Position numbers and translations under genes: made by a program. 64,000 nucleotides of DNA from an uncultured delta proteobacterium (GTDB taxonomy: Bacteria; Myxococcota_A; Polyangia; Fen-1088), in assembly GCA_963737265.1 (NCBI GenBank), contig CAVTRY010000011.1:960001-1024000 (forward strand). Reading direction: 5' to 3'. The notes beneath the pieces are model-generated. The model saw only the letters and a program-made list of their open reading frames with translations, ran no database searches and was not told the DNA's origin. Below, in pieces: positions 1 through 64,000 of the stretch. Position 1 is the first letter of the stretch. Every line of letters begins with the position of its first letter.

Positions 1-163
1 ACAGGGTGTCGAAGGCCAGCGACGATTTGCCCGAGCCCGAAACCCCCGTAAACACGACGAGCTGGCGCTTGGGAATGGCCAGCTCGTCGATATGCAGGTT
101 GTGCTCGCGCGCGCCCCGGACGACTACGAAATTGGGTTCTTCGGCGCTGCGCTCGTGTTTCAT
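1..163 (-). CDS. uvrA: Excinuclease ABC subunit A, 5' end (runs off window)
   Basis: Manual minus-strand translation from ATG at 163: [54 protein letters not shown], containing the UvrA GAREHNL and Walker [15 protein letters not shown] signatures. Confidence 0.95.
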
Positions 164-178
164 TCGGGCGCGGAAGGT

Positions 179-778
179 CTACTCGAAGAAATAGGCAATG
201 CCCAGGGTTCCGGTCACGAATTCGCCGCCGCCCTGCGGAGATCCGGAGCCCGTGATGGCCTGTCCACCAATCATAATATCGTCGCTGTTGCCAAAGGTTG
301 CACCAAGGCCGAGGTCAGCCAACAGCGCCACGTTGGGCACGATGAAAGCGCGAATCTGGCCACCAACCTCCAGGGACAGATCGAGTCGCGAATCGGAGGC
401 CGCCGTGCCGGGATTGGCGGTCCAACTGATAAAGCCCAAGCCGCCGCCAAGAGAAAAGTCGGCGAAGGAAGCCGCGTGCAGGTGGTACCAGAATCTGCCG
501 CCGATGGTGAAGCTGGTCGTGTCATTCCCGTTGGCCGCAGCGAAGCGATGGAGTCCTGTAAACCCATCAACGTGGAACCCGCCACCCGCGCTGCCCCAGG
601 TGAAAAGAGCGCCGCTGGTTCCGTTGAGCATGGTGACGGCACCGACGCCTATGCCGCGTCCGTGGGAAGACGGAGCCGGGCTGATGGCCGCGCTCGCCGT
701 GATTTGCGCTTGGGCAGGAGACGTGGTCAGGAATGCTGCGAGAAGGAAGATGCTGGTGGTGAGGAACAATCGACGCAT
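179..778 (-). CDS. Exported outer-membrane beta-barrel-like protein
   Basis: AAGGAGG RBS before ATG 778; signal peptide MRRLFLTTSIFLLAAFLTTSPAQA; amphipathic beta strands; aromatic C-terminus IAYFFE. Confidence 0.65.
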   Translation of the reverse strand: MRRLFLTTSIFLLAAFLTTSPAQAQITASAAISPAPSSHGRGIGVGAVTMLNGTSGALFTWGSAGGGFHVDGFTGLHRFAAANGNDTTSFTIGGRFWYHLHAASFADFSLGGGLGFISWTANPGTAASDSRLDLSLEVGGQIRAFIVPNVALLADLGLGATFGNSDDIMIGGQAITGSGSPQGGGEFVTGTLGIAYFFE

Positions 779-828
779 TTGGACACCTCCTTGGTGACGT
801 GGCGACGGTACTATAGTTAGCGGTTCCA

Positions 829-2358
829 ATGAAGCTCGGTCCTCGCGTCGCCGTTGTCACCACCCTGCTCATGGCTGCCGTGCTCGCGGCGGCCATGGGG
901 GCCATGCTCGTCGTGCTCCGCGCGGATCAGCTGCGCGACCTCGATCGCGAAGCGCGTTCCTTGGCCGATGCCATCACCACCGGCCTCGAGCCTCTTGCAC
1001 CCGAGAACGCCAGCGAGGCGCTGAGAAACCGCGTGGCCGCGCTGTCATCAACGGGCAGTGCGTTTCGCCTGGAGGCCGTGGCTTGGGGAGCCCAGCGTCC
1101 CAACAACTCGTGGGCCGGGCTGGTCGAGGAAGCCACCAAGCTGGACGCACCGGTTGGCCGCCTTTTCGATCTGAAGGGGATGCCGCCTTTTTATGCCATG
1201 GCGATTCCTCTGCACAACGCCCCGCCCGGCGAAACCACGCGCCAGTTGGTGGCCTTCCTGGGCCTGGTGCGCGACGGCGAATTCATCGGCCAGGAAGTTC
1301 TGTCGACGGCGGAACGCCTGGTGCCGCTGCTCATCGTCTTCGTGGTCACCTTCGCCGTCGCGGTGTACGTCATGCTCATGCGCCGGGTGGCCACGCCCCT
1401 GCGCCGCCTGGTCGAGGCCATCGACGGCGTTTCCAAGGGCGACATGTCGCGCGCGGTGCTGCCCGAGCGGGAGGATGAGATCGGCAGCCTGGCCGGCCGG
1501 TTCAACGACATGATGAACTTTCTGCGCGAGGCACGCGAAAAAGAAGCGCGCGCCACCGCGGCTCGCGTCGCCACCGAGGCACACCTACGTCGCGCGGAGA
1601 AATTGGCCACCGTCGGCCAAATGGCGGCGGAGATCGCGCACGAGGTGGGCACTCCGCTCAACGTGATTGGCGGCCGGGCCCGCTCGTTGGCTCGGCGGGT
1701 GGCCGAGCCCGCCGACGTGCAGAAGAACGCCGAAATCATCTCGACCCAAGTCGATCGCATCACCAAGATCATTCGCCAAGTTCTCGACTCTTCCCGCAAG
1801 AACCGACCGACGGCAAGCGAAGTCGACGTGCTGAAAACGGTGCGAGAAACCCTCGAATTTGTGGACGAGAGCCTTAAACAGCACCACGTCGATGTGGATG
1901 TTCGTTGCGAGCCAGAGCTGCGCCCCGTTCCCGGCAATCCCGACGAAATCCAGCAGGTCTGTCTGAATCTGATCGTGAACGCGATTCACGCCATGCCCGA
2001 AGGCGGACAGATCGTCATCAATCTCGAATACGTGATTCGTCGCAAGGAAGGCCTCGACCTGGCGCCGCCCTCGCCCTACCTGATGTTGGAGTTTTCGGAC
2101 ACCGGCCCCGGCGTGCCGCAGGCGGACCGGGCGCGCATCTTCGACGCGTTCTTCACCACCAAGGAGGCTGGCGAGGGCAGCGGCCTCGGCCTCCCAGTCA
2201 GCCACGGCATCGTCAAGGACCACGATGGGTGGATGGAGGTCGGAGACCGGCCGGGCGGCGGGGCGATCTTTCGCGTCTTCCTGCCCATTCCGTCCGAGGC
2301 ACCGTCCCATGACGACGCCAAATCGGGCGCCACGCCCTCGCCCGCAACGCACGCATAG
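829..2358 (+). CDS. Membrane sensor histidine kinase (2 TM, HAMP, HisKA, HATPase)
   Basis: H-box IAHEVGTPLNVI, N-box NLIVNAIHA, G1 DTGPGV, F-box FFTTK, G2 GSGLGL; HAMP EDEIGSLAGRFNDM. Confidence 0.95.
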   Translation: MKLGPRVAVVTTLLMAAVLAAAMGAMLVVLRADQLRDLDREARSLADAITTGLEPLAPENASEALRNRVAALSSTGSAFRLEAVAWGAQRPNNSWAGLVEEATKLDAPVGRLFDLKGMPPFYAMAIPLHNAPPGETTRQLVAFLGLVRDGEFIGQEVLSTAERLVPLLIVFVVTFAVAVYVMLMRRVATPLRRLVEAIDGVSKGDMSRAVLPEREDEIGSLAGRFNDMMNFLREAREKEARATAARVATEAHLRRAEKLATVGQMAAEIAHEVGTPLNVIGGRARSLARRVAEPADVQKNAEIISTQVDRITKIIRQVLDSSRKNRPTASEVDVLKTVRETLEFVDESLKQHHVDVDVRCEPELRPVPGNPDEIQQVCLNLIVNAIHAMPEGGQIVINLEYVIRRKEGLDLAPPSPYLMLEFSDTGPGVPQADRARIFDAFFTTKEAGEGSGLGLPVSHGIVKDHDGWMEVGDRPGGGAIFRVFLPIPSEAPSHDDAKSGATPSPATHA

Positions 2359-2384
2359 CGCGCCAAAACGGATAAGCTACGGCC

Positions 2385-4164
2385 ATGCCCAACCCGCCCA
2401 TCCGCTATCGCGTGGCGATGCCCGAGCCGCAAAGCCACGAATTCCACATCACGATGGAAATCCCGGCGCTGCCGGGACGGCAGGACATCGACGTCGTCTT
2501 TCCGGCTTGGGCTCCGGGAAGCTATCTCGTGCGCGACTTCTCCCGCCACATCTACGATTTGGAGATTGGAGGCGCGACACGCTCGAACGCGCATTCCCTG
2601 CCAACGCATCGACAAGGCGCGCTGGCGGCTGCGCGTCCTCGGTCGTGCGGTCACCATCCGCTATCGCGTGTTCGCCTTCGAAACCAGCGTGCGCACGTCG
2701 TTCCTGGACGACAGCCACGCCTTCTGGAACGGAACAAGCCTGTTTTTCTTCGTCGACGGCGAAAGCGAACGGCCGTGCGTGGTGACCGTCGAGCCGCCCG
2801 ACGACTGGCACATCAGCACCGCTTTGCCCGCGCTGCGCGGCCAGCGCAACACCTTCAGAGCCCGCGACTACGACGAGCTCGTGGACTCTCCCTTCGAGGT
2901 GGGGACGCACGAGCTGCTCGCTTTTCGCGTGGGCGGCGCGCGCTTCGAGGTTGCCTTGCAAGGGCGCACCAACGCGGACAAACGGCGTATTCTCACCGAT
3001 CTGCGCGCCATCACCCAAACCACGGGATCCATCTTCGGCGGCTTTCCTTTCGACCGTTACCTTTTCATCATCCACGCCCTGCCCCGCCGCGGTGGCGGAC
3101 TCGAACATGCGTGCTCGGCGACCCTCGACATCGCCGGGTTCTCCTTCGAGGATGAAAAGGCATACCAAGACTTCGACGAGCTCGCCGCGCATGAATTTCT
3201 TCACGCCTGGAATGTCAAACGCATCCGCGACCGCGACTTACGGCGCTTCGACTACAGCAAGGAAAACTACACCCGCCTGCTGTGGTTCCACGAAGGCTTC
3301 ACCGAGTATTTGCAAAAACTGATTCTGCTGCGCGCAGGCCTGCTTTCGGCCGAGCGCCATTTGAAGGATCTGGCCGAGGACTGGGGCCGCTACGTCGCGC
3401 GCCCCGGCCGCAACGTGACACCGCTTTCCGAGCTGTCCTACGAAGCCTGGATCAAGCAATACAAACCCGCCGACAACCACACCAACCGCATGGTGAGCTA
3501 CTACGACAAAGGGCGCTGGGCGGGCCTGGTGCTCGACCTTCTCCTGCGCTTTGCCACCAACGGACGCCTGGGCGTTCCCGATCTGTTTCGGCGCCTCTGG
3601 CTTCGTCACGGCGCGCGCGATCTTGCCATCGATGCATCCATCATCCGCAGCGAAGCCGAAGCCATCGCCGGCCGTTCTTTGGCGAGCTACTTCGGCCGAT
3701 TCATCGACGGCACGGCGGAATTGCCTGTGCCCCGGCTTCTGCGCGGCGCGGGCGTGCGGGTCGAGGCGCGCGCACTGGCGCTGCACGAAACCGCCGACGC
3801 CACCAAGGCGAGGCGCCTGCTCCCTTGGTGCGGGCTGGTATTTGCAACGACCGGCGATCGCGACGGTGCGGTGGTGAAGAACGTCGTGCCCGGCTCGCCG
3901 GCGTGGCAGGCGGGGATCACCTATGGCGACGAAGTGATCGCCGTCGATGGAACGCGCGTCGGCGCGACAACCGTCACCAAGCGCCTGGCCGACGGAGTGC
4001 CCGGGCAAGAGATCACGGCGAATCTCTTTCGCGGCGACCGGCTGATCGAAGTCAGGGTCCGGCTTGTCCGCAACCCCGAGCGCAAGTGGGTTTTCTCCGC
4101 CGCCCCCGAGGCATCGCCAAGAAAGAAACTCTTGCGCGGTCGATGGCTCGGAGTTACGGGCTAG
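2385..4164 (+). CDS. M61 family metallopeptidase with C-terminal PDZ; frameshift near 2565
   Basis: N-terminal PAWAPGSYLVRDFSR in ORF 2385; GGGLEH, HEFLHAWNVKRI, LWFHEGFTEY and PDZ SPAWQAGI..GDEVIAVDG in ORF 2566-4164; the halves are in different frames. Confidence 0.85.
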
Positions 4165-6463
4165 GAAACTCGTAGGCCCCGATATCGAATCCGTTGCCGG
4201 ACGGTCGTGGTTGGCCGTCGCCGTCGGTCGCAGGCGCGCCCGTCGCCGTTCCCCGATCGATGCAGGGCGAAGCAGCCGTGAGGTGAAGATCGATCGGATA
4301 GGTCACGAATTTTGGATCGCTCGAGATATTCTTCTCGGCGCCCGCGAGCAAGTTGACCTGTGCCGCCGTCAGAGCATCCGTGGCGGCGCGGCGATAGAGG
4401 ACCGCGGCGGTGTCCGAAGGCACCGCCAGAATTTGCGCGTGCAGATCGTTGTTTTCCACCAGGCGCGCGGTGGCGGTGGCGGACTCGACCACGCCGAAGC
4501 CGGTGGCGCAGGCGCCGGCCAAGATGATGTTGTTGCGCAGAATTCCCGCGGGCACGTTGTCGCCTGCCGCGCGGTCGATCGTCACACCTGTGCTCTGGCA
4601 ACTGCCCATTCCGGCCATGGGATCGATGTCGTTCGAATTCACGTCCGGCTCTGCCGAGCTCGGGCCAAGGAGGATGCTCAGCCCCGCGAAGGTCGACGAT
4701 GGGTTTGCGGCGATGCACTGGCCGCCGAAGATTCGGTTGTTTTGCACGCGGGCGGACGAGTCATCGAGGACGAGACCCGTCGTCGCGTCCGTTCCGCAGC
4801 CGCCGTTCACCAGGTTGCTGTCGACCAAGGCCCCGGCACCAGAAACCCTGAGCCCCACCACCTGCGCGCCCCTTCCGCCGGTGATGTTGTTGCCCGCAAC
4901 CCCAGCGCAGCTTCCGGGGTCGCACTGGACCGCGACCACGTTGGCGGTTCTTCCGGCGTTGCTGGTCACGCCCGCACCACCGCACAGCGTATTCGCGACG
5001 ATGGTCGACGGCGATGCCGAGGAATTGGTGACGACCACGGCGGACGAGTTGGCCGAGGGGTCGGCAGCGGTCGTCACTCCCCGGCGCCCGCGGATTCCGA
5101 GGCTGCCCCCCACCGCGCCGCAATCCGATTGGCAGATGCCTTGCGGATTGCCGTCGCAGTTGTTGCGCAGCACGACCCTGCCACCGTCGACGTGGACGCC
5201 GACGGCGGTGACCCGACCTTGGCCGCCGCCAATCGAGGATCCGATGATGGTGACTTGACCACCGCCGCCGACGTCGACCCCGTAGGTGGTGTCGGCAACT
5301 GGCGCGTCCGTAACGAAGATCGCGCTCAGGGTGATGTTCTGTCCACCGGCCACCTGCACCGCACTGACCGGTCCTGCCGTCGCCGAACCGTTTGGCGGCG
5401 AGAATCGCTGGATGGCGAATCCTCCAAGCTCGGTATGAGTCGTGATGCTTGGATCGAACACCACCCCAAGGGGCGAAGTCGCGAATTGAATCGCGGTGGT
5501 GGGCCCCGACCCGCCACAATAGATGAGTCCAGCGTCCGCGAAGGCATAGTTGCCATGCGCGAGAACTCCGTTGGCCATGGTCAGCCCTGCGGATACGGTG
5601 TACGTGAACGAGTCGGCGCACGTGGCACCGCCCGATACGCACAAGCGCCGGGCGACCCCACCGTCGGGCTGAGCGGCGAAATCGATTGCGGCCTGAAGGG
5701 TCGCGAAGGGATTGGCGGAGGTGCCGTCGGCTGTCGAGTCGTCTCCCGTGGGAGAGACCACCACGCAATCCGCGGTGCAGCCTTCGTCGGTCATCCCGTT
5801 GCAGTTGTCGTCGATGCCGTTGCAAATCTCGGCGACCGGCAGCACTTCGCTGCACGGCCCCCAAATTCCCGCCGCGCAGGTCTGCGTGCCGGCGTGGCAC
5901 GCGCCGACGAGCGGGTTGGCCAAGGAAACGCAGCTACGCATCTCGCCGTCCTGGCAGGGCGAAGAAGAGTCGGTATCTAACTCGTCTACGGCCGAAGCAT
6001 CGAGGACGATGACCACACCAGCCTCGGACGGCTCCGCCGTCGCCCCGTCAAGCGAGGCTGGCGCATCCCTGGCACCGTCCGGCGACACGTCAACATCGAA
6101 CGCACCATCCAGCTTCGCCGCGGAGCCGCCCTCGCCACCATCGCGTAGCGCTTGCGTATCACCTGTGCCCCCCGCCGAGCTGTCGAGCACTCCCCCGGCT
6201 TCTAGTGTCTGGCGACCTGCATCTCGGGATCCGGCGTTCGAGTCGGCCCCGTCGCCGCGCGATCCATCGCGAAGAAATGCGCCGACGTCTCCAGTCCTGG
6301 TGTCGCGGGCCGGACCGTCCGGCGACCCCGACGCGTCCTTGGACATGGACGCGTCGGGCGGGCTGGCAAGCTGAAGATAGGCCGGGTTGTGTTCGCGGCA
6401 GCCGCCCAGGAAAAGCCCAAGAAGAAGACCTGCGGTTGCGAGAGAAACGCGTGCGACTTTCAA
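4154..6463 (-). CDS. Large secreted lipoprotein: DAG-rich linker, Cys/Asp metal-binding repeat, beta-helix, choice-of-anchor-Q-like C-terminus
   Basis: Lipobox LFLGGC; EICNGIDDNCNGMTDEGC; DGTSANPFATLQAAI; C-terminal SPCIDRG...DGDGQPR...FDIGAYEF. Confidence 0.75.
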   Translation of the reverse strand: MKVARVSLATAGLLLGLFLGGCREHNPAYLQLASPPDASMSKDASGSPDGPARDTRTGDVGAFLRDGSRGDGADSNAGSRDAGRQTLEAGGVLDSSAGGTGDTQALRDGGEGGSAAKLDGAFDVDVSPDGARDAPASLDGATAEPSEAGVVIVLDASAVDELDTDSSSPCQDGEMRSCVSLANPLVGACHAGTQTCAAGIWGPCSEVLPVAEICNGIDDNCNGMTDEGCTADCVVVSPTGDDSTADGTSANPFATLQAAIDFAAQPDGGVARRLCVSGGATCADSFTYTVSAGLTMANGVLAHGNYAFADAGLIYCGGSGPTTAIQFATSPLGVVFDPSITTHTELGGFAIQRFSPPNGSATAGPVSAVQVAGGQNITLSAIFVTDAPVADTTYGVDVGGGGQVTIIGSSIGGGQGRVTAVGVHVDGGRVVLRNNCDGNPQGICQSDCGAVGGSLGIRGRRGVTTAADPSANSSAVVVTNSSASPSTIVANTLCGGAGVTSNAGRTANVVAVQCDPGSCAGVAGNNITGGRGAQVVGLRVSGAGALVDSNLVNGGCGTDATTGLVLDDSSARVQNNRIFGGQCIAANPSSTFAGLSILLGPSSAEPDVNSNDIDPMAGMGSCQSTGVTIDRAAGDNVPAGILRNNIILAGACATGFGVVESATATARLVENNDLHAQILAVPSDTAAVLYRRAATDALTAAQVNLLAGAEKNISSDPKFVTYPIDLHLTAASPCIDRGTATGAPATDGDGQPRPSGNGFDIGAYEFPSP

Positions 6464-6544
6464 GCTAGTCCTCCACCATCGGGTTGGCCGATTGTATCAG
6501 TTGTAGTGTCAACCGGGCTCGTTCCTTTGTAGAATGTTGCGTCT

Positions 6545-7603
6545 ATGCTGACCCCTTTGCTGGCTTCGCGGCGTTCGTGTCTGCTGTGCAGTCCGCTGTC
6601 CTTCCTGCGGTCTTGCCTCGGCGTGGTGATCCTTCTCGCGACTACCGGCGCGCCTTCCGCTCGCGCCGAACCTGAAGCCTCTGGCGCCCAACGCGTGGCC
6701 ATCGCTCGCCTCGACTTCGAGGGAAAGATCCCCGAGGGATTGCAGGATCTCTTCTCGCAACGTCTTGTTGAAGGATTGTCGGCGGCGCACTTCGAGGTCC
6801 TGCGCGGGGACGATGTTCGCCAAAAATTGTCCGGACGAGAATCCTCGCTGGTCGATTGTCGGGATGCGTCCTGCTATCCCGCCGTGGCCGCCGCGCTGGC
6901 GGCGAGCTACCTCATCACGGCACGCGTGGCGGAAAGCAACAAGACCTACACCATCGTCATGGAAATCATCAACGGCCGCACTGGCGGCGTGTTGGCCAGC
7001 AACCGCGAGAGCTGCGAGACCTGCGGCGCCGAAGAAGCCGGCGAGAAGATGGGCTTGGCGGCTTCGGCACTGCGCGATCGCCTTGAAGCCGTCGCGCGCG
7101 CGCCGGCCCGATTCGTCATCCGGTCGCATCCAGCGGGCGCGACGGTGGTGATGGACGACAAGCCTGTCGGTGTTACTCCGCTCGATGCCGATCTGACCGG
7201 CGGGGCGCACAGCATGCAGTTGCTGCTCGCGGGTTACGACGCGCTTTCGCGATCGTTCACCGTCGTGAGCGGCGTCGACGAGACCATGGACCTGTCGCTG
7301 GTGGGGATTCCATCCAAGTTTCCCTTCCGCACGGCGGGTTGGGCAAGCGCGGCCGGTGGCGTGGCGTTGCTTGTCGCCGGGATCCTGACCATGAGCCTCG
7401 ACAACAGTGAAATCGGCTGCTCGGCTCAGGAGCGGGACCTGAACGGCCACTGCCCGTGGGTGCGATCGACCAAATGGTGGGGGGCAACGATGATCGGCGC
7501 TGGCGCGGCCGCCACCACCGTCGGCGGATTCTTTCTGTATCTGGCCCCCCCCGCCGGTCGCACGATCATCGGCGCGAGCGCCGGATTTTCGCGCCCGTTC
7601 TGA
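6545..7603 (+). CDS. PEGA-domain exported/membrane protein
   Basis: IRSHPAGATVVMDDKPVGVTPL...GAHSMQLLLAGY PEGA motif; N-terminal signal; hydrophobic C-terminal segments. Confidence 0.8.
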   Translation: MLTPLLASRRSCLLCSPLSFLRSCLGVVILLATTGAPSARAEPEASGAQRVAIARLDFEGKIPEGLQDLFSQRLVEGLSAAHFEVLRGDDVRQKLSGRESSLVDCRDASCYPAVAAALAASYLITARVAESNKTYTIVMEIINGRTGGVLASNRESCETCGAEEAGEKMGLAASALRDRLEAVARAPARFVIRSHPAGATVVMDDKPVGVTPLDADLTGGAHSMQLLLAGYDALSRSFTVVSGVDETMDLSLVGIPSKFPFRTAGWASAAGGVALLVAGILTMSLDNSEIGCSAQERDLNGHCPWVRSTKWWGATMIGAGAAATTVGGFFLYLAPPAGRTIIGASAGFSRPF

Positions 7604-7784
7604 AGAACTGTCCAAAAATTGGACAGGTCATCAGCAGCCGAGCCAAGGGCTCGGCCGCAGGTGGGGTGAAGTCCGCGAATTTACTTCGCGGACGAGGGGA
7701 GGGCAGCGGCCCTCCCTTCAAAAATCTTCAAGACGGGTCCATTTATGGACACGTCTTGAGCGCAAGCGCTCGAAATCCGACGTT

Positions 7785-10070
7785 CTATTTTCCGAGACGC
7801 GCCTTCACCCGGTCGATCCGGGCCGCGATGCCGCTGTCGCGCGGTGACAAGGACAGCGCGCGTTGGTAGGCGGCCAGCGCCTCGTCGTAGCGCAAAAGCT
7901 TGAAGTACGCGTCGCCCACGTCTTGATGATAGCGGGGCACCTTCGGTTGCAGGCGAACCGCGCGTCTGGCGTAGTCAAGGGCATCCGCGTAGCGAGCGTT
8001 TTCGAAGTCGACCTCGGCGAGCCCTGCCACGGCGTCCGGATTCGTCGCGTCCGCCCGTATGGCGCGATCGAACGCCACTTGCGCGCGCACGAAGTCGCCA
8101 CGCGACAGCGCGCCGTGGCCTTCCGCGGCGGCCCTGGCTGACGCCGCGGGATCGCGGGGCGCGCCGTCCGCCTCCACGGTCTCGGCAGTCGACGTACCTT
8201 TCTTCCTGCTCGTTTTCGCGGGATCCGCAACCTGTGCCTGCTCCGCCGCGGCAGCCACGGGCAGCGGAACAGGGATTTCCTCGTCGCGGGTGCTTGCCCG
8301 ATCGCGCGACACGGGATCCTGGGGATCCATCTGTGAAACGATTTGGTAATAAAGACGGGCCTGGTCGCGTTTTCCACTGTCCCAGAAAATCTGCGCGCGC
8401 TTTCTGAATTCGTCGGCAAGCCGCGCGGTCTGGCGCCCCTCTTTGTCGCTGTCCAGCAGCCGTGCAAGGGAGATGCGAGCCTGGGAGAATTGCCCCCGAG
8501 TCAGTGCCGAAAACAGGTCCGCGGCTGCGCTCCGCGCGCTGTCATCGACCGTGTGGCGCTGGCCGGTGGAAGTCCCGCTCGCGCCTTCGGGATCTCTGTC
8601 CCCGGTCGAACGTGCCTCGGCCGCCAAACCCACCTTGGTGCGCAGATCGGGGTCCCCAGGCAAAAAGCGCAGTGCCTCGCGGTAGCGAACGGCGGCCAAG
8701 TCGTGCAGCTTCGCCTCCAGCAACGCATTGCCGAGACTGCGAAACTGGTTGCCGTACAGCCGCCTCAGAAGAGCGGCGCCGCCGGATGCCGTACCGAGCT
8801 TCTTGGCCTCGCTCTCCGCCTGCTCGATATAGTGCAGGGCCGAGTCGTCAGAGGGTTCGAGGAATTTCTCCGCTCCGGCGGCCACGCCAGCCTTGCGCAA
8901 CCAAGGCGCAACGGTTTCTGGCTCGTCGGTCTTGGTGACCTCGACGTAAACCGGCGTGTACGTCACGATCTCCTTCGGGCGGCGCAGGCCGAAGAAGAGG
9001 GCCAAGCCGAGGCCCACCACCGCGACAATCCCCAGCCCGAGGGCAAGTCGCCGCAGCCGCCGCGAGCGGGGCGACGGCATACCATTGGCCAGCTTTTTCC
9101 GCCAATCCTCGTCGACCGCGGGCAATTCCAAATCGTCCCACTCGGTTTGGATGCGGGTAGCGATCTGGGCATCGCAAAACATGGCCTCGATCACGGCCAT
9201 GTTTTGCGGCCGCTCGGCCGGATTCTTTGCCAACATCTGCAAGATCACGGTCTCGATCTCGGCCGGTATCTTCAACTCGGGCGCGCGCTGGCGCAGAGGT
9301 TGTGGCTTGTCCGTGACATGCTTCGTGATCGTGGTCATCAGATCCTCGTGCCAGAACGGACAGGATCCGGTCAGGATTTCGTAGGCCATGGCGCCGAGCG
9401 AGTAGATGTCGCTGCGGTGATCGTAGCCCTTACCACGGATGCGCTCGGGCGACAGATAGTCGGCCGTGCCCACGATTCGTTCCTCGGGCGCCGCGCCCTC
9501 GGGTGGAGAATCGGCGCTGATGAGCCCGGCAATACCGAAGTCCACCACCTTGACCATGCCACCACGCCTGCCCCCGGTTGCCAGCATGATGTTGTCCGGC
9601 TTGACGTCGAGATGGATAATGCCCTTCTCGTGGGCCGCGCCAAGGGCCTTGCACACCTGGCGCAGAATCGGAATCGCGCGCTCCGCGGCCACGGTCTTGT
9701 CCACGTCAAGCACACGGCGCAACGAGGGTCCGTCGATAAACTCCATCACGAAGAAGACCTGACCATCGGGCAGCTCGCCGAAGTCGGTCACGTCGCAGAT
9801 GAATGGATTGCCGATCTTCGAGGCCGCGCGCGCCTCCCGCCGGAATTGTTCGATCGCCTTGGGATCGCGGGCGCTGGCCGCCAGCAAGGTCTTGAGCGCT
9901 ACGCGCTTTTCCAGGTCAACGTGCTCCGCCTGATACACCGCCCCCATGGCACCGGCGCCAATGCGAGTGATGATGCGGTAGCGCGTCCCTGGGATGATCT
10001 CGCCCGGCGGCAAGGCCATCTTGGTGCTGCCAGTCGTGTAGCGATTGCGCTCTGCCGAAGGTCTTTCCAC
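7785..10070 (-). CDS. Hanks-type Ser/Thr protein kinase with TM helix and C-terminal TPR repeats
   Basis: IGAGAMGAVY, VALK, IHLDVKPDNI, VKVVDFGIA, GTADYLSPE, SDIYSLG; TM LALGLGIVAVVGLGLALFF; TPR-like helices at the end. Confidence 0.93.
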   Translation of the reverse strand: MERPSAERNRYTTGSTKMALPPGEIIPGTRYRIITRIGAGAMGAVYQAEHVDLEKRVALKTLLAASARDPKAIEQFRREARAASKIGNPFICDVTDFGELPDGQVFFVMEFIDGPSLRRVLDVDKTVAAERAIPILRQVCKALGAAHEKGIIHLDVKPDNIMLATGGRRGGMVKVVDFGIAGLISADSPPEGAAPEERIVGTADYLSPERIRGKGYDHRSDIYSLGAMAYEILTGSCPFWHEDLMTTITKHVTDKPQPLRQRAPELKIPAEIETVILQMLAKNPAERPQNMAVIEAMFCDAQIATRIQTEWDDLELPAVDEDWRKKLANGMPSPRSRRLRRLALGLGIVAVVGLGLALFFGLRRPKEIVTYTPVYVEVTKTDEPETVAPWLRKAGVAAGAEKFLEPSDDSALHYIEQAESEAKKLGTASGGAALLRRLYGNQFRSLGNALLEAKLHDLAAVRYREALRFLPGDPDLRTKVGLAAEARSTGDRDPEGASGTSTGQRHTVDDSARSAAADLFSALTRGQFSQARISLARLLDSDKEGRQTARLADEFRKRAQIFWDSGKRDQARLYYQIVSQMDPQDPVSRDRASTRDEEIPVPLPVAAAAEQAQVADPAKTSRKKGTSTAETVEADGAPRDPAASARAAAEGHGALSRGDFVRAQVAFDRAIRADATNPDAVAGLAEVDFENARYADALDYARRAVRLQPKVPRYHQDVGDAYFKLLRYDEALAAYQRALSLSPRDSGIAARIDRVKARLGK

Positions 10071-10169
10071 GTCGGGTCCCGGTTACGATCGGCAACCGAA
10101 TTTCGTTCCGGTGCCGAACGGCATGTTATCACGCTGTGAGATGGAGCGGACCTGTGGCATTTTCTCGCC

Positions 10170-10529
10170 ATGCCCGCCCCAACCAGTCCCCGCAAGAAGT
10201 CCCTGATGCCGTCTTCCCCGCTGCGCCGCCGCATGCGGGGGCTTGGGCATGCCCTGCCGCCCGTGGTCCAGATCGGCAAGCAAGGCGTCACCCCGTCGGT
10301 CGTCGCGCAGGTTGCGCACGCCCTGCTCGATCACGAGCTCATCAAGGTGAAGCTCGGAGCGGAGAGCCCCGCGACGCGTTTCGAAGTCGCCGAGCGACTG
10401 GGGGATGAATCCGGCGTGAAGGTAGTTCAAATCCTTGGGCGCACCGTCCTTTTGTATAAGCGCAATCCCAAGAAACTGAAGATCGAGCCCGACAAGAAAC
10501 GGCCCGAAAGCCGACCGACCCGGCGCTAG
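10170..10529 (+). CDS. yhbY: YhbY/CRM-domain RNA-binding protein
   Basis: GHALPPVVQIGKQGVT, ALLDHELIKVK, VVQILGRTVLLYK. Confidence 0.92.
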   Translation: MPAPTSPRKKSLMPSSPLRRRMRGLGHALPPVVQIGKQGVTPSVVAQVAHALLDHELIKVKLGAESPATRFEVAERLGDESGVKVVQILGRTVLLYKRNPKKLKIEPDKKRPESRPTRR

Positions 10530-10544
10530 AATATCCGACCTACC

Positions 10545-11402
10545 ATGAAACTCGCTGCCAGTTTGCATGACCGCGTTCTCGCCGCCGCCGAAGCGGTGGA
10601 ACAGCACCTCGGCGCCGAAGGGGTCGAAGTCGCCGTGATTCTGGGTTCAGGACTGGCGAGCGCCGCCGACCGCCTGCTCGAATCGAGATCGATCGACTAT
10701 GCTGCCTTGCCCTGTTTCCCGGAGCCCACGGTGGCCGGGCATCCGGGGCGCCTGATTTGCGGGCGCTGGGGCGACAGGAAGGTCCTAATTTTTTGTGGCC
10801 GCGTCCATTCCTACGAGGGCTACTCCGCCACCGAGATCGGACTTCCGGTGCGTGTCGCGGCCACGCTCGGAGCGCAGACCTTGATCGTGACCAACGTGGC
10901 CGGTGGCCTCGAACCTTCCTACGCAGTCGGCGAAATCGTCGCCATCCGCGATCACATCAACCTGACCGGGACGTCGCCCCTTGGCGGTCCCAACGACGAG
11001 CGTCTGGGTCCGCGTTTCATCGACATGAGCGAACCTTATTCCTCAGCCTTGCGCAACCTCACGGCGAGGGCCGCCGAAGGTCTGTTTGGCGCGCGTTTGC
11101 GCGAAGGGGTCTACGTCGCCATGTCCGGTCCGTCCTACGAAACGCCCGCCGAGGTCCGCATGCTGCGCATCCTGGGCGCCGATCTCGTCGGCATGTCGAC
11201 CGTCCACGAGGTCATCGCCGCGCGCCATTCTGGACTCGCGGTGCTCGGCCTGTCGATGATCGCCAATCCGGCGGCGGGAGTCCAAAGCGTGCCGCTCAGC
11301 CACGAGGATGTCACGGCCGCCGCCGCCGCTGGAGCCGCGCACATGGGCGAATTGATCGAAGCCGTGGTAACGCGCCTACCGCTCGAAGCATCTCACTCGT
11401 GA
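10545..11402 (+). CDS. punA: Purine-nucleoside phosphorylase (trimeric family)
   Basis: ILGSGL, VAGHPG, GRVHSYEGY, DHINL, GPSYETPAE, GADLVGMSTV. Confidence 0.92.
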   Translation: MKLAASLHDRVLAAAEAVEQHLGAEGVEVAVILGSGLASAADRLLESRSIDYAALPCFPEPTVAGHPGRLICGRWGDRKVLIFCGRVHSYEGYSATEIGLPVRVAATLGAQTLIVTNVAGGLEPSYAVGEIVAIRDHINLTGTSPLGGPNDERLGPRFIDMSEPYSSALRNLTARAAEGLFGARLREGVYVAMSGPSYETPAEVRMLRILGADLVGMSTVHEVIAARHSGLAVLGLSMIANPAAGVQSVPLSHEDVTAAAAAGAAHMGELIEAVVTRLPLEASHS

Positions 11403-11459
11403 GCCTGCTCTTCGGCAGGTCGCAGCAGATCGACTATCAGCCCCACCAAGGAGAGCGCC

Positions 11460-12038
11460 GTGGAACATAAGCTACCGGAACTGCCCTACGCACGAAACGC
11501 CCTGGCCCCGCACATCTCGGCCGAGACCATCGAGTACCACTACGGCAAGCATCACGCCGCCTACGTTGCGAACCTGAACAAGCTCATCGCGGCCACCGAG
11601 TTCGCGGAGCTGTCGCTGGAAGACATCGTCAAGAAGGCCGGCGGCGGTATTTTCAACAACGCGGCCCAGGTGTGGAACCACTCGTTTTACTGGAATTGCT
11701 TGTCGCCCAAGGGTGGCGGCGAACCGAGCGGAGCGCTGGCCGATGCCATCGTGAAGAACTTCACCTCGTTCGCTGGTTTCAAAGAGAAGCTGACCAACGC
11801 TGCGATCACGCAGTTTGGCTCGGGCTGGGCGTGGCTGGTGAAGAACCCCGATGGCTCGCTTGCCATCGAACAGACCAGCAACGCCGGCACGCCGCTCAAG
11901 GACGGCAAGCAGCCGCTGCTAACCGTGGACGTCTGGGAACACGCATACTACGTCGACTACCGCAACGCCCGCGCCGCCTACGTGGAAGCCTACTGGAAGT
12001 TGGTGAACTGGCAGTTCGCAGGCGAAAATCTGAAGTAG
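11460..12038 (+). CDS. sodB: Fe superoxide dismutase
   Basis: YHYGKHHAAYV, FNNAAQVWNHSFYW, FGSGWAWL, DVWEHAYY. Confidence 0.95.
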   Translation: MEHKLPELPYARNALAPHISAETIEYHYGKHHAAYVANLNKLIAATEFAELSLEDIVKKAGGGIFNNAAQVWNHSFYWNCLSPKGGGEPSGALADAIVKNFTSFAGFKEKLTNAAITQFGSGWAWLVKNPDGSLAIEQTSNAGTPLKDGKQPLLTVDVWEHAYYVDYRNARAAYVEAYWKLVNWQFAGENLK

Positions 12039-12164
12039 ACTCGGTTCCCCGGCAAAGACTCGCCGTCGCGACGGCAGGGCGTCTGCCGCGATGCCGTGAC
12101 GACGCTTCCCTCGCACCTTTTCCCAGACTGCGGTATGGTTCCACCCCTGCGGTAGGCGTCCATC

Positions 12165-13235
12165 ATGGTCATCCAGGTTCTACTTCGGGATCCTCGCTCG
12201 GGTAGCGAGACAAAATACGAGTTCGATCAGTCGCCGGTTCGCATCGGCAGGAATCAGCTCAATAACGTGATCTTGGAAGGCAATTTCGTCTCCGGCTGGC
12301 ACGGTACCATCCGCTTCGACAACACCGGGACGTACTACTTCGATCTCGGGTCGACGAACGGCACTTGCATCGACGGCAAGCGTCTTGCCAAGAACACGGC
12401 CATTCCGCTCCAACAGACGACCCATCTGACCATCTGGATGTACGAGCTCGTGGTCACGCCGGGCGTACCGGGAGGGCTGGCCGAGTCGCCAGCGCGCAAG
12501 ACCAACGCCGGAACCCTGGTCGGCACCGGCAGCGCCCCCGAAGGTCTAGAAATGGCGGCGAGAGCGTCGGTTGCTTCTGGTTTTCCCGGCGTGGCAACGA
12601 GAAGTGCCGTGCCGCTCGTCCCCACGTCGACGCCGCCGACCAGCGCGACAAGCAGGCCCCTCTCGCACCCGCGCTCGACCCCCGTCCCGACCGACGACCA
12701 GACCGCGAATCGGCTGATCCGCTGCCTGCGCATCATCGGCGCCTTCAGCGAAGCCTTCATCGGCTTAAAAAAGGGCTACGAGCAGTTCGGTTCCGAGGTC
12801 GGCGTTCGGCCCTTGAGCGGAAACACGCCCTTGCACCGCGCGCGTACCAGCCAGGAAACTATCGAGTACCTACTCGATCCGGCCAACGATCCCGACGCCT
12901 GCGCGCGCGACCTGAACGCGGTTTTCGCCGACATGGGAATCCACGATGTCGCCCTCATGGAAGGCATCTCGCAAAGCGTGCGCGGGATTTTGGAAAAGCT
13001 CGACCCCAATGTTCTCAATTTGAAAATGGGCGCGGGGCTGTGGTCGGGATCGAAGGCGAAGTCGCAATGGAATGCCTACGTCGAGGCGTTCAACAACTTG
13101 CTTGGCGAGGATTCCGCCCTTCACGCCGAGATCTTCGGCGAGGAGTTCGCGCGCGCCTACGCCAGCGTTGCGCTCGGGGATGAAACTGCCGCTGAGCGCG
13201 ACGGAGGCACGAACGCGAAAGAAGGGAGCAGCTGA
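12165..13235 (+). CDS. tagH: T6SS-associated FHA protein (TagH/Fha)
   Basis: FHA motifs IGR, VSGWHG, DLGSTNGT; C-terminal HDVALMEG...LDP...IFGEEFARAY; immediately upstream of tssA. Confidence 0.82.
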   Translation: MVIQVLLRDPRSGSETKYEFDQSPVRIGRNQLNNVILEGNFVSGWHGTIRFDNTGTYYFDLGSTNGTCIDGKRLAKNTAIPLQQTTHLTIWMYELVVTPGVPGGLAESPARKTNAGTLVGTGSAPEGLEMAARASVASGFPGVATRSAVPLVPTSTPPTSATSRPLSHPRSTPVPTDDQTANRLIRCLRIIGAFSEAFIGLKKGYEQFGSEVGVRPLSGNTPLHRARTSQETIEYLLDPANDPDACARDLNAVFADMGIHDVALMEGISQSVRGILEKLDPNVLNLKMGAGLWSGSKAKSQWNAYVEAFNNLLGEDSALHAEIFGEEFARAYASVALGDETAAERDGGTNAKEGSS

Positions 13236-13370
13236 CGAAGACCGTCGGCCACGGCCACGCTGACGACCAGGACCACGTCCACGACCACCATTCATGCGAC
13301 CCGACGCATCCGTCGCACAACCGTTGCACTCGCGGGTCGGACAAAACGTAGGATGACAAGCGAAATCCGC

Positions 13371-13413
13371 TTGACATAATTGCGGTCCTGAAGGTTAATG
13401 GCACGCTGTTTCA
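13371..13413 (+). promoter_or_regulatory. Putative promoter(s) of the tss operon
   Basis: TTGACA (13371-13376), 17-bp spacer, GTTAAT; overlapping sigma54-like TGGCACG-CTGT-TTCA (13399-13413, imperfect -12). Confidence 0.45.
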
Positions 13414-13429
13414 ATCAGTTGGCGAGAAT

Positions 13430-14476
13430 ATGGCTCTTAAGAACATCGAATCGCTGCTCCAACCTGTTTCGTCGGACGCTCCGTGTGGGACGGACCTAGA
13501 ATACGATCCGTCGTTTCTTGAGCTTGAGCGCGCGTCGCAAGGCAAGCCGGAGCAACAGATGGGCAGCACCATCGTTGCGGCGCAAGAAGCAGACTGGAAG
13601 GACGTCGGGAACCGCGCTCTCGACCTGCTGGCCAAAACGAAGGATCTGCGCATCGCCAGCCGCCTGGTACGCGCCCTGCTAAACACGGATGGGTTGGCCG
13701 GCCTGGCCGACGGCCTTGCTGTCATGCGTGGGTTGGTCGAGAACTTCTGGGACGGTGTCTATCCCAAATTGGATCCCGAGGAGAACAGCGATCCCACGTT
13801 TCGGGTCAACATTCTGATGGGACTGTGCGATCCGGCAGCGACGATCGACCGCGTCCGGTTGATTCCAATCGTTAGCGCGCGGTCGTTCGGCCGTTTCAGC
13901 CTGCGCGACATCGCCATCTCGTCGGGCGAGCAGCCGCCGCTGCCGGGCGCGGATCCGCCGGCTCCTGCCTCCATCGACGGTGCCTTCACCGAATGCCCCG
14001 TCCCCGCGCTGCAGGCAACGCTTGAGGTCTTGCAGTCCTCGCTGCAAAGTCTGACGGCCATCGAGTCCTTCGTGGGAGAGAAAGTCGGGGCATCGAGCGG
14101 ACCCAATTTTGCCAAACTGGCCGATGTGCTCCGCTCGGGCGAGAAAATCCTGGTCAGTCGACTCGCTCGGCGCGGAGTTTCGGCCGAAGCTGCGGACGGC
14201 GGGCTTGGCGATGGCGGTGGAACGAACGGCGCGGACGGTCAGTCGCACGGCCCAGGACAACCCATCACCGGCGAAATCAACAGCCGAGAAGATGTCCTCC
14301 GCGTGCTGGACAAGGTCTGCAACTACTACCAGCGCTACGAGCCTTCCAGCCCGATCCCCCTTTTGCTACAAAGAAGCAAGAGGTTGGTATCCGCGAACTT
14401 TTTAGATATCGTTCGGGATCTGGCCCCGGAAGGACTGCCGCAGATTGAGAATCTGCGGGGCAAGGACACGACGTAA
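13430..14476 (+). CDS. tssA: T6SS protein TssA (ImpA family)
   Basis: LLQPVSSDAPCGTDLEYD, KTKDLR, FWDGVYP; C-terminal INSREDV...YYQRYEPSSPIP. Confidence 0.93.
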   Translation: MALKNIESLLQPVSSDAPCGTDLEYDPSFLELERASQGKPEQQMGSTIVAAQEADWKDVGNRALDLLAKTKDLRIASRLVRALLNTDGLAGLADGLAVMRGLVENFWDGVYPKLDPEENSDPTFRVNILMGLCDPAATIDRVRLIPIVSARSFGRFSLRDIAISSGEQPPLPGADPPAPASIDGAFTECPVPALQATLEVLQSSLQSLTAIESFVGEKVGASSGPNFAKLADVLRSGEKILVSRLARRGVSAEAADGGLGDGGGTNGADGQSHGPGQPITGEINSREDVLRVLDKVCNYYQRYEPSSPIPLLLQRSKRLVSANFLDIVRDLAPEGLPQIENLRGKDTT

Positions 14477-14530
14477 CGAACGCGACGTAAAGCTGTTAGG
14501 CGACTTCAACATCAGAGGTAGGTGGATACT

Positions 14531-15070
14531 ATGGCAACCAGTTCGCAAAAATTCATCCAGAGAAACCGTGCACCTCGCGTGCAGATCGAATACGACGTCG
14601 AGCTCTACGGCGCCGAGAAGAAGGTCCAACTGCCCTTCGTCATGGGGGTCATGTCGGACCTTTCGGGCAATCCAGCCGAGCCGCTCGCTCCCGTAGCCGA
14701 CCGAAAGTTCGTCGACATCTCAGTGGACAATTTCGACGATCGGCTCAAGGCCATGAAGCCGCGCGTGGCGGTCCAGGTTCCCAACACCTTGACCGGCGAA
14801 GGGAATCTCAGCGTCGACCTTTCCTTCGAGAGCCTCGATGATTTCTCGCCCGCGGCCATCGCACGCAAGGTTGGCGCGCTCAATCAGCTGCTGCAGGCGC
14901 GCAACCAGTTGTCGAACCTGGTGACCTACATGGATGGACGAACCGGCGCCGAGGATCTGATCGCCAATCTCCTGCGAGATCCAACGCTCCTGCAGACGCT
15001 CGCAGCGGCTCCGAAACCCGACGCCGGAGGCGAGAGCGCCGCCGGTCAAGACAAGCCCCAGGACAAATAG
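14531..15070 (+). CDS. tssB: T6SS sheath small subunit TssB
   Basis: RNRAPRVQIEYDVE, LPFVMGVMSDLSG, FESLDDFSP. Confidence 0.97.
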   Translation: MATSSQKFIQRNRAPRVQIEYDVELYGAEKKVQLPFVMGVMSDLSGNPAEPLAPVADRKFVDISVDNFDDRLKAMKPRVAVQVPNTLTGEGNLSVDLSFESLDDFSPAAIARKVGALNQLLQARNQLSNLVTYMDGRTGAEDLIANLLRDPTLLQTLAAAPKPDAGGESAAGQDKPQDK

Positions 15071-15096
15071 AGGACAAGTAGCAGTGAGGAAGACCC

Positions 15097-16593
15097 ATGG
15101 CTGAGACACAGAAAAGCGCAGACGCCCAAGCTGCCTCCGCAACGATGGAGGAGAACGAATTCGCCTCCCTGCTGAACAAGGAGTTCAAGCCCCAGACCGA
15201 CGGTGCCAAGTCGGAAATCGAAAACGCCGTCAAGACCCTGGCCCAGCAGGCGCTGGCTAGCACTCGGCTCATCTCGAACGACGTGGTGCAAACCATCAAC
15301 GCGATCGTGGCCGAGATCGACCGGAAGATGACCGAGCAGATCAACAAGATCATGCACACGCCGGAGTTTCAACAGCTCGAAGGCGCGTGGCGTGGCCTGC
15401 ATTACCTCGTGACCAACAGCGAAACCGACGATCAGCTCAAGATTCGGGTCATGAACGTCTCGAAAAAGGATCTGCACAAAACGCTCAAGCGCTACAAGGG
15501 CGCCGCGTGGGATCAGAGCCCAATCTTCAAGAAACTGTATGAGGACGAGTACGGCACCCTCGGCGGCGAGCCGTTCGGCTGCCTGGTCGGCGACTACTAC
15601 TTCGATCAGGGGCCGATGGACGTCGAGCTTCTCGGCGAAATGGCAAAAATCGCCGCCGCGGCGCATGCGCCGTTCCTGTCCGCCGCCTCGCCCACCGTGT
15701 TCCAGATGGAGTCGTGGCAAGAGCTCAGCAATCCCCGAGATCTGACCAAGATTTTCTCGGTTCCCGAGTACGCCGGCTGGCGCTCCCTGCGCGAATCCGA
15801 CGATGCCCGCTATTTGGGCCTCACCATGCCGCGCTTCCTTGCCCGCCGACCCTACGGCGCCAAGACCAATCCGGTCGAGGAGTTCAACTTCGAAGAAGAT
15901 GCCGCCGGGCCGGATTCGAAGAAGTACACCTGGGCGAATTCGGCCTATGCCATGGCGGTGAATATCAACCGCTCCTTCAAGATGTACGGCTGGTGCTCGC
16001 GCATTCGCGGCATCGAATCGGGCGGCGCGGTCGAAGGGTTGCCCACGCACACCTTCCCGACCGACGACGGCGGCCTCGACATCAAGTGCCCGACCGAAAT
16101 CGCCATTAGCGACCGGCGCGAAGCCGAGTTGGCGAAGAACGGGTTTATGCCGCTCGTCTACAAGAAGAACTCCGACTTCGCCGCCTTCATCGGCGCCCAA
16201 TCGCTGCAGAAGCCAGCTCAGTACGACGATCCGGACGCGTCCGCGAATGCGGCGTTGGCTGCGCGTCTGCCCTATCTGTTCGCAACCTGTCGCTTCGCCC
16301 ACTATTTGAAGTGCATCGTCCGCGACAAGATCGGATCCTTCAGGGAGTCCGATGATATGCAGCGCTGGTTGCAGGACTGGATCATGAAATACGTGGACGG
16401 CGATCCGGCCCACTCCAGCGAAGAAACCAAGGCCAAGAAACCGCTTGCGGCGGCTGAAGTCACGGTGGAACCGATCGAGGGAAACCCGGGCTATTACTCG
16501 TCTAAGTTCTTCTTGCGACCGCACTACCAACTGGAGGGACTGACCGTGTCCCTTCGACTTGTTTCCAAGCTCCCGTCCGCCAAGGGCGGCTAG
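15097..16593 (+). CDS. tssC: T6SS sheath large subunit TssC
   Basis: FQQLEGAWRGL, EYGTLGGEPFG, AAAAHAPF, KCPTEIAISDRREAEL, RFAHYLK, FLRPHYQLEG. Confidence 0.97.
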   Translation: MAETQKSADAQAASATMEENEFASLLNKEFKPQTDGAKSEIENAVKTLAQQALASTRLISNDVVQTINAIVAEIDRKMTEQINKIMHTPEFQQLEGAWRGLHYLVTNSETDDQLKIRVMNVSKKDLHKTLKRYKGAAWDQSPIFKKLYEDEYGTLGGEPFGCLVGDYYFDQGPMDVELLGEMAKIAAAAHAPFLSAASPTVFQMESWQELSNPRDLTKIFSVPEYAGWRSLRESDDARYLGLTMPRFLARRPYGAKTNPVEEFNFEEDAAGPDSKKYTWANSAYAMAVNINRSFKMYGWCSRIRGIESGGAVEGLPTHTFPTDDGGLDIKCPTEIAISDRREAELAKNGFMPLVYKKNSDFAAFIGAQSLQKPAQYDDPDASANAALAARLPYLFATCRFAHYLKCIVRDKIGSFRESDDMQRWLQDWIMKYVDGDPAHSSEETKAKKPLAAAEVTVEPIEGNPGYYSSKFFLRPHYQLEGLTVSLRLVSKLPSAKGG

Positions 16594-16659
16594 CTTCCAA
16601 CCATTTCTCATCACCATCGTTCAGTACGAAAGTTCACATAGTAGGAAGGAGTCGGGAAA

Positions 16660-17145
16660 ATGGCCATTAGCGCGACACTGAAACTGAAGACAATCAAGGG
16701 CGAATCGGCAATCAAGGGGCACGAAGATCAAATCGACGTGCTTAGTTGGAACTGGGGCATCACCCAGTCCGCTTCGGCGCACGTTGCAGCGGGGGCCGGA
16801 ACGGGTTCGGCCGACGTCAAGGACCTGCGTATCACCAAGTATGTGGACAAGGCCACACCGACCCTTTATCAGTCGGCCTTCAAGGGCGACGATATCGGAC
16901 CGGCTACCTTGACCCTTATGAAGGTGTCCGGCGACAAGGCGCTGGAATACGTCACCATCACCATGGAGTCGACGGTGATCATCTCGTCGATTACGTCAGG
17001 CGATGCGTTGCCGAACGATCGCTTCACGGAAAGCGTGACTTTGAACTTCGGCAAAGCCACGTTCGTGTACACGCCACAGGGCGACGGTCAAAAACCAGGG
17101 GGCGCGGTCACCGGCACCCTGGCTATCGCCAAGCAATACGGCTGA
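16660..17145 (+). CDS. hcp: T6SS tube protein Hcp (TssD)
   Basis: IKGES...HEDQIDVLSWNWG, KYVDKATP, ESVTLNF; follows tssC. Confidence 0.93.
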   Translation: MAISATLKLKTIKGESAIKGHEDQIDVLSWNWGITQSASAHVAAGAGTGSADVKDLRITKYVDKATPTLYQSAFKGDDIGPATLTLMKVSGDKALEYVTITMESTVIISSITSGDALPNDRFTESVTLNFGKATFVYTPQGDGQKPGGAVTGTLAIAKQYG

Positions 17146-17231
17146 CAGGACAAGGATCGGACTATGGGCGGGCGTTCACCGCGCGCGCCCATAGTTTCCG
17201 ATCCGCATTCTTCGCACCTAGGCAGCCTAAC

Positions 17232-18062
17232 ATGAGCAACATCGAAGATGACGTGCGGCAAGGGAAGCTGGAGGAAGCGCTGGCCAGCTTGCAAGCCGCG
17301 ATCCGCAAAGCCCCTGCCGATGCCAAATACCGCACCTTTCTTTTCCAGTTACTCTCCGTGATGGGCCAGTGGGAGCGGGCCATGACCCAGCTCAATGTGG
17401 TCGGCGATTTGGATGCCAAGGCGCTGCCCATGGTCCAAACCTACCGAGCGGCTTTGAAATGCGAAGAGCTTCGCGGCGAGGTCTTCGCCGGACGGCGAAC
17501 GCCGTTGTTTTTCGGCGAGCCGGCCGCGTGGGCGGCCCTGCTCCTGCAGTCGCTGTCGCTTGCGACGCAAGGTCGTGCCGACCAGTCCGACGCCCTCCGC
17601 GCCCAGGCGCTCGAACAAGCGCCAGCCTCGGCGGGGCGCATCGATGGCCAACCCTTCGCTTGGCTTGCCGACGCGGACGCCCGTCTCGGGCCCATCCTCG
17701 AAGCTATCGCGAACGGAAAATACTACTGGATCCCTTTCGCCAACCTCAGCGCCATTCGCATCGAGAAGCCGGTTGACCTGCGCGACTTGGCGTGGGTTCC
17801 CGCCTACCTCACCCTCAGCAACGGCGGCGAGCTCGTGTCCTTGATTCCCACCCGCTACCCTGGTTCGGAATCCAGCGCGGACACGGCCATCCGCATGGCA
17901 CGCAAGACCGACTGGATCGGGCACCAGGATGGCACCAGCTCGGGGCTAGGCCAGCGCATGTTCGCCACCGATCAGGGCGACTATCCCTTGCTCGAAGTCC
18001 GCTCCATCGAGTTCGACCCACCTCCCGAGCCAGTCGGCGAGACGGCTTTGGACAATGGCTGA
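17232..18062 (+). CDS. tagJ: T6SS accessory protein TagJ (ImpE/SciE)
   Basis: LFQLLSVMGQWERA, FAWLADADARLGP, YYWIPF, IPTRYPG, GLGQR; start taken at ATG 17232. Confidence 0.9.
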   Translation: MSNIEDDVRQGKLEEALASLQAAIRKAPADAKYRTFLFQLLSVMGQWERAMTQLNVVGDLDAKALPMVQTYRAALKCEELRGEVFAGRRTPLFFGEPAAWAALLLQSLSLATQGRADQSDALRAQALEQAPASAGRIDGQPFAWLADADARLGPILEAIANGKYYWIPFANLSAIRIEKPVDLRDLAWVPAYLTLSNGGELVSLIPTRYPGSESSADTAIRMARKTDWIGHQDGTSSGLGQRMFATDQGDYPLLEVRSIEFDPPPEPVGETALDNG

Positions 18063-18570
18063 TCTCACACAGAAAGAACGGCTTCAGCCCTCGCTTCTGG
18101 ATCGCCTCACGGACCAGGATCCGGACAAAAAGATGGAATCGCGCGACGCCCGCGTGCTTTCTCCCAGCAGGCTGCGGGATAGCGTGCGGCGCGATCTGGC
18201 CTGGTTGCTCAACACCACGCACTTGCAAGCCACACAGGACTTGGCAGAGCATCCGCTGGTTTCTCACTCGGTGTTGAATTTCGGGATGCCAGACCTGGCT
18301 GGCCGTACCGCGTCGGACATGGACAAACCCGCGCTCGAACAGGCCATCCGCGACGCCATCACCGATTTCGAGCCACGCCTGGTCGCCAACAGCCTGCGGG
18401 TGAAGCTGGTCGTCGACGACCGTCAGATGAACCGCAACGCCATGTCATTCGATATCGAGGCCGAGCTGTGGGCGCAGCCGCTTCCGCTGCGGCTGTTCCT
18501 GCGAACGGCCGTCGATCTGGAAAGCGGAACCGTCGAAATCAGGGACGCGGGCGGCAAGGGAGGCACCTAA
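18055..18570 (+). CDS. tssE: T6SS baseplate TssE (gp25-like)
   Basis: LQPSLLDRLTD, VRRDLAWLLNT, SVLNFGMPD, FEPRL. Confidence 0.95.
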   Translation: MADLTQKERLQPSLLDRLTDQDPDKKMESRDARVLSPSRLRDSVRRDLAWLLNTTHLQATQDLAEHPLVSHSVLNFGMPDLAGRTASDMDKPALEQAIRDAITDFEPRLVANSLRVKLVVDDRQMNRNAMSFDIEAELWAQPLPLRLFLRTAVDLESGTVEIRDAGGKGGT

Positions 18571-20441
18571 TGGATCCCCGCCTGCTCACCTATTACAACC
18601 GCGAGTTGCAGTACATCCGCGAGACCGGCCAGGAGTTCGCGAAGGAGTTCCCCAAGATCGCCGGCCGGTTGGGTATCGAGACGCTGGAGTGCACCGATCC
18701 CTATGTGGAACGGCTGCTGGAGTCGTTCGCGTTTCTTACCGCGAGGGTGCAACTCAAGATCGATTCGGAGTTCCCCCGCTTCACCCAGCATCTGCTGCAG
18801 ATGGTGTATCCGCACTACCTCTCGCCCACGCCGTCGATGGCCGTGGTGCAGTTTCGCCCCAGCCTCAGCCAAGGCGCGCTGCCCGATGGTTTCCGCATTG
18901 CCCGCGGCGCCGGGCTCAAAAGCGTCATCGGCAGGGGCGAGGTGACGCCGTGCGAGTTCCGCACCGCCCACGACGTCACGCTGTGGCCGCTGGAGATCGT
19001 CGGAGCGGAATATACCTCGTTCCTCGGCGACCTCGGCAACCTGCGCCTTCCCGGCAAGTCCAAGGCGGCCTTGCGCCTGCGCCTGCGCGCGTCCGCGGGA
19101 TTGACCTTCGATCGGCTGGCGCTCGACAGTCTTCCCATCTTCCTGCCTGGCGGCGACGAAATCGCCATGCGCCTGTACGAACTGCTGCTCGCCCACACCA
19201 CTGCCTTGGTCATTCGTCCCGCAGGCCAGGGCGCGGCAGCCAACGAATTGGTCGTGGATAGTCCGGTTCGGCCTCTCGGCTTCGAAGACGAGCAGGCGCT
19301 GCTGCCGTACGGGCCGCGCTCCTTCCAGGGCTATCGCCTCTTGCAGGAATACTTCACCTTTCCCAGCCGCTTTCTCTTCGCCGAGCTTGCCGGGATGAAA
19401 GACGCCGTTCGCCGCTGCGCGAGCTCGGAGATGGAAATCGTGATCGTCCTCGACGCTCAGGACTCGCGTCTCGAGAAGGCCATCGGGCCGGCGCAATTCG
19501 AGCTGTTCTGCACGCCGGCGGTCAATCTGTTCCCCAAACGCACCGATCGCATTCACCTCAGCGAAGGCGAGAACGAATATCACGTCGTCCCCGACCGGGC
19601 GCGACCGATGGACTACGAGGTCTACTCGGTGACGGAGGTCGTGGGCTACGGAACCGCTGGCGACGAGAAGCAGGAATTCCTTCCATTCTATGCCGCCCAC
19701 GACCGGTCGACCGCCGACGACAAGTCCGCCTACTACACGGTTCACCGGCAGCCGCGCATGCTCTCGACCAAACAGCGCGCCCAGGGCGCACGCTCGAGCT
19801 ACGTCGGCAGCGAGATCTTCGTCGACCTGGTCGATCCAACCGAAGCGCCGCACCGGCCCCAGCTCAAACAGCTCGCGGTCGACACCCTGTGCACGAATCG
19901 CGACCTCACCCTTCACATTCCCGTCGGTCAGCAAATCAGCGACTTCGTCCTCGACACCGGGTCACCGGTGGTGTCGGTGCGCTGTCTCGCTGGCCCGACC
20001 CCGCCCCGGCCCTCCTACGCTCACGGCGATCCCACCTGGCGGCTCGTCAGCCACCTTTCGCTCAATTATCTGTCCATCACCGACAGCGCCAACGGCGGCG
20101 GCGCGCTGGCCCTGCGCGAATTGCTTTCCCTCTACGGCGACGCCAGCGACCCCATCGTGCGCAAGCAGATCGACGGCGTGCGGTCGGTTTCCTCGCAATC
20201 GGCCACGCGCCGTTTGCCGACCTCCGGACCGGTTGCCTTCGGACGCGGCCTCGAAGTCACGCTGACTCTCGACGAGACGGCGTTCGAAGGCATGGGCGTC
20301 TTTCTTTTGGGCGCGGTTCTCGAACGCTTCTTCGCCAAGTATGTTTCCATCAATTCATTCAGCGAAACCGCTCTCAAAAGCGTGCAGCGCGGGGAGATCG
20401 TGCGATGGCCAGCGAGGCTGGGCCGACGTCCGGCGCTGTAG
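18570..20441 (+). CDS. tssF: T6SS baseplate TssF
   Basis: MDPRLLTYYNRELQYIRE, DPYVERLLESFAFLTAR, GYRLLQEYF, CTPAVNLF, YVSINSF; TAATG coupling to tssE. Confidence 0.96.
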   Translation: MDPRLLTYYNRELQYIRETGQEFAKEFPKIAGRLGIETLECTDPYVERLLESFAFLTARVQLKIDSEFPRFTQHLLQMVYPHYLSPTPSMAVVQFRPSLSQGALPDGFRIARGAGLKSVIGRGEVTPCEFRTAHDVTLWPLEIVGAEYTSFLGDLGNLRLPGKSKAALRLRLRASAGLTFDRLALDSLPIFLPGGDEIAMRLYELLLAHTTALVIRPAGQGAAANELVVDSPVRPLGFEDEQALLPYGPRSFQGYRLLQEYFTFPSRFLFAELAGMKDAVRRCASSEMEIVIVLDAQDSRLEKAIGPAQFELFCTPAVNLFPKRTDRIHLSEGENEYHVVPDRARPMDYEVYSVTEVVGYGTAGDEKQEFLPFYAAHDRSTADDKSAYYTVHRQPRMLSTKQRAQGARSSYVGSEIFVDLVDPTEAPHRPQLKQLAVDTLCTNRDLTLHIPVGQQISDFVLDTGSPVVSVRCLAGPTPPRPSYAHGDPTWRLVSHLSLNYLSITDSANGGGALALRELLSLYGDASDPIVRKQIDGVRSVSSQSATRRLPTSGPVAFGRGLEVTLTLDETAFEGMGVFLLGAVLERFFAKYVSINSFSETALKSVQRGEIVRWPARLGRRPAL

Positions 20442-21511
20442 CTTTCGCCGCGCCGCCGTCCGCCGTGGCCAGCAATGCGCGGCTGGACGAGCTCTTGCGT
20501 GCCGTGGAGGTGGCTCCGGAGAAGTACGACTTCTTCGCTCTTATGCGCCTCATCGAGTGCACGTGCGCCGATCGTGCACGCTTGGGGCAAGCCACCCGCC
20601 CGGTCGATGAACCCATCCGGCTCGGCCAAGAGCCATCCTTGGCTTTCGCGCCATCCACCCTCGCCTATGTCGTTCCATCCAAGGAAGGTCGACCACCGCG
20701 CATCGGCTCCTATTTTCTGGGGGTCTTGGGGCCCAACGGTCCGCTGCCGATTCACCTGACCGAGTACGTGCGCGATCGGTTGCGCAACTCGGACGACCCG
20801 ACCCTCATCCGGTTCTTCGATCTTTTCCACAACCGCGTTCTTACCCTCTTCTACCGCGCGTGGGCCAACGCCCAACCCACGGTGTGCCTGGACCGCCCCG
20901 GCTCCGACCGCTTCATGACCTATGTCGGCGCTCTTTTCGGCATCGGCTCGCCCGCCATGCTCGAACGCGACGAGTTTTCGGACAACGCCAAACGCTACTT
21001 CGCCGGCCGCTTCGCGCTTCAGACCAGAAACGCCGAGGGCCTGCGGGCCATGGTGCGCGACTACTTCGGCCTGCCCACCGTACTCGAAGAATTCATCGGC
21101 GAGTGGACGCCCCTGCAAGACGAAGCTCGTTGGCGCATCACCCGAGCCTCGCGCGCTGGCGCTCTCGGACTCTCGACCGTCTTGGGGGCGCGCGCCTGGC
21201 AACGGCAAACCAAGTTCCGCCTGACCTTTGGCCCGCTCAAGGAAGACGAATTCCAGAGCATGTTGCCCGGCGGCCGACGGCTTAAGCGACTCAAGGCACT
21301 AGTCCGCAACTACGTCGGCGATTCCCTGACCTGGGACGTGCGGCTGTTCCTCGACAAGCGGGTCAGCCGGCCCTTTCGGCTGGACCAATTCACCCGTCTC
21401 GGGTGGACATCCTGGCTCGGCCACTGTCCCGAAGGCGAAGGCCGCGAGGATCTCATCTTCAATCCCCACCAACCCAATGTTTCCGCATCCGCTTCGCCGT
21501 CTGTCTTGTAG
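20405..21511 (+). CDS. tssG: T6SS baseplate TssG
   Basis: RLGQEPSLAFAPS, GVLGPNGPLP, FFDLFHNR..LFYRAW, RLGWTSWL. Confidence 0.94.
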   Translation: MASEAGPTSGAVAFAAPPSAVASNARLDELLRAVEVAPEKYDFFALMRLIECTCADRARLGQATRPVDEPIRLGQEPSLAFAPSTLAYVVPSKEGRPPRIGSYFLGVLGPNGPLPIHLTEYVRDRLRNSDDPTLIRFFDLFHNRVLTLFYRAWANAQPTVCLDRPGSDRFMTYVGALFGIGSPAMLERDEFSDNAKRYFAGRFALQTRNAEGLRAMVRDYFGLPTVLEEFIGEWTPLQDEARWRITRASRAGALGLSTVLGARAWQRQTKFRLTFGPLKEDEFQSMLPGGRRLKRLKALVRNYVGDSLTWDVRLFLDKRVSRPFRLDQFTRLGWTSWLGHCPEGEGREDLIFNPHQPNVSASASPSVL

Positions 21512-21624
21512 AATCCCGTCCCGTCCACCTCGTCCCGCACCCATCCGAACCCCGCACTTATCCGAACCCGCACCCATCAACTGCACGCAGGGTGGCCATT
21601 CGTGCCACAGGAGGAAGACCCACG

Positions 21625-24384
21625 ATGTCCGAGATCTCACGCGTATCGCTGTTCGGAAAGCTGAACAGCCTGGGTTACAAAGCCATCGAAAGCGCCACCG
21701 TCTTCTGCAAGCTGCGCGGCAACCCCTACGTCGAGCTTGTCCACTGGTTCAACCAGCTGCTGCAATTGCCCGATTCCGACCTGCACCGGATCGTCCGCGA
21801 ATTTCAGATCGATCCGTCGCGCCTGGCGCGCGACATGACCGCCGCCCTGGACCGCTTGCCAAGAGGTGCGACCTCGATTTCCGATCTGTCCTCGCACATC
21901 GAAGAGGCCGTCGAGCGCGGTTGGGTCTACGGCACGCTGCTTTTCGGCGAATCGCAAGTGCGCACCGGTCATCTCGTGGTCGGAATGCTCAAGACGGCAA
22001 ACCTGCGCAACGCCTTGGCGTCGATGTCGCGCGAGTTCGACAAGATCAAGATCGAGCAACTGGTCGAGAAATTCGCCAGCATCGTGGGCGGCTCGCCCGA
22101 GAACACCATGCAGTCGAGCGACGGCTTCCAGACCGGCGGCGGCGCGGCGCCCGGCGAAGCCAGCGGCGCCATCGCGCCCGCGGCCATGGGCAAGCAGGAA
22201 GCGCTCAAGAAATACTCGGTCGACCTGACCGAACGCGCGCGCAGCGGCGAAATGGATCCCATCGTGGGACGCGACGAGGAAATCCGGCAAATCGTCGACA
22301 TCCTCATGCGCCGCCGCCAAAACAACCCGATTCTCACCGGCGAGGCCGGCGTGGGCAAGACCGCGGTCGTCGAAGGCTTCGCGCAGCGGATCGCCGCCGG
22401 CGACGTGCCCCCTCCGCTCAAGGATGTTTCGCTGCGCTCGCTCGACATCGGGCTGCTCCAAGCCGGTGCCAGCATGAAGGGCGAATTCGAAAATCGCCTG
22501 CGCCAGGTCATCGACGAGGTCCAATCTTCGCCCAAGCCCATCATTCTGTTCATCGACGAGGCCCACACCCTCATCGGCGCGGGTGGCGCGGCCGGGACTG
22601 GCGACGCCGCCAACCTGCTCAAGCCCGCGCTCGCTCGCGGCAAGCTGCGCACCATCGCGGCCACGACCTGGGCCGAATACAAGAAGCACATCGAAAAGGA
22701 TCCCGCGCTCACCCGGCGCTTCCAGGTGGTTCAGATCGGCGAGCCCAGCGAAGCCAAGGCCTTGCTCATGATGCGCGGGATCGCCTCGACGCTGGAAAAG
22801 CACCACCGCATCCAAATCCTCGACGAAGCCCTGGAATCCGCGGTCAAGCTTTCCCACCGCTACATTCCCGCGCGCCAGTTGCCCGACAAGTCCGTCAGCC
22901 TACTCGACACCGCGTGCGCGCGCGTGGCCATCAGCCAGCACGCCGTGCCCGCCGAGGTGGAAGACTGCCGCCGCCGCATTCAGGCCCTCGAGACCGAAAT
23001 CGAGATCATCAAGCGCGAAGACGCCGTGGGCGTCAGCGGGGCGGCGAAGCGCCAAACCGATGCGCAACAGAAGCTCGACGACGAGAAAAAACGCCTGGCC
23101 GGCCTCGAAGAACGCTGGAATGCCGAGAAGGCCCTGGTGACCGAGATTCTGGAACTGCGCGCGCAACTGCGCGGGGCCACGGAGAAGATCGAAGGTACCG
23201 CCAGCAAGCTCGAAGCCAAGGCAGAGAAGGCGAAGGGCGCCGCAGCGCCAGCGACGCCGCCAGCGACGCCCGCACCACCCCAGCCCCCGATTGACCGCGC
23301 GGCCCTGCTGGCCAAGCTCAAGACGGCCCAGGATGCCCTGACCACCTTGCAAGGCTACCATCCGCTGATTCTGCCCACGGTGGATGCCCAAGCCGTGGCC
23401 TCGGTGGTCGGCGATTGGACCGGTATCCCGGTCGGCCGCATGGTCAAGAACGAAATCGAAACCGTGCTCAAGCTGGCCGACACGCTCAATCAGCGCGTGA
23501 TCGGGCAACGCCACGGCCTGGAGATGATCGCCCGCCGGGTACAGACCTCGCGCGCGAACATCGAAAACCCCAACAAGCCCATCGGCGTGTTCATGCTGGC
23601 CGGACCGTCGGGCGTCGGCAAGACCGAAACCGCGCTGGCGCTCGCCGAGGGCCTCTACGGCGGCGAGCAGAACATCATCACCATCAACATGAGCGAGTAT
23701 CAGGAAGCGCACACGGTTTCCACGCTCAAGGGCTCGCCTCCAGGGTACGTGGGCTACGGCGAGGGCGGCGTGCTCACCGAGGCGGTGCGGCGGCGTCCCT
23801 ACAGCGTGGTCCTTCTCGACGAAGTGGAAAAGGCCCACCCCGATGTCCACGAGCTCTTCTTCCAAGTCTTCGACAAGGGCTGGATGGAGGACGGCGAAGG
23901 CCGGGTCATCGACTTCAAGAACACGCTCATCCTGCTCACCACCAACGTGGGCAGCGAGCTCATCATGAACATGTGCAAGGATCCAGCCCTGCTGCCCGAG
24001 CCCGAGGGCATCGCCAAGGCTCTGCGCGAGCCGCTGCTCAAGGTCTTCCCCGCCGCCCTACTCGGCCGCATGGTCACCATCCCGTACTACCCACTCAGCG
24101 ACGAGATGATCGGCAACATCGCGCGCCTGCAGCTCGGCCGCATCACCAAGCGCATCGGCGAAAGCCACAAGGTCCCGTTCACCTACAGCGACGAAGTCGT
24201 CAAGCTGATCGTCAGCCGCTGCACCGAGCTCGAAAGCGGCGGCCGCATGATCGACGCCATCCTCACCAACACCGTGTTGCCTGTCATCAGCAAGGAAATC
24301 CTCACCCGCATGATGGAAAGCAAGCCCATCACCCGCATCGCGACGACGGTCGTCGGCGGCGAATTGCACTACGACTTCGATTGA
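21625..24384 (+). CDS. tssH: T6SS ATPase ClpV (TssH)
   Basis: MSEISRVSLFGKLN, GEAGVGKT, LFIDEAH, GPSGVGKT, GYVGYGEGG, LLDEVEKAH; GGAGGA RBS. Confidence 0.97.
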   Translation: MSEISRVSLFGKLNSLGYKAIESATVFCKLRGNPYVELVHWFNQLLQLPDSDLHRIVREFQIDPSRLARDMTAALDRLPRGATSISDLSSHIEEAVERGWVYGTLLFGESQVRTGHLVVGMLKTANLRNALASMSREFDKIKIEQLVEKFASIVGGSPENTMQSSDGFQTGGGAAPGEASGAIAPAAMGKQEALKKYSVDLTERARSGEMDPIVGRDEEIRQIVDILMRRRQNNPILTGEAGVGKTAVVEGFAQRIAAGDVPPPLKDVSLRSLDIGLLQAGASMKGEFENRLRQVIDEVQSSPKPIILFIDEAHTLIGAGGAAGTGDAANLLKPALARGKLRTIAATTWAEYKKHIEKDPALTRRFQVVQIGEPSEAKALLMMRGIASTLEKHHRIQILDEALESAVKLSHRYIPARQLPDKSVSLLDTACARVAISQHAVPAEVEDCRRRIQALETEIEIIKREDAVGVSGAAKRQTDAQQKLDDEKKRLAGLEERWNAEKALVTEILELRAQLRGATEKIEGTASKLEAKAEKAKGAAAPATPPATPAPPQPPIDRAALLAKLKTAQDALTTLQGYHPLILPTVDAQAVASVVGDWTGIPVGRMVKNEIETVLKLADTLNQRVIGQRHGLEMIARRVQTSRANIENPNKPIGVFMLAGPSGVGKTETALALAEGLYGGEQNIITINMSEYQEAHTVSTLKGSPPGYVGYGEGGVLTEAVRRRPYSVVLLDEVEKAHPDVHELFFQVFDKGWMEDGEGRVIDFKNTLILLTTNVGSELIMNMCKDPALLPEPEGIAKALREPLLKVFPAALLGRMVTIPYYPLSDEMIGNIARLQLGRITKRIGESHKVPFTYSDEVVKLIVSRCTELESGGRMIDAILTNTVLPVISKEILTRMMESKPITRIATTVVGGELHYDFD

Positions 24385-24439
24385 CCGCCCGGCAACTGTC
24401 CGGCACAATTTCCACCAACAACTAGAATAGGGGTCACTC

Positions 24440-26573
24440 ATGGCACTGTTAGGACAAGACACGTTGGTTACCGGGCCCTTGGACAAGGGCGTGCTTCTTC
24501 TCGAGACATTCGCGGGTTATGAGGCGCTGGGGGAACCCTACAACTACGAGTTGACCCTTCTTTCCACCAACCCCGCCATCCCGGTGGGAGACGTGCTCGG
24601 CAAGCCTCTCACCGTCCACATCAAGCTCGACAGCGGCAAATATCGCTATTTCCACGGCATCGTCACCTATTTCGCCAAGGTCGGCCCGACCCACGGACAT
24701 ACCCGCTACGTCGCCGTCCTCAACCCACAACTTTCCCTGTTCGAGTACACGCGCGACTGCCGGATCATGGATGAAGAAGGCCAGACAGCCCTCAGCATCG
24801 TGACCGACGTGCTTGCCAAACGCGGGTTCACCGACGTCGACTCGGGTTCCATCAAGGACCACACCTATCGCCAACACGACTACTGCGTGCAATACTGCGA
24901 GAGCGATTCTCAACTTCGTGCACCGACTGCTCGAAGAGGAGGGCATCTATTACTTCTTCAAGCATGAAAACGGCCTGCACACGATGGTGCTTGCCGATTC
25001 CACCACCGCCCATGCCAAGGTACCCGGCTACGAAACCGTCCTCTGCCGCCCCATGCTCCACGCGCAAGCGCGCGATGAGGAGCACTTCTGGTCGCTCAGG
25101 GTAACCGGGGGACTTTACCCCGGCAAGCTCACCGTGGTGCGCGGATACGACTACACGCTCATCCGGCCATCCGCCGTCCAATTTGGCCAGCAGCCGTCGG
25201 GCGAGCCCCGGCCCGGCTCGGATTTCGAAGACTACGACTATCCAGGGGGACTTTCGCCAGAGGCGGAAGCCAACCAAGAAGCCCTGGTGCGCATGCAGAT
25301 GGACCGCGTCGCCAACACGGTGATCGAGGTCGAGGGCAACACCATGGGGCTAGGCGTGGGCGCCCTCGTCAGCCTCGCCAAGCCGTTGTCCATCGACGGC
25401 ATCGCCTTCAATCCCTTTTGGGGCGAAGACGGCTTCGCCAAGGAATACCTCATCACCTCCGCGCGCTACTCCATCAGCATCAACCAGTACGAATCCGGCG
25501 ACGTGGCGAAATCCGACCAGCCATTCAAGGCGAGCTACACCTTGCTCGACAGCCAGGTCCAGTTCCGCCCCCAGCGCGGGGCGAGCAAGCCCAGGATCGA
25601 AGGCCCCCAGACCGCCGTCGTGGTGGGGCCCGCCGACGAAGAAATCTGCACCGACACCGACAAGCTCGGCCGCGTGAAGGTGCAGTTCGACTGGGATCGC
25701 CTCGGCAAACACGACGAGAAATCCTCTTGCTGGGTCCGTGTGTCCCAAGCCTGGGCCGGGGCGAAATGGGGCGCCTTTCACCTTCCACGCATCGGCCACG
25801 AAGTCATCGTGGAATTCCTCGACGGCGATCCCGACCGCCCCATCGTCACCGGCCGGGTCTACAACGCCGACAACCTGCCGCCCTACGACTCGCCCACCCA
25901 AAGCGGCATCAAGAGCCGCAGCACCAAAGGCGGCACCCCCAGCAACTTCAACGAAATCCGCTTCGAGGATCTCAAAGGCAAGGAAGAGCTGCACATCCAG
26001 GCCGAAAAGGACATGTCGACGTTGGTGAAGAACAATGAATCGCTTTCCGTGGGCGGCGACCGCAGCGTCAGCGTCACCGGCAATCAGTCGGTGAGCATCT
26101 CTGGCAAGGGCTCTAGTCCCATTCATTCCACGACCAAGGTCACCGGCAAATACGATCTCGACGTCAGCGACACCATTCACATCAAGGCGCCGACGTCGAT
26201 CACGCTAGAATGTCCAGGCAGCAAGATCGAGATGCTGCCGGGGAAGATAACCATCACGTCGGGTGACGGATCGACGATCGTGCTGGACGCCAATGTTCTG
26301 ACCAAGGCAAGCGGAGGCGCGAATACGCTGCATGATGCTCATGTCCTATCGCAGTCGAACGATGGAGCAAAGGTGCTGCTCGACGCCAACGTTCGCGCCG
26401 AGTCGAGCGGCGGAAGCGCGTTACAACTGGACGGCAACGCTCTGGTTGACGGTAAAGGCACGGCTGACCTTCAGGGCGCATCATCGGCAGCCATCTCGGC
26501 GGGTGGCTCATCGGTCAAGACCAGCTCCGGCGGAATCGACGTGTCTGGCTCAATGGTAAATCACAACGTTTGA
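24440..26573 (+). CDS. vgrG: VgrG spike protein copy 1 (full length), single-base frameshift at ~24907
   Basis: YCVQY.ESD, LLEEEGIYYFF, GPQTAVVVGP, GRVKVQFDWDR, SCWVRVSQAWAG, PRIGHEVIVEFLDGDPDRP, HIQAEKDM; one extra T relative to copy 3 (gagcgattct vs gagcgatct). Confidence 0.93.
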
Positions 26574-27205
26574 GCACAGCGAATAAATCCCCCCTTGCGT
26601 CGGATGCCGGGCCTGAGTCGGTTGGGCTGGTAACCGTGGAGGCGTCCAGAATGAAACAGGACATGACGAACGCTGTCGCCATGGATGGCGAGTCCGCCCA
26701 AGCGGATCCGGCGAAGAGTGTCGCACCCGTTCCCATCGGCGACGGGTGGAGCGCTGAGCTTTCGCCCTTGCGCGGGGGCGCCATGCTGAGAGTTGGCCGG
26801 GATGCAACCGACCAGTCCATGGAAATAGCTATTTCCCTCACCAGCGATGGTCCCGTCCTGCGAGCACGGGCTGCATCCTTCGAGATCGAGGCCCAGAAGG
26901 ATCTCGTCGTGCGGTGCGAACGATTCCAGGTCGAGGCACGGGAATCCGTCGAAATAGTTTCGCGCGGAACGCTCCAGGCCCAGGGCCGCCGGGTCGAAAT
27001 CGAGGCAACCCATGGCTCGGCGCGGGTGTTGGCCAATGACGACGTGCAGCTGCTGGGAGAGAACGTCCTGCTCAATTGCGAGCACCCGCAACCCTCGTTG
27101 CCGGGCTGGGCTCTGCCACCACCCCTTGCCCCAGCTCCGACTCTCGCAGTCGAGCACGTGTCTGGGGACACCGACCTCGTTGCGGACTTGAAGGAGGGGC
27201 GATAG
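26570..27205 (+). CDS. Beta-strand-rich mini-spike-like protein 1
   Basis: Overlaps the vgrG stop; motif ANDDVQLLGENVLLNC shared with ORFs at 42000 and 44725. Confidence 0.6.
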   Translation: MSTANKSPLASDAGPESVGLVTVEASRMKQDMTNAVAMDGESAQADPAKSVAPVPIGDGWSAELSPLRGGAMLRVGRDATDQSMEIAISLTSDGPVLRARAASFEIEAQKDLVVRCERFQVEARESVEIVSRGTLQAQGRRVEIEATHGSARVLANDDVQLLGENVLLNCEHPQPSLPGWALPPPLAPAPTLAVEHVSGDTDLVADLKEGR

Positions 27206-27209
27206 AGCG

Positions 27210-28169
27210 ATGCGTCTGACCAACCAAACAGGTGCGGCGGCCTATCTCTACAAGGTGAATCTTCTCGAGCCTGAGTTGCGAGTCGTCGCGATCGTCAAGA
27301 AGACCTATGCGCTCGCCCCGGACGGCCGCCTAGCCGCAGCCGACGAGCCGCTCCCACTCGTCGTCGACCAGCTTGTCACTGAGCACGGATGCTTTCACGG
27401 CGAGATCTTTTTTCGCAAACGTGGCATAGACCTTTGCGTGCTCGGCACTGCCCGCTTCGAGACACCCGTCCGGCATGCACGGGTGAGGATCGATGTTGGC
27501 CCGTGGAATCACGAGCTGAGGGTCCTCGGCGATCGGGTGTGGACCCGAGACCGCAGCGGCACCCTGGTGCCGACCGCGCCGGCACCGTTCCAAGAAATGC
27601 CGATAAGCTATGCCCGAGCCTTCGGCGGAGTGGCGCAGGTCAACGGAGAAGATGTGCCTTTGCCCGACAATCCCCTCGGGCGCGGATACTACGAAGCTGC
27701 GGAACACGCGATCGGCAAGCCTCTGCCCAACATCGAACCCGCGAACTGGTCAGCCGCGTGCAGCTGGAACACGCACATTCCCGTCGCTGGCTGGGCGCCC
27801 TACCCGATGTACTGGGGGCTGCGCGCTTCACGCGCGGTCAAGGTCGAGCCGAAGAGCGGCGAGATCCTCGACGTGTCCACGGAGATCTTCAACCACGCCC
27901 ATCCCGAGTTGATCCTCGATCGCCTGGAACCGGGCACGCCCGTACGAATCACCGGCCTCCGCAAGGCTTCCATCGTCCTCGCTGTTCCGCGCGAACGTCC
28001 TCGCGTCGAATGTCACGTGGGCGAGAAAGTCTCCGAAGCCTTTGGGGAGATCGACGGCTTGTTTCTTTGGACCGACGCAAACCGGGTCGTGGTCACCTGG
28101 CGGGCTCGTTTTCGCTACGCCTTCCGACGCGAAGAAATCCGACGCGCAACCCTTAGCTTCGTGCAGTGA
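27210..28169 (+). CDS. DUF2169-like T6SS adaptor
   Basis: VAIVKKTY, LRVLGDRVW, MPISYARAFGG, NPLGRGY, LPNIE, FNHAHP. Confidence 0.85.
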   Translation: MRLTNQTGAAAYLYKVNLLEPELRVVAIVKKTYALAPDGRLAAADEPLPLVVDQLVTEHGCFHGEIFFRKRGIDLCVLGTARFETPVRHARVRIDVGPWNHELRVLGDRVWTRDRSGTLVPTAPAPFQEMPISYARAFGGVAQVNGEDVPLPDNPLGRGYYEAAEHAIGKPLPNIEPANWSAACSWNTHIPVAGWAPYPMYWGLRASRAVKVEPKSGEILDVSTEIFNHAHPELILDRLEPGTPVRITGLRKASIVLAVPRERPRVECHVGEKVSEAFGEIDGLFLWTDANRVVVTWRARFRYAFRREEIRRATLSFVQ

Positions 28170-28176
28170 GGATCCA

Positions 28177-29142
28177 ATGCCAGGTTTTCCAGTTCTAACC
28201 ACCCTTCAGCCAATCTTTGGCCTCGATGCTCACAAGTCGCTCCCGCCGCCTCCACCCGTGGGCCCCCTCATTCTCCCACACCCTGTCGTTTGGGTCTCTG
28301 GTCTCAGCCAGAAGACCGGCTTCATGTGGGCCATTGCTGCTACCAGCCGTGCCAGCTCGCCAGAGAGCGGTTGCCTCACGCCCACGCGCGTGGGCCCTGG
28401 CTATGCCTGCGGGCGAACGCACGACGCCGGCCCGCATCCAGGGCATATTTGGCCGAATGCGCTGCTTCCGCTCATTCTGCTCAGCTCAGCGAGCAAGGCC
28501 GAGTTTGGCTCGGGCACGGTAAAAACGGCCATCGCGCCACAGGCCGGTGGCTCGGCGGACATGTGCATCAATGTCGCTTTCGTTCTCAACACCAACCTCG
28601 ACTGCCAAGACTTTCCGTTTCCCCCCTTACCCTCAGGAATGTGCTTCACCACGAACTACACGGTCTATGCTGGCTTCACCTTCATCGATTTCCTGCGGGG
28701 AATAATGCAGATGTTCATGGATGCCGTGGTAACGTGGCTCGTGGGGTTGGGTTGTGCAGCGCTCTCCGTGGTGCTCAGCGGTGTGATTGGGAAGCTATTG
28801 GGCAGGGCCGCACTATCCGACATATTGGGAGGGTTTAAGGGAATCTTCAACCTGGGAGGTCAGAGCAATGCCGTCTCCAGGGCCGTCATCTCCGACTACG
28901 CCTTAAGCGGTCGGGCTTTCGTTGAAGGGTGGCGAGCCATTCCCGGAGCGCTTGCCTCTGCGTGGAAGCAAGCTCCAGTCGAGCAGATTGTGGGACCGGT
29001 TACCGGCCTCCTCGGAACCTTCGGCGCAGGGACACCCATTGGATATGCCCCAAAGGACGCGAAGGTTGGCGGATGGAATCCCGATCCCCATAGCACTGTC
29101 AATGCTTGGTACTCTAGTTGGATCGACAATTGGCACAAATAG
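28177..29142 (+). CDS. Non-canonical PAAR-like effector A with hydrophobic C-terminal region
   Basis: Pro/His-rich N-terminus (GLDAH..PPPP, RTHDAGPHPGH, SSASKAEFG..TVK) followed by TM-like helices; downstream of DUF2169. Confidence 0.65.
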   Translation: MPGFPVLTTLQPIFGLDAHKSLPPPPPVGPLILPHPVVWVSGLSQKTGFMWAIAATSRASSPESGCLTPTRVGPGYACGRTHDAGPHPGHIWPNALLPLILLSSASKAEFGSGTVKTAIAPQAGGSADMCINVAFVLNTNLDCQDFPFPPLPSGMCFTTNYTVYAGFTFIDFLRGIMQMFMDAVVTWLVGLGCAALSVVLSGVIGKLLGRAALSDILGGFKGIFNLGGQSNAVSRAVISDYALSGRAFVEGWRAIPGALASAWKQAPVEQIVGPVTGLLGTFGAGTPIGYAPKDAKVGGWNPDPHSTVNAWYSSWIDNWHK

Positions 29143-29153
29143 GACACGCCCTA

Positions 29154-29786
29154 ATGACCGCCCAGTCTTCACAATTGGAGGACATCGCGCGGACTCTCGG
29201 ATTCACCCTGGATGAGCTTGCGCTCAATCGTACCGGACAGATCTCAGCACGACAGTCTTGGGAGAACGTGCGCCTAGCGGCCTGGGGAATGGGGCTAATC
29301 GTGGCGGTTATTGTGGCGATTCTAGTTCTTGTCTTCATAATCAAGCCGACAGGAATCCTGCGGCTCGTCAACTGTCTCTTTCTGATTCCTGGATTTCTTG
29401 TTGTGTCGTATATTGGCTGCGTCTGGATACGCGGTGTCATCGAGCGGAGGGTTCTTGTTACCGAGGGCAGCCTGAGTTTCCATGGTGCGGGGCGAGGACC
29501 GCCAACTATGGTCATCGGGCAAGCCAGAGTCCCGGCTCCGCCGCACGCGAACGCCGTCCTGACGGAGAACACGCCATACCGGGTGTTCTATCTCGCCCAT
29601 TCGAGAATCTTCCTCAGCATAGAACCCTTCGCCCGGACGCATCAGCAGGTGGAAGGAATTCCCGATGAGCCCTTCCGCGCAGACAGCAGAGAACCTAACG
29701 AAGACGCCAACCCTGTCTGCCGTGGGCGTGGTGCGGGCCCTGACGGCAATAGCTGGCGCGTCGGCGTGGCCGGAAAGGAAGCCTGA
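29154..29786 (+). CDS. 2-TM membrane protein, putative immunity paralog A1
   Basis: LGFTLDELALNR.GQIS, two TM helices, YRVFYL...FLSIEP; directly after effector A. Confidence 0.65.
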   Translation: MTAQSSQLEDIARTLGFTLDELALNRTGQISARQSWENVRLAAWGMGLIVAVIVAILVLVFIIKPTGILRLVNCLFLIPGFLVVSYIGCVWIRGVIERRVLVTEGSLSFHGAGRGPPTMVIGQARVPAPPHANAVLTENTPYRVFYLAHSRIFLSIEPFARTHQQVEGIPDEPFRADSREPNEDANPVCRGRGAGPDGNSWRVGVAGKEA

Positions 29787-29843
29787 ATTGTCAACCGCGG
29801 ATGCACCCAGGATGCCGGGCCTGCATTTGGGGCGCATGTCCCA

Positions 29844-30332
29844 ATGACTGCTCAGCCTTCACAATTGGAGCACATCGCTCGGGCCCTCGGATTCACCCTG
29901 GATGAGCTTGCGCTCAATCGCCTTGGGCAGATCTCAGCCCATCAAGGATGGGAAATAGTACGCCAGGCGCTGGCCTTCGCCGGGGGCGCCTTGATGGGAA
30001 TCGGCGCGATCCTCGTCGTTGTCTTCCTAGTGAAACCAGTCGGGCTCTGGCGTCTGTGCTACGTATTGCTGGTAGCTGGGGCTGTGCTGATGATTGTCAT
30101 CGGGTCGCAGTCGATCGTGGCGGCCTGGCAGCACAAGGTCGTCAGTGCAGAAGGGGCATTGGATGTGCAAGTGTTTGGCCGAGGTGGCCCCATCATGTTC
30201 GTCGGCCGCGCGCATATTCCAGCGCCCACGGGAGCCGCGAGTGTTCTGACGAAAGGCGAGAATTACCGCCTCCATTACATCCAAGGCTTGGATCAATTCC
30301 TCAGCATCGAGCCGGTATCCAAGGCACCCTGA
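29844..30332 (+). CDS. 2-TM membrane protein, putative immunity paralog A2
   Basis: Same motifs as A1; 5' nucleotide sequence nearly identical to A1. Confidence 0.65.
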   Translation: MTAQPSQLEHIARALGFTLDELALNRLGQISAHQGWEIVRQALAFAGGALMGIGAILVVVFLVKPVGLWRLCYVLLVAGAVLMIVIGSQSIVAAWQHKVVSAEGALDVQVFGRGGPIMFVGRAHIPAPTGAASVLTKGENYRLHYIQGLDQFLSIEPVSKAP

Positions 30333-30348
30333 GGGCAGAGTATCTTCG

Positions 30349-30891
30349 ATGGCTTCCTCCACTCCAATCGTCGCAGCAGCGACCGTGTCCATGGAAGACT
30401 TCGCCAAACGTGTCGGATTCACGTTAGAGGATTTGGCGCTCAATCGCGTTGGCAAAGTCGCACCCCACCAACTTTCCGAAAGCTACACACAAGCGGCAGG
30501 CCTCGCGGGGGTCGTTCTGATCATGTTGGGTTTCGTTCTGGTCCTTTCCTTCTTTGGAAAGGTAGGCGTAAAAGGAATCATCTTGGTTGTGGTTTTCTCA
30601 GCCTTGGGCGTCGTGTTTGCCGTTCTGTCTTGGAAAACCATGGCTGGGGCATGGAAACGCAACGTAGCCAGCGCCGAAGGAAATCTCGTATTAACCCATT
30701 CACCTGGCTCGGCCAGGCAGATTGTGGTTATCGGGTCGTACAACTGGCACATCGACCCGGGAACGCCAGTCCCCGCCGTGCTTGTTCCAGGCGCGCGCTA
30801 TCGTGTGTTCTATCTGGCTGGCTCCGACATGTTTCTTAGCATCGAACCGGTCGCTGATGCTCCCACCCTAGATCAAGGAAAGTCGCAATGA
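30349..30891 (+). CDS. 2-TM membrane protein, putative immunity paralog A3
   Basis: GFTLEDLALNRVGKVA, two TM, YRVFYL...FLSIEP. Confidence 0.65.
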   Translation: MASSTPIVAAATVSMEDFAKRVGFTLEDLALNRVGKVAPHQLSESYTQAAGLAGVVLIMLGFVLVLSFFGKVGVKGIILVVVFSALGVVFAVLSWKTMAGAWKRNVASAEGNLVLTHSPGSARQIVVIGSYNWHIDPGTPVPAVLVPGARYRVFYLAGSDMFLSIEPVADAPTLDQGKSQ

Positions 30892-32086
30892 CGCCAGCCG
30901 AACCCGTCAAGGTCGAGAAACCAGCATCCAAGCCAGCGGTCTCGGCGGTACGCGTCGGGGGCGACCCCGAGGGTAAGGGGTGGCGTCTAGGCGTCATCGG
31001 CAAACGCACTTGGCGAGTCGTGCGAGGGCGTTGCGAATTGGCACCCGAGCAGGTTCCTCTCGTCGAAGAGCCGCTCTACGACGAACAGCGCGCGGTCCTC
31101 ATCCACGATGCAGACGTCTTGCTCAACCGCAGAAAGACAGACGTCGTCGTCCAAGGCCATGTCTATCCCACGGGCGGCCGGACGCCATTCGACTTTGGCG
31201 TTCAGGTCGGCAACTTGGTTCGTCTAGCCCGTGCCTTTGGCCCACGCAGCGTGGCGCCGAATCCAGCGACTGGCCGGCCGCGCTTTTCCGCGCCAGCTTC
31301 CATAGAAAAGATCTCCCTCACTTGGGAGAGTGCCTATGGCGGCGTCGACCTCGCCATGCGCGCCGAGGTAGGTGATCCATTCGAAGGCCCAATAAGGGAG
31401 GCTGGCGGTGAACCGGATCCCCGGTTCGGACTCTATGCCTATCCCCGCAATCCGGTCGGCCGCGGTTACGTCATCGAGCCGAGCAAGGCGGCGTTCGAAG
31501 CCTGCGAGTTGCCATTGCTTGAAGACCCCGAGTCGTTCCTCACGTCTGACAACTTGGTCCGAGGAGATTTCGTCCGCTGGCCCCAAGGCCCGGCCGTGGC
31601 CGGTTTCGGCTGGCTCTCCTACGCGTTCTTCCCCCGCAGCGCACTGCTAGGCGTTAAGCCCTTGGTGTACGACGGCGAAAACATCCCCCCATCGGGTTTT
31701 CGAGAGGTCAAGCGCGGTGACATGCATGATGCCGCCGTCCGCTCTGAGCGACCGATGACCGAGCGATTGGGAATCAAGGTGGCGCAAGCCTCAGCTATCG
31801 GCATGCGCACGGATTCCGTAGCCCCAGGCGATGTTGTCGCCTTGCACGGGCTGCACCCCCGCGAATTGCGCTGGACCTTCCGACTCCCTGCTGAAACGCC
31901 ACGCATGCACGTCCGTTTCAACGGCGAAAAGCCAATCGCCCTGCCTCCCCCGCTCATCCGGACCGTCCTTCTCGAACCCGACGAAGAGCGCCTGACGTTG
32001 GTCTGGACGGCCGAGTTACCGGTGCCCGCGCCCCCAGGATCAAACGGCTCGACGGTCTCCAGCACGTCGTCCTGTGGAACCAGTGA
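30888..32086 (+). CDS. DUF2169-like protein (long type); probable true stop TGA 32084-32086 after an indel near 32043
   Basis: KTDVVVQG, LTWESAYGG, YPRNPVGRGY, LPLLEDP, TVLLEPDEERLTLVW; an alternative frame from ~32043 reads RLDGLQHVVLWNQ-stop right before vgrG identity begins. Confidence 0.7.
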
Positions 32087-32088
32087 GC

Positions 32089-33563
32089 CCGTGGTGCGCG
32101 GATACGACTACACGCTCATCCGGCCATCCGCCGTCCAATTTGGCCAGCAGCCGTCGGGCGAGCCCCGGCCCGGCTCGGATTTCGAAGACTACGACTATCC
32201 AGGGGGACTTTCGCCAGAGGCGGAAGCCAACCAAGAAGCCCTGGTGCGCATGCAGATGGACCGCGTCGCCAACACGGTGATCGAGGTCGAGGGCAACACC
32301 ATGGGGCTAGGCGTGGGCGCCCTCGTCAGCCTCGCCAAGCCGTTGTCCATCGACGGCATCGCCTTCAATCCCTTTTGGGGCGAAGACGGCTTCGCCAAGG
32401 AATACCTCATCACCTCCGCGCGCTACTCCATCAGCATCAACCAGTACGAATCCGGCGACGTGGCGAAATCCGACCAGCCATTCAAGGCGAGCTACACCTT
32501 GCTCGACAGCCAGGTCCAGTTCCGCCCCCAGCGCGGGGCGAGCAAGCCCAGGATCGAAGGCCCCCAGACCGCCGTCGTGGTGGGGCCCGCCGACGAAGAA
32601 ATCTGCACCGACACCGACAAGCTCGGCCGCGTGAAGGTGCAGTTCGACTGGGATCGCCTCGGCAAACACGACGAGAAATCCTCTTGCTGGGTCCGTGTGT
32701 CCCAAGCCTGGGCCGGGGCGAAATGGGGCGCCTTTCACCTTCCACGCATCGGCCACGAAGTCATCGTGGAATTCCTCGACGGCGATCCCGACCGCCCCAT
32801 CGTCACCGGCCGGGTCTACAACGCCGACAACCTGCCGCCCTACGACTCGCCCACCCAAAGCGGCATCAAGAGCCGCAGCACCAAAGGCGGCACCCCCAGC
32901 AACTTCAACGAAATCCGCTTCGAGGATCTCAAAGGCAAGGAAGAGCTGCACATCCAGGCCGAAAAGGACATGTCGACGTTGGTGAAGAACAACCAGTCGA
33001 CCGACGTCGGCGGTAATCGCACCCTGACCGTGCACGGAAAGCAAACGACCACCGTCACCAAGGAAGAAACGCAGACCTATAAGAACACCCGCACCATGAC
33101 GGTGACCGACCTCGACACCGACACCTACAAAGGTGGACGAAAAGAGACCGTCGAGAAGGGCGACTCGCTGGCAGTGCTTAGCTCCAACAAGACCGCCACA
33201 ATCGATGGCAAGTACAATATCCAGGTAACGTCCCAATACGAAGTGGTCCAGGGGGAGAAAAACAAGGTCACCCTCCTGGATCCAGACATTACAATCGCGA
33301 ACGGCCAGTGCACGATCAAGCTCTCGGCCGGCGCCGCCTCGGTGACCGCCGCGGACAGCCTGACCCTCACTTGTGGCCAGACCAGCATCACCATGATGAA
33401 GAGCGGCTCAATCGAGGTCAGCGGTTCCGCTGGCGTCGCCATCATTGGCGGAGGCGAAGTACACGCCACGCCTTCTGGCGTGGATATCAAGGGAGCCAAG
33501 GTCGATGTCACCGGAACTGGCCCGGTTACCGTCACCGGTGCGATAGTCAAGGTCAATGGTTGA
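32089..33563 (+). pseudogene. vgrG: 5'-truncated vgrG copy 2 with distinct C-terminal spike tip (orphan cassette; in frame with the upstream DUF2169 ORF as sequenced)
   Basis: 32089-32992 matches 25132-26035 (offset 6957), then diverges to NQSTDVGGNRTL...GAIVKVNG; lacks ~230 N-terminal codons. Confidence 0.85.
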
Positions 33564-33593
33564 CGTACTGTCGGCATTTCGGACCATCGTACG

Positions 33594-34715
33594 ATGCAAC
33601 TTAACAACGCCACGCCGCTCCCGGCCCAGTCAACTGTCGCCGAGCTGCCGGACGAGCCCAACCGAATTGGGATGCTGACGGCAAAGGCCACGTTCAAGTT
33701 CGACCGCAACGGCCAGGTTCAGCTCGACACCCAGAATCCCGTCCCGCTGCTCAGCGAAGATCGGCAGACCCCGCTCGGCCCATTGCCCACGGACAGTCGC
33801 GCCCGCCGCGGCGACAAGTTCGAGGTGATGCTACTTGGCAACGCCTATCCCGCCCGCAAGGGCGCGACAGCGACCAAAGTCGCCCTTACGGTAGGGGCCG
33901 AGCGGCGCGAGCTTCTAGTCCACGGCGACCGAGTCTGGATCGGCGACGATGCAAGGCGAGCGGCGATCTCCCAACCGCGGTCGTTCGACTGCATGCCCCT
34001 AGTCTACGAGCGGTCATTCGGAGGAACGGTGCCGGTCCATATCGACAGCCGCTCCGTCCTCGACATCACCCATCCCATCAATCCGCGCGGAAAGGGTTTC
34101 GACCCTCGCCCCCAAGCCGAAGGATTGTGCAAGATGCTTCGGGCGCCAAAGGGCTTTCCGGCCCTGCCCCCTGGTGCGCGCAATCTGCCCAACATCGAAA
34201 ATCCGCGCGCGCCGATTTCCCGCTGGGAGGACGGCCCCGACCCGGTCGGATGGGCGCCGGCCCCTCCCGAAAGCGCGATAGCATTTCTGAACGTGATCAA
34301 GGCCCAGGCCGCCGCGGTCGCCCAGTTGCAACAACAGGGCGGCTACACCCCGAAGAAATTTCAGAAACAGCAAGAGGCCAAGGCCGAGCAGGGAGAAGAT
34401 CCGGATCTCTGGCTTTACCGGGCGCACCCGGATTGGGTCATCGCCCTTCCCCAAGCTGCCGCCATCGTACGCCTGGAGAACCTACTTCCGGGCGCGCCGA
34501 TGGTGGAATTTAGACTGCCTCAGTTTCGGGTGATTGCCGACTACACCATCTACGGCCGGATAGGACAGCGGGATTTGCGTCCGCAAATCCTCGTCTTGCT
34601 GCCCGAAGAGCAACGCCTCTATCTGGTTTACCGCCTGCCCTTCAATTTCGAGCCAGGCCCCGCCCACGAGCGATCCTTCCGTCTGCGCACCGCGGATGGT
34701 TGGCTGCTAGCCTAG
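33594..34715 (+). CDS. DUF2169-like T6SS adaptor
   Basis: MQLNNATP, AKATF, VHGDRVW, MPLVYERSFGG, NPRGKGF, LPNIENP, YRAHPD. Confidence 0.85.
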   Translation: MQLNNATPLPAQSTVAELPDEPNRIGMLTAKATFKFDRNGQVQLDTQNPVPLLSEDRQTPLGPLPTDSRARRGDKFEVMLLGNAYPARKGATATKVALTVGAERRELLVHGDRVWIGDDARRAAISQPRSFDCMPLVYERSFGGTVPVHIDSRSVLDITHPINPRGKGFDPRPQAEGLCKMLRAPKGFPALPPGARNLPNIENPRAPISRWEDGPDPVGWAPAPPESAIAFLNVIKAQAAAVAQLQQQGGYTPKKFQKQQEAKAEQGEDPDLWLYRAHPDWVIALPQAAAIVRLENLLPGAPMVEFRLPQFRVIADYTIYGRIGQRDLRPQILVLLPEEQRLYLVYRLPFNFEPGPAHERSFRLRTADGWLLA

Positions 34716-34727
34716 GAGGAACCGAAG

Positions 34728-35900
34728 ATGCCCCTACCAATACCCGTGTCGATCACCAACGACTTGGCGATGCCGCTCATTCCCATGGTGGTGATGACAC
34801 TGCATGACGTGGTTCCGCCCATGGCGCCACCGATCCCTGCGGCCCCATGCGTGGAGACGCCGGTCATGATGATGTGGCCGCCCGGGTTCGCCCTATTTCA
34901 GAACAGGTTCACAACGACGGTCTTGCACAAGGCGATGCCCATCGCGCTCGACGGGCACAACTGCGGCTACATGTTGCCGCACGTCTCGATCCCGATAGTG
35001 AACATGCTGACTCCGATGCAGATCATGTTTTCGTCGCGAAAGATGGCTTTTTCCGCCGCAAAGGTTAAGGCCAATGGTGCCCCCATTGCCACGACGGCTC
35101 CCCTCGTGCTGCCGATGATGTGCTGTGCCCAGCCGGTCACCTTGCCAACCGGTGCAGCCCCAACCAATTGTCTGAACACAGTCGCCGTGGGAGTTACATG
35201 GACCGACGCCATCCTGGGCTGGGGTGCGATTATGGTAACTATGGTGATTGATAAGTGTTTTTACAAGAAACCCCAGGCTCTCGAAGGTGCCGACAAGACT
35301 GAGATGGTAATCAATTTTGGCATAAAACAACTAGATAAGCTGAAGTTGAGACTCTTATTGGGCGACGATAAGTGGAAGAAGGCCTTGTGGAAAGCCGCAG
35401 TAGGCGTTGCGGCAGGCCTATCGAAGATTGTTCTTACCGGAGAAGGTAGTGTATCCATTCCGTTCGGCTCGGGCTACCTCGGTGGCGGCCTTGGCTATAC
35501 TCGAGGCGGCGATGGTGGCGGAAGTAGCACGGTCGGCGTAGCCGGCAACACAAGCGACCGATTGCTGGGCCCGGCCACAGGCAGACAAGCGAGCGCGCAG
35601 TATACCTGGAGGGCGGACGGGACAACAACAACAACAACTGGTTCCAAGGCCGCCAGTGCTGACAGTGGACTTGTGTCGACTGAAGGGTCGCAACGAGCGG
35701 CAAACACTTCGATGAACTACGACAAGGATGGTAACCTCGCAACCACCTCGACGAGCAAGACGGCGACCGGCACCGAGGACACGCCTTGGTCTGGCGAAAC
35801 CGAGGCGCAACAGCAAAAGACCACGACCCGACCTGGTCAGGCTCCAACGATATCCGCAGCTAACTATTCTAGCGCGTTAAGTTGGGGGCAGCCACTGTGA
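34728..35900 (+). CDS. Non-canonical PAAR-like effector B1
   Basis: Pro/Met/His-rich N-terminus (DGHNCGYMLPH, SSRKMAF..KVKANG) homologous to effector A; hydrophobic middle; Gly/Thr/Ser-rich C-terminus; AGGAGG RBS. Confidence 0.7.
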   Translation: MPLPIPVSITNDLAMPLIPMVVMTLHDVVPPMAPPIPAAPCVETPVMMMWPPGFALFQNRFTTTVLHKAMPIALDGHNCGYMLPHVSIPIVNMLTPMQIMFSSRKMAFSAAKVKANGAPIATTAPLVLPMMCCAQPVTLPTGAAPTNCLNTVAVGVTWTDAILGWGAIMVTMVIDKCFYKKPQALEGADKTEMVINFGIKQLDKLKLRLLLGDDKWKKALWKAAVGVAAGLSKIVLTGEGSVSIPFGSGYLGGGLGYTRGGDGGGSSTVGVAGNTSDRLLGPATGRQASAQYTWRADGTTTTTTGSKAASADSGLVSTEGSQRAANTSMNYDKDGNLATTSTSKTATGTEDTPWSGETEAQQQKTTTRPGQAPTISAANYSSALSWGQPL

Positions 35901-35979
35901 CACCCGGTCGAACCAATCTGCCTCATCATCTTCCCTACCCTTCTTCGACGGCAATAGTAGCGTCACTCTGATTTAGTGA

Positions 35980-36690
35980 GTGAGGGGACTCCTCCTAGTG
36001 GAAAATAGCAGGGAAGCTATTCTCACTGTAGTGCTACTTCTCGTTCTGTTCTGTTCTCTTGGCGCGTTTGCTGCCCTGTGGAATTCTCGCACATACAAAC
36101 CAGCCTTAGTTGCGCAACGAATCCTAGCGAATCTATCGTCATCTCTGCAGAGAGAAACAGCAAGATGGATTCCCAGTGCAGAGGCCTCGATAAAGGGGCT
36201 ATTCACTCCGTGGTCCCTCGTTACTGTTTCCGTTCGGGGAACCTGGGAGAACGCCCTTGCCACAATCGGCTTTCGGGAGGCCTATGAATCTGAGTACATA
36301 TCAGTTTCCACATTGACTTCGGTCGCCATCGCCTCCAATCATCGGCTAGCGGACAAGACACAACTGGCTAGGGCGTCTAGTCTCGATGTTGGTGTTAATA
36401 ATGCCTTCGCATTTCTTGGCCTTGCGCCCAAACTCAAGCGTCTCTCCGAAGAATTTCAAGCGAGCGGCGACGACGCCGAGATTTCTCGCCTTTTTTGCCC
36501 AGTTGTTCTGGCGGAGGTCCGGGCCTTTCCCCATAGGGCGTACGAAGGCCCGGTGATTGAGGGTTCTGAAATCAGGATGAGCTGGGTCGGACAGGAGACC
36601 GATCCCAAAGTCATCGAAGCCGCGTTCCACTTGCTCAAGACCATCGCCGATGCCGGGACCGCAGAAGAGGTAACTGAACATCATGGATGA
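35980..36690 (+). CDS. Membrane-anchored putative immunity protein B1
   Basis: N-terminal TM; visibly lower GC; C-terminal DAEISRLF...ETDPKVIEAAFHLLKTI shared with ORF 39951. Confidence 0.6.
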   Translation: MRGLLLVENSREAILTVVLLLVLFCSLGAFAALWNSRTYKPALVAQRILANLSSSLQRETARWIPSAEASIKGLFTPWSLVTVSVRGTWENALATIGFREAYESEYISVSTLTSVAIASNHRLADKTQLARASSLDVGVNNAFAFLGLAPKLKRLSEEFQASGDDAEISRLFCPVVLAEVRAFPHRAYEGPVIEGSEIRMSWVGQETDPKVIEAAFHLLKTIADAGTAEEVTEHHG

Positions 36691-38129
36691 CAAATCGCCG
36701 CAGATCGCTCCGCGCAGACCTGCACGCCCTCTTTACGATGCCATCGTCGAGCTTGAGCCCAAACCCAAGGGCGAGATCCCGACGTTTGCCTATGTGTTGC
36801 TCAAGACGACGTACACCATCGCAGGCGGACGCGCGATTTTGGCCGAGCCCGAGCCTCTGAAATTCGACATCTATCGCGACGAGACCCTCGATCCGAGGAT
36901 GCCGCCGGGTTCGGATTTCTGGGTTTCCAAGGCCGCTACCGATGTGGTGGTTCAGGGATCCGCCTATGCGCCGGGAGGCAAGCCTGTCGGTCGCATGGAG
37001 GTTGCAGTGCGCATCGGCCAGGGAAGCAAGCAAATCGCCGTGTTTGGCCGCCGGGCCGTGACCTGGGATGCAGATCGACGAATCCGCATCGCGCCACCCG
37101 AATCCTTCACCGAGATGGCCCTCACGTATTTCAACGCCTACGGTGGGCTTGACCCGCGCGTGCCCATTCCGGAGCCCGAGCGAGAAGATTACATGCGACT
37201 CTCGGCGCTGGGCTTGACCTTCGACCATCCGGGGGCCTACCCCAGGGCCAACGCATCTAAATTGTAAGTGATCTTGCGGAGATGCCGATAGTTATGCCGG
37301 TCTCCGCGCCCGTGCGCGCTGCCGAACCTGCCTGCACACCGGCGCGCGCACCGACCCCAGGGGAAAACCTTCCAGAAATGGCCGAGACTCTGATGGATCC
37401 TGCGTCGATGTAGGATGATGCGATGGCCCTGGGGCCTACCCGAGAAATCTCATTGGCAAGGGCTATCTGGTTTCGCCCGAGCCCATGGACAATTTCGAAA
37501 TGCCCAACCTGGAGGATCCCGACGATCTTTTGACCGGGCAACGCATGGTCGTGGGATCACCCGAGCTTTGGTACAAACAGCCGCTGCCCTGGTGTTTCGA
37601 CTGGACCAACGCTCTCATGTTCCCGCGCTTGCTCTACGGCGGCATGGACGCATGGTTCCCGTGTACCAATGATGCGGCCCTACCGGAAGTAAGACGGCAG
37701 TTCCTTCCATCCCAACTCAAGCGGCGCATGGAACAAACGCCGGCGATCGGCGCCGAATACTACCAGGAAGCATCTTTGGGCATGGTCTTGCGCCGGCCCA
37801 TCGGCGGGCAACCGGTTTCCCTTTCCGGCATGCATCCCGAGGAACCCATCATGACTTTCGCAATCCCGCCCGATCCCCCCATCGAGATTGAAATCGAAGG
37901 AAAGCGCGAAGCCGTTCAGCCCCGCCTGACGAACCTGGTGATTCGACCCGCCGAAAAAAAGTTCTGCACGGTTCACTTCGCTCGCACGGCCGCCCTCCCG
38001 CGCGCCTTCATCCCGGAAATCCACAAAGACATCCCCCTCTCGGCTCGCATTGCCCGCGACGTCCCGCTGAAACACGAGAGCCCGGCAACCGTTCGCGACC
38101 GACTTGCGGCGGCAAGCAAAACGAGCTGA
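36683..38129 (+). pseudogene. DUF2169-like gene (long type) interrupted by MITE
   Basis: Near-identical to intact 40722-41969 except for the 189-bp insertion plus 10-bp duplication at 37243. Confidence 0.9.
37243..37431. mobile_element. 189-bp MITE (ISAs1-like ends), copy 1
   Basis: TIRs CAGGGCCAACGCATC / GATGCGATGGCCCTG (14/15); 10-bp TSD GGGCCTACCC; empty site visible in the paralog at ~41272. Confidence 0.93.
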
Positions 38130-38132
38130 AGA

Positions 38133-38714
38133 ATGCATCTCCCTTCCACAAGGCGCTATGATTCACCTCCTGGCCCGCGCCATCTGCCCAACATCGAAAA
38201 TCCGCGCGCGCCGATTTCCCGCTGGGAGGACGGCCCCGACCCGGTCGGATGGGCGCCGACCCCTCCCGAAAGCGCGATAGCATTTCTGGACGTGATCAAG
38301 GCCCAGACGGCCGCGGTCGCCCAGTTGCAACAACAGGGCGGCTACACCCCGGAGAAATTTCAGAAACAGCAAGAGGCCAAGGCCGAGCAGGGAGAAGATC
38401 CGGATCTCTGGCTTTACCGGGCGCACCCGGATTGGGTCATCGCCCTTCCCCAAGCTGCCGCCATCGTACGCCTGGAGAACCTACTTCCGGGCGCGCCGAT
38501 GGTGGAATTTAGACTGCCTCAGTTTCGTGTGATTGCCGACTACACCATCTACGGCCGGATAGGACAGCGGGATTTGCGTCCGCAAATCCTCGTCTTGCTG
38601 CCCGAAGAGCAACGCTTCTATCTGGTTTACCGCCTGCCCTTCAATTTCGAGCCAGGCCCCGCCCACGAGCGATCCTTCCGTCTGCGCACCGCGGATGGTT
38701 GGCTGCTAGCCTAG
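38133..38714 (+). pseudogene. 5'-truncated duplicate of DUF2169 adaptor 33594-34715
   Basis: From LPNIENP onward nearly identical to the 3' half of 33594-34715. Confidence 0.85.
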
Positions 38715-38726
38715 GAGGAACCGAAG

Positions 38727-39866
38727 ATGCCCCTACCAATACCCGTGTCGATTACCAACGACTTGGCGATGCCGCTCATTCCCATGGTGGTGATGACACT
38801 GCATGATGTGGTTCCGCCCATGGCGCCACCGATCCCTGCGGCCCCATGCGTGGAGACGCCGGTCATGATGATGTGGCCGCCCGGGTTCGCCCTATTTCAG
38901 AACAAGTTCACAACGACGGTCTTGCACAAGGCGATGCCCATCGCGCTCGACGGGCACAATTGCGGCTACATGTTGCCGCATGTCTCGATACCGATATTGA
39001 ACACACTGACGCCGATACAGATAGCGTTTTCCTCACGCAAGATGGTGTTTTCCGCCGCCAAGGTCAAGGCCAATGGTACGCCTATTGCCACAACGGCCCC
39101 GCTTCTGCTTCCGATGATGTGCTGTGCGGATCCTGTAACATTTCCCACCGGGGCTGCGCCCACCAATTGCCTGAACACGGTATCCGTGGGAGTTACATGG
39201 ACCGACGCCATCCTAGGTTGGGTTGCGATTGGACTGACAGCGGCCGCCGAGGGCTGGACCCGAAAGCTTCCCGAACAGAAAGACCACTGGCTAGAAGAGC
39301 GGCTCAAAAACCTGAAGCAGAGATTCCTATTGGCCGACAGGCCAGCCAGATGGCTTGCGAAGACCACCGCCGGAATTGCCAGTGGCCTTGCTAGGATCGC
39401 ATTTACCGGCGAAGGGAGCGTTTCCGTCTCCTTCGGTTCTGGCTATCTTGGCGGCAGCATTTCCTATTCCAGGAGCAGTGGCAGCAAGACGATCGGCATT
39501 GTCGGCAACGAAGACACCAGCGGCCGGCTGCTCGGTCCGACCACGAGCAGACAGGGGACGGCCCAATACACCTGGAGGGCTGACGGCACATCGACGACAA
39601 CCACTGGTTCCAAGTCGGTGATATCTGACGGTGGCTTTGTGTCGGCCGAAGGATCGCAAGGAACATCCAGCACTTCGACCAACTACGACAAGGATGGCAA
39701 CGTCCAAGGCACATCGACGACCAAGACGGCGACCCACTCTGATGACACACCCTGGTCTGGTGAAACTCAGCTTCAACAGCAAAAGAACAGAAACGAACCT
39801 GGTCAGGCCCCCACTACGTCGAGCAGTAGCTATTCGGATGCCTCCAAGTGGGGAACGGTCTTGTGA
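38727..39866 (+). CDS. Non-canonical PAAR-like effector B2
   Basis: First ~165 aa near-identical to B1 (to WTDAILGW); diverged middle and C-terminus. Confidence 0.7.
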   Translation: MPLPIPVSITNDLAMPLIPMVVMTLHDVVPPMAPPIPAAPCVETPVMMMWPPGFALFQNKFTTTVLHKAMPIALDGHNCGYMLPHVSIPILNTLTPIQIAFSSRKMVFSAAKVKANGTPIATTAPLLLPMMCCADPVTFPTGAAPTNCLNTVSVGVTWTDAILGWVAIGLTAAAEGWTRKLPEQKDHWLEERLKNLKQRFLLADRPARWLAKTTAGIASGLARIAFTGEGSVSVSFGSGYLGGSISYSRSSGSKTIGIVGNEDTSGRLLGPTTSRQGTAQYTWRADGTSTTTTGSKSVISDGGFVSAEGSQGTSSTSTNYDKDGNVQGTSTTKTATHSDDTPWSGETQLQQQKNRNEPGQAPTTSSSSYSDASKWGTVL

Positions 39867-39950
39867 TGCGCAATCCTGCCTCTTCCCCAATCCAAGGTCG
39901 CCGGCCGCGGCGGTGTTGGTTGTTTCGAGGCTGCCGGAACGGTCGAATTC

Positions 39951-40712
39951 GTGCCACAATTCGATGACATCCACCGTTCGCTGGACCGGCTAGGAATTCG
40001 CATTTTCATCTGGGCCCTTTTGTCGATTCTGCCGATTGCAGTGGGCGTCGCGAATATCGCCTTTTCCACCGGAAAGACAATAACTATTGTGGCCTTGGCA
40101 CTCGTGATAGCCTTGTTTTTCTTCTGGGTCCGGTACGACTTACAGGTGAGGCCCGTGATCCGCGCCGAACGCATCTTGGCACCGCTTACCGCATTCCTCC
40201 GACTGGCTCCAACGACTCCGCGCCAAAGCAAAACGCGATCGATACGCGAGGCGCGGGACCGCACCAATAGGTTCGTCGAGGGCGTCTGGGAGGATAGACT
40301 GGTGGCTGTCGGTTTCGATCCACCGACGGGGTCTGACGACAATTCCTCGCCCAAAGGGCACACTTCGGTCTTCCTTACTGTCTCGCACCCCTTGTCGGCC
40401 GGCATGGTCCATCTGGCAAGGTGGAATGCAATTGAGGTCTTGGCCAGCCGTTTTTTTGCTTTTCTCGGGTCTCCGGTTCTGAAGCGCGCATCCGACGACT
40501 TCGGCGCATACGGAGAAGACGCGGAAATCGCGCGATTGTTTACCCCCGCGGTGTTGGCATTGGTGCGTGCATTTCCGCGCGACATATGCCCCACAGTCGA
40601 TGGCAATGAAATCAGAATGAAATGGGAAGGCCTTGAGACCGATCCCAAGGTTATCGAAGCCGCGTTCCACTTGCTCAAGACCATCAGCGACGCCGGGGCC
40701 GCAGAGAGGTAA
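39951..40712 (+). CDS. Membrane-anchored putative immunity protein B2
   Basis: Two N-terminal TM segments; C-terminal homology to B1. Confidence 0.6.
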   Translation: MPQFDDIHRSLDRLGIRIFIWALLSILPIAVGVANIAFSTGKTITIVALALVIALFFFWVRYDLQVRPVIRAERILAPLTAFLRLAPTTPRQSKTRSIREARDRTNRFVEGVWEDRLVAVGFDPPTGSDDNSSPKGHTSVFLTVSHPLSAGMVHLARWNAIEVLASRFFAFLGSPVLKRASDDFGAYGEDAEIARLFTPAVLALVRAFPRDICPTVDGNEIRMKWEGLETDPKVIEAAFHLLKTISDAGAAER

Positions 40713-40721
40713 CTCAACATC

Positions 40722-41969
40722 ATGTCTGACAAATCACCCCAAGGCACTCCGCGCAAACCTGCTCGCCCTCTCTACGATGCCATCGTCGAGCTAGAGCCCA
40801 AGCCCAAGGGCGAGATCCCGACGTTTGCCTATGTGTTGCTCAAGACGACGTACACCATCGCAGGCGGACGCGCGATTTTGGCCGAGCCCGAGCCTCTGAA
40901 ATTCGACATCTATCGCGACGAGACCCTCGATCCGAGGATGCCGCCGGGTTCGGATTTCTGGGTTTCCAAGGCCGCTACCGATGTGGTGGTTCAGGGATCC
41001 GCCTATGCGCCGGGAGGCAAGCCTGTCGGTCGCATGGAGGTTGCAGTGCGCATCGGCCAGGGAAGCAAGCAAATCGCCGTGTTTGGCCGCCGGGCTGTGA
41101 CCTGGGATGCAGATCGACGAATCCGCATCGCGCCACCCGAATCCTTCACCGAGATGGCCCTCACGTATTTCAACGCCTACGGTGGGCTTGACCCGCGCGT
41201 GCCCATTCCGGAGCCCGAGCGAGAAGATTACATGCGACTCTCGGCGCTGGGCTTGACCTTCGACCATCCGGGGGCCTACCCGAGAAATCTCATTGGCAAG
41301 GGCTATCTGGTTTCGCCCGAGCCCATGGACAATTTCGAAATGCCCAACCTGGAGGATCCCGACGATCTTTTGACCGGGCAACGCATGGTCGTGGGATCAC
41401 CCGAGCTTTGGTACAAACAGCCGCTGCCCTGGTGTTTCGACTGGACCAACGCTCTCATGTTCCCGCGCTTGCTCTACGGCGGCATGGACGCATGGTTCCC
41501 GTGTACCAATGATGCGGCCCTACCGGAAGTAAGACGGCAGTTCCTTCCATCCCAACTCAAGCAGCGCATGGAACAAACGCCGGCGATCGGCGCCGAATAC
41601 TACCAGGAAGCATCTTTGGGCATGGTCTTGCGCCAGCCCATCGGCGGGCAACAGATTTCCCTTTCCGGCATGCATCCCGAGGAACCCATCATGACTTTCG
41701 CAATCCCGCCCGATCCCCCCATCGAGATTGAAATCGAAGGAAAGCGCGAAGCCGTTCAGCCCCGCCTGACGAACCTGGTGATTCGACCCGCCGAAAAAAA
41801 GTTCTGCACGGTTCACTTCGCTCGCACGGCCGCCCTCCCGCGCGCCTTCATCCCGGAAATCCACAAGGACATCCCCCTCTCGGCTCGCATTGCCCGCGAC
41901 GTCCCGCTGAAATACGAGAGCCCGGCAACCGTTCGCGACCGACTTGCGGCGGCAAGCAAAACGAGCTGA
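40722..41969 (+). CDS. DUF2169-like protein (long type), intact
   Basis: LLKTTY, KAATDVVVQGSAYAP, VFGRR, YFNAYGG, YPRNLIGKGY, MPNLEDP. Confidence 0.82.
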   Translation: MSDKSPQGTPRKPARPLYDAIVELEPKPKGEIPTFAYVLLKTTYTIAGGRAILAEPEPLKFDIYRDETLDPRMPPGSDFWVSKAATDVVVQGSAYAPGGKPVGRMEVAVRIGQGSKQIAVFGRRAVTWDADRRIRIAPPESFTEMALTYFNAYGGLDPRVPIPEPEREDYMRLSALGLTFDHPGAYPRNLIGKGYLVSPEPMDNFEMPNLEDPDDLLTGQRMVVGSPELWYKQPLPWCFDWTNALMFPRLLYGGMDAWFPCTNDAALPEVRRQFLPSQLKQRMEQTPAIGAEYYQEASLGMVLRQPIGGQQISLSGMHPEEPIMTFAIPPDPPIEIEIEGKREAVQPRLTNLVIRPAEKKFCTVHFARTAALPRAFIPEIHKDIPLSARIARDVPLKYESPATVRDRLAAASKTS

Positions 41970-41999
41970 AGAAACCTGAAGGCGCTATGATTCACCATC

Positions 42000-42608
42000 A
42001 TGCGAAAGCCAGATGAATCCGCGCCTGTCGTAGAATCCGAACAGAAGCCCGAGCCCGCCGCCGGCCTCTTCGAGGCGATCCTCGAAGGCAAGAAAGCCAC
42101 GCCAACGTGGCCGGTGGGCGAACCGTTCGTTGTCGAGTGCGTGGACGCGCGCCACCCGACGTTGCAAGGCAGGGCGCTGGTGCGCTGGGAGGCGCCGGGG
42201 CGAGATGCGGTCGAAGCGTGGGTGCCGACCTTGCACGGGCTGGCCGTGCGCAAGGGAGATCGCCTGCTGCTGCAAACCCCGTACGGCGCCAGCGAGCCCA
42301 TCGCCATTGGCGTGATTGACGGTTTTCTGCCCAGGCCGGAGCCCGCGCGCGTGGTGGGAACGCAGCTCGAGCTGAAGCAGGACGAGGTCTTTCAGGTGCG
42401 AACCCAAGACGGCCAACCGTTGGTCGAGATCGTTCGCGACGCCGCCGGCCCGGTCGTCCGGCTACTGCAGGCCGACACGCGCCTTGAGCTTCAGGGCAAG
42501 CTCAGCATCACCGCCGCCGAGCTCGATCTCAAGGCCTCGAAAGGCCAGGTCCGCATCGAAGCGTCGGACGACGTTAAACTCATCGGCGAGCTGATTAACC
42601 TCAACTGA
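42000..42608 (+). CDS. Mini-spike protein with gp5/gpV-like OB-fold and short beta-strand tail
   Basis: HPTLQGRALVRW...AWVP...KGDRLLL...PIAIGVI parallels spike OB folds; ends ASDDVKLIGELINLN. Confidence 0.55.
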   Translation: MRKPDESAPVVESEQKPEPAAGLFEAILEGKKATPTWPVGEPFVVECVDARHPTLQGRALVRWEAPGRDAVEAWVPTLHGLAVRKGDRLLLQTPYGASEPIAIGVIDGFLPRPEPARVVGTQLELKQDEVFQVRTQDGQPLVEIVRDAAGPVVRLLQADTRLELQGKLSITAAELDLKASKGQVRIEASDDVKLIGELINLN

Positions 42609-44668
42609 TGACTTCGGGATGCCATCAGGGAGCGGTGGGAGACGTGCTCGGCAAGCCTCTCACCGTCCACATCAAGCTCAACAGCGGCAAATATCGCTAT
42701 TTCCACGGCATCGTCACCTATTTCGCCAAGGTCGGCCCGACCCACGGACATACCCGCTACGTCGCCGTCCTCAACCCACAACTTTCCCTGTTCGAGTACA
42801 CGCGCGACTGCCGGATCATGGATGAAGAAGGCCAGACAGCCCTCAGCATCGTGACCGACGTGCTTGCCAAACGCGGGTTCACCGACGTCGACTCGGGTTC
42901 CATCAAGGACCACACCTATCGCCAACACGACTACTGCGTGCAATACCGCGAGAGCGATCTCAACTTCGTGCACCGACTGCTCGAAGAGGAGGGCATCTAT
43001 TACTTCTTCAAGCATGAAAACGGCCTGCACACGATGGTGCTTGCCGATTCCACCACCGCCCATGCCAAGGTACCCGGCTACGAAACCGTCCTCTGCCGCC
43101 CCATGCTCCACGCGCAAGCGCGCGATGAGGAGCACTTCTGGTCGCTCAGGGTAACCGGGGGACTTTACCCCGGCAAGCTCACCGTGGTGCGCGGATACGA
43201 CTACACGCTCATCCGGCCATCCGCCGTCCAATTTGGCCAGCAGCCGTCGGGCGAGCCCCGGCCCGGCTCGGATTTCGAAGACTACGACTATCCAGGGGGA
43301 CTTTCGCCAGAGGCGGAAGCCAACCAAGAAGCCCTGGTGCGCATGCAGATGGACCGCGTCGCCAACACGGTGATCGAGGTCGAGGGCAACACCATGGGGC
43401 TAGGCGTGGGCGCCCTCGTCAGCCTCGCCAAGCCGTTGTCCATCGACGGCATCGCCTTCAATCCCTTTTGGGGCGAAGACGGCTTCGCCAAGGAATACCT
43501 CATCACCTCCGCGCGCTACTCCATCAGCATCAACCAGTACGAATCCGGCGACGTGGCGAAATCCGACCAGCCATTCAAGGCGAGCTACACCTTGCTCGAC
43601 AGCCAGGTCCAGTTCCGCCCCCAGCGCGGGGCGAGCAAGCCCAGGATCGAAGGCCCCCAGACCGCCGTCGTGGTGGGGCCCGCCGACGAAGAAATCTGCA
43701 CCGACACCGACAAGCTCGGCCGCGTGAAGGTGCAGTTCGACTGGGATCGCCTCGGCAAACACGACGAGAAATCCTCTTGCTGGGTCCGTGTGTCCCAAGC
43801 CTGGGCCGGGGCGAAATGGGGCGCCTTTCACCTTCCACGCATCGGCCACGAAGTCATCGTGGAATTCCTCGACGGCGATCCCGACCGCCCCATCGTCACC
43901 GGCCGGGTCTACAACGCCGACAACCTGCCGCCCTACGACTCGCCCACCCAAAGCGGCATCAAGAGCCGCAGCACCAAAGGCGGCACCCCCAGCAACTTCA
44001 ACGAAATCCGCTTCGAGGATCTCAAAGGCAAGGAAGAGCTGCACATCCAGGCCGAAAAGGACATGTCGACGTTGGTGAAGAACAATGAATCGCTTTCCGT
44101 GGGCGGCGACCGCAGCGTCAGCGTCACTGGCAATCAGTCGGTGAGCATTTCAGGCAAGGGCAAGAGTCCCGTGCACAGCACGGTCAACGTCACCGGCAAA
44201 CACACGCTCGATGCCAGCGACACCATCAAGATCCAGGCGCCCACCTCGATCACCCTTGAGTGCGGCGGCAGCACCATTGTGATGGTGCCGGGCAAGATCA
44301 CCATCACGGCGGGAGGCGGTGCAGAGGTCGTCCTCGATGCCAATGCCTTGACTCACTCCAGCGCGGGCGCCAAAACCCTCCACGATGCCAACGTGCTCCA
44401 CCAATCCGTTGCTGGATCCAAAGTCCTTCTCGATGCCAATGCTCTGTCCCAGGCGTCCGGCGGCGCGAAAGTGCTATTGGACGGCAATGTTTTGGCCCAA
44501 TCCTCAGGCGGAAGCAAAGTTGCGTTAGACAGCGACGCCATGATCGACGGGGCGGGCAAGGCAACGGTCAAGGGCGCATCAGAAGCGAATCTCGCCGCCG
44601 GCGGATCGGTCAAGGCAAGCCCCGCTGGTGTCGAGGTTTCTGGAGCGCTGGTAAAGATGAATAGCTGA
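42608..44668 (+). CDS. vgrG: VgrG copy 3, lacking ~47 N-terminal codons, distinct tip
   Basis: 42633-~44148 matches 24582-~26098; ATG 42608 overlaps the upstream TGA; tip diverged with an extra 16-aa repeat. Confidence 0.88.
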   Translation: MTSGCHQGAVGDVLGKPLTVHIKLNSGKYRYFHGIVTYFAKVGPTHGHTRYVAVLNPQLSLFEYTRDCRIMDEEGQTALSIVTDVLAKRGFTDVDSGSIKDHTYRQHDYCVQYRESDLNFVHRLLEEEGIYYFFKHENGLHTMVLADSTTAHAKVPGYETVLCRPMLHAQARDEEHFWSLRVTGGLYPGKLTVVRGYDYTLIRPSAVQFGQQPSGEPRPGSDFEDYDYPGGLSPEAEANQEALVRMQMDRVANTVIEVEGNTMGLGVGALVSLAKPLSIDGIAFNPFWGEDGFAKEYLITSARYSISINQYESGDVAKSDQPFKASYTLLDSQVQFRPQRGASKPRIEGPQTAVVVGPADEEICTDTDKLGRVKVQFDWDRLGKHDEKSSCWVRVSQAWAGAKWGAFHLPRIGHEVIVEFLDGDPDRPIVTGRVYNADNLPPYDSPTQSGIKSRSTKGGTPSNFNEIRFEDLKGKEELHIQAEKDMSTLVKNNESLSVGGDRSVSVTGNQSVSISGKGKSPVHSTVNVTGKHTLDASDTIKIQAPTSITLECGGSTIVMVPGKITITAGGGAEVVLDANALTHSSAGAKTLHDANVLHQSVAGSKVLLDANALSQASGGAKVLLDGNVLAQSSGGSKVALDSDAMIDGAGKATVKGASEANLAAGGSVKASPAGVEVSGALVKMNS

Positions 44669-44724
44669 GAAGTAGCCGGCGCGACGGCAGCGGGTGCCTG
44701 CTAGAGTGTCGCCTCCAGGACGCC

Positions 44725-45225
44725 ATGGCCGAAACCAAGAATCCAACAACGGTCGAGCTCGCGGCTCGTCACCGGTTGATCATCGACCAGACAGAGCAGG
44801 GCAACGCACTTCGCCTGATATCGCCCGATGGCTCGACGCCAATCACGCTGGAGATCAGCAACGCCGGTGTCGTGCTACGGATCGAGTCGCCTGGCATCGC
44901 TCTGCATGCTTCTGGGAACCTGAGCTTATCCGCAGAACACCTTACGCTGCACGGGCGGACCTCGCTCGATCTTGCCTCCGGGGGCGATCTGAACCTCAAT
45001 GCTGCCGGCGATCTTCATAGCCGAGCCCAGGCACAGGTGCTGCGCGCGGAGCGGGGTTGCGTCGATATTAAGGCAAGTGATGACGTGAAGATCTCGGGCG
45101 AGCGCGTGCTGGTCAATTGCGATGAAACGGTGGACCGACACCCGCACCTTCTCCACAAACGAGCCCTAGAAGAGGCTGCGGAAAAACTTTTGCATCTGCC
45201 GAAGGGAACCGGCGAGACGGATTGA
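44725..45225 (+). CDS. Beta-strand-rich mini-spike-like protein 3
   Basis: ASDDVKISGERVLVNC motif; same position after vgrG as ORF 26570. Confidence 0.6.
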   Translation: MAETKNPTTVELAARHRLIIDQTEQGNALRLISPDGSTPITLEISNAGVVLRIESPGIALHASGNLSLSAEHLTLHGRTSLDLASGGDLNLNAAGDLHSRAQAQVLRAERGCVDIKASDDVKISGERVLVNCDETVDRHPHLLHKRALEEAAEKLLHLPKGTGETD

Positions 45226-45254
45226 TTGGAACGAGGTGCGGGTGCGGTGCGAGG

Positions 45255-46368
45255 TGGCAACCTACTTTCTGGCGGCGCGCGACCGGCGCCATTCCTCAAG
45301 GCCGGTTGGATCAGGTCGTCTGGCCACATATTTCGATGGCCATGACCTCGATGAACTTTTCCCAATCGCGCCATGGAATATTCGGGGCGCTTCAGCCGGG
45401 TCGCGCCTTCACGCCAGACGAACCAGCCATGCCACACGCTCACCGCAACACGCGTTCCACCCTCAAGATCGAGGATGAACGCCGGAATGCCGCGTATGGG
45501 CTCGGATTCGGTACTCCAGAAGTTACTGTAGTCGAATTCGGCGGGGAGAATGCGTTCTGCCCTAGCCTAGCTGGGCACTTGCCCAGGACGCTTGGCTGAC
45601 TGGATCGAAAAGCCGCAGTGTCTCACCCTCCAAACGCAATTCGATCCGGCCCACGGCCCGGCACCGCCGCACACGCCAAAAGGCTAGGAACAGCAACGCG
45701 AAGAACAGTGCGTTCCACGTAATGGCAACCGCACTATCCACCCTCTCGGAAACTGCCAGGCCCCACCGGTCGGAGACGAAGAGGTAAAGGCCCCAGACGA
45801 GGACCCAGAGCACGACCGGCAGATACAATCGCACGGGTACCCACCGACCCACGGTGTGGCGCCCGAGTGAAAATGAAACCGGGTGCGGTTCCAAGGGCAT
45901 TGTTGCAACCTACTTCCTGGCGGCGCGCGACCGGGACCATTCCGCAAGGCCGGTTGGATCGGATCGTCTGATGAACGCCGGGACGCCACGAATATACCCG
46001 TCGCCGGTACTGTAGTCGAATTCGGCGGCGAGGACGCGTTCTGCCGTGGCTGGGCACTTGCCCAGGACCGCTTGGCTGACTGGATCGAAAAGCCGCAGCG
46101 CCCCCTCCACCAAACGCAGCTCAAGCCGGCCTTTGGCGCGCCACCGCCGCCAGCGCCACGGAATCGTGAACGTCAACGCCGCGGAAGATGCGCCTAAGAC
46201 AATACTAAGCACGGTACCGGCCCCCTCACCAATGACCGGCTCGATCAACTTGACAACGACGGCACCGCCCAGCCCCACCAGGGCCGGCTGCCAAGAGACC
46301 CAAATTGGCGACCATTGACCATGGTAGCGCTCGATGGGAAACTTCGCCAAACTCGGGCCGGGTGCCAC
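45255..46368 (-). pseudogene. Two degenerate tandem paralogs of a 2-TM membrane protein, opposite to the T6SS operon
   Basis: Both encode GR.ELRL....LRLFDPVSQA..GKCPA..AER.L.AEFDYS; frameshifts, a CTAGG duplication and a deletion; shared ~55-bp downstream sequence at ~45257 and ~45905. Confidence 0.6.
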
Positions 46369-46603
46369 AAATTGCCTATATCACAAGGCGCATCAGGCAC
46401 GCAAGGACGGTTGTTTGATCGGGTACGTGTGTCCGCCGAGAGAATGGATGGAAAACCCGGGCCTGTGCAACGCACCCTGTTCGATCACGCTGTCCAAGGT
46501 CAGGCCTCACGCGTTTTTGCAACGAAAAAGGCTGTGTGCTGAACCAATTGGTGGGATGCCGAAAAAGTGGTATGAGGCGCAATAGGCATCTGAGGTTTTG
46601 CGG

Positions 46604-47146
46604 ATGGATCTGAATAACTACACCCCCTATCCCGCCCTTCTTTCGAGATTCGCTGTAGATCTCGAACGAGATCTGATGGGGTCCGCGCTCGTTGCCAGGG
46701 TGACCTATGACGTCATCGGCAACGGCCTTGTTCCCAGCAAAGAGCAAATCTGGAAGGTTTCTCCCCAGCCTTGGGAATGTCCCTATGGCTCCATGGAAGC
46801 CGACGACGCCTTCTACAAGGGGGCAACGGATATCTTCTTGTTCGGTTGCGCGCGCTCTCCCGGCCGGCGACCGGTTTCGGCGATGAACGTGACCATTCAG
46901 CTGGGGGCCTTCAGGCGCCAGATCATCGTCTTGGGCGACAGGGTGTGGCTCGCCGGGCGCACGAAGAACACGCTGGTTGCCGGTCCCCCACAGCGCTTCG
47001 TCGAGATGCCTCTCACGCTCGACCGAGCCTTCGGGGGCCGAGCGGAATGGGATGGCCTCAAGGTCCCGTTCGCGGACAATGCCTCCGGCAAGGGATTCTA
47101 CCTCGAGCCGGGCACGGTTTGGCAAATACGTGCTTGCCCGTCTTGA
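46604..47146 (+). pseudogene. 3'-truncated DUF2169-like adaptor
   Basis: MDLNNYTPYPA, VARVTY, VLGDRVW, MPLTLDRAFGG, NASGKGFY, then ends at about half the length of its paralog at 27210. Confidence 0.75.
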
Positions 47147-47336
47147 CACCTGGGGAATTCTCGCTGCGCCTGGGGAGAACCTTCTGATGATGAGGCAATT
47201 GCAGACTCGAATGGCTTGGTTCGGGTTCACTTTCCTGGTCGCCATGGGGCCTTCCGGCTGCTATACAGCCATCAATCCCAGCCCCAACGTCGACGGATCA
47301 CAGCTGGGCGGCGAGGCGGAAGACTCAGCAGATTTG

Positions 47337-48827
47337 CGCCCATCACGCTTTCGGGTGAGCTTCCGTCGAGGGTCAGTGGCAGCATGAGAAATACAGGATC
47401 TGCATGAGGTTGTCGGGGTTGCGGTAGCCGTGGCCACGCTGGCTGATGCCGCGAACACGTGAATTGTTGCCTTCGAGGGCTGCGTTGGAAAGACCGTGCT
47501 TGGCCCAGGCAATAACGCCCGACCAATGGCGCTTAATCATGTTCCAGAATCGCTTCAACGAGCCAAGTCGTTGCCAGCGTAATAGGCGACGCCAGTGGTC
47601 GAGTGCTGCAGCCATTCCGACCTCAGTGTGATAGCCCCATACGACGTCGAACTGCTCCTTGAGCAGGTACGCTACCTGGAGACGTCGGTTGAGGCGGAAT
47701 AGCTCGTCAAGCTCGCGACGGCGACGCCAGTGAAGACGACGACGCTTCTTGAGCAGGAGGAACTTCTTGCCTCGGATGGCCTCGCGATACAGGCCACCCT
47801 TGCGCCAAAATTCCGCCTTGCGGACCTGGTCGACGGCGTCGGTGAGGTGGTGCTCGATGTGGAATCAGTCGAAGACGAGGTCAGCCTGTGGGGCATGTTC
47901 GCAGATGGCGTTGATGTAGCCTTGGGCCATGTCCAGCGTGACTGCCACCAGCCGATGCGACCGGCGCGGTCCCAGCTTCACGAAAAACTGCTTGAGTGTT
48001 TCCTCCTGCTTGCCCTCGCCGATCCAAACCACGTGTCCGGCCTCGTGGTCCCAGACGATGGTCAGATACTTGTTCTGGCCTCGGCCGTAGCTGACCTCGT
48101 CGACGCCGATGATGCGAAGCTTGCGATGGAAGCGGCGCTCGACCGCATCCTCGACCCAGTGGGTGATGAGGCGCATGACGGTAGTCCAGTGCAGCCCGAG
48201 TTGGCGGCACACGCCGGCAATGGAAGTCGTGCGGGCACGCCGCAGGACCTCCGCCTCGAACATGTGAGTCATGCGCGAGCCGGTGCGCGCCCACGGGACC
48301 TGTTCGACCCGGATCCCACAGCGGCGACAGCGCACGCGCCGCAGAGGCGCGATGACGACCGTGCGGATGCCCCAACCGTCGAGATGACGCCAGGCCCGGG
48401 CGCAATTCTTGATATCCAGCGCGCAGCGCTTGGTCTCTCCACAGCCGGAGCACACAGCCGACTGCCTGGTCGGATACAGGTGTACATGCCAGGAGCCATC
48501 GGTACCGCTGTAGCTGTCGAAACTGACACGCCAGCCGTTTGCAATGGCCAGCTGCAATGCCAAAATACCAGGGACGGACGTTCGTTGGGAGTTCCTCGTG
48601 ATTTGCATAAACCCGAAGGATCACCGACGGACGTCCACTTTTCATTTCGCGCACCGTCGCGCGCGGCGACGAGATCCTCGTCGTCGCATAGCAGCACCTG
48701 AGCCGCCAGCGAGGAGGCCGTCACCCGTAGGGCCGGAGCGAAGCGGAGGAGGCGCGAAGCGCCTTGACGGCCCCCGGAGCGGCGGCTACGCCGTTGCCTT
48801 CGCAATCACCCGAACGCGCGATGAACC
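47337..48827 (-). mobile_element. ISL3-family IS, copy 1 (1491 bp; transposase has a nonsense mutation)
   Basis: 8-bp TSD CAGATTTG; imperfect IRs; CGA>TGA at 47865-47867 truncates the ..VFDRFH motif. Confidence 0.93.
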
Positions 48828-50178
48828 CAGATTTGGGCGGCGAAGACACGGATGGGAAGTTAGCCATGGGTGACGCAGCGGAAGTGCCCACCTCGTCGAC
48901 CGGCGGAGTAGATGGAAGCACCGGCGTGGGCGGTGCTCTCAGCACTGGCGGCATCTCAGGCACAGGAGGTGCTGTTAGCTCCGATGGCGCCGCCTCCGGC
49001 GGGGCGCCAGGCACCGGCGGAAGTGCGTCCGGCGGCGCCACGGGCGCTGGCGGCATCTCCGATGCGGGTGATGCGCCAAGCACCGGCGGTACATCCGGCG
49101 CCCCATTGAAGATTGTGAGCTTCTTGGGCTCGGTCCCCACCATCTCCGCTGGACACAGCGCAACGCTGAGCTGGGAGGTGACAGGCGCATCGCTAGTTTC
49201 CATCGACAATGGCGTTGGATTAGTCCCCGTCAGTTCAACCAAAGACGTTTTCCCGGGCCAAGATACAACCTACATGCTGACCGCCGTGGATAGCGCAGGC
49301 GACACGGTTACTGCCACCGTCACTGTCAAGGTGGTCGCATTGCCAACAATTTCTGCTTTTGTGGCGGGAGTCGGAACGATAACCACGGGTCACCAGACGA
49401 CCCTTACCGCGACGTTTGCTAACGGCACCGCTGTCGTAGATCACTCTATCGGGGCGGTAACGACCGATTTGCCAGTCAGCACTGGCAATCTCACGACGAC
49501 TACGACCTACACGTTGACCGTAACCAACGTGATCGGTGATGTCGTGACGAAGCAGGTAACGGTTACGGTGCTTTCATTCACGGCCGTCAGCGTAGGTGAG
49601 AGCCACGCCTGCGCACTATCAACCGGCGGCACCGTGGTCTGCTGGGGATCGAACACTTCAGGTCAGGCCACGCCACCAGCAGGTACCTTCACTTCCGTGA
49701 GCGCGGGTGCCTCTCACACTTGCGCGGTGCACAAACCGGAGGTGCGGCAGTTTGCTGGGGCAGCAACTTCCAAGGGGCCACCAAGCCTCCCGAGGGCGCG
49801 CTGTTCACATCCCTTAGCGCGGGGAATTCCTACACATGCGGTGTGATGAAGAGTGATAGCAGCATCACGTGCTGGGGCCAAGTGAGCACGGGGCAATCGG
49901 GCAGCTTCAGCTCGGTCAGTGCAGGATCTACTTACGCCTGTGGTCTCAAGACCGACGGCACCGTGGTTTGTTGGGGGGTCGGGAATGACTACGGGCAGGC
50001 GTCGCCGCCTGCGGGCACATTCATCGCAGTGAGTGCCAGCTACTACTTCTCGTGTGGCGTGAAGAGTGACGGTACGGTTGCGTGCTGGGGAACGAGCATC
50101 GCCAATACTACGACTCAGATTCAAACACCTCCCCCCGCGACCACATTCGCGGCTATCAGCGCAGGAGGGGGCGGTCAG

Positions 50179-50367
50179 CAGGGCCAACGCATCTAAATTG
50201 TAAGTGATCTTGCGGAGATGCCGATAGTTATGCCGGTCTCCGCGCCCGTGCGCGCTGCCGAACCTGCCTGCACACCGGCGCGCGCACCGACCCCAGGGGA
50301 AAACCTTCCAGAAATGGCCGAGACTCTGATGGATCCTGCGTCGATGTAGGATGATGCGATGGCCCTG
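50179..50367. mobile_element. 189-bp MITE, copy 2
   Basis: Same sequence as 37243-37431; 10-bp TSD GGGCGGTCAG. Confidence 0.93.
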
Positions 50368-50765
50368 GGGCGGTCAGGGAGAAGATCACGTTTGCGCCAT
50401 CAAGACCGATAAGACTGTTGTCTGTTGGGGCGACAATGGTGTCAATGAATCCACTCCACCGACAGGTACTTTCCTTTCGGTTAGCTCGGGTCATTGGAGC
50501 AGCTGCGGGGTCAGGAGTGACGGCAGCCTCGCCTGCTGGGGCGACAACTCCTCTGGCGAATCAACGCCACCCTAGCGGGAATGCAGACCTGCAACCGAGG
50601 CGATCTTGCTCGGTCGGATTTCTGCAGGGCAAGTTCGGGTGCAGCGCTATGCACCATCAACCTCCACTCGGCCAGCGATCGAAGCCAGCGCTCGAACAAC
50701 CCCTGGGGTTGAACGAACGAGGAGATGCCGAAGATGCCCTTCGCGGCCGAGTGGTGAGGAGCGCA

Positions 50766-51277
50766 ATGGTGTTCGTCAGCAAGTCGCGACGTCTGGTAGT
50801 CCACCTTGCGCCGGTTATGCTGTTCGGTGTCCTTCCGGTAAGCGTGTCATACACGCTTACCGGAAGGACACGTTCTTCGGCGTGGCGGCGGGCGCTTTCG
50901 TGCTCCACTTTCGCCGTCCGCATTTCGGGTAAACCCTGATTGGCTACCTGGCGGGCGGCGTGGCGCTGGCAGTGGGGCTGAGGCTCCAGCGCGTGGTCCG
51001 CCGCAAAGGAGACGAGCTGGAAGTCTGGACGGTGCTCGGCCGACGACGGGTCAAGGCCAAACGCGTTTTCCTGGGCGTCACCACGGGGCGCACGTCAGTC
51101 AACATCTCTCTCTTCCTCGGCAAATCGATGGAGCCCGTCGACCCGAGCATCATGGTGGCCTCTTATGGTGCATCGGGTCTCGCCGGTCCCATGCGTGTCG
51201 CTGACCGCATAGCCGAGGCGCTCAACATGCCCGAGCCCCGGCTCGCACGGTGGCTGCGGGCGCCTCCCTCCGGCTAG
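50766..51277 (+). pseudogene. Small membrane protein split over several frames
   Basis: Hydrophobic segments across frames (MVFVSKSRRLVVHLAPVMLF.., DTFFGVAAGAFVLHF, GGVALAVGLRLQR..). Confidence 0.35.
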
Positions 51278-51367
51278 TCGGAATGAAGATGCGTAATCCT
51301 ACCCTCCATCTATCGTATCTATTCGAGTCAAAGGGCCCAGTTCGATACGCCATGGTAAGCTTAGAAG

Positions 51368-52720
51368 ATGCGCTCAAAACGATGCCTGCTCGTTGTCGTT
51401 CTGGTTGCCATCGGATGCGGAGGATCGAGCTCCAGCGGTATTGGCGCGGGTGGTGCGGACGGGATGTCCGCCACCGGCGGTAGCTCGAGCCCAGGTAGCG
51501 GCAGCAGCACCGGAGGGGGTGGAAGTGCCACAGGTGGAAGCCTGGGAACGGGCGGCAGCGGCAAGGGCGGAACGACATCAATGGGCGGGAACTCCGGCCG
51601 CGGTGGCGCCAGCGCGCAGGGAGGCACGGGCGCCGGGACGGGCGCAGGGGGCGCGAACCCGACCGACGGCGGAGTCATTGTCGGCGCCGGAAACCCCAAC
51701 GGCTCGTGCAGCACCGGCGTTCCCGCCAGGGGACAACCCGTCGACACCTCCAAACCAACGACCGTCGTTGGAACGGGGACCGCGGCGAGCTGCACCTTTA
51801 GCCAGCTCCAAGCCGCGGCGACCGCGGGCGGAATCATCACTTTCAATTGTGGCAGCGGCGCAGTCACCATTCCAGTAACCGCCACGCTCAACCTCCCAAC
51901 GACCAAGAACACCGTTATCGACGGCGGCAACAAAATCACCCTCGACGGCGGCAACGCCGTCCAGATCATGAGTTTCAACGGTTCGAATTTTCGGGTCAAC
52001 ACGAACGGGCTCACGCTTCAACACATCACGCTCATCAATGGCAAGATGACGCCCACCCAAGCGATTCCCGTCGCTCCGGCGCCTTGTTCACAAGGATGGG
52101 ACGACGGTCAAGGCGGCGCCGTCTTCGTAAACGATGGCAACCTCACCGTGATCGACTCGATCTTCGAGAACAATCACGCTGCTCCGCTTGGTCCCGACAC
52201 CGGCGGCGGCGCCATCTACATCGAGGGCAGCAAGAACGGCGTTCTCATTGTCGGAAGCACGTTCAGCAACAACGCCGCCAGCAACGCCGGCGCGGTCGGA
52301 TGCCTAAATGCGGAGCTGGATGTCTACAACAGCTTGTTCACGAATAACACGGCGATCGGCCACGACAACAACGGCGACGACGCAAGTAAGTGTTCCGTCA
52401 TCAACGCCGGCCAGCACGAAACCGGATCGGGCGGCAACGGAGGCGCGCTCTACAGCGATGGAGCCTCGGTGAACATCACCCTGTGCGGAGACGCCATCCT
52501 CAACAACAGCGCCGGTGTGAACGCCTTCGGCGGCGGTATCTTCTTCACCAGCGACGACTTCGGTGGAACTCTCTCCATCGCCGACACCACGATGACGGGA
52601 AATACGGGCGGCTCCTGGACGCTGGTTTCCGGCGGCACCGTCAAGGACGCCGGCAGCGCGGTCGGCACGAACGCCAAGAGCATCACGCTCACCAACTCGA
52701 CCCTCCAAGGCGTCCCATAA
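51368..52720 (+). CDS. Lipoprotein with Gly-rich linker and right-handed beta-helix (GGAI/FxxN repeats)
   Basis: Lipobox VAIGC; GGAVF, FENN, GGAIY, FSNN, GGALY, GGGIF repeats. Confidence 0.8.
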   Translation: MRSKRCLLVVVLVAIGCGGSSSSGIGAGGADGMSATGGSSSPGSGSSTGGGGSATGGSLGTGGSGKGGTTSMGGNSGRGGASAQGGTGAGTGAGGANPTDGGVIVGAGNPNGSCSTGVPARGQPVDTSKPTTVVGTGTAASCTFSQLQAAATAGGIITFNCGSGAVTIPVTATLNLPTTKNTVIDGGNKITLDGGNAVQIMSFNGSNFRVNTNGLTLQHITLINGKMTPTQAIPVAPAPCSQGWDDGQGGAVFVNDGNLTVIDSIFENNHAAPLGPDTGGGAIYIEGSKNGVLIVGSTFSNNAASNAGAVGCLNAELDVYNSLFTNNTAIGHDNNGDDASKCSVINAGQHETGSGGNGGALYSDGASVNITLCGDAILNNSAGVNAFGGGIFFTSDDFGGTLSIADTTMTGNTGGSWTLVSGGTVKDAGSAVGTNAKSITLTNSTLQGVP

Positions 52721-54551
52721 TGCAGGAGCTCGCCCTGTAGCTGCGCGAAGACGCGCCAGCCTGTATGCGTCACGTCATTTTCACCAGACCTCTGCTTTTA
52801 ACGCACCTTCCACGGTGGTGAACATACCCGTTGCCCGTCAGTTCTCGCAAAAGAACGACGCCCCCATGAGACCTTTCCATGAGACCTTTCGTCCTGTCTT
52901 CAATTTTCCTTCTGACCCTCACTTGCCTTTCCCAGGCCCAGGCTGCGGATAACGTCAGGGCGAGCGGAGGTGGTGCATTCCGAATCGGTGCAGCAGGAGG
53001 GAACGGTTCGGTTACCTGGACTGAGAAGTGAGGGCGACGCTGGTCTGTGTTCGCCACCGACGAGGACATTGCCGTATTGCACAGGTAGCGAGTCTAGGCA
53101 CGAGTGCTAGTGGGATCGTTAGTCTCCAAGCTCATTGACCGTTTACGGTCGGTGGTCGGCACGCCAGAACGCCGAGGCGCGATGCTCGCGGTCGTGTTCA
53201 GCGTTTTCGCGGGACTGATTCTCGGCTGGTTGGGGACGTCGCCTTGGCTGTCGATGGGCATCAACTGGGATGCCGCTGGCTATTCGACCGACATCGGTCG
53301 CGGGGCGGCGTGGGCTGGATACCCTTGGAACTCACACTTTGGCGCGGGGCAGGTCTACTGGATCGCCATGCACGTTGCCCGTGGCCTGGGGGCCACCATG
53401 CTCGATGGTGTGCGAGCGTTGAATGCCGTGGCGTTGGCCGGCTCGGCGGCAATGCTCACTCTCTGTGGTCTGCGGTGGAAGCTCAGTCCCGTTCTTGCGG
53501 CCCTCATTGCTGGAATCTACCTGTGCAGCTGGGGAACGTTGCTCTTGGTGTTCACTTGGGAGGACAACGTTCTGGTCCATCCTGGCGCGCTGGCGGCGTT
53601 GACGGTGTGTATTTTCCGCGTCGGAGATTGGCGCGCTCGCGACAGCATACTGGCGGGCGTTTGCGCCGGAATGGCCAGTCTGATGTCGTGGCAGGGCGCA
53701 TCCTTTGCCCTCCCCGCAATGTACGCTGCGGCCGTCCTTGCTGGACCTGACCGCAGCTGGTTTAGCCGACTGCGCGACAGTGCCCTCGTTCCCCTAGGGT
53801 TGGTTGCGATGCGCGTGGTTTGGGTTTTGAGCTATTGGATCACAGACACCCAGCTTTCATTGCCGAGACTGCTCCGAACCGCCTTTGAACGCCCGTCGCC
53901 AAACTACCTTCCGGAGCACCTGCCAGGCTGGTGGGCGCTATTGGGAAGATGGCGCGAGATACTGGACCACGTGGGCGTTGGAGTTACCCACGAAGGTGGT
54001 CCTAGCTTGCGTGACGCGGCGGCGGTTGTGCCTTACTTGCGCCACCTTGGAGTCTTGCTTTTGGCAATCGCCTTCCTCTCTTGGATTTCAACCAACCTCC
54101 TTTTTCGCGCCAAATTCAGCCGAAGAACACAATTTGTAACCAGTGCCTTTCTTGCCCTGACCATTACGAGTGCGATCTACCTGGATCTCCCCGTCGATAA
54201 GTACAAAAGATATGACTACATGCCCATGTGTCTCAGCTTGGGCGTCGCGGCAGTAGCGGCACACATTGCTACTCGCAAGACTTTCTTGCACAGAACGAAT
54301 CGGATCTTGGGTTTTGTGCTCTTGCTGTTCCTCGGCGGACAGACTCTGATAGCGTACCACTGGAACCGAGAGTGGTACGCCAAGCTGCCGACATCGACCC
54401 CGACGAACTATCTAGGACACGGGAAACAGACCTGGTTTGCGTACGTGCGATCCTTGCGCCAGACACACCCAGCTGCCTGCTCCTTTGTATTGGCGTTCGA
54501 CGAGGTTAAGAACGGGCGCTACCAGTTGGAGATCCCGGCTGCTCTATTTTC

Positions 54552-56042
54552 GGTTCATCGCGCGTTCGGGTGATTGCGAAGGCAACGGCGTAGCCGCCGC
54601 TCCGGGGGCCGGCAAGGCGCTTCGCGCCTCCTCCGCTTCGCTCCGGCCCTACGGGTGACGGCCTCCTCGCTGGCGGCTCAGGTGCTGCTATGCGACGACG
54701 AGGATCTCGTCGCCGCGCGCGACGGTGCGCGAAATGAAAAGTGGACGTCCGTCGGTGATCCTTCGGGTTTATGCAAATCACGAGGAACTCCCAACGAACG
54801 TCCGTCCCTGGTATTTTGGCATTGCAGCTGGCCATTGCAAACGGCTGGCGTGTCAGTTTCGACAGCTACAGCGGTACCGATGGCTCCTGGCATGTACACC
54901 TGTATCCGACCAGGCAGTCGGCTGTGTGCTCCGGCTGTGGAGAGACCAAGCGCTGCGCGCTGGATATCAAGAATTGCGCCCGGGCCTGGCGTCATCTCGA
55001 CGGTTGGGGCATCCGCACGGTCGTCATCGCGCCTCTGCGGCGCGTGCGCTGTCGCCGCTGTGGGATCCGGGTCGAACAGGTCCCGTGGGCGCGCACCGGC
55101 TCGCGCATGACTCACATGTTCGAGGCGGAGGTCCTGCGGCGTGCCCGCACGACTTCCATTGCCGGCGTGTGCCGCCAACTCGGGCTGCACTGGACTACCG
55201 TCATGCGCCTCATCACCCACTGGGTCGAGGATGCGGTCGAGCGCCGCTTCCATCGCAAGCTTCGCATCATCGGCGTCGACGAGGTCAGCTACGGCCGAGG
55301 CCAGAACAAGTATCTGACCATCGTCTGGGACCACGAGGCCGGACACGTGGTTTGGATCGGCGAGGGCAAGCAGGAGGAAACACTCAAGCAGTTTTTCGTG
55401 AAGCTGGGACCGCGCCGGTCGCATCGGCTGGTGGCAGTCACGCTGGACATGGCCCAAGGCTACATCAACGCCATCTGCGAACATGCCCCACAGGCTGACC
55501 TCGTCTTCGACCGATTCCACATCGAGCACCACCTCACCGACGCCGTCGACCAGGTCCGCAAGGCGGAATTTTGGCGCAAGGGTGGCCTGTATCGCGAGGC
55601 CATCCGAGGCAAGAAGTTCCTCCTGCTCAAGAAGCGTCGTCGTCTTCACTGGCGTCGCCGTCGCGAGCTTGACGAGCTATTCCGCCTCAACCGACGTCTC
55701 CAGGTAGCGTACCTGCTCAAGGAGCAGTTCGACGTCGTATGGGGCTATCACACTGAGGTCGGTATGGCTGCAGCACTCGACCACTGGCGTCGCCTATTAC
55801 GCTGGCAACGACTTGGCTCGTTGAAGCGATTCTGGAACATGATTAAGCGCCATTGGTCGGGCGTTATTGCCTGGGCCAAGCACGGTCTTTCCAACGCAGC
55901 CCTCGAAGGCAACAATTCACGTGTTCGCGGCATCAGCCAGCGTGGCCACGGCTACCGCAACCCCGACAACCTCATGCAGATCCTGTATTTCTCATGCTGC
56001 CACTGACCCTCGACGGAAGCTCACCCGAAAGCGTGATGGGCG
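54552..56042 (+). mobile_element. ISL3-family IS, copy 2 (1491 bp)
   Basis: 8-bp TSD CTATTTTC; ends GGTTCATCGCGCGTTCGGGTGA / TCACCCGAAAGCGTGATGGGCG. Confidence 0.95.
54771..56006 (+). CDS. ISL3 family transposase (intact)
   Basis: Zn finger CSGC...CRRC, IGVDE, TLDM, FDRFH, SNAALEGNNSRVR...GYRN. Confidence 0.95.
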   Translation: MQITRNSQRTSVPGILALQLAIANGWRVSFDSYSGTDGSWHVHLYPTRQSAVCSGCGETKRCALDIKNCARAWRHLDGWGIRTVVIAPLRRVRCRRCGIRVEQVPWARTGSRMTHMFEAEVLRRARTTSIAGVCRQLGLHWTTVMRLITHWVEDAVERRFHRKLRIIGVDEVSYGRGQNKYLTIVWDHEAGHVVWIGEGKQEETLKQFFVKLGPRRSHRLVAVTLDMAQGYINAICEHAPQADLVFDRFHIEHHLTDAVDQVRKAEFWRKGGLYREAIRGKKFLLLKKRRRLHWRRRRELDELFRLNRRLQVAYLLKEQFDVVWGYHTEVGMAAALDHWRRLLRWQRLGSLKRFWNMIKRHWSGVIAWAKHGLSNAALEGNNSRVRGISQRGHGYRNPDNLMQILYFSCCH

Positions 56043-56396
56043 CTATTTTCTGAGGTGCCGCGTCCTGTGATTGTCGGAGCGCCGCCGTCGGCAGCACAGT
56101 GGCCACGCCCACTGCCGCTCGGCAATGGGATAGCCACGCAGTCATCCTTACGGGCCTGCACTTGGGTTTCGCCTGCCGCGCAAGAGTTCCTGGCGCGAAG
56201 GGGCCCGGGATGACTCTGTGCCAGACCGGCTTCGAAACGCGCATCGCGCACCCCTGCCCACCTGAGCGCCATTCGTCGATTCGTTTGCGCGGGATATTCC
56301 GGGGCTTGACCCGGAAGGTTCGACCATCGCTGGCGTGGAGGACGAGTCCTTCGGCACCGGTAGGGTCGACAACGGAGCCTACTTAGGCATCGCCCG

Positions 56397-58292
56397 CTAC
56401 ACGCCGGTGCGGCTGTTGCCCACGTGGCCGGTGGAGACGCACTTGAAGACGTAGCGGCTCTGGCCGATCTCGATGGTGTCGCCGTCGCCCAGGGGTTGAC
56501 GGCTGTTCACGGCGGCGGTCTCGACCTTGACCGTGCCTTGCAGGGGCTCGATGTAAAAGGCGCCGCGACGTTCGCTGATGGCGGCGTGTTGGTCGGCGAT
56601 CTGGGTGTCGGCTTCGAGGCGAATCTCGCATGCGGCGCCGCATCCGAGCACGGCACGACCGGCCGGCAGGCGGAGTGTTTCTCCCCGCTTGCCCTGCCCT
56701 GCCGCGCGCACCAGCCAGCCGAGCGCAAGGGAATGCGTGCTGCGGCTCTCGCTGCGGAGCGCGGCCTGAATCTCCAGGGCAACCCCGCGGGCACGCGGCG
56801 AGGCGAGAACGGGATGGCGAGCGCCCGAGGCGCGCAGGGCGCGGGCAAGCTCGTCGAGGCCAAGGCGCGCGAAGGCACTCCACTGGTCCTCGGGCACGCG
56901 CGCGGCGATGCTGCTCGCGACTTGATCGGCCGGCGTTTGGCTGGAAATGGATTGCGACAAGACCTCGGCCAGATCGCCGCCCAGCAGCGTGTCGTCGTTG
57001 GACTTGTGCGAAAGCAGGGCCTGCAGCTCCTCGAAGCGGCGCCGCCCCGCCTTGGTCTTGAAGACAGGGTAGCGCTCGTCGGAAAAGACCGAGGCGTCGA
57101 GCTCGGCCAGACTTGGCACGTCCCGGGGAAAGCTGCGCGTGAGCTCGACCAGCGCCCGCTGCGCCGAAAGACCGCGCTGGATGAGGGCGTGCGCGGCGGT
57201 CACGACCGGCTGTCCGTCTTCGTCGTCGACGCGATCGTCGCGGCGGGAGCGCAGGCGCAAAATGAGCACCACGACGATGACAACCAGCAGCACGGCAACC
57301 AAGATCCCGGCGCCGATCACCAGCCACGGCAGGCCCGCCGCCACGGTGACTTTGCCGACCTCGATGGCCCGCCGCTTTCCGTCCGTCGTCAGGTAGAGCC
57401 GCACCTTGTGCGTGCCGCCGAAGTTGCGCCAGGCCCACGGCAGCTCCAGGTGCACCCGGCGCATGTCGGCGATGGACTGTCCCAGCGATTCCAGCGTGGA
57501 CTGGACTTCGATCGGCTGGTCGGCGGCACGGCGGAAGGCTCCCGAGCCAGCCAGGTTGGTGAGATTCCTCGCGCTCTGTTCGGCGTCGGCTTCCGGGGGC
57601 GGAACCGACACCAGCAGCAGCTTGACGCCCGTCTTGTCGATCTCGTCGGCCAGCGCCCCGAAGTCGGCCGAGCCCTCGCCCGATGGATCGGTGAAGTCGC
57701 GTCCATCCGTGACCGCGAGCAGCACCTTGAATGGGCTCTCGTCGCTGAGCAGGGTGCGAAGGTCGACGCGCAGGGCGTCCGCGAAATTCGGCCGATCGCC
57801 CGGGATGTAGCCGAGGTCGTGAAGTTGCCCGCCGATCTCGGAGGCCTTCAACTTGGGAATAGGCTGACGTTTGCGCCCGTAGAGCGTGGCGTAGACATTG
57901 GTGCGGGCGGGAATGCGCCGAAAGAAGCCACCGACGCCTTCCAGGATGGCGTCGGATGTTCCCGCGGGAACGTCCTTGACCCAGAGGTAGACCAGGCCCA
58001 CCGAAAGCGGCGACTTCCAGGTCTGGCTCGCCTCGGCGGCGGTTTGCGCGAACTCGGAGAAGACCTCGACCGACTTGGGCGGCGGCGCGTGCTCGCCGTC
58101 GATCTCGACCTCGATGGCGGACGGCTTCAGCGTGGTCCCGTCCTCGGCGATGCCGCCGACGAGAAGAATCATCTCGCCCGAATCGCGGTCGACCACCGGC
58201 GGCGATGCGATGAACAGCGGCGCGGCCTGGGCGGCGCGGCCGAACGCCAAGGACAGCACAAGCAGCGCGGATGCGACGTGGTTGGACTTCAC
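56397..58292 (-). CDS. Membrane protein: exported vWA-like domain, TM helix, cytoplasmic helical region, C-terminal FHA-like domain
   Basis: GTG start overlapping the upstream stop; signal peptide; VLLAVTDG; TM LPWLVIGAGILVAVLLVVIVVVLIL; GWLV...IADQHA...LGDGDTIEIG. Confidence 0.65.
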   Translation of the reverse strand: MKSNHVASALLVLSLAFGRAAQAAPLFIASPPVVDRDSGEMILLVGGIAEDGTTLKPSAIEVEIDGEHAPPPKSVEVFSEFAQTAAEASQTWKSPLSVGLVYLWVKDVPAGTSDAILEGVGGFFRRIPARTNVYATLYGRKRQPIPKLKASEIGGQLHDLGYIPGDRPNFADALRVDLRTLLSDESPFKVLLAVTDGRDFTDPSGEGSADFGALADEIDKTGVKLLLVSVPPPEADAEQSARNLTNLAGSGAFRRAADQPIEVQSTLESLGQSIADMRRVHLELPWAWRNFGGTHKVRLYLTTDGKRRAIEVGKVTVAAGLPWLVIGAGILVAVLLVVIVVVLILRLRSRRDDRVDDEDGQPVVTAAHALIQRGLSAQRALVELTRSFPRDVPSLAELDASVFSDERYPVFKTKAGRRRFEELQALLSHKSNDDTLLGGDLAEVLSQSISSQTPADQVASSIAARVPEDQWSAFARLGLDELARALRASGARHPVLASPRARGVALEIQAALRSESRSTHSLALGWLVRAAGQGKRGETLRLPAGRAVLGCGAACEIRLEADTQIADQHAAISERRGAFYIEPLQGTVKVETAAVNSRQPLGDGDTIEIGQSRYVFKCVSTGHVGNSRTGV

Positions 58293-59059
58293 GTGCCGCC
58301 CGTCCCGCTGGGAGACAGCCACAGCGATTTGAAAACCAGCTCGGTTCGGCCCACCCGCACGATGTCGCCTTCGCTCAGCTCGACCACTTCGCCCGGGGTC
58401 AGCTTGTGCGAATTGACGAAGGTCCCGTTGGCGGAGGGTCCGGGCACCTCGCGGTCGCGAATGGTGAAGGCTTCGTCCTGACGATCGCGGCGCGGGCGAT
58501 GGACGACGGCGTGGCCTATCGACACGTACATGTCGTTGAAATCGACCCACGTCTCCATGGATGTCGTTTCCTGCGCGCCCCGCGACAGAATCGTCGCCGG
58601 CGTGGTCAGTTCCACCAGCGCGCCGGTGCGCTGGCCGTCCAGCGACGAGAGCACCACGAACCAGCCCAGGCTGATCCCTGGCGTGGGCACCAGGCCCGTC
58701 GAGTCGACCGCAGACATGAATACGGTCTTGGGCGACGCCATGCGTGGCCGGCAATTGCCGCAGGTCGAGCCCCAGGCCGACAGCATGGGCTGGCCGCAGT
58801 TGGGACAGGGCTGTTCTTCCGTTCGCGCCGACGCCGAGATCGGCCCGGACAGATCGGTCGACGAACCTTCCTTGACATCGTTCGCCCAAGATCCGGGCGG
58901 GGTCATTTTCCGCCGCGGCACGGGGCTGCGCCGGCGCTTGTTCGGCGCGGAAGAGATCCCCCTTGATGGAGATCCCGCGCCGCCAAAAATTTGTTTAAGT
59001 TTGTCGAACACGGAAGGCTCGCCGCTGGGGATGATAGGTTTGCTGCGGACGATGGTCAA
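58289..59059 (-). CDS. Zn-ribbon + FHA domain protein
   Basis: CPNC...CGNC; LGWFVV, VSIGHA, SANGTFVN, LSEGDIVRVG. Confidence 0.8.
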   Translation of the reverse strand: MTIVRSKPIIPSGEPSVFDKLKQIFGGAGSPSRGISSAPNKRRRSPVPRRKMTPPGSWANDVKEGSSTDLSGPISASARTEEQPCPNCGQPMLSAWGSTCGNCRPRMASPKTVFMSAVDSTGLVPTPGISLGWFVVLSSLDGQRTGALVELTTPATILSRGAQETTSMETWVDFNDMYVSIGHAVVHRPRRDRQDEAFTIRDREVPGPSANGTFVNSHKLTPGEVVELSEGDIVRVGRTELVFKSLWLSPSGTGGT

Positions 59060-59117
59060 CGACGGTCAAACGCCTAGCGCAAAGATTTCAAGAACCTGAA
59101 GTATCATCTGGCGGCGC

Positions 59118-61106
59118 ATGGGCAGCTTCATTCCCCACATCCTGGTTGTACTTCTCGCCGCCGCGCAGCCCGGCGAAAGCGCGCAAGCCGGCCGCGGCAC
59201 AGCGATCATCGTCGCTGGCCAGCCCTTCGACGTGGGGCGGACCGTGGTGCTTTGGAGCGACGAGCAAGGCTTCAATGCCTACCAAAAGCGCTGCATCGAC
59301 CAGACCGGCGGGTGCTGCGACGTGGACTACGAGCGCTTCGGCACGCGCAAGGGCTTGACCACCCGAAGCGTCGAAAACTTGCAAGCCATCGTCTCGCAGT
59401 TCGTGCTGCACTTCGACGGCTGCGTCAATTCACGCTCGTGTTTCAAGTCGATGCACAACCGCACCCGGCCGGGCGGCGGCTGCGGCCTGTCCGCGCACTT
59501 CATGATCGACGCCGACGGCACGATCTACCAAACCCTGGACCTGGCCGAACGCGCCTACCACGCCGAGCAGGAAAACTCGATTTCGGTCGGCGTCGAGATC
59601 TGCAACCGCGGCCGCTACAACCCGGCCGAGATGAACAAGCTTCCCGCCGAGTACCGCACGCGCCCCCGGCGCGACGTGGTGATCAACGGCTTCAAGTACA
59701 ACGCCTACGATTTTCGCCCCGAGCAGTACGAATCCATCATCGCCCTGACCCGCACGCTTCTGCGCATTTTTCCCAAAATCAAGCCGGAGATTCCCGAGCG
59801 CAACGGCGAAGTCATCCTGGACACGCTGGCAGATCCGCTGTCGTTTCACGGCATCGTGGGGCACCTGCACGTCGATCTCGACAAGCAAAAGTGGGATCCC
59901 GGCGCGCTCGACTGGAAACGCCTGATGCGCGCCCTGCAAGGCTTCGTCTTCCCCATCCAGATCCGCGCGTTTACCGAAGTTCCGCGCACGCGTGACGAGC
60001 TGCTGAGTGCGCGCAAGGCGGCCTTTTTCAGCGCCGAGGAGCGCGCGACGGGCTTCTTCCCGCTGGCCGCGGGCCGGCTTTGGCACTCGGGCGTTCACCT
60101 GCGCGGGCGCGCGGGCGCACCCGTGGTCGCGCCCACGCGCGGGCGACTGGTGGCTGCGCGGCGAGGCGAACGCAACGGCTCGTCGACCTCGTTCGTTCTT
60201 CTCCGCCACGAGGTCGAAGTGGAAGGTCAGGTCATCGTCTTCTTTTCGCTCTTGGCGCATCTGTCCTTACCTGACGTCGGCGCGGACAATCCCGTGCCGT
60301 GGATGCAGGCACTCATGCAGCCGGAGAAAGCAGCAGCGCGAGCTGCCCTCGCATCGGGCGCCGTGACCCTGCTCGACGAGCGCGTCGAAACCGGCGACTT
60401 GGTCGGCTACCTCGGCCGCGTGAATCGCGGTCCCGAACAAGGTCCCGAGCTCCACTTCGAAATCTTCACCGCCGACAAGCTGCCCGGCGAGGTGGAAAAG
60501 GGTTTCCGCTACCTTAACGCCACCGCCGACGGACCCATCGCCAGGCGCGCGCCGCTCGTGAATATGCTGGACAAGAATGGCGACGGCCAGGTCGATGCCA
60601 GCGAGCTGCGCGCCCTCTTTCACGGCGGCGACCTCGGCAAGCGCCAGGCCCTGCGCCGGGCCGTCATCCGCCACCGCCACGAGTGGGGCGACAAGACGAC
60701 CCTGGCAGAATTCGTGGGTCTGCGCGAGCTGTCCGGCATCCCCGAGGTCGACCGCCGCCGCCTCTATGGTATCGCCATCGCGCCCTATCTGTTCTGGAAC
60801 GACGCCCTTTCCGACCACGCAGGATTGCCAAAAAACCAGATCGTCTACTCGTACAACCCCATTACCTTTCTTCTCACCCTCGCGGCCCGCGCCACCCACA
60901 TCGACATCCCGTGGCCGCGCGACACCCTCCCCGACGCAACCATGGAGCCGCGGCGCCTTTCCCTCGTGCCGCTTCTCGACTGGACCAAGCCCGCCACGTC
61001 CTTCGCCGACGAGCTCAAGCTCCCGCCGCTCATCGGAACCGACCTCAAACCCAAGCGGCGCGACCAGATTCCGCTCATCGAGCTGCCGCCAACGGATCAA
61101 AGATAG
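59118..61106 (+). CDS. N-acetylmuramoyl-L-alanine amidase (Amidase_2) fused to M23-like and EF-hand regions
   Basis: VLHFD, SAHFMIDADGTIYQ, AYHA, SVGVEI, IVGH...KWDPG; WHSGVHL and LHFEI; DKNGDGQVDASEL. Confidence 0.8.
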   Translation: MGSFIPHILVVLLAAAQPGESAQAGRGTAIIVAGQPFDVGRTVVLWSDEQGFNAYQKRCIDQTGGCCDVDYERFGTRKGLTTRSVENLQAIVSQFVLHFDGCVNSRSCFKSMHNRTRPGGGCGLSAHFMIDADGTIYQTLDLAERAYHAEQENSISVGVEICNRGRYNPAEMNKLPAEYRTRPRRDVVINGFKYNAYDFRPEQYESIIALTRTLLRIFPKIKPEIPERNGEVILDTLADPLSFHGIVGHLHVDLDKQKWDPGALDWKRLMRALQGFVFPIQIRAFTEVPRTRDELLSARKAAFFSAEERATGFFPLAAGRLWHSGVHLRGRAGAPVVAPTRGRLVAARRGERNGSSTSFVLLRHEVEVEGQVIVFFSLLAHLSLPDVGADNPVPWMQALMQPEKAAARAALASGAVTLLDERVETGDLVGYLGRVNRGPEQGPELHFEIFTADKLPGEVEKGFRYLNATADGPIARRAPLVNMLDKNGDGQVDASELRALFHGGDLGKRQALRRAVIRHRHEWGDKTTLAEFVGLRELSGIPEVDRRRLYGIAIAPYLFWNDALSDHAGLPKNQIVYSYNPITFLLTLAARATHIDIPWPRDTLPDATMEPRRLSLVPLLDWTKPATSFADELKLPPLIGTDLKPKRRDQIPLIELPPTDQR

Positions 61107-61119
61107 GAACAAGGCCCGA

Positions 61120-61372
61120 AAGTACTTCAAAGCGCTCCAGCACGAGTTCAGGAACCCCCTGGTACACGTCGACATCGACAAGCAAGCTGGCGTTCCGTTG
61201 ACCGTCGTGAATCGCGCGATCGAACTCGACAGCCAGGCCAACGATGAGGCCAAACGGAACCGAGACGGTGACCTGAAATACGACGACGTCTGGTGCGTGG
61301 TCGACGTTGATGAGCATCCGCACTTGGCCGAGGCCTTGGAACTTGCTCGGAAGTCGGGTGTGACGGTGGCCT
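61120..61372 (+). pseudogene. RloB-like protein internal fragment
   Basis: KYFKAL...AGVPLTVV..A...YDDVWCVVDVDEH...ALELA...VTVA; no start codon and lacks the following SNPCFE-type motif. Confidence 0.65.
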
Positions 61373-61776
61373 TGTACCCCTCGTCGCCGTAGGGCTCGAT
61401 GCGGTCCACCTTCGCGTAGTACGTGATCGCGGAGATCGGGTTCGACTGGTAGGCGGCGATGTACTTGATCTTGGTCAGCATGCCGCCGCCGATGCGGATG
61501 GCGTACCAACATTGCTCGCCGACAAAGACCTCGTCGAAGCCAGGTTGCTGGGCCGGCACGACAACGGTGTCCCGGGTGTCTTCGTGGCGTTCGATGGTGC
61601 CCGGTGTTGTCGATTGTCCCGGGCTGGCCACGGCCACTGGCTTCGGAAGCGCTATGTTGGGTCCGCCCAGGGCTTACAAACGCAATGCCAATGCCCTTCC
61701 AGTTCATCAAAGTGACGATCTTGGCGCCCTCGGGATCGCCGTTGGGAACGAAGCTGCGGATGGTGTTTCCGCACAA
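61373..61776 (-). pseudogene. Fused remnants of GIY-YIG/DUF4357-like and related defence-island genes
   Basis: TIRSFVPNGDPEG....MNWKG in one frame; DTVVVPA..GF.EVF...WYAIRI...IKYIAAYQ..PISAIT in another. Confidence 0.45.
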
Positions 61777-61788
61777 ACTATTGAGCCT

Positions 61789-62364
61789 CTATTTCGTCGC
61801 CAAGAGTCTGACCAGATCGCGCTTCAGCTTGGCGAAGGAAGGAACCATCTCGGCTGCATCGAGGTCGAAGACGCTCGCGAGTGCGGGCTGGTCGAGCGTC
61901 TCGCTGTAGCCGCGCGGCATCCTTGAATCAAGCCACCCCTTGGCGTCGCGCACGCTCTCAGGAGATTCCGGCGCAACTAGATCAGAAGGCAAACCACGCT
62001 GGCCCCGAAGCGATTCCGCAGCGCCCAGGAACCACGCCTCGAATTCCCGCTTGGCAACCACGACACTGAGCGGCCGATCGCGCCGCGCCTGCTCGACCTC
62101 TTCAAAAACCCGCGGGCCAAGCTGCGCCGGACAATCGTCGTCGGCATCGAGCAAGATCAACAATGCCCCACCGGGCGCCGTCTTGCGCGCCATCATCTCG
62201 ACCGCGCGTGCCAGCTCGTCCTGCTTCAGCATCTTGCCCCTGGGTAGACGAAACGGACGTGGAATTTCGACGTCTGTGATGCACTGCCGTGCGAGCAGCC
62301 GCCTGACCAAGATGGGGAATGCTTCCACTTCTCCATGGCCTTCGACGATGATGCCGATCCTCAT
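61789..62364 (-). CDS. DUF4276-like TOPRIM-fold protein
   Basis: IIVEGHGE, LLDADDDCP, KREFEAWFL, YSETLDQP; translationally coupled to the upstream ATPase. Confidence 0.8.
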   Translation of the reverse strand: MRIGIIVEGHGEVEAFPILVRRLLARQCITDVEIPRPFRLPRGKMLKQDELARAVEMMARKTAPGGALLILLDADDDCPAQLGPRVFEEVEQARRDRPLSVVVAKREFEAWFLGAAESLRGQRGLPSDLVAPESPESVRDAKGWLDSRMPRGYSETLDQPALASVFDLDAAEMVPSFAKLKRDLVRLLATK

Positions 62365-63557
62365 GGATTCCCGTCGAACAGGCCGAGCTGCGTTCCCTTG
62401 GGAATGCGCGTGTAATCGGGGGCGAGCTGGTTCTGCCGCAAAAGCTCGCCTGCCGTAAATAGGTGATCCCGAAGTGCATCGCAGGAAGCCTGGTCCAATT
62501 CCGTGATGAACGTCGTGCCGTCCTTGGCTTCGACGGCGCGGATGACATCAGGTGGGACGCGGCGGTCATCAAGCAGCTCCGCGCTGTGGCTGGTGGCAAG
62601 CACCTGAACGTCCCGGCTGGCCTCGAACAGGCAATCGCGCAGGACTGCAGCGGCAGCCGGGTGAAGCGCCGTCTCGGGCTCTTCGATCCCCACTAGGCGA
62701 ACAGCCTCGGTCGCGCCACACTGGAACAGGGCCACCAAAATGGCAGCTGCGCGCAATGTCCCGTCCGACATGTTGTTGGCCGGAAAGCGCCAGGGACTCC
62801 CAGAGCCGGCAATCTTCTGTCTGAACTCGACCGTCTCCATATGTCCGACGGCCATGTGCTCGAACCCGACGATTCCAGGCACAACCCGTTCCAAATACTC
62901 ATCGATCCTGTGCTTCAGATCCTGCTCGCCCGCTCGCTCCAGGCGCGCCGTCACGCTGGCCAGGTTCTTTCCGTCGCGTGACAGAATGTCGCCTTTGTCT
63001 GGCCCCTGCAGATTGCGAATCAATGCGGGATTGAGATTGTAGAAACCCATGTGAGTAAGGGCATCGAAGACTGGCCGAAACTCTGGCAAGCCGGCGGCGC
63101 TCACCAGGTACAGCCGATCCGGGCTAGCTGGCGGCGCCACCTGCGCAGAGGTTCTCGTCACCTGTCCTTCTTTGACCACGTAGAACGCACTGCCGACGTG
63201 ACATTCCTCGTGCTTGATCGCGAATTCCCCATGGGGGCGAGCCGCGACCTCGAAGGCAAAGTTGCCGCGTAGCTCATCCGAGATGGTGAAGTCCAGGCGA
63301 ATCCCAAAGTGCGTGGGATGTCCACTCGACCGACGGCGAACCTCCTGGATCCCGCCTCGCTCGCGAAGGGCATGATCGAGTGATGTGTTGAGTCCGTCTG
63401 AAACGAGACGAAGAGCATCGAGGAAGTTGCTCTTTCCCGCGCCATTGGCGCCCACGAGAAGAACCAGAGGCCCAAGGGACACCTCGCAACTCTCGATGCT
63501 GCGGAAGTTTTTCAGAACAACCCGGTTGATGAACACGGGTCTATGCGCAGATGGCAT
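62361..63557 (-). CDS. ABC/SMC-like AAA ATPase (AAA_21/AAA_15 type)
   Basis: LKNFRSI, GANGAGKSN, MSDGTLR, IEEPETALHP, TSHS. Confidence 0.9.
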   Translation of the reverse strand: MPSAHRPVFINRVVLKNFRSIESCEVSLGPLVLLVGANGAGKSNFLDALRLVSDGLNTSLDHALRERGGIQEVRRRSSGHPTHFGIRLDFTISDELRGNFAFEVAARPHGEFAIKHEECHVGSAFYVVKEGQVTRTSAQVAPPASPDRLYLVSAAGLPEFRPVFDALTHMGFYNLNPALIRNLQGPDKGDILSRDGKNLASVTARLERAGEQDLKHRIDEYLERVVPGIVGFEHMAVGHMETVEFRQKIAGSGSPWRFPANNMSDGTLRAAAILVALFQCGATEAVRLVGIEEPETALHPAAAAVLRDCLFEASRDVQVLATSHSAELLDDRRVPPDVIRAVEAKDGTTFITELDQASCDALRDHLFTAGELLRQNQLAPDYTRIPKGTQLGLFDGNP

Positions 63558-63630
63558 GTCGGATCTCCCTTCGGAACCTTCGATTTTGAGTGGAAAACCT
63601 ACCAGCCATGGCACCCGTCCACAAGCAAGG

Positions 63631-63885
63631 TCACGCCACCATTTCTTGGACCACGGCTTGGGCCAGCTTGGCGGCGCGATCTTCGGAGCGGCGGAGGGCG
63701 GCTTCGAGGGCGTCGCAGAGTTTCATCAGGTGCTCGACCTTGGCGACGATGCGCCTTTGTTCGGCGAGGGGCGGAAGGGGAACGCGCATCGACAGAATCA
63801 CCTGTCGGGAAATGTTCTTCATCGAGTCGCTGGTCCCCGATGCGATCTCCGGCACGACCATCGCCGTCGTCTTCGCTGCCGCCAC
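63631..63885 (-). pseudogene. hsdS: Type I RM specificity subunit, internally deleted (84 aa)
   Basis: GTSDSMKNI...VPLPPLAEQRRIVAKVEHLMKLCDALE conserved region; only ~14 residues precede it from a GTG overlapping the hsdM stop. Confidence 0.8.
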
Positions 63886-64000
63886 TATTTCGCTCCTTTG
63901 AGCGCCGCAGCCAACTCATCCCGCAGCATGTCCCGAATCCTCCCGGCTCCCGCCTCCGCGGCCTGGTACTCCTTCAACAGCGTATCCGCATCTCCCGGTC
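63885..64000 (-). CDS. hsdM: Probable 3' end of type I RM methyltransferase
   Basis: Manual translation PGDADTLLKEYQAAEAGAGRIRDMLRDELAAALKGAK-stop resembles the HsdM C-terminal helix; TAGTG overlap with hsdS. Confidence 0.55.
   Translation of the reverse strand, partial: PGDADTLLKEYQAAEAGAGRIRDMLRDELAAALKGAK

Follow-up and report, generated by a model that had tools for sequence, protein, structure and literature searches.

Recombination inside vgrG that replaces the spike tip together with the downstream genes, and C-terminal displacement of vgrG, are both already published; what we cite here and below refers to the consulted sections of each source. In agrobacteria, a recombination hot spot in the conserved COG3501/TIGR03361 part of the gene swaps the tip and all downstream genes (PMC8546570), and strain 1D1609 carries nearly identical VgrG paralogues (some 99%) with DUF2169 modules (PMC6971182). 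In the T6SS clusters of Vibrio cholerae, that of vgrG-3 included, a module enters with a variable length of conserved vgrG, older genes are moved downstream and orphan immunity genes are kept, homology-facilitated illegitimate recombination being discussed by the authors (Kirchberger et al. 2017, PMC5361080). In bee-gut Orbaceae, homologous and illegitimate recombination act as a pair to diversify vgrG and leave orphaned fragments behind, and vgrG copies disrupted by mobile elements or by nonsense mutations are reported too (Steele and Moran 2021, PMC8125069). For Rhs, homologous recombination between a head gene and an orphan can yield an expressed chimera, and 522 bp at 95% identity sufficed to activate an orphan in Salmonella Typhimurium LT2 (PMC3967940).

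A vgrG array behind a T6SS gene cluster

The array spans 24.4–47.2 kb of the window (the whole 64,000-nt stretch of DNA that was analysed) and lies behind a T6SS core region on the same strand (12156–24384), the genes of which were recognised by NCBIfam and Pfam matches:

12156–13235, plus strand, TagH
13430–14476, plus strand, TssA-like
14522–15070, plus strand, TssB
15097–16593, plus strand, TssC
16660–17145, plus strand, Hcp
end at 18062, plus strand, ImpE-like
18055–18570, plus strand, TssE
18468–20441, plus strand, TssF
end at 21511, plus strand, TssG
21403–24384, plus strand, ClpV

These genes give full-length family matches with unbroken reading frames. With TssB, TssC, Hcp, TssE, TssF, TssG and ClpV upstream on the same strand, and ClpV immediately 5′ of the first vgrG, the array is linked to a T6SS. 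It consists of a head gene whose 5′ end is complete and, behind it in the same orientation, 5′-truncated copies with a conserved core and divergent tips:

24440–26573, plus strand, vgrG copy 1, 5′ end complete, tip 1 from about 26036
30888–33563, plus strand, DUF2169-B::vgrG copy 2, an 891-aa ORF fused in frame at nt 32088/32089
42608–44668, plus strand, vgrG copy 3, an open 686-aa ORF, tip 3 from about 44128

All three copies contain the gp5-like OB-fold and trimeric beta-helix of a VgrG/TssI protein (Phage_base_V, E about 5e-17; Gp5_trimer_C, E 1e-25 to 1e-27), and none of the three has a complete gp27-like N-terminal hub in one ORF. The N-terminus is present in copy 1, where the Phage_GPD match begins at profile position 2 and the first 142 nt occur only once in the window; this copy is split by a +1 frameshift (a 1-nt insertion, T at 24907) into ORFs 24440–24967 and 24813–26573, and a public protein collection likewise lists it as a fragment, of 551 aa and from the same 1.4-Mb contig. 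Copy 2 retains Phage_GPD profile positions 199–302 only. Copy 3 opens with 8 unrelated residues before homology to copy 1 sets in at 42633 (= 24582), and it is without ~38–47 N-terminal family residues (residues 1 to ~47 in copy 1), matching TIGR03361 at 39–512 of 513 and Phage_GPD at 24–302 of 305. With copy 1 frameshifted and copies 2 and 3 beheaded, no complete VgrG is encoded in this assembly.

Identical cores and divergent tips

The three copies share 904 bp at 100% identity (25132–26035 = 32089–32992 = 43182–44085). Copies 1 and 3 are alike over a longer stretch (24582–26295 versus 42633–44345, 96.9% over 1715 bp), with just three differences before 26078 in a core of ~1.5 kb, namely G/A at 24629, T/C at 24896 and the extra T at 24907. 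The change at 24896 gives Cys in copy 1 and Arg in copy 3; at this residue 34 of the 43 pattern-matched relatives (119 searched) have Arg and none of the 43 has Cys. The C-terminal beta-helix tips, which extend about 180–195 aa beyond the shared core, are all different: tip 2, which starts at 32993, has about 40–50% nucleotide identity to tip 1 in 100-nt windows. The orphan frames stay open across these ~180–195 codons, and by their coordinates the frames of the copies are compatible for recombination.

The copies are spaced by 6,957 bp and 18,050/18,051 bp. The junctions at which the truncated copies begin (32088/32089 and 42632/42633) are non-homologous and show no microhomology, which fits illegitimate joins. 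Comparison of the window with itself revealed no sequence common to the modules 3′ of the tips, so that a non-destructive switch of the gene-conversion type would be impossible and only deletions or duplications could arise.

Much of what a sequence-only reading had claimed for these genes therefore stands: three co-oriented copies at 24440, 32089 and 42633, cores of ~0.9 kb and ~1.5 kb matching copy 1, 5′ truncation of copies 2 and 3 (their profile matches start late), a switch to different spike tips, and the distances of ~7.0 and ~18.1 kb, which match the copy spacings. Its full-length copy 1 after clpV is correct as to position and 5′ end but not as to an intact frame, and its copy 2 is indeed truncated but not free-standing.

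In copy 2 the DUF2169 domain (aa 34–373) lies within the first ~400 aa and the 5′-truncated vgrG forms the 3′ part, which is reached by read-through from the DUF2169-B start. DUF2169-B is cut close to its 3′ end at this join. The 100% nucleotide identity with copy 1 begins exactly at the fusion point, which identifies this point as the scar of a recent rearrangement, and DUF2169 and VgrG occurred in one protein in none of 77 database hits.

Cargo genes of the three modules

Module 1 follows the head gene:

26570–27205, plus strand, S1, small spike-like protein immediately 3′ of vgrG copy 1, start codon uncertain
27210–28169, plus strand, DUF2169-A, complete (PF09937, E 2.6e-50, profile 5–294 of 294)
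28177–29142, plus strand, X, putative effector with the N-terminal domain of the E1 family
29118–29786, 29844–30332 and 30349–30891, plus strand, P1, P2 and P3, tandem paralogues, putative immunity genes

The E1/X family has a conserved N-terminal domain, and X aligns with the E1 family in hhalign at 94% probability (E 1.4e-7), with further evidence from hmmsearch; the C-terminal half of X is, by eye, hydrophobic and glycine-rich, and an effector role is suggested. P1–P3 are 36–49% identical to one another and contain hydrophobic stretches, and their position and sequence point to an immunity role.

Module 2 lies downstream of the fusion:

33594–34715, plus strand, module 2a, DUF2169-C, intact adaptor
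34728–35900, plus strand, module 2a, E1, effector-like, with a good Shine-Dalgarno sequence
35980–36690, plus strand, module 2a, I1, immunity-like
36683–38129, plus strand, DUF2169-D, interrupted by a MITE
37243–37430, MITE of 188 bp that splits DUF2169-D, with an 11-bp target duplication
38133–38714, plus strand, module 2b, C-terminal half of DUF2169-C
38727–39866, plus strand, module 2b, E1′, 68% aa identity to E1
39951–40712, plus strand, module 2b, I1′, 45% aa identity to I1
40722–41969, plus strand, module 2b, DUF2169-D′, intact

The module thus holds adaptor, effector-like and immunity-like genes of putative function in two diverged copies, and a mosaic tandem duplication of ~4 kb covers 34167–38165 and 38166–42009, with 95–100% identity in the flanks and 16–80% in the middle.

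The spike-like gene upstream of copy 3 and the genes of module 3 are:

42000–42608, plus strand, S3, complete, from a conserved family of ~200 aa colinear with the VgrG OB-fold and beta-helix
44725–45225, plus strand, S4, mini-spike-like, module 3
46598–47146, plus strand, DUF2169-E, N-terminal half only, right-hand end of the array

Judged from its sequence, S3 is a mini-spike without a gp27 hub: the sole match of its profile in the PDB was a VgrG chain (8gra_I, E 1.2e-6). It has 98 homologues, the closest at 90% identity, none of them named or with a Pfam domain, and S3-like genes lie immediately 3′ of vgrG in four related loci (L011, L012, L015 and L017). S1 and S4 are 30% identical. Between S4 and DUF2169-E (45.2–46.6 kb) there are short internal repeats and convincing genes are absent; module 3 has no recognisable effector, E-family members included, and its adaptor gene is halved.

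PF09937 (DUF2169) matched at 27210–28169, 30888–~32088, 33594–34715 and 40722–41969, placing adaptors next to vgrG, with fragments at 36683–37267, 37485–38129, 38133–38714 and 46598–47146. A Pfam scan (E ≤ 0.01) detected a PAAR or DUF4150 domain in none of 70 ORFs, those of the array included. Neither was a recombinase, invertase or integrase domain seen among the 70 ORFs, and no recombinase gene lies within 24.4–47.2 kb; the sole transposase match in the scan was an ISL3 copy just outside the array:

47336–48827, minus strand, ISL3 copy just past the 3′ end of the array, 7-bp target duplication
54552–56043, plus strand, second ISL3 copy

The first copy has a nonsense change at 47867 and sits in a lipoprotein/RCC1-repeat gene outside the array. 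The two differ at 3 of 1,492 positions, by substitutions and no indels. The sequence-only reading had assigned each vgrG its own adaptor, mini-spike, PAAR and effector genes; this description suits modules 1 and 2, and fails for the effectorless module 3 with its half DUF2169, while the Pfam scan detected PAAR in none of the modules.

Relatives

Recombinant forms were not seen in the collections searched, which contained no closely related strain, the nearest VgrG being 75% identical. In the wider family the tips are shuffled relative to the cores: tip 1 is 81% identical to those of P0011 and P0012, whose cores are at 69%, and the nearest core (P0005, 80%) carries a tip at 73%. Within the fetched flanks of the 21 nearest loci in other genomes, many of them on short contigs, no co-oriented truncated vgrG was seen, and displacement arrays are thus not demonstrably common in the clade. 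Of the four ClpV-linked loci closest to this one, L008, L009 and L021 end inside vgrG and L019 does not.

Origin of the array

With moderate confidence we attribute the array, which closes a T6SS core operon of the Myxococcota type on its 3′ side, to C-terminal displacement of vgrG. Its best reading is that of scars left by repeated recombination of the kind known for vgrG and Rhs, not of a proven switching device. At least two rounds would each have placed a new vgrG 3′ part, with its tip and a block of adaptor, effector and immunity genes, beside the promoter-proximal 5′ end, through a homologous crossover in the core and, at the far end, illegitimate joining; each time the older copy would have been displaced downstream with loss of its 5′ end. 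We infer that module 1 arrived last, that module 2 preceded it and that module 3 is the oldest, an order and timing drawn from one sequence. The direct repeats would still be substrates for RecA-dependent deletion or duplication; by analogy with Rhs orphans, such an event could graft either downstream tip onto the single 5′ end of vgrG, with predicted products of about 721 aa (tip 2) and 725 aa (tip 3). A recombinant with copy 3 would escape the frameshift of copy 1 only if the crossover fell within 24582–24906.

Several observations argue for displacement. The copies change abruptly from 100% identity to divergent tips in a head-plus-truncated layout, and on their far side the blocks break off within genes (DUF2169-B and DUF2169-E). 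The DUF2169::VgrG fusion appears to be a one-off, as judged from the database hits, and the shuffling of tips against cores in the family points the same way. Decay grows with distance from the head, from the intact cargo of module 1, through the MITE and mosaic duplication of module 2, to the half adaptor and missing effector of module 3. On the other side, identical cores beside old, diverged tips require very recent events or ongoing conversion; on the displacement reading, the core identity would stem from recent events between near-identical cores or from continuing gene conversion. Open tip frames in the orphans, which are not required of relics, also count against displacement, and a selected reservoir would give the same core/tip pattern.

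Such a reservoir, in which selection maintains silent spike tips and core recombination swaps tip-adaptor-effector sets in subpopulations, we consider unlikely. The perfect 904-bp and ~1.5-kb repeats are co-oriented and in compatible frames, and a shorter and less similar repeat activated the Salmonella Rhs orphan (PMC3967940). Module 2 offers an intact adaptor (DUF2169-C), together with an immunity-like gene and an effector-like one that has a good ribosome-binding site; copy 3 reads without a break where copy 1 is frameshifted; and the related contigs that end inside vgrG are a hint of repeated cores as a possibly common trait of the clade. However, the head gene is frameshifted, and by the coordinates all recombinants of copies 1 and 2 would keep the frameshift. 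The effectorless module 3 with its halved adaptor and the MITE in DUF2169-D also speak against maintenance, and both a dedicated recombinase and the 3′ homology for non-destructive exchange are absent. A simple deletion would moreover lose the putative immunity genes of the deleted module, costly among siblings, a problem discussed for Rhs (PMC3967940).

We regard it as quite improbable that either truncated copy functions as a gene in its own right, copy 3 as a short VgrG coupled to S3 and copy 2 as a new adaptor-spike fusion protein. Both frames are open, the ATG of copy 3 overlaps the S3 stop codon, and the gp27-less mini-spike family, with its 98 homologues, is widespread in the clade, so that a spike with an incomplete hub is not unthinkable. 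Yet this ATG has no Shine-Dalgarno sequence before it, the N-terminal segment that copy 3 lacks is kept in all 15 relatives examined, and its 686 aa compare with a median of 726 aa among the database matches listed; for copy 2, the unmatched fusion architecture and the coincidence of the fusion point with the start of copy 1 identity weigh against a function.

An assembly artefact, with strain variants strung together, repeats homogenised by polishing or the frameshift arising as a consensus error, is very improbable. In its favour, the sequence comes from one 1.4-Mb contig of a lineage of uncultured type, and the frameshift and a substitution lie only 11 nt from each other where the copies otherwise agree, as in a local consensus error. 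But a false join would be expected inside the repeat, whereas the truncated copies start at unique non-homologous junctions, which would have to be present in the reads; the T6SS core genes are intact, and the near-identical ISL3 copies are held apart, which makes repeat collapse an unlikely source of the 100% core identity. The frameshift alone could be an error; copy 1 would then be complete and the array unchanged.

Under the displacement reading, the effector-like and immunity-like genes, which have their own start signals, would probably be co-transcribed. The likely present value of the stack would then lie in its retained immunity and cargo genes, not in the beheaded spikes.

Comparison with known systems

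The array resembles the Rhs/CdiA/WapA orphan arrays in its head with a complete 5′ end, co-oriented 5′-truncated copies, shared core and linked downstream genes, the last being putative cargo and immunity genes in module 2 and depleted in module 3. To this extent the Rhs/CdiA analogy drawn by the sequence-only reading is sound; it breaks down at the intact head gene and at a complete module 3 warhead. Unlike in Rhs, where the variable unit is a toxin domain, here it is the whole beta-helix tip, accompanied by adaptor, effector and immunity functions on genes of their own; the head gene carries a frameshift, and recombination between head and orphan is hypothetical. At 0.9–1.5 kb, the vgrG repeats are longer than the Rhs repeats and perfect or near-perfect, and would thus be better recombination substrates (PMC3967940). 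Programmed switching, by silent-cassette gene conversion or shufflon inversion, needs a recombinase or two-sided homology, and the array has neither.

A close known locus is T6SS-3 of Erwinia amylovora CFBP 1430, for which the consulted sections do not analyse the missing end, copy identity or mechanism (PMC3235180). The Orbaceae study is a protein-length survey of Gammaproteobacteria, the consulted parts of which describe no tandem identical-core array inside a main T6SS cluster (PMC8125069). The sequence-only reading named no earlier description of such a swap for VgrG-DUF2169-PAAR modules; recombination within vgrG that replaces a tip with its downstream genes was already described for agrobacteria (PMC8546570) and V. 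cholerae vgrG-3 (PMC5361080). The agrobacterial genes share with ours a conserved core, a polymorphic effector-specifying C-terminus and DUF2169 adaptors; each of them is complete, occupies a locus of its own and goes with DUF4150 (PAAR-like) effectors, whereas here the copies are in tandem, two are beheaded, and PAAR/DUF4150 went undetected. In V. cholerae, as far as the consulted sections describe, displacement leaves mostly immunity genes behind, and effector domains form the tips (PMC5361080), whereas the displaced remains at this locus include entire adaptor/effector sets and two large portions of vgrG.

Three vgrG copies with identical cores

The T6SS core genes of the window (TagH, TssA-like, TssB, TssC, Hcp, ImpE-like, TssE, TssF, TssG and ClpV) lie on the + strand at 12156-24384; the window has a G+C content of 62%. 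TssJ, TssK, TssL and TssM had no match among the ORFs scanned in positions 1-24400, and the membrane-complex genes and the gene for the baseplate protein TssK may be located elsewhere in the genome. Self-comparison of the window revealed three co-oriented vgrG copies:

24440-26573, copy 1, the head vgrG
from 32089, copy 2, the tail of an 891-aa ORF at 30888-33563
42608-44668, copy 3, 686 aa, its ATG overlapping the preceding gene's stop codon

The spacing of the copies (6,957 and 18,050/18,051 bp) agrees with the sequence-only reading, and the cores that it had called identical are so: 25132-26035, 32089-32992 and 43182-44085 match at 100% over 904 bp. Between copies 1 and 2 identity breaks at 26036. 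Homology between copies 1 and 3 starts at 24582/42633, is interrupted before 26078 at three places only (the substitutions 24629 G/A and 24896 T/C, and an extra T at 24907 of copy 1), and from 26078 fades to 86%, 76% and finally about 60% per 100 nt. What varies is the entire C-terminal beta-helix, or tip, which comprises about 180-195 residues beyond the shared core. It is unlikely that the core identity is an assembly effect, since two copies of an ISL3-family element that differ by only 3 substitutions in 1,492 bp are both resolved in the assembly and stay distinct.

Copies 2 and 3 are 5′-truncated, as had been proposed, with the N-terminal segment absent and only partial profile matches. 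Relative to copy 1, copy 3 has lost ~47 residues from its N-terminus; it starts with 8 unrelated ones, and its match to TIGR03361 begins at profile position 39 of 513. The absent segment is well conserved and is present in all 15 relatives whose ORFs were read upstream; the median length of the listed database homologues is 726 aa. Of the hub domain, copy 2 has kept just the final third (Phage_GPD 199-302). Copy 1 had been taken to be full-length; instead, the extra T at 24907 is a frameshift that splits it into 24440-24967 and 24813-26573, and the public gene call for copy 1, on the contig of 1,399,270 bp to which the window's proteins belong, covers 551 aa. A complete VgrG is thus not encoded by any of the three copies in this assembly. 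Eleven bases upstream of the extra T copy 1 encodes Cys and copy 3 Arg; Arg is found at that residue in 34 of the 43 pattern-matched relatives (119 sequences searched) and Cys in none. Our preferred explanation of the extra T is a mutation or an error in the consensus sequence, ahead of programmed frameshifting.

The first 400 residues of the 891-aa ORF that ends in copy 2 constitute a complete DUF2169 domain, and the fusion point coincides exactly with the onset of 100% identity to copy 1. None of 77 database hits to query residues 1-520 combined DUF2169 and VgrG in one protein. The fusion is a recent, one-off scar.

Gene content of the modules

The genes that follow each vgrG copy are:

Module 1
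S1, small spike-like protein
DUF2169-A, adaptor-family gene (PF09937)
28177-29142, X, putative effector
29118-30891, P1-P3, tandem paralogues, putative immunity genes
30888-33563, DUF2169-B, adaptor-family gene fused to copy 2

Module 2
DUF2169-C, adaptor-family gene
34728-35900, E1, putative effector
35980-36690, I1, putative immunity gene
DUF2169-D, adaptor-family gene
half of DUF2169-C, in a mosaic second unit
38727-39866, E1′, putative effector of the second unit
39951-40712, I1′, putative immunity gene of the second unit
DUF2169-D′, adaptor-family gene of the second unit
S3, small spike-like protein

Module 3
S4, small spike-like protein
about 1.4 kb without convincing genes
46598-47146, DUF2169-E, N-terminal half only

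Each copy had been credited with its own adaptor, mini-spike and effector genes. This holds for modules 1 and 2 and fails for module 3, which has half an adaptor, the C-terminal half of DUF2169-E being nowhere in the window, and no E1-family effector. The PAAR proteins assumed for the modules were not recovered either: none of the 70 ORFs scanned gave a match to a PAAR or DUF4150 domain.

The second unit of module 2 arises from a ~4-kb tandem duplication (34167-38165 / 38166-42009) in which the flanks are 95-100% identical and the middle 16-80%. E1 and E1′ share 68% identity, I1 and I1′ 45%, a divergence that follows the pattern of polymorphic toxin-immunity pairs. The E1 family has 430 representatives at E <= 0.001; their C-termini vary, and ~175 N-terminal residues are conserved, among them invariant His, Gly, Arg and Cys positions. 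Pfam gave no meaningful match for 80 members, the single weak match, to Collagen-flanked surface repeat (E 0.0083), being regarded as spurious, and searches of the PDB with the single sequence or the family profile found no significant relative of E1. X has this conserved N-terminal region too (hhalign probability 94%, E 1.4e-7). In all six frames of the window the family profile matched only E1, E1′ and X, so module 3 lacks such an effector. Each of the three sits after a DUF2169 gene, and we infer a cargo-effector role for them and a role as the cognate immunity proteins for the hydrophobic proteins encoded downstream.

Single-sequence searches of the PDB with S3 and X returned nothing significant. 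The S3 family (~200 aa, unnamed; 98 hits, of which the nearest is 90% identical) has as its sole PDB profile match the VgrG chain 8gra_I (E 1.2e-6), colinear with the OB-fold and beta-helix, and matches copy 3 only weakly at the C-terminus (probability 3%). Judged by this profile match, 'mini-spike' would be a fair description of S3. The S family (42000-42608, also 26570-27205 and 44725-45225) is devoid of the gp27 hub; its members could extend the spike, cap it or form an alternative one. In four related loci vgrG is directly followed by an S3-like gene; in another locus, L003, an S1-like gene comes after a DUF2169 gene. Promoter and terminator scan counts for 24-48 kb were inside the range of shuffled controls.

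Related loci in public genomes

One scan of public genome contigs with VgrG gave 78 loci. The nearest relatives (50-63% identity) come from uncultured Myxococcota or 'delta proteobacterium' assemblies, and the closest non-self VgrG in a large protein collection is 75% identical, so that all comparisons here are above strain level. None of the 21 closest loci, with their fetched flanks, contains a co-oriented truncated vgrG copy; one (L020) has two complete tandem copies with 85% nucleotide identity and another (L003) two copies in divergent orientation with 76%. In three of the four closest ClpV-linked loci (L008, L009 and L021) vgrG is cut by the contig end in its 3′ part, at query residues ~575, 458 and 440, respectively; the fourth, L019, is not cut, and its vgrG (10001-11350) is without residues ~382-635. 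Since repeated cores break short-read assemblies in this way, the contig ends and the gap in L019 suggest repeated or rearranged vgrG cores in relatives, and such stacks may commonly occur in this clade but go unresolved.

Mobile elements and the right flank

Two copies of a 188-bp MITE-like element, which ends in inverted repeats of ~14 bp and is flanked by 11-bp target duplications, are 100% identical, which suggests recent transposition. One splits DUF2169-D and the other an RCC1-repeat gene. The first of these elements, inside the array, and the features of the right flank are:

37243-37430, MITE-like element in DUF2169-D
~47192-50575, + strand, unrelated gene with a lipoprotein-like signal and then RCC1 repeats, broken by an ISL3 copy and the second MITE
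47336-48827, - strand, ISL3-family element, 1,492 bp, 7-bp target duplication, nonsense change at 47867
50179-50366, MITE-like element in the RCC1-repeat gene
54552-56043, + strand, inverted copy of the ISL3-family element, 7-bp target duplication
59118-61106, + strand, 662 aa, N-acetylmuramoyl-L-alanine amidase domain, weak M23 peptidase match, EF-hand
61789-63614, - strand, AAA_15/AAA_21 ATPase (417 aa) adjoining a DUF4276 protein (191 aa)

The ISL3 copies bracket 48.8-54.5 kb and could mediate inversion of this segment. By its domains, the product of 59118-61106 is a predicted cell-wall hydrolase near the T6SS region, and the ATPase/DUF4276 pair matches the PADLOC candidate defence proteins HEC-01A (E 3e-160) and HEC-01B (E 4e-74). 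A tRNA scan of the window found no tRNA genes and hence no sign of tRNA-linked island integration.

Probable origin of the array and possible further recombination

The array most likely arose by C-terminal displacement, and its layout is the one that this process predicts. An incoming block would enter by a homologous crossover in the conserved core and an illegitimate join at its far end, and the resident vgrG copy would be shifted downstream without its 5′ end. In favour of displacement, the junctions of the truncated copies are non-homologous and without microhomology, block ends fall within genes (DUF2169-B and DUF2169-E), decay grows with distance from the head, and tips are shuffled relative to cores across the wider family. 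Tips and cargo are old and diverged (S1 and S4 share 30% identity) beside perfect cores, which implies either that near-identical cores recombined very recently or that gene conversion is still going on; under either account recombination appears to be active at the locus. Truncation of DUF2169-E by an insertion sequence was rejected, because the 7-bp target duplications of both ISL3 copies are intact and the nearer copy is found 190 bp beyond it, within another gene.

The perfect cores, as repeats of 0.9-1.5 kb, could also sustain further recombination. A crossover between copies 1 and 2 would delete 6,957 bp and yield a ~721-aa gene that keeps the frameshift; one between copies 1 and 3 would delete ~18.05 kb and yield a ~725-aa gene, in frame only with a crossover in 24582-24906. 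Such deletions would also take out putative immunity genes; for Salmonella Rhs, a prior duplication was proposed by the authors to avoid immunity loss (PMC3967940). We consider it improbable that the array functions as a reservoir of spike tips, in which RecA-dependent duplication and recombination between cores would keep giving rise, within a population, to cells that have their single vgrG 5′ end joined to tip 2 or tip 3. If this were true, beta-helix, adaptor and effector would be exchanged together in one step, and a downstream copy would be a template for healing the frameshifted head gene. The observation behind the sequence-only reading was largely right. Its warhead switching is a reasonable analogy, yet unproven, in part at odds with the state of the locus and not new in principle.

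If the stack is what it seems, it is an unusually clean, fully resolved case of T6SS spike-and-cargo modules piling up behind the core operon in a little-studied soil lineage, in which the junctions are exact, an adaptor and a spike are fused in a one-off event and decay follows a gradient. It also explains the breaks within vgrG in short-read assemblies of related genomes. Two unannotated protein families also emerge: gp27-less mini-spikes usually encoded after vgrG, and polymorphic effector-like proteins encoded after DUF2169 adaptors.

Comparison with known systems

The inferred tip-swapping, of which the sequence-only reading knew no description for VgrG-DUF2169-PAAR modules, is already in print for vgrG. 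Agrobacterial vgrG loci have a recombination hot spot within the conserved domain (PMC8546570), and at V. cholerae vgrG-3 evolution proceeds by inserting a module together with a variable length of conserved vgrG, the older genes being moved downstream (PMC5361080). In most papers an 'orphan vgrG' is a complete gene apart from the core cluster. In the text of the limited literature covered, we found no published description of a tandem array in which beheaded vgrG copies share identical cores and come with DUF2169 modules. The Rhs orphans cited as precedent are real (PMC3967940). Head-orphan recombinants, if found, would mean that an internal store supplies entire warheads for exchange and not toxin domains alone. 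A working reservoir of tips would widen the scope of Rhs-type orphan activation, so far one of toxin domains, to complete modules of spike and cargo.
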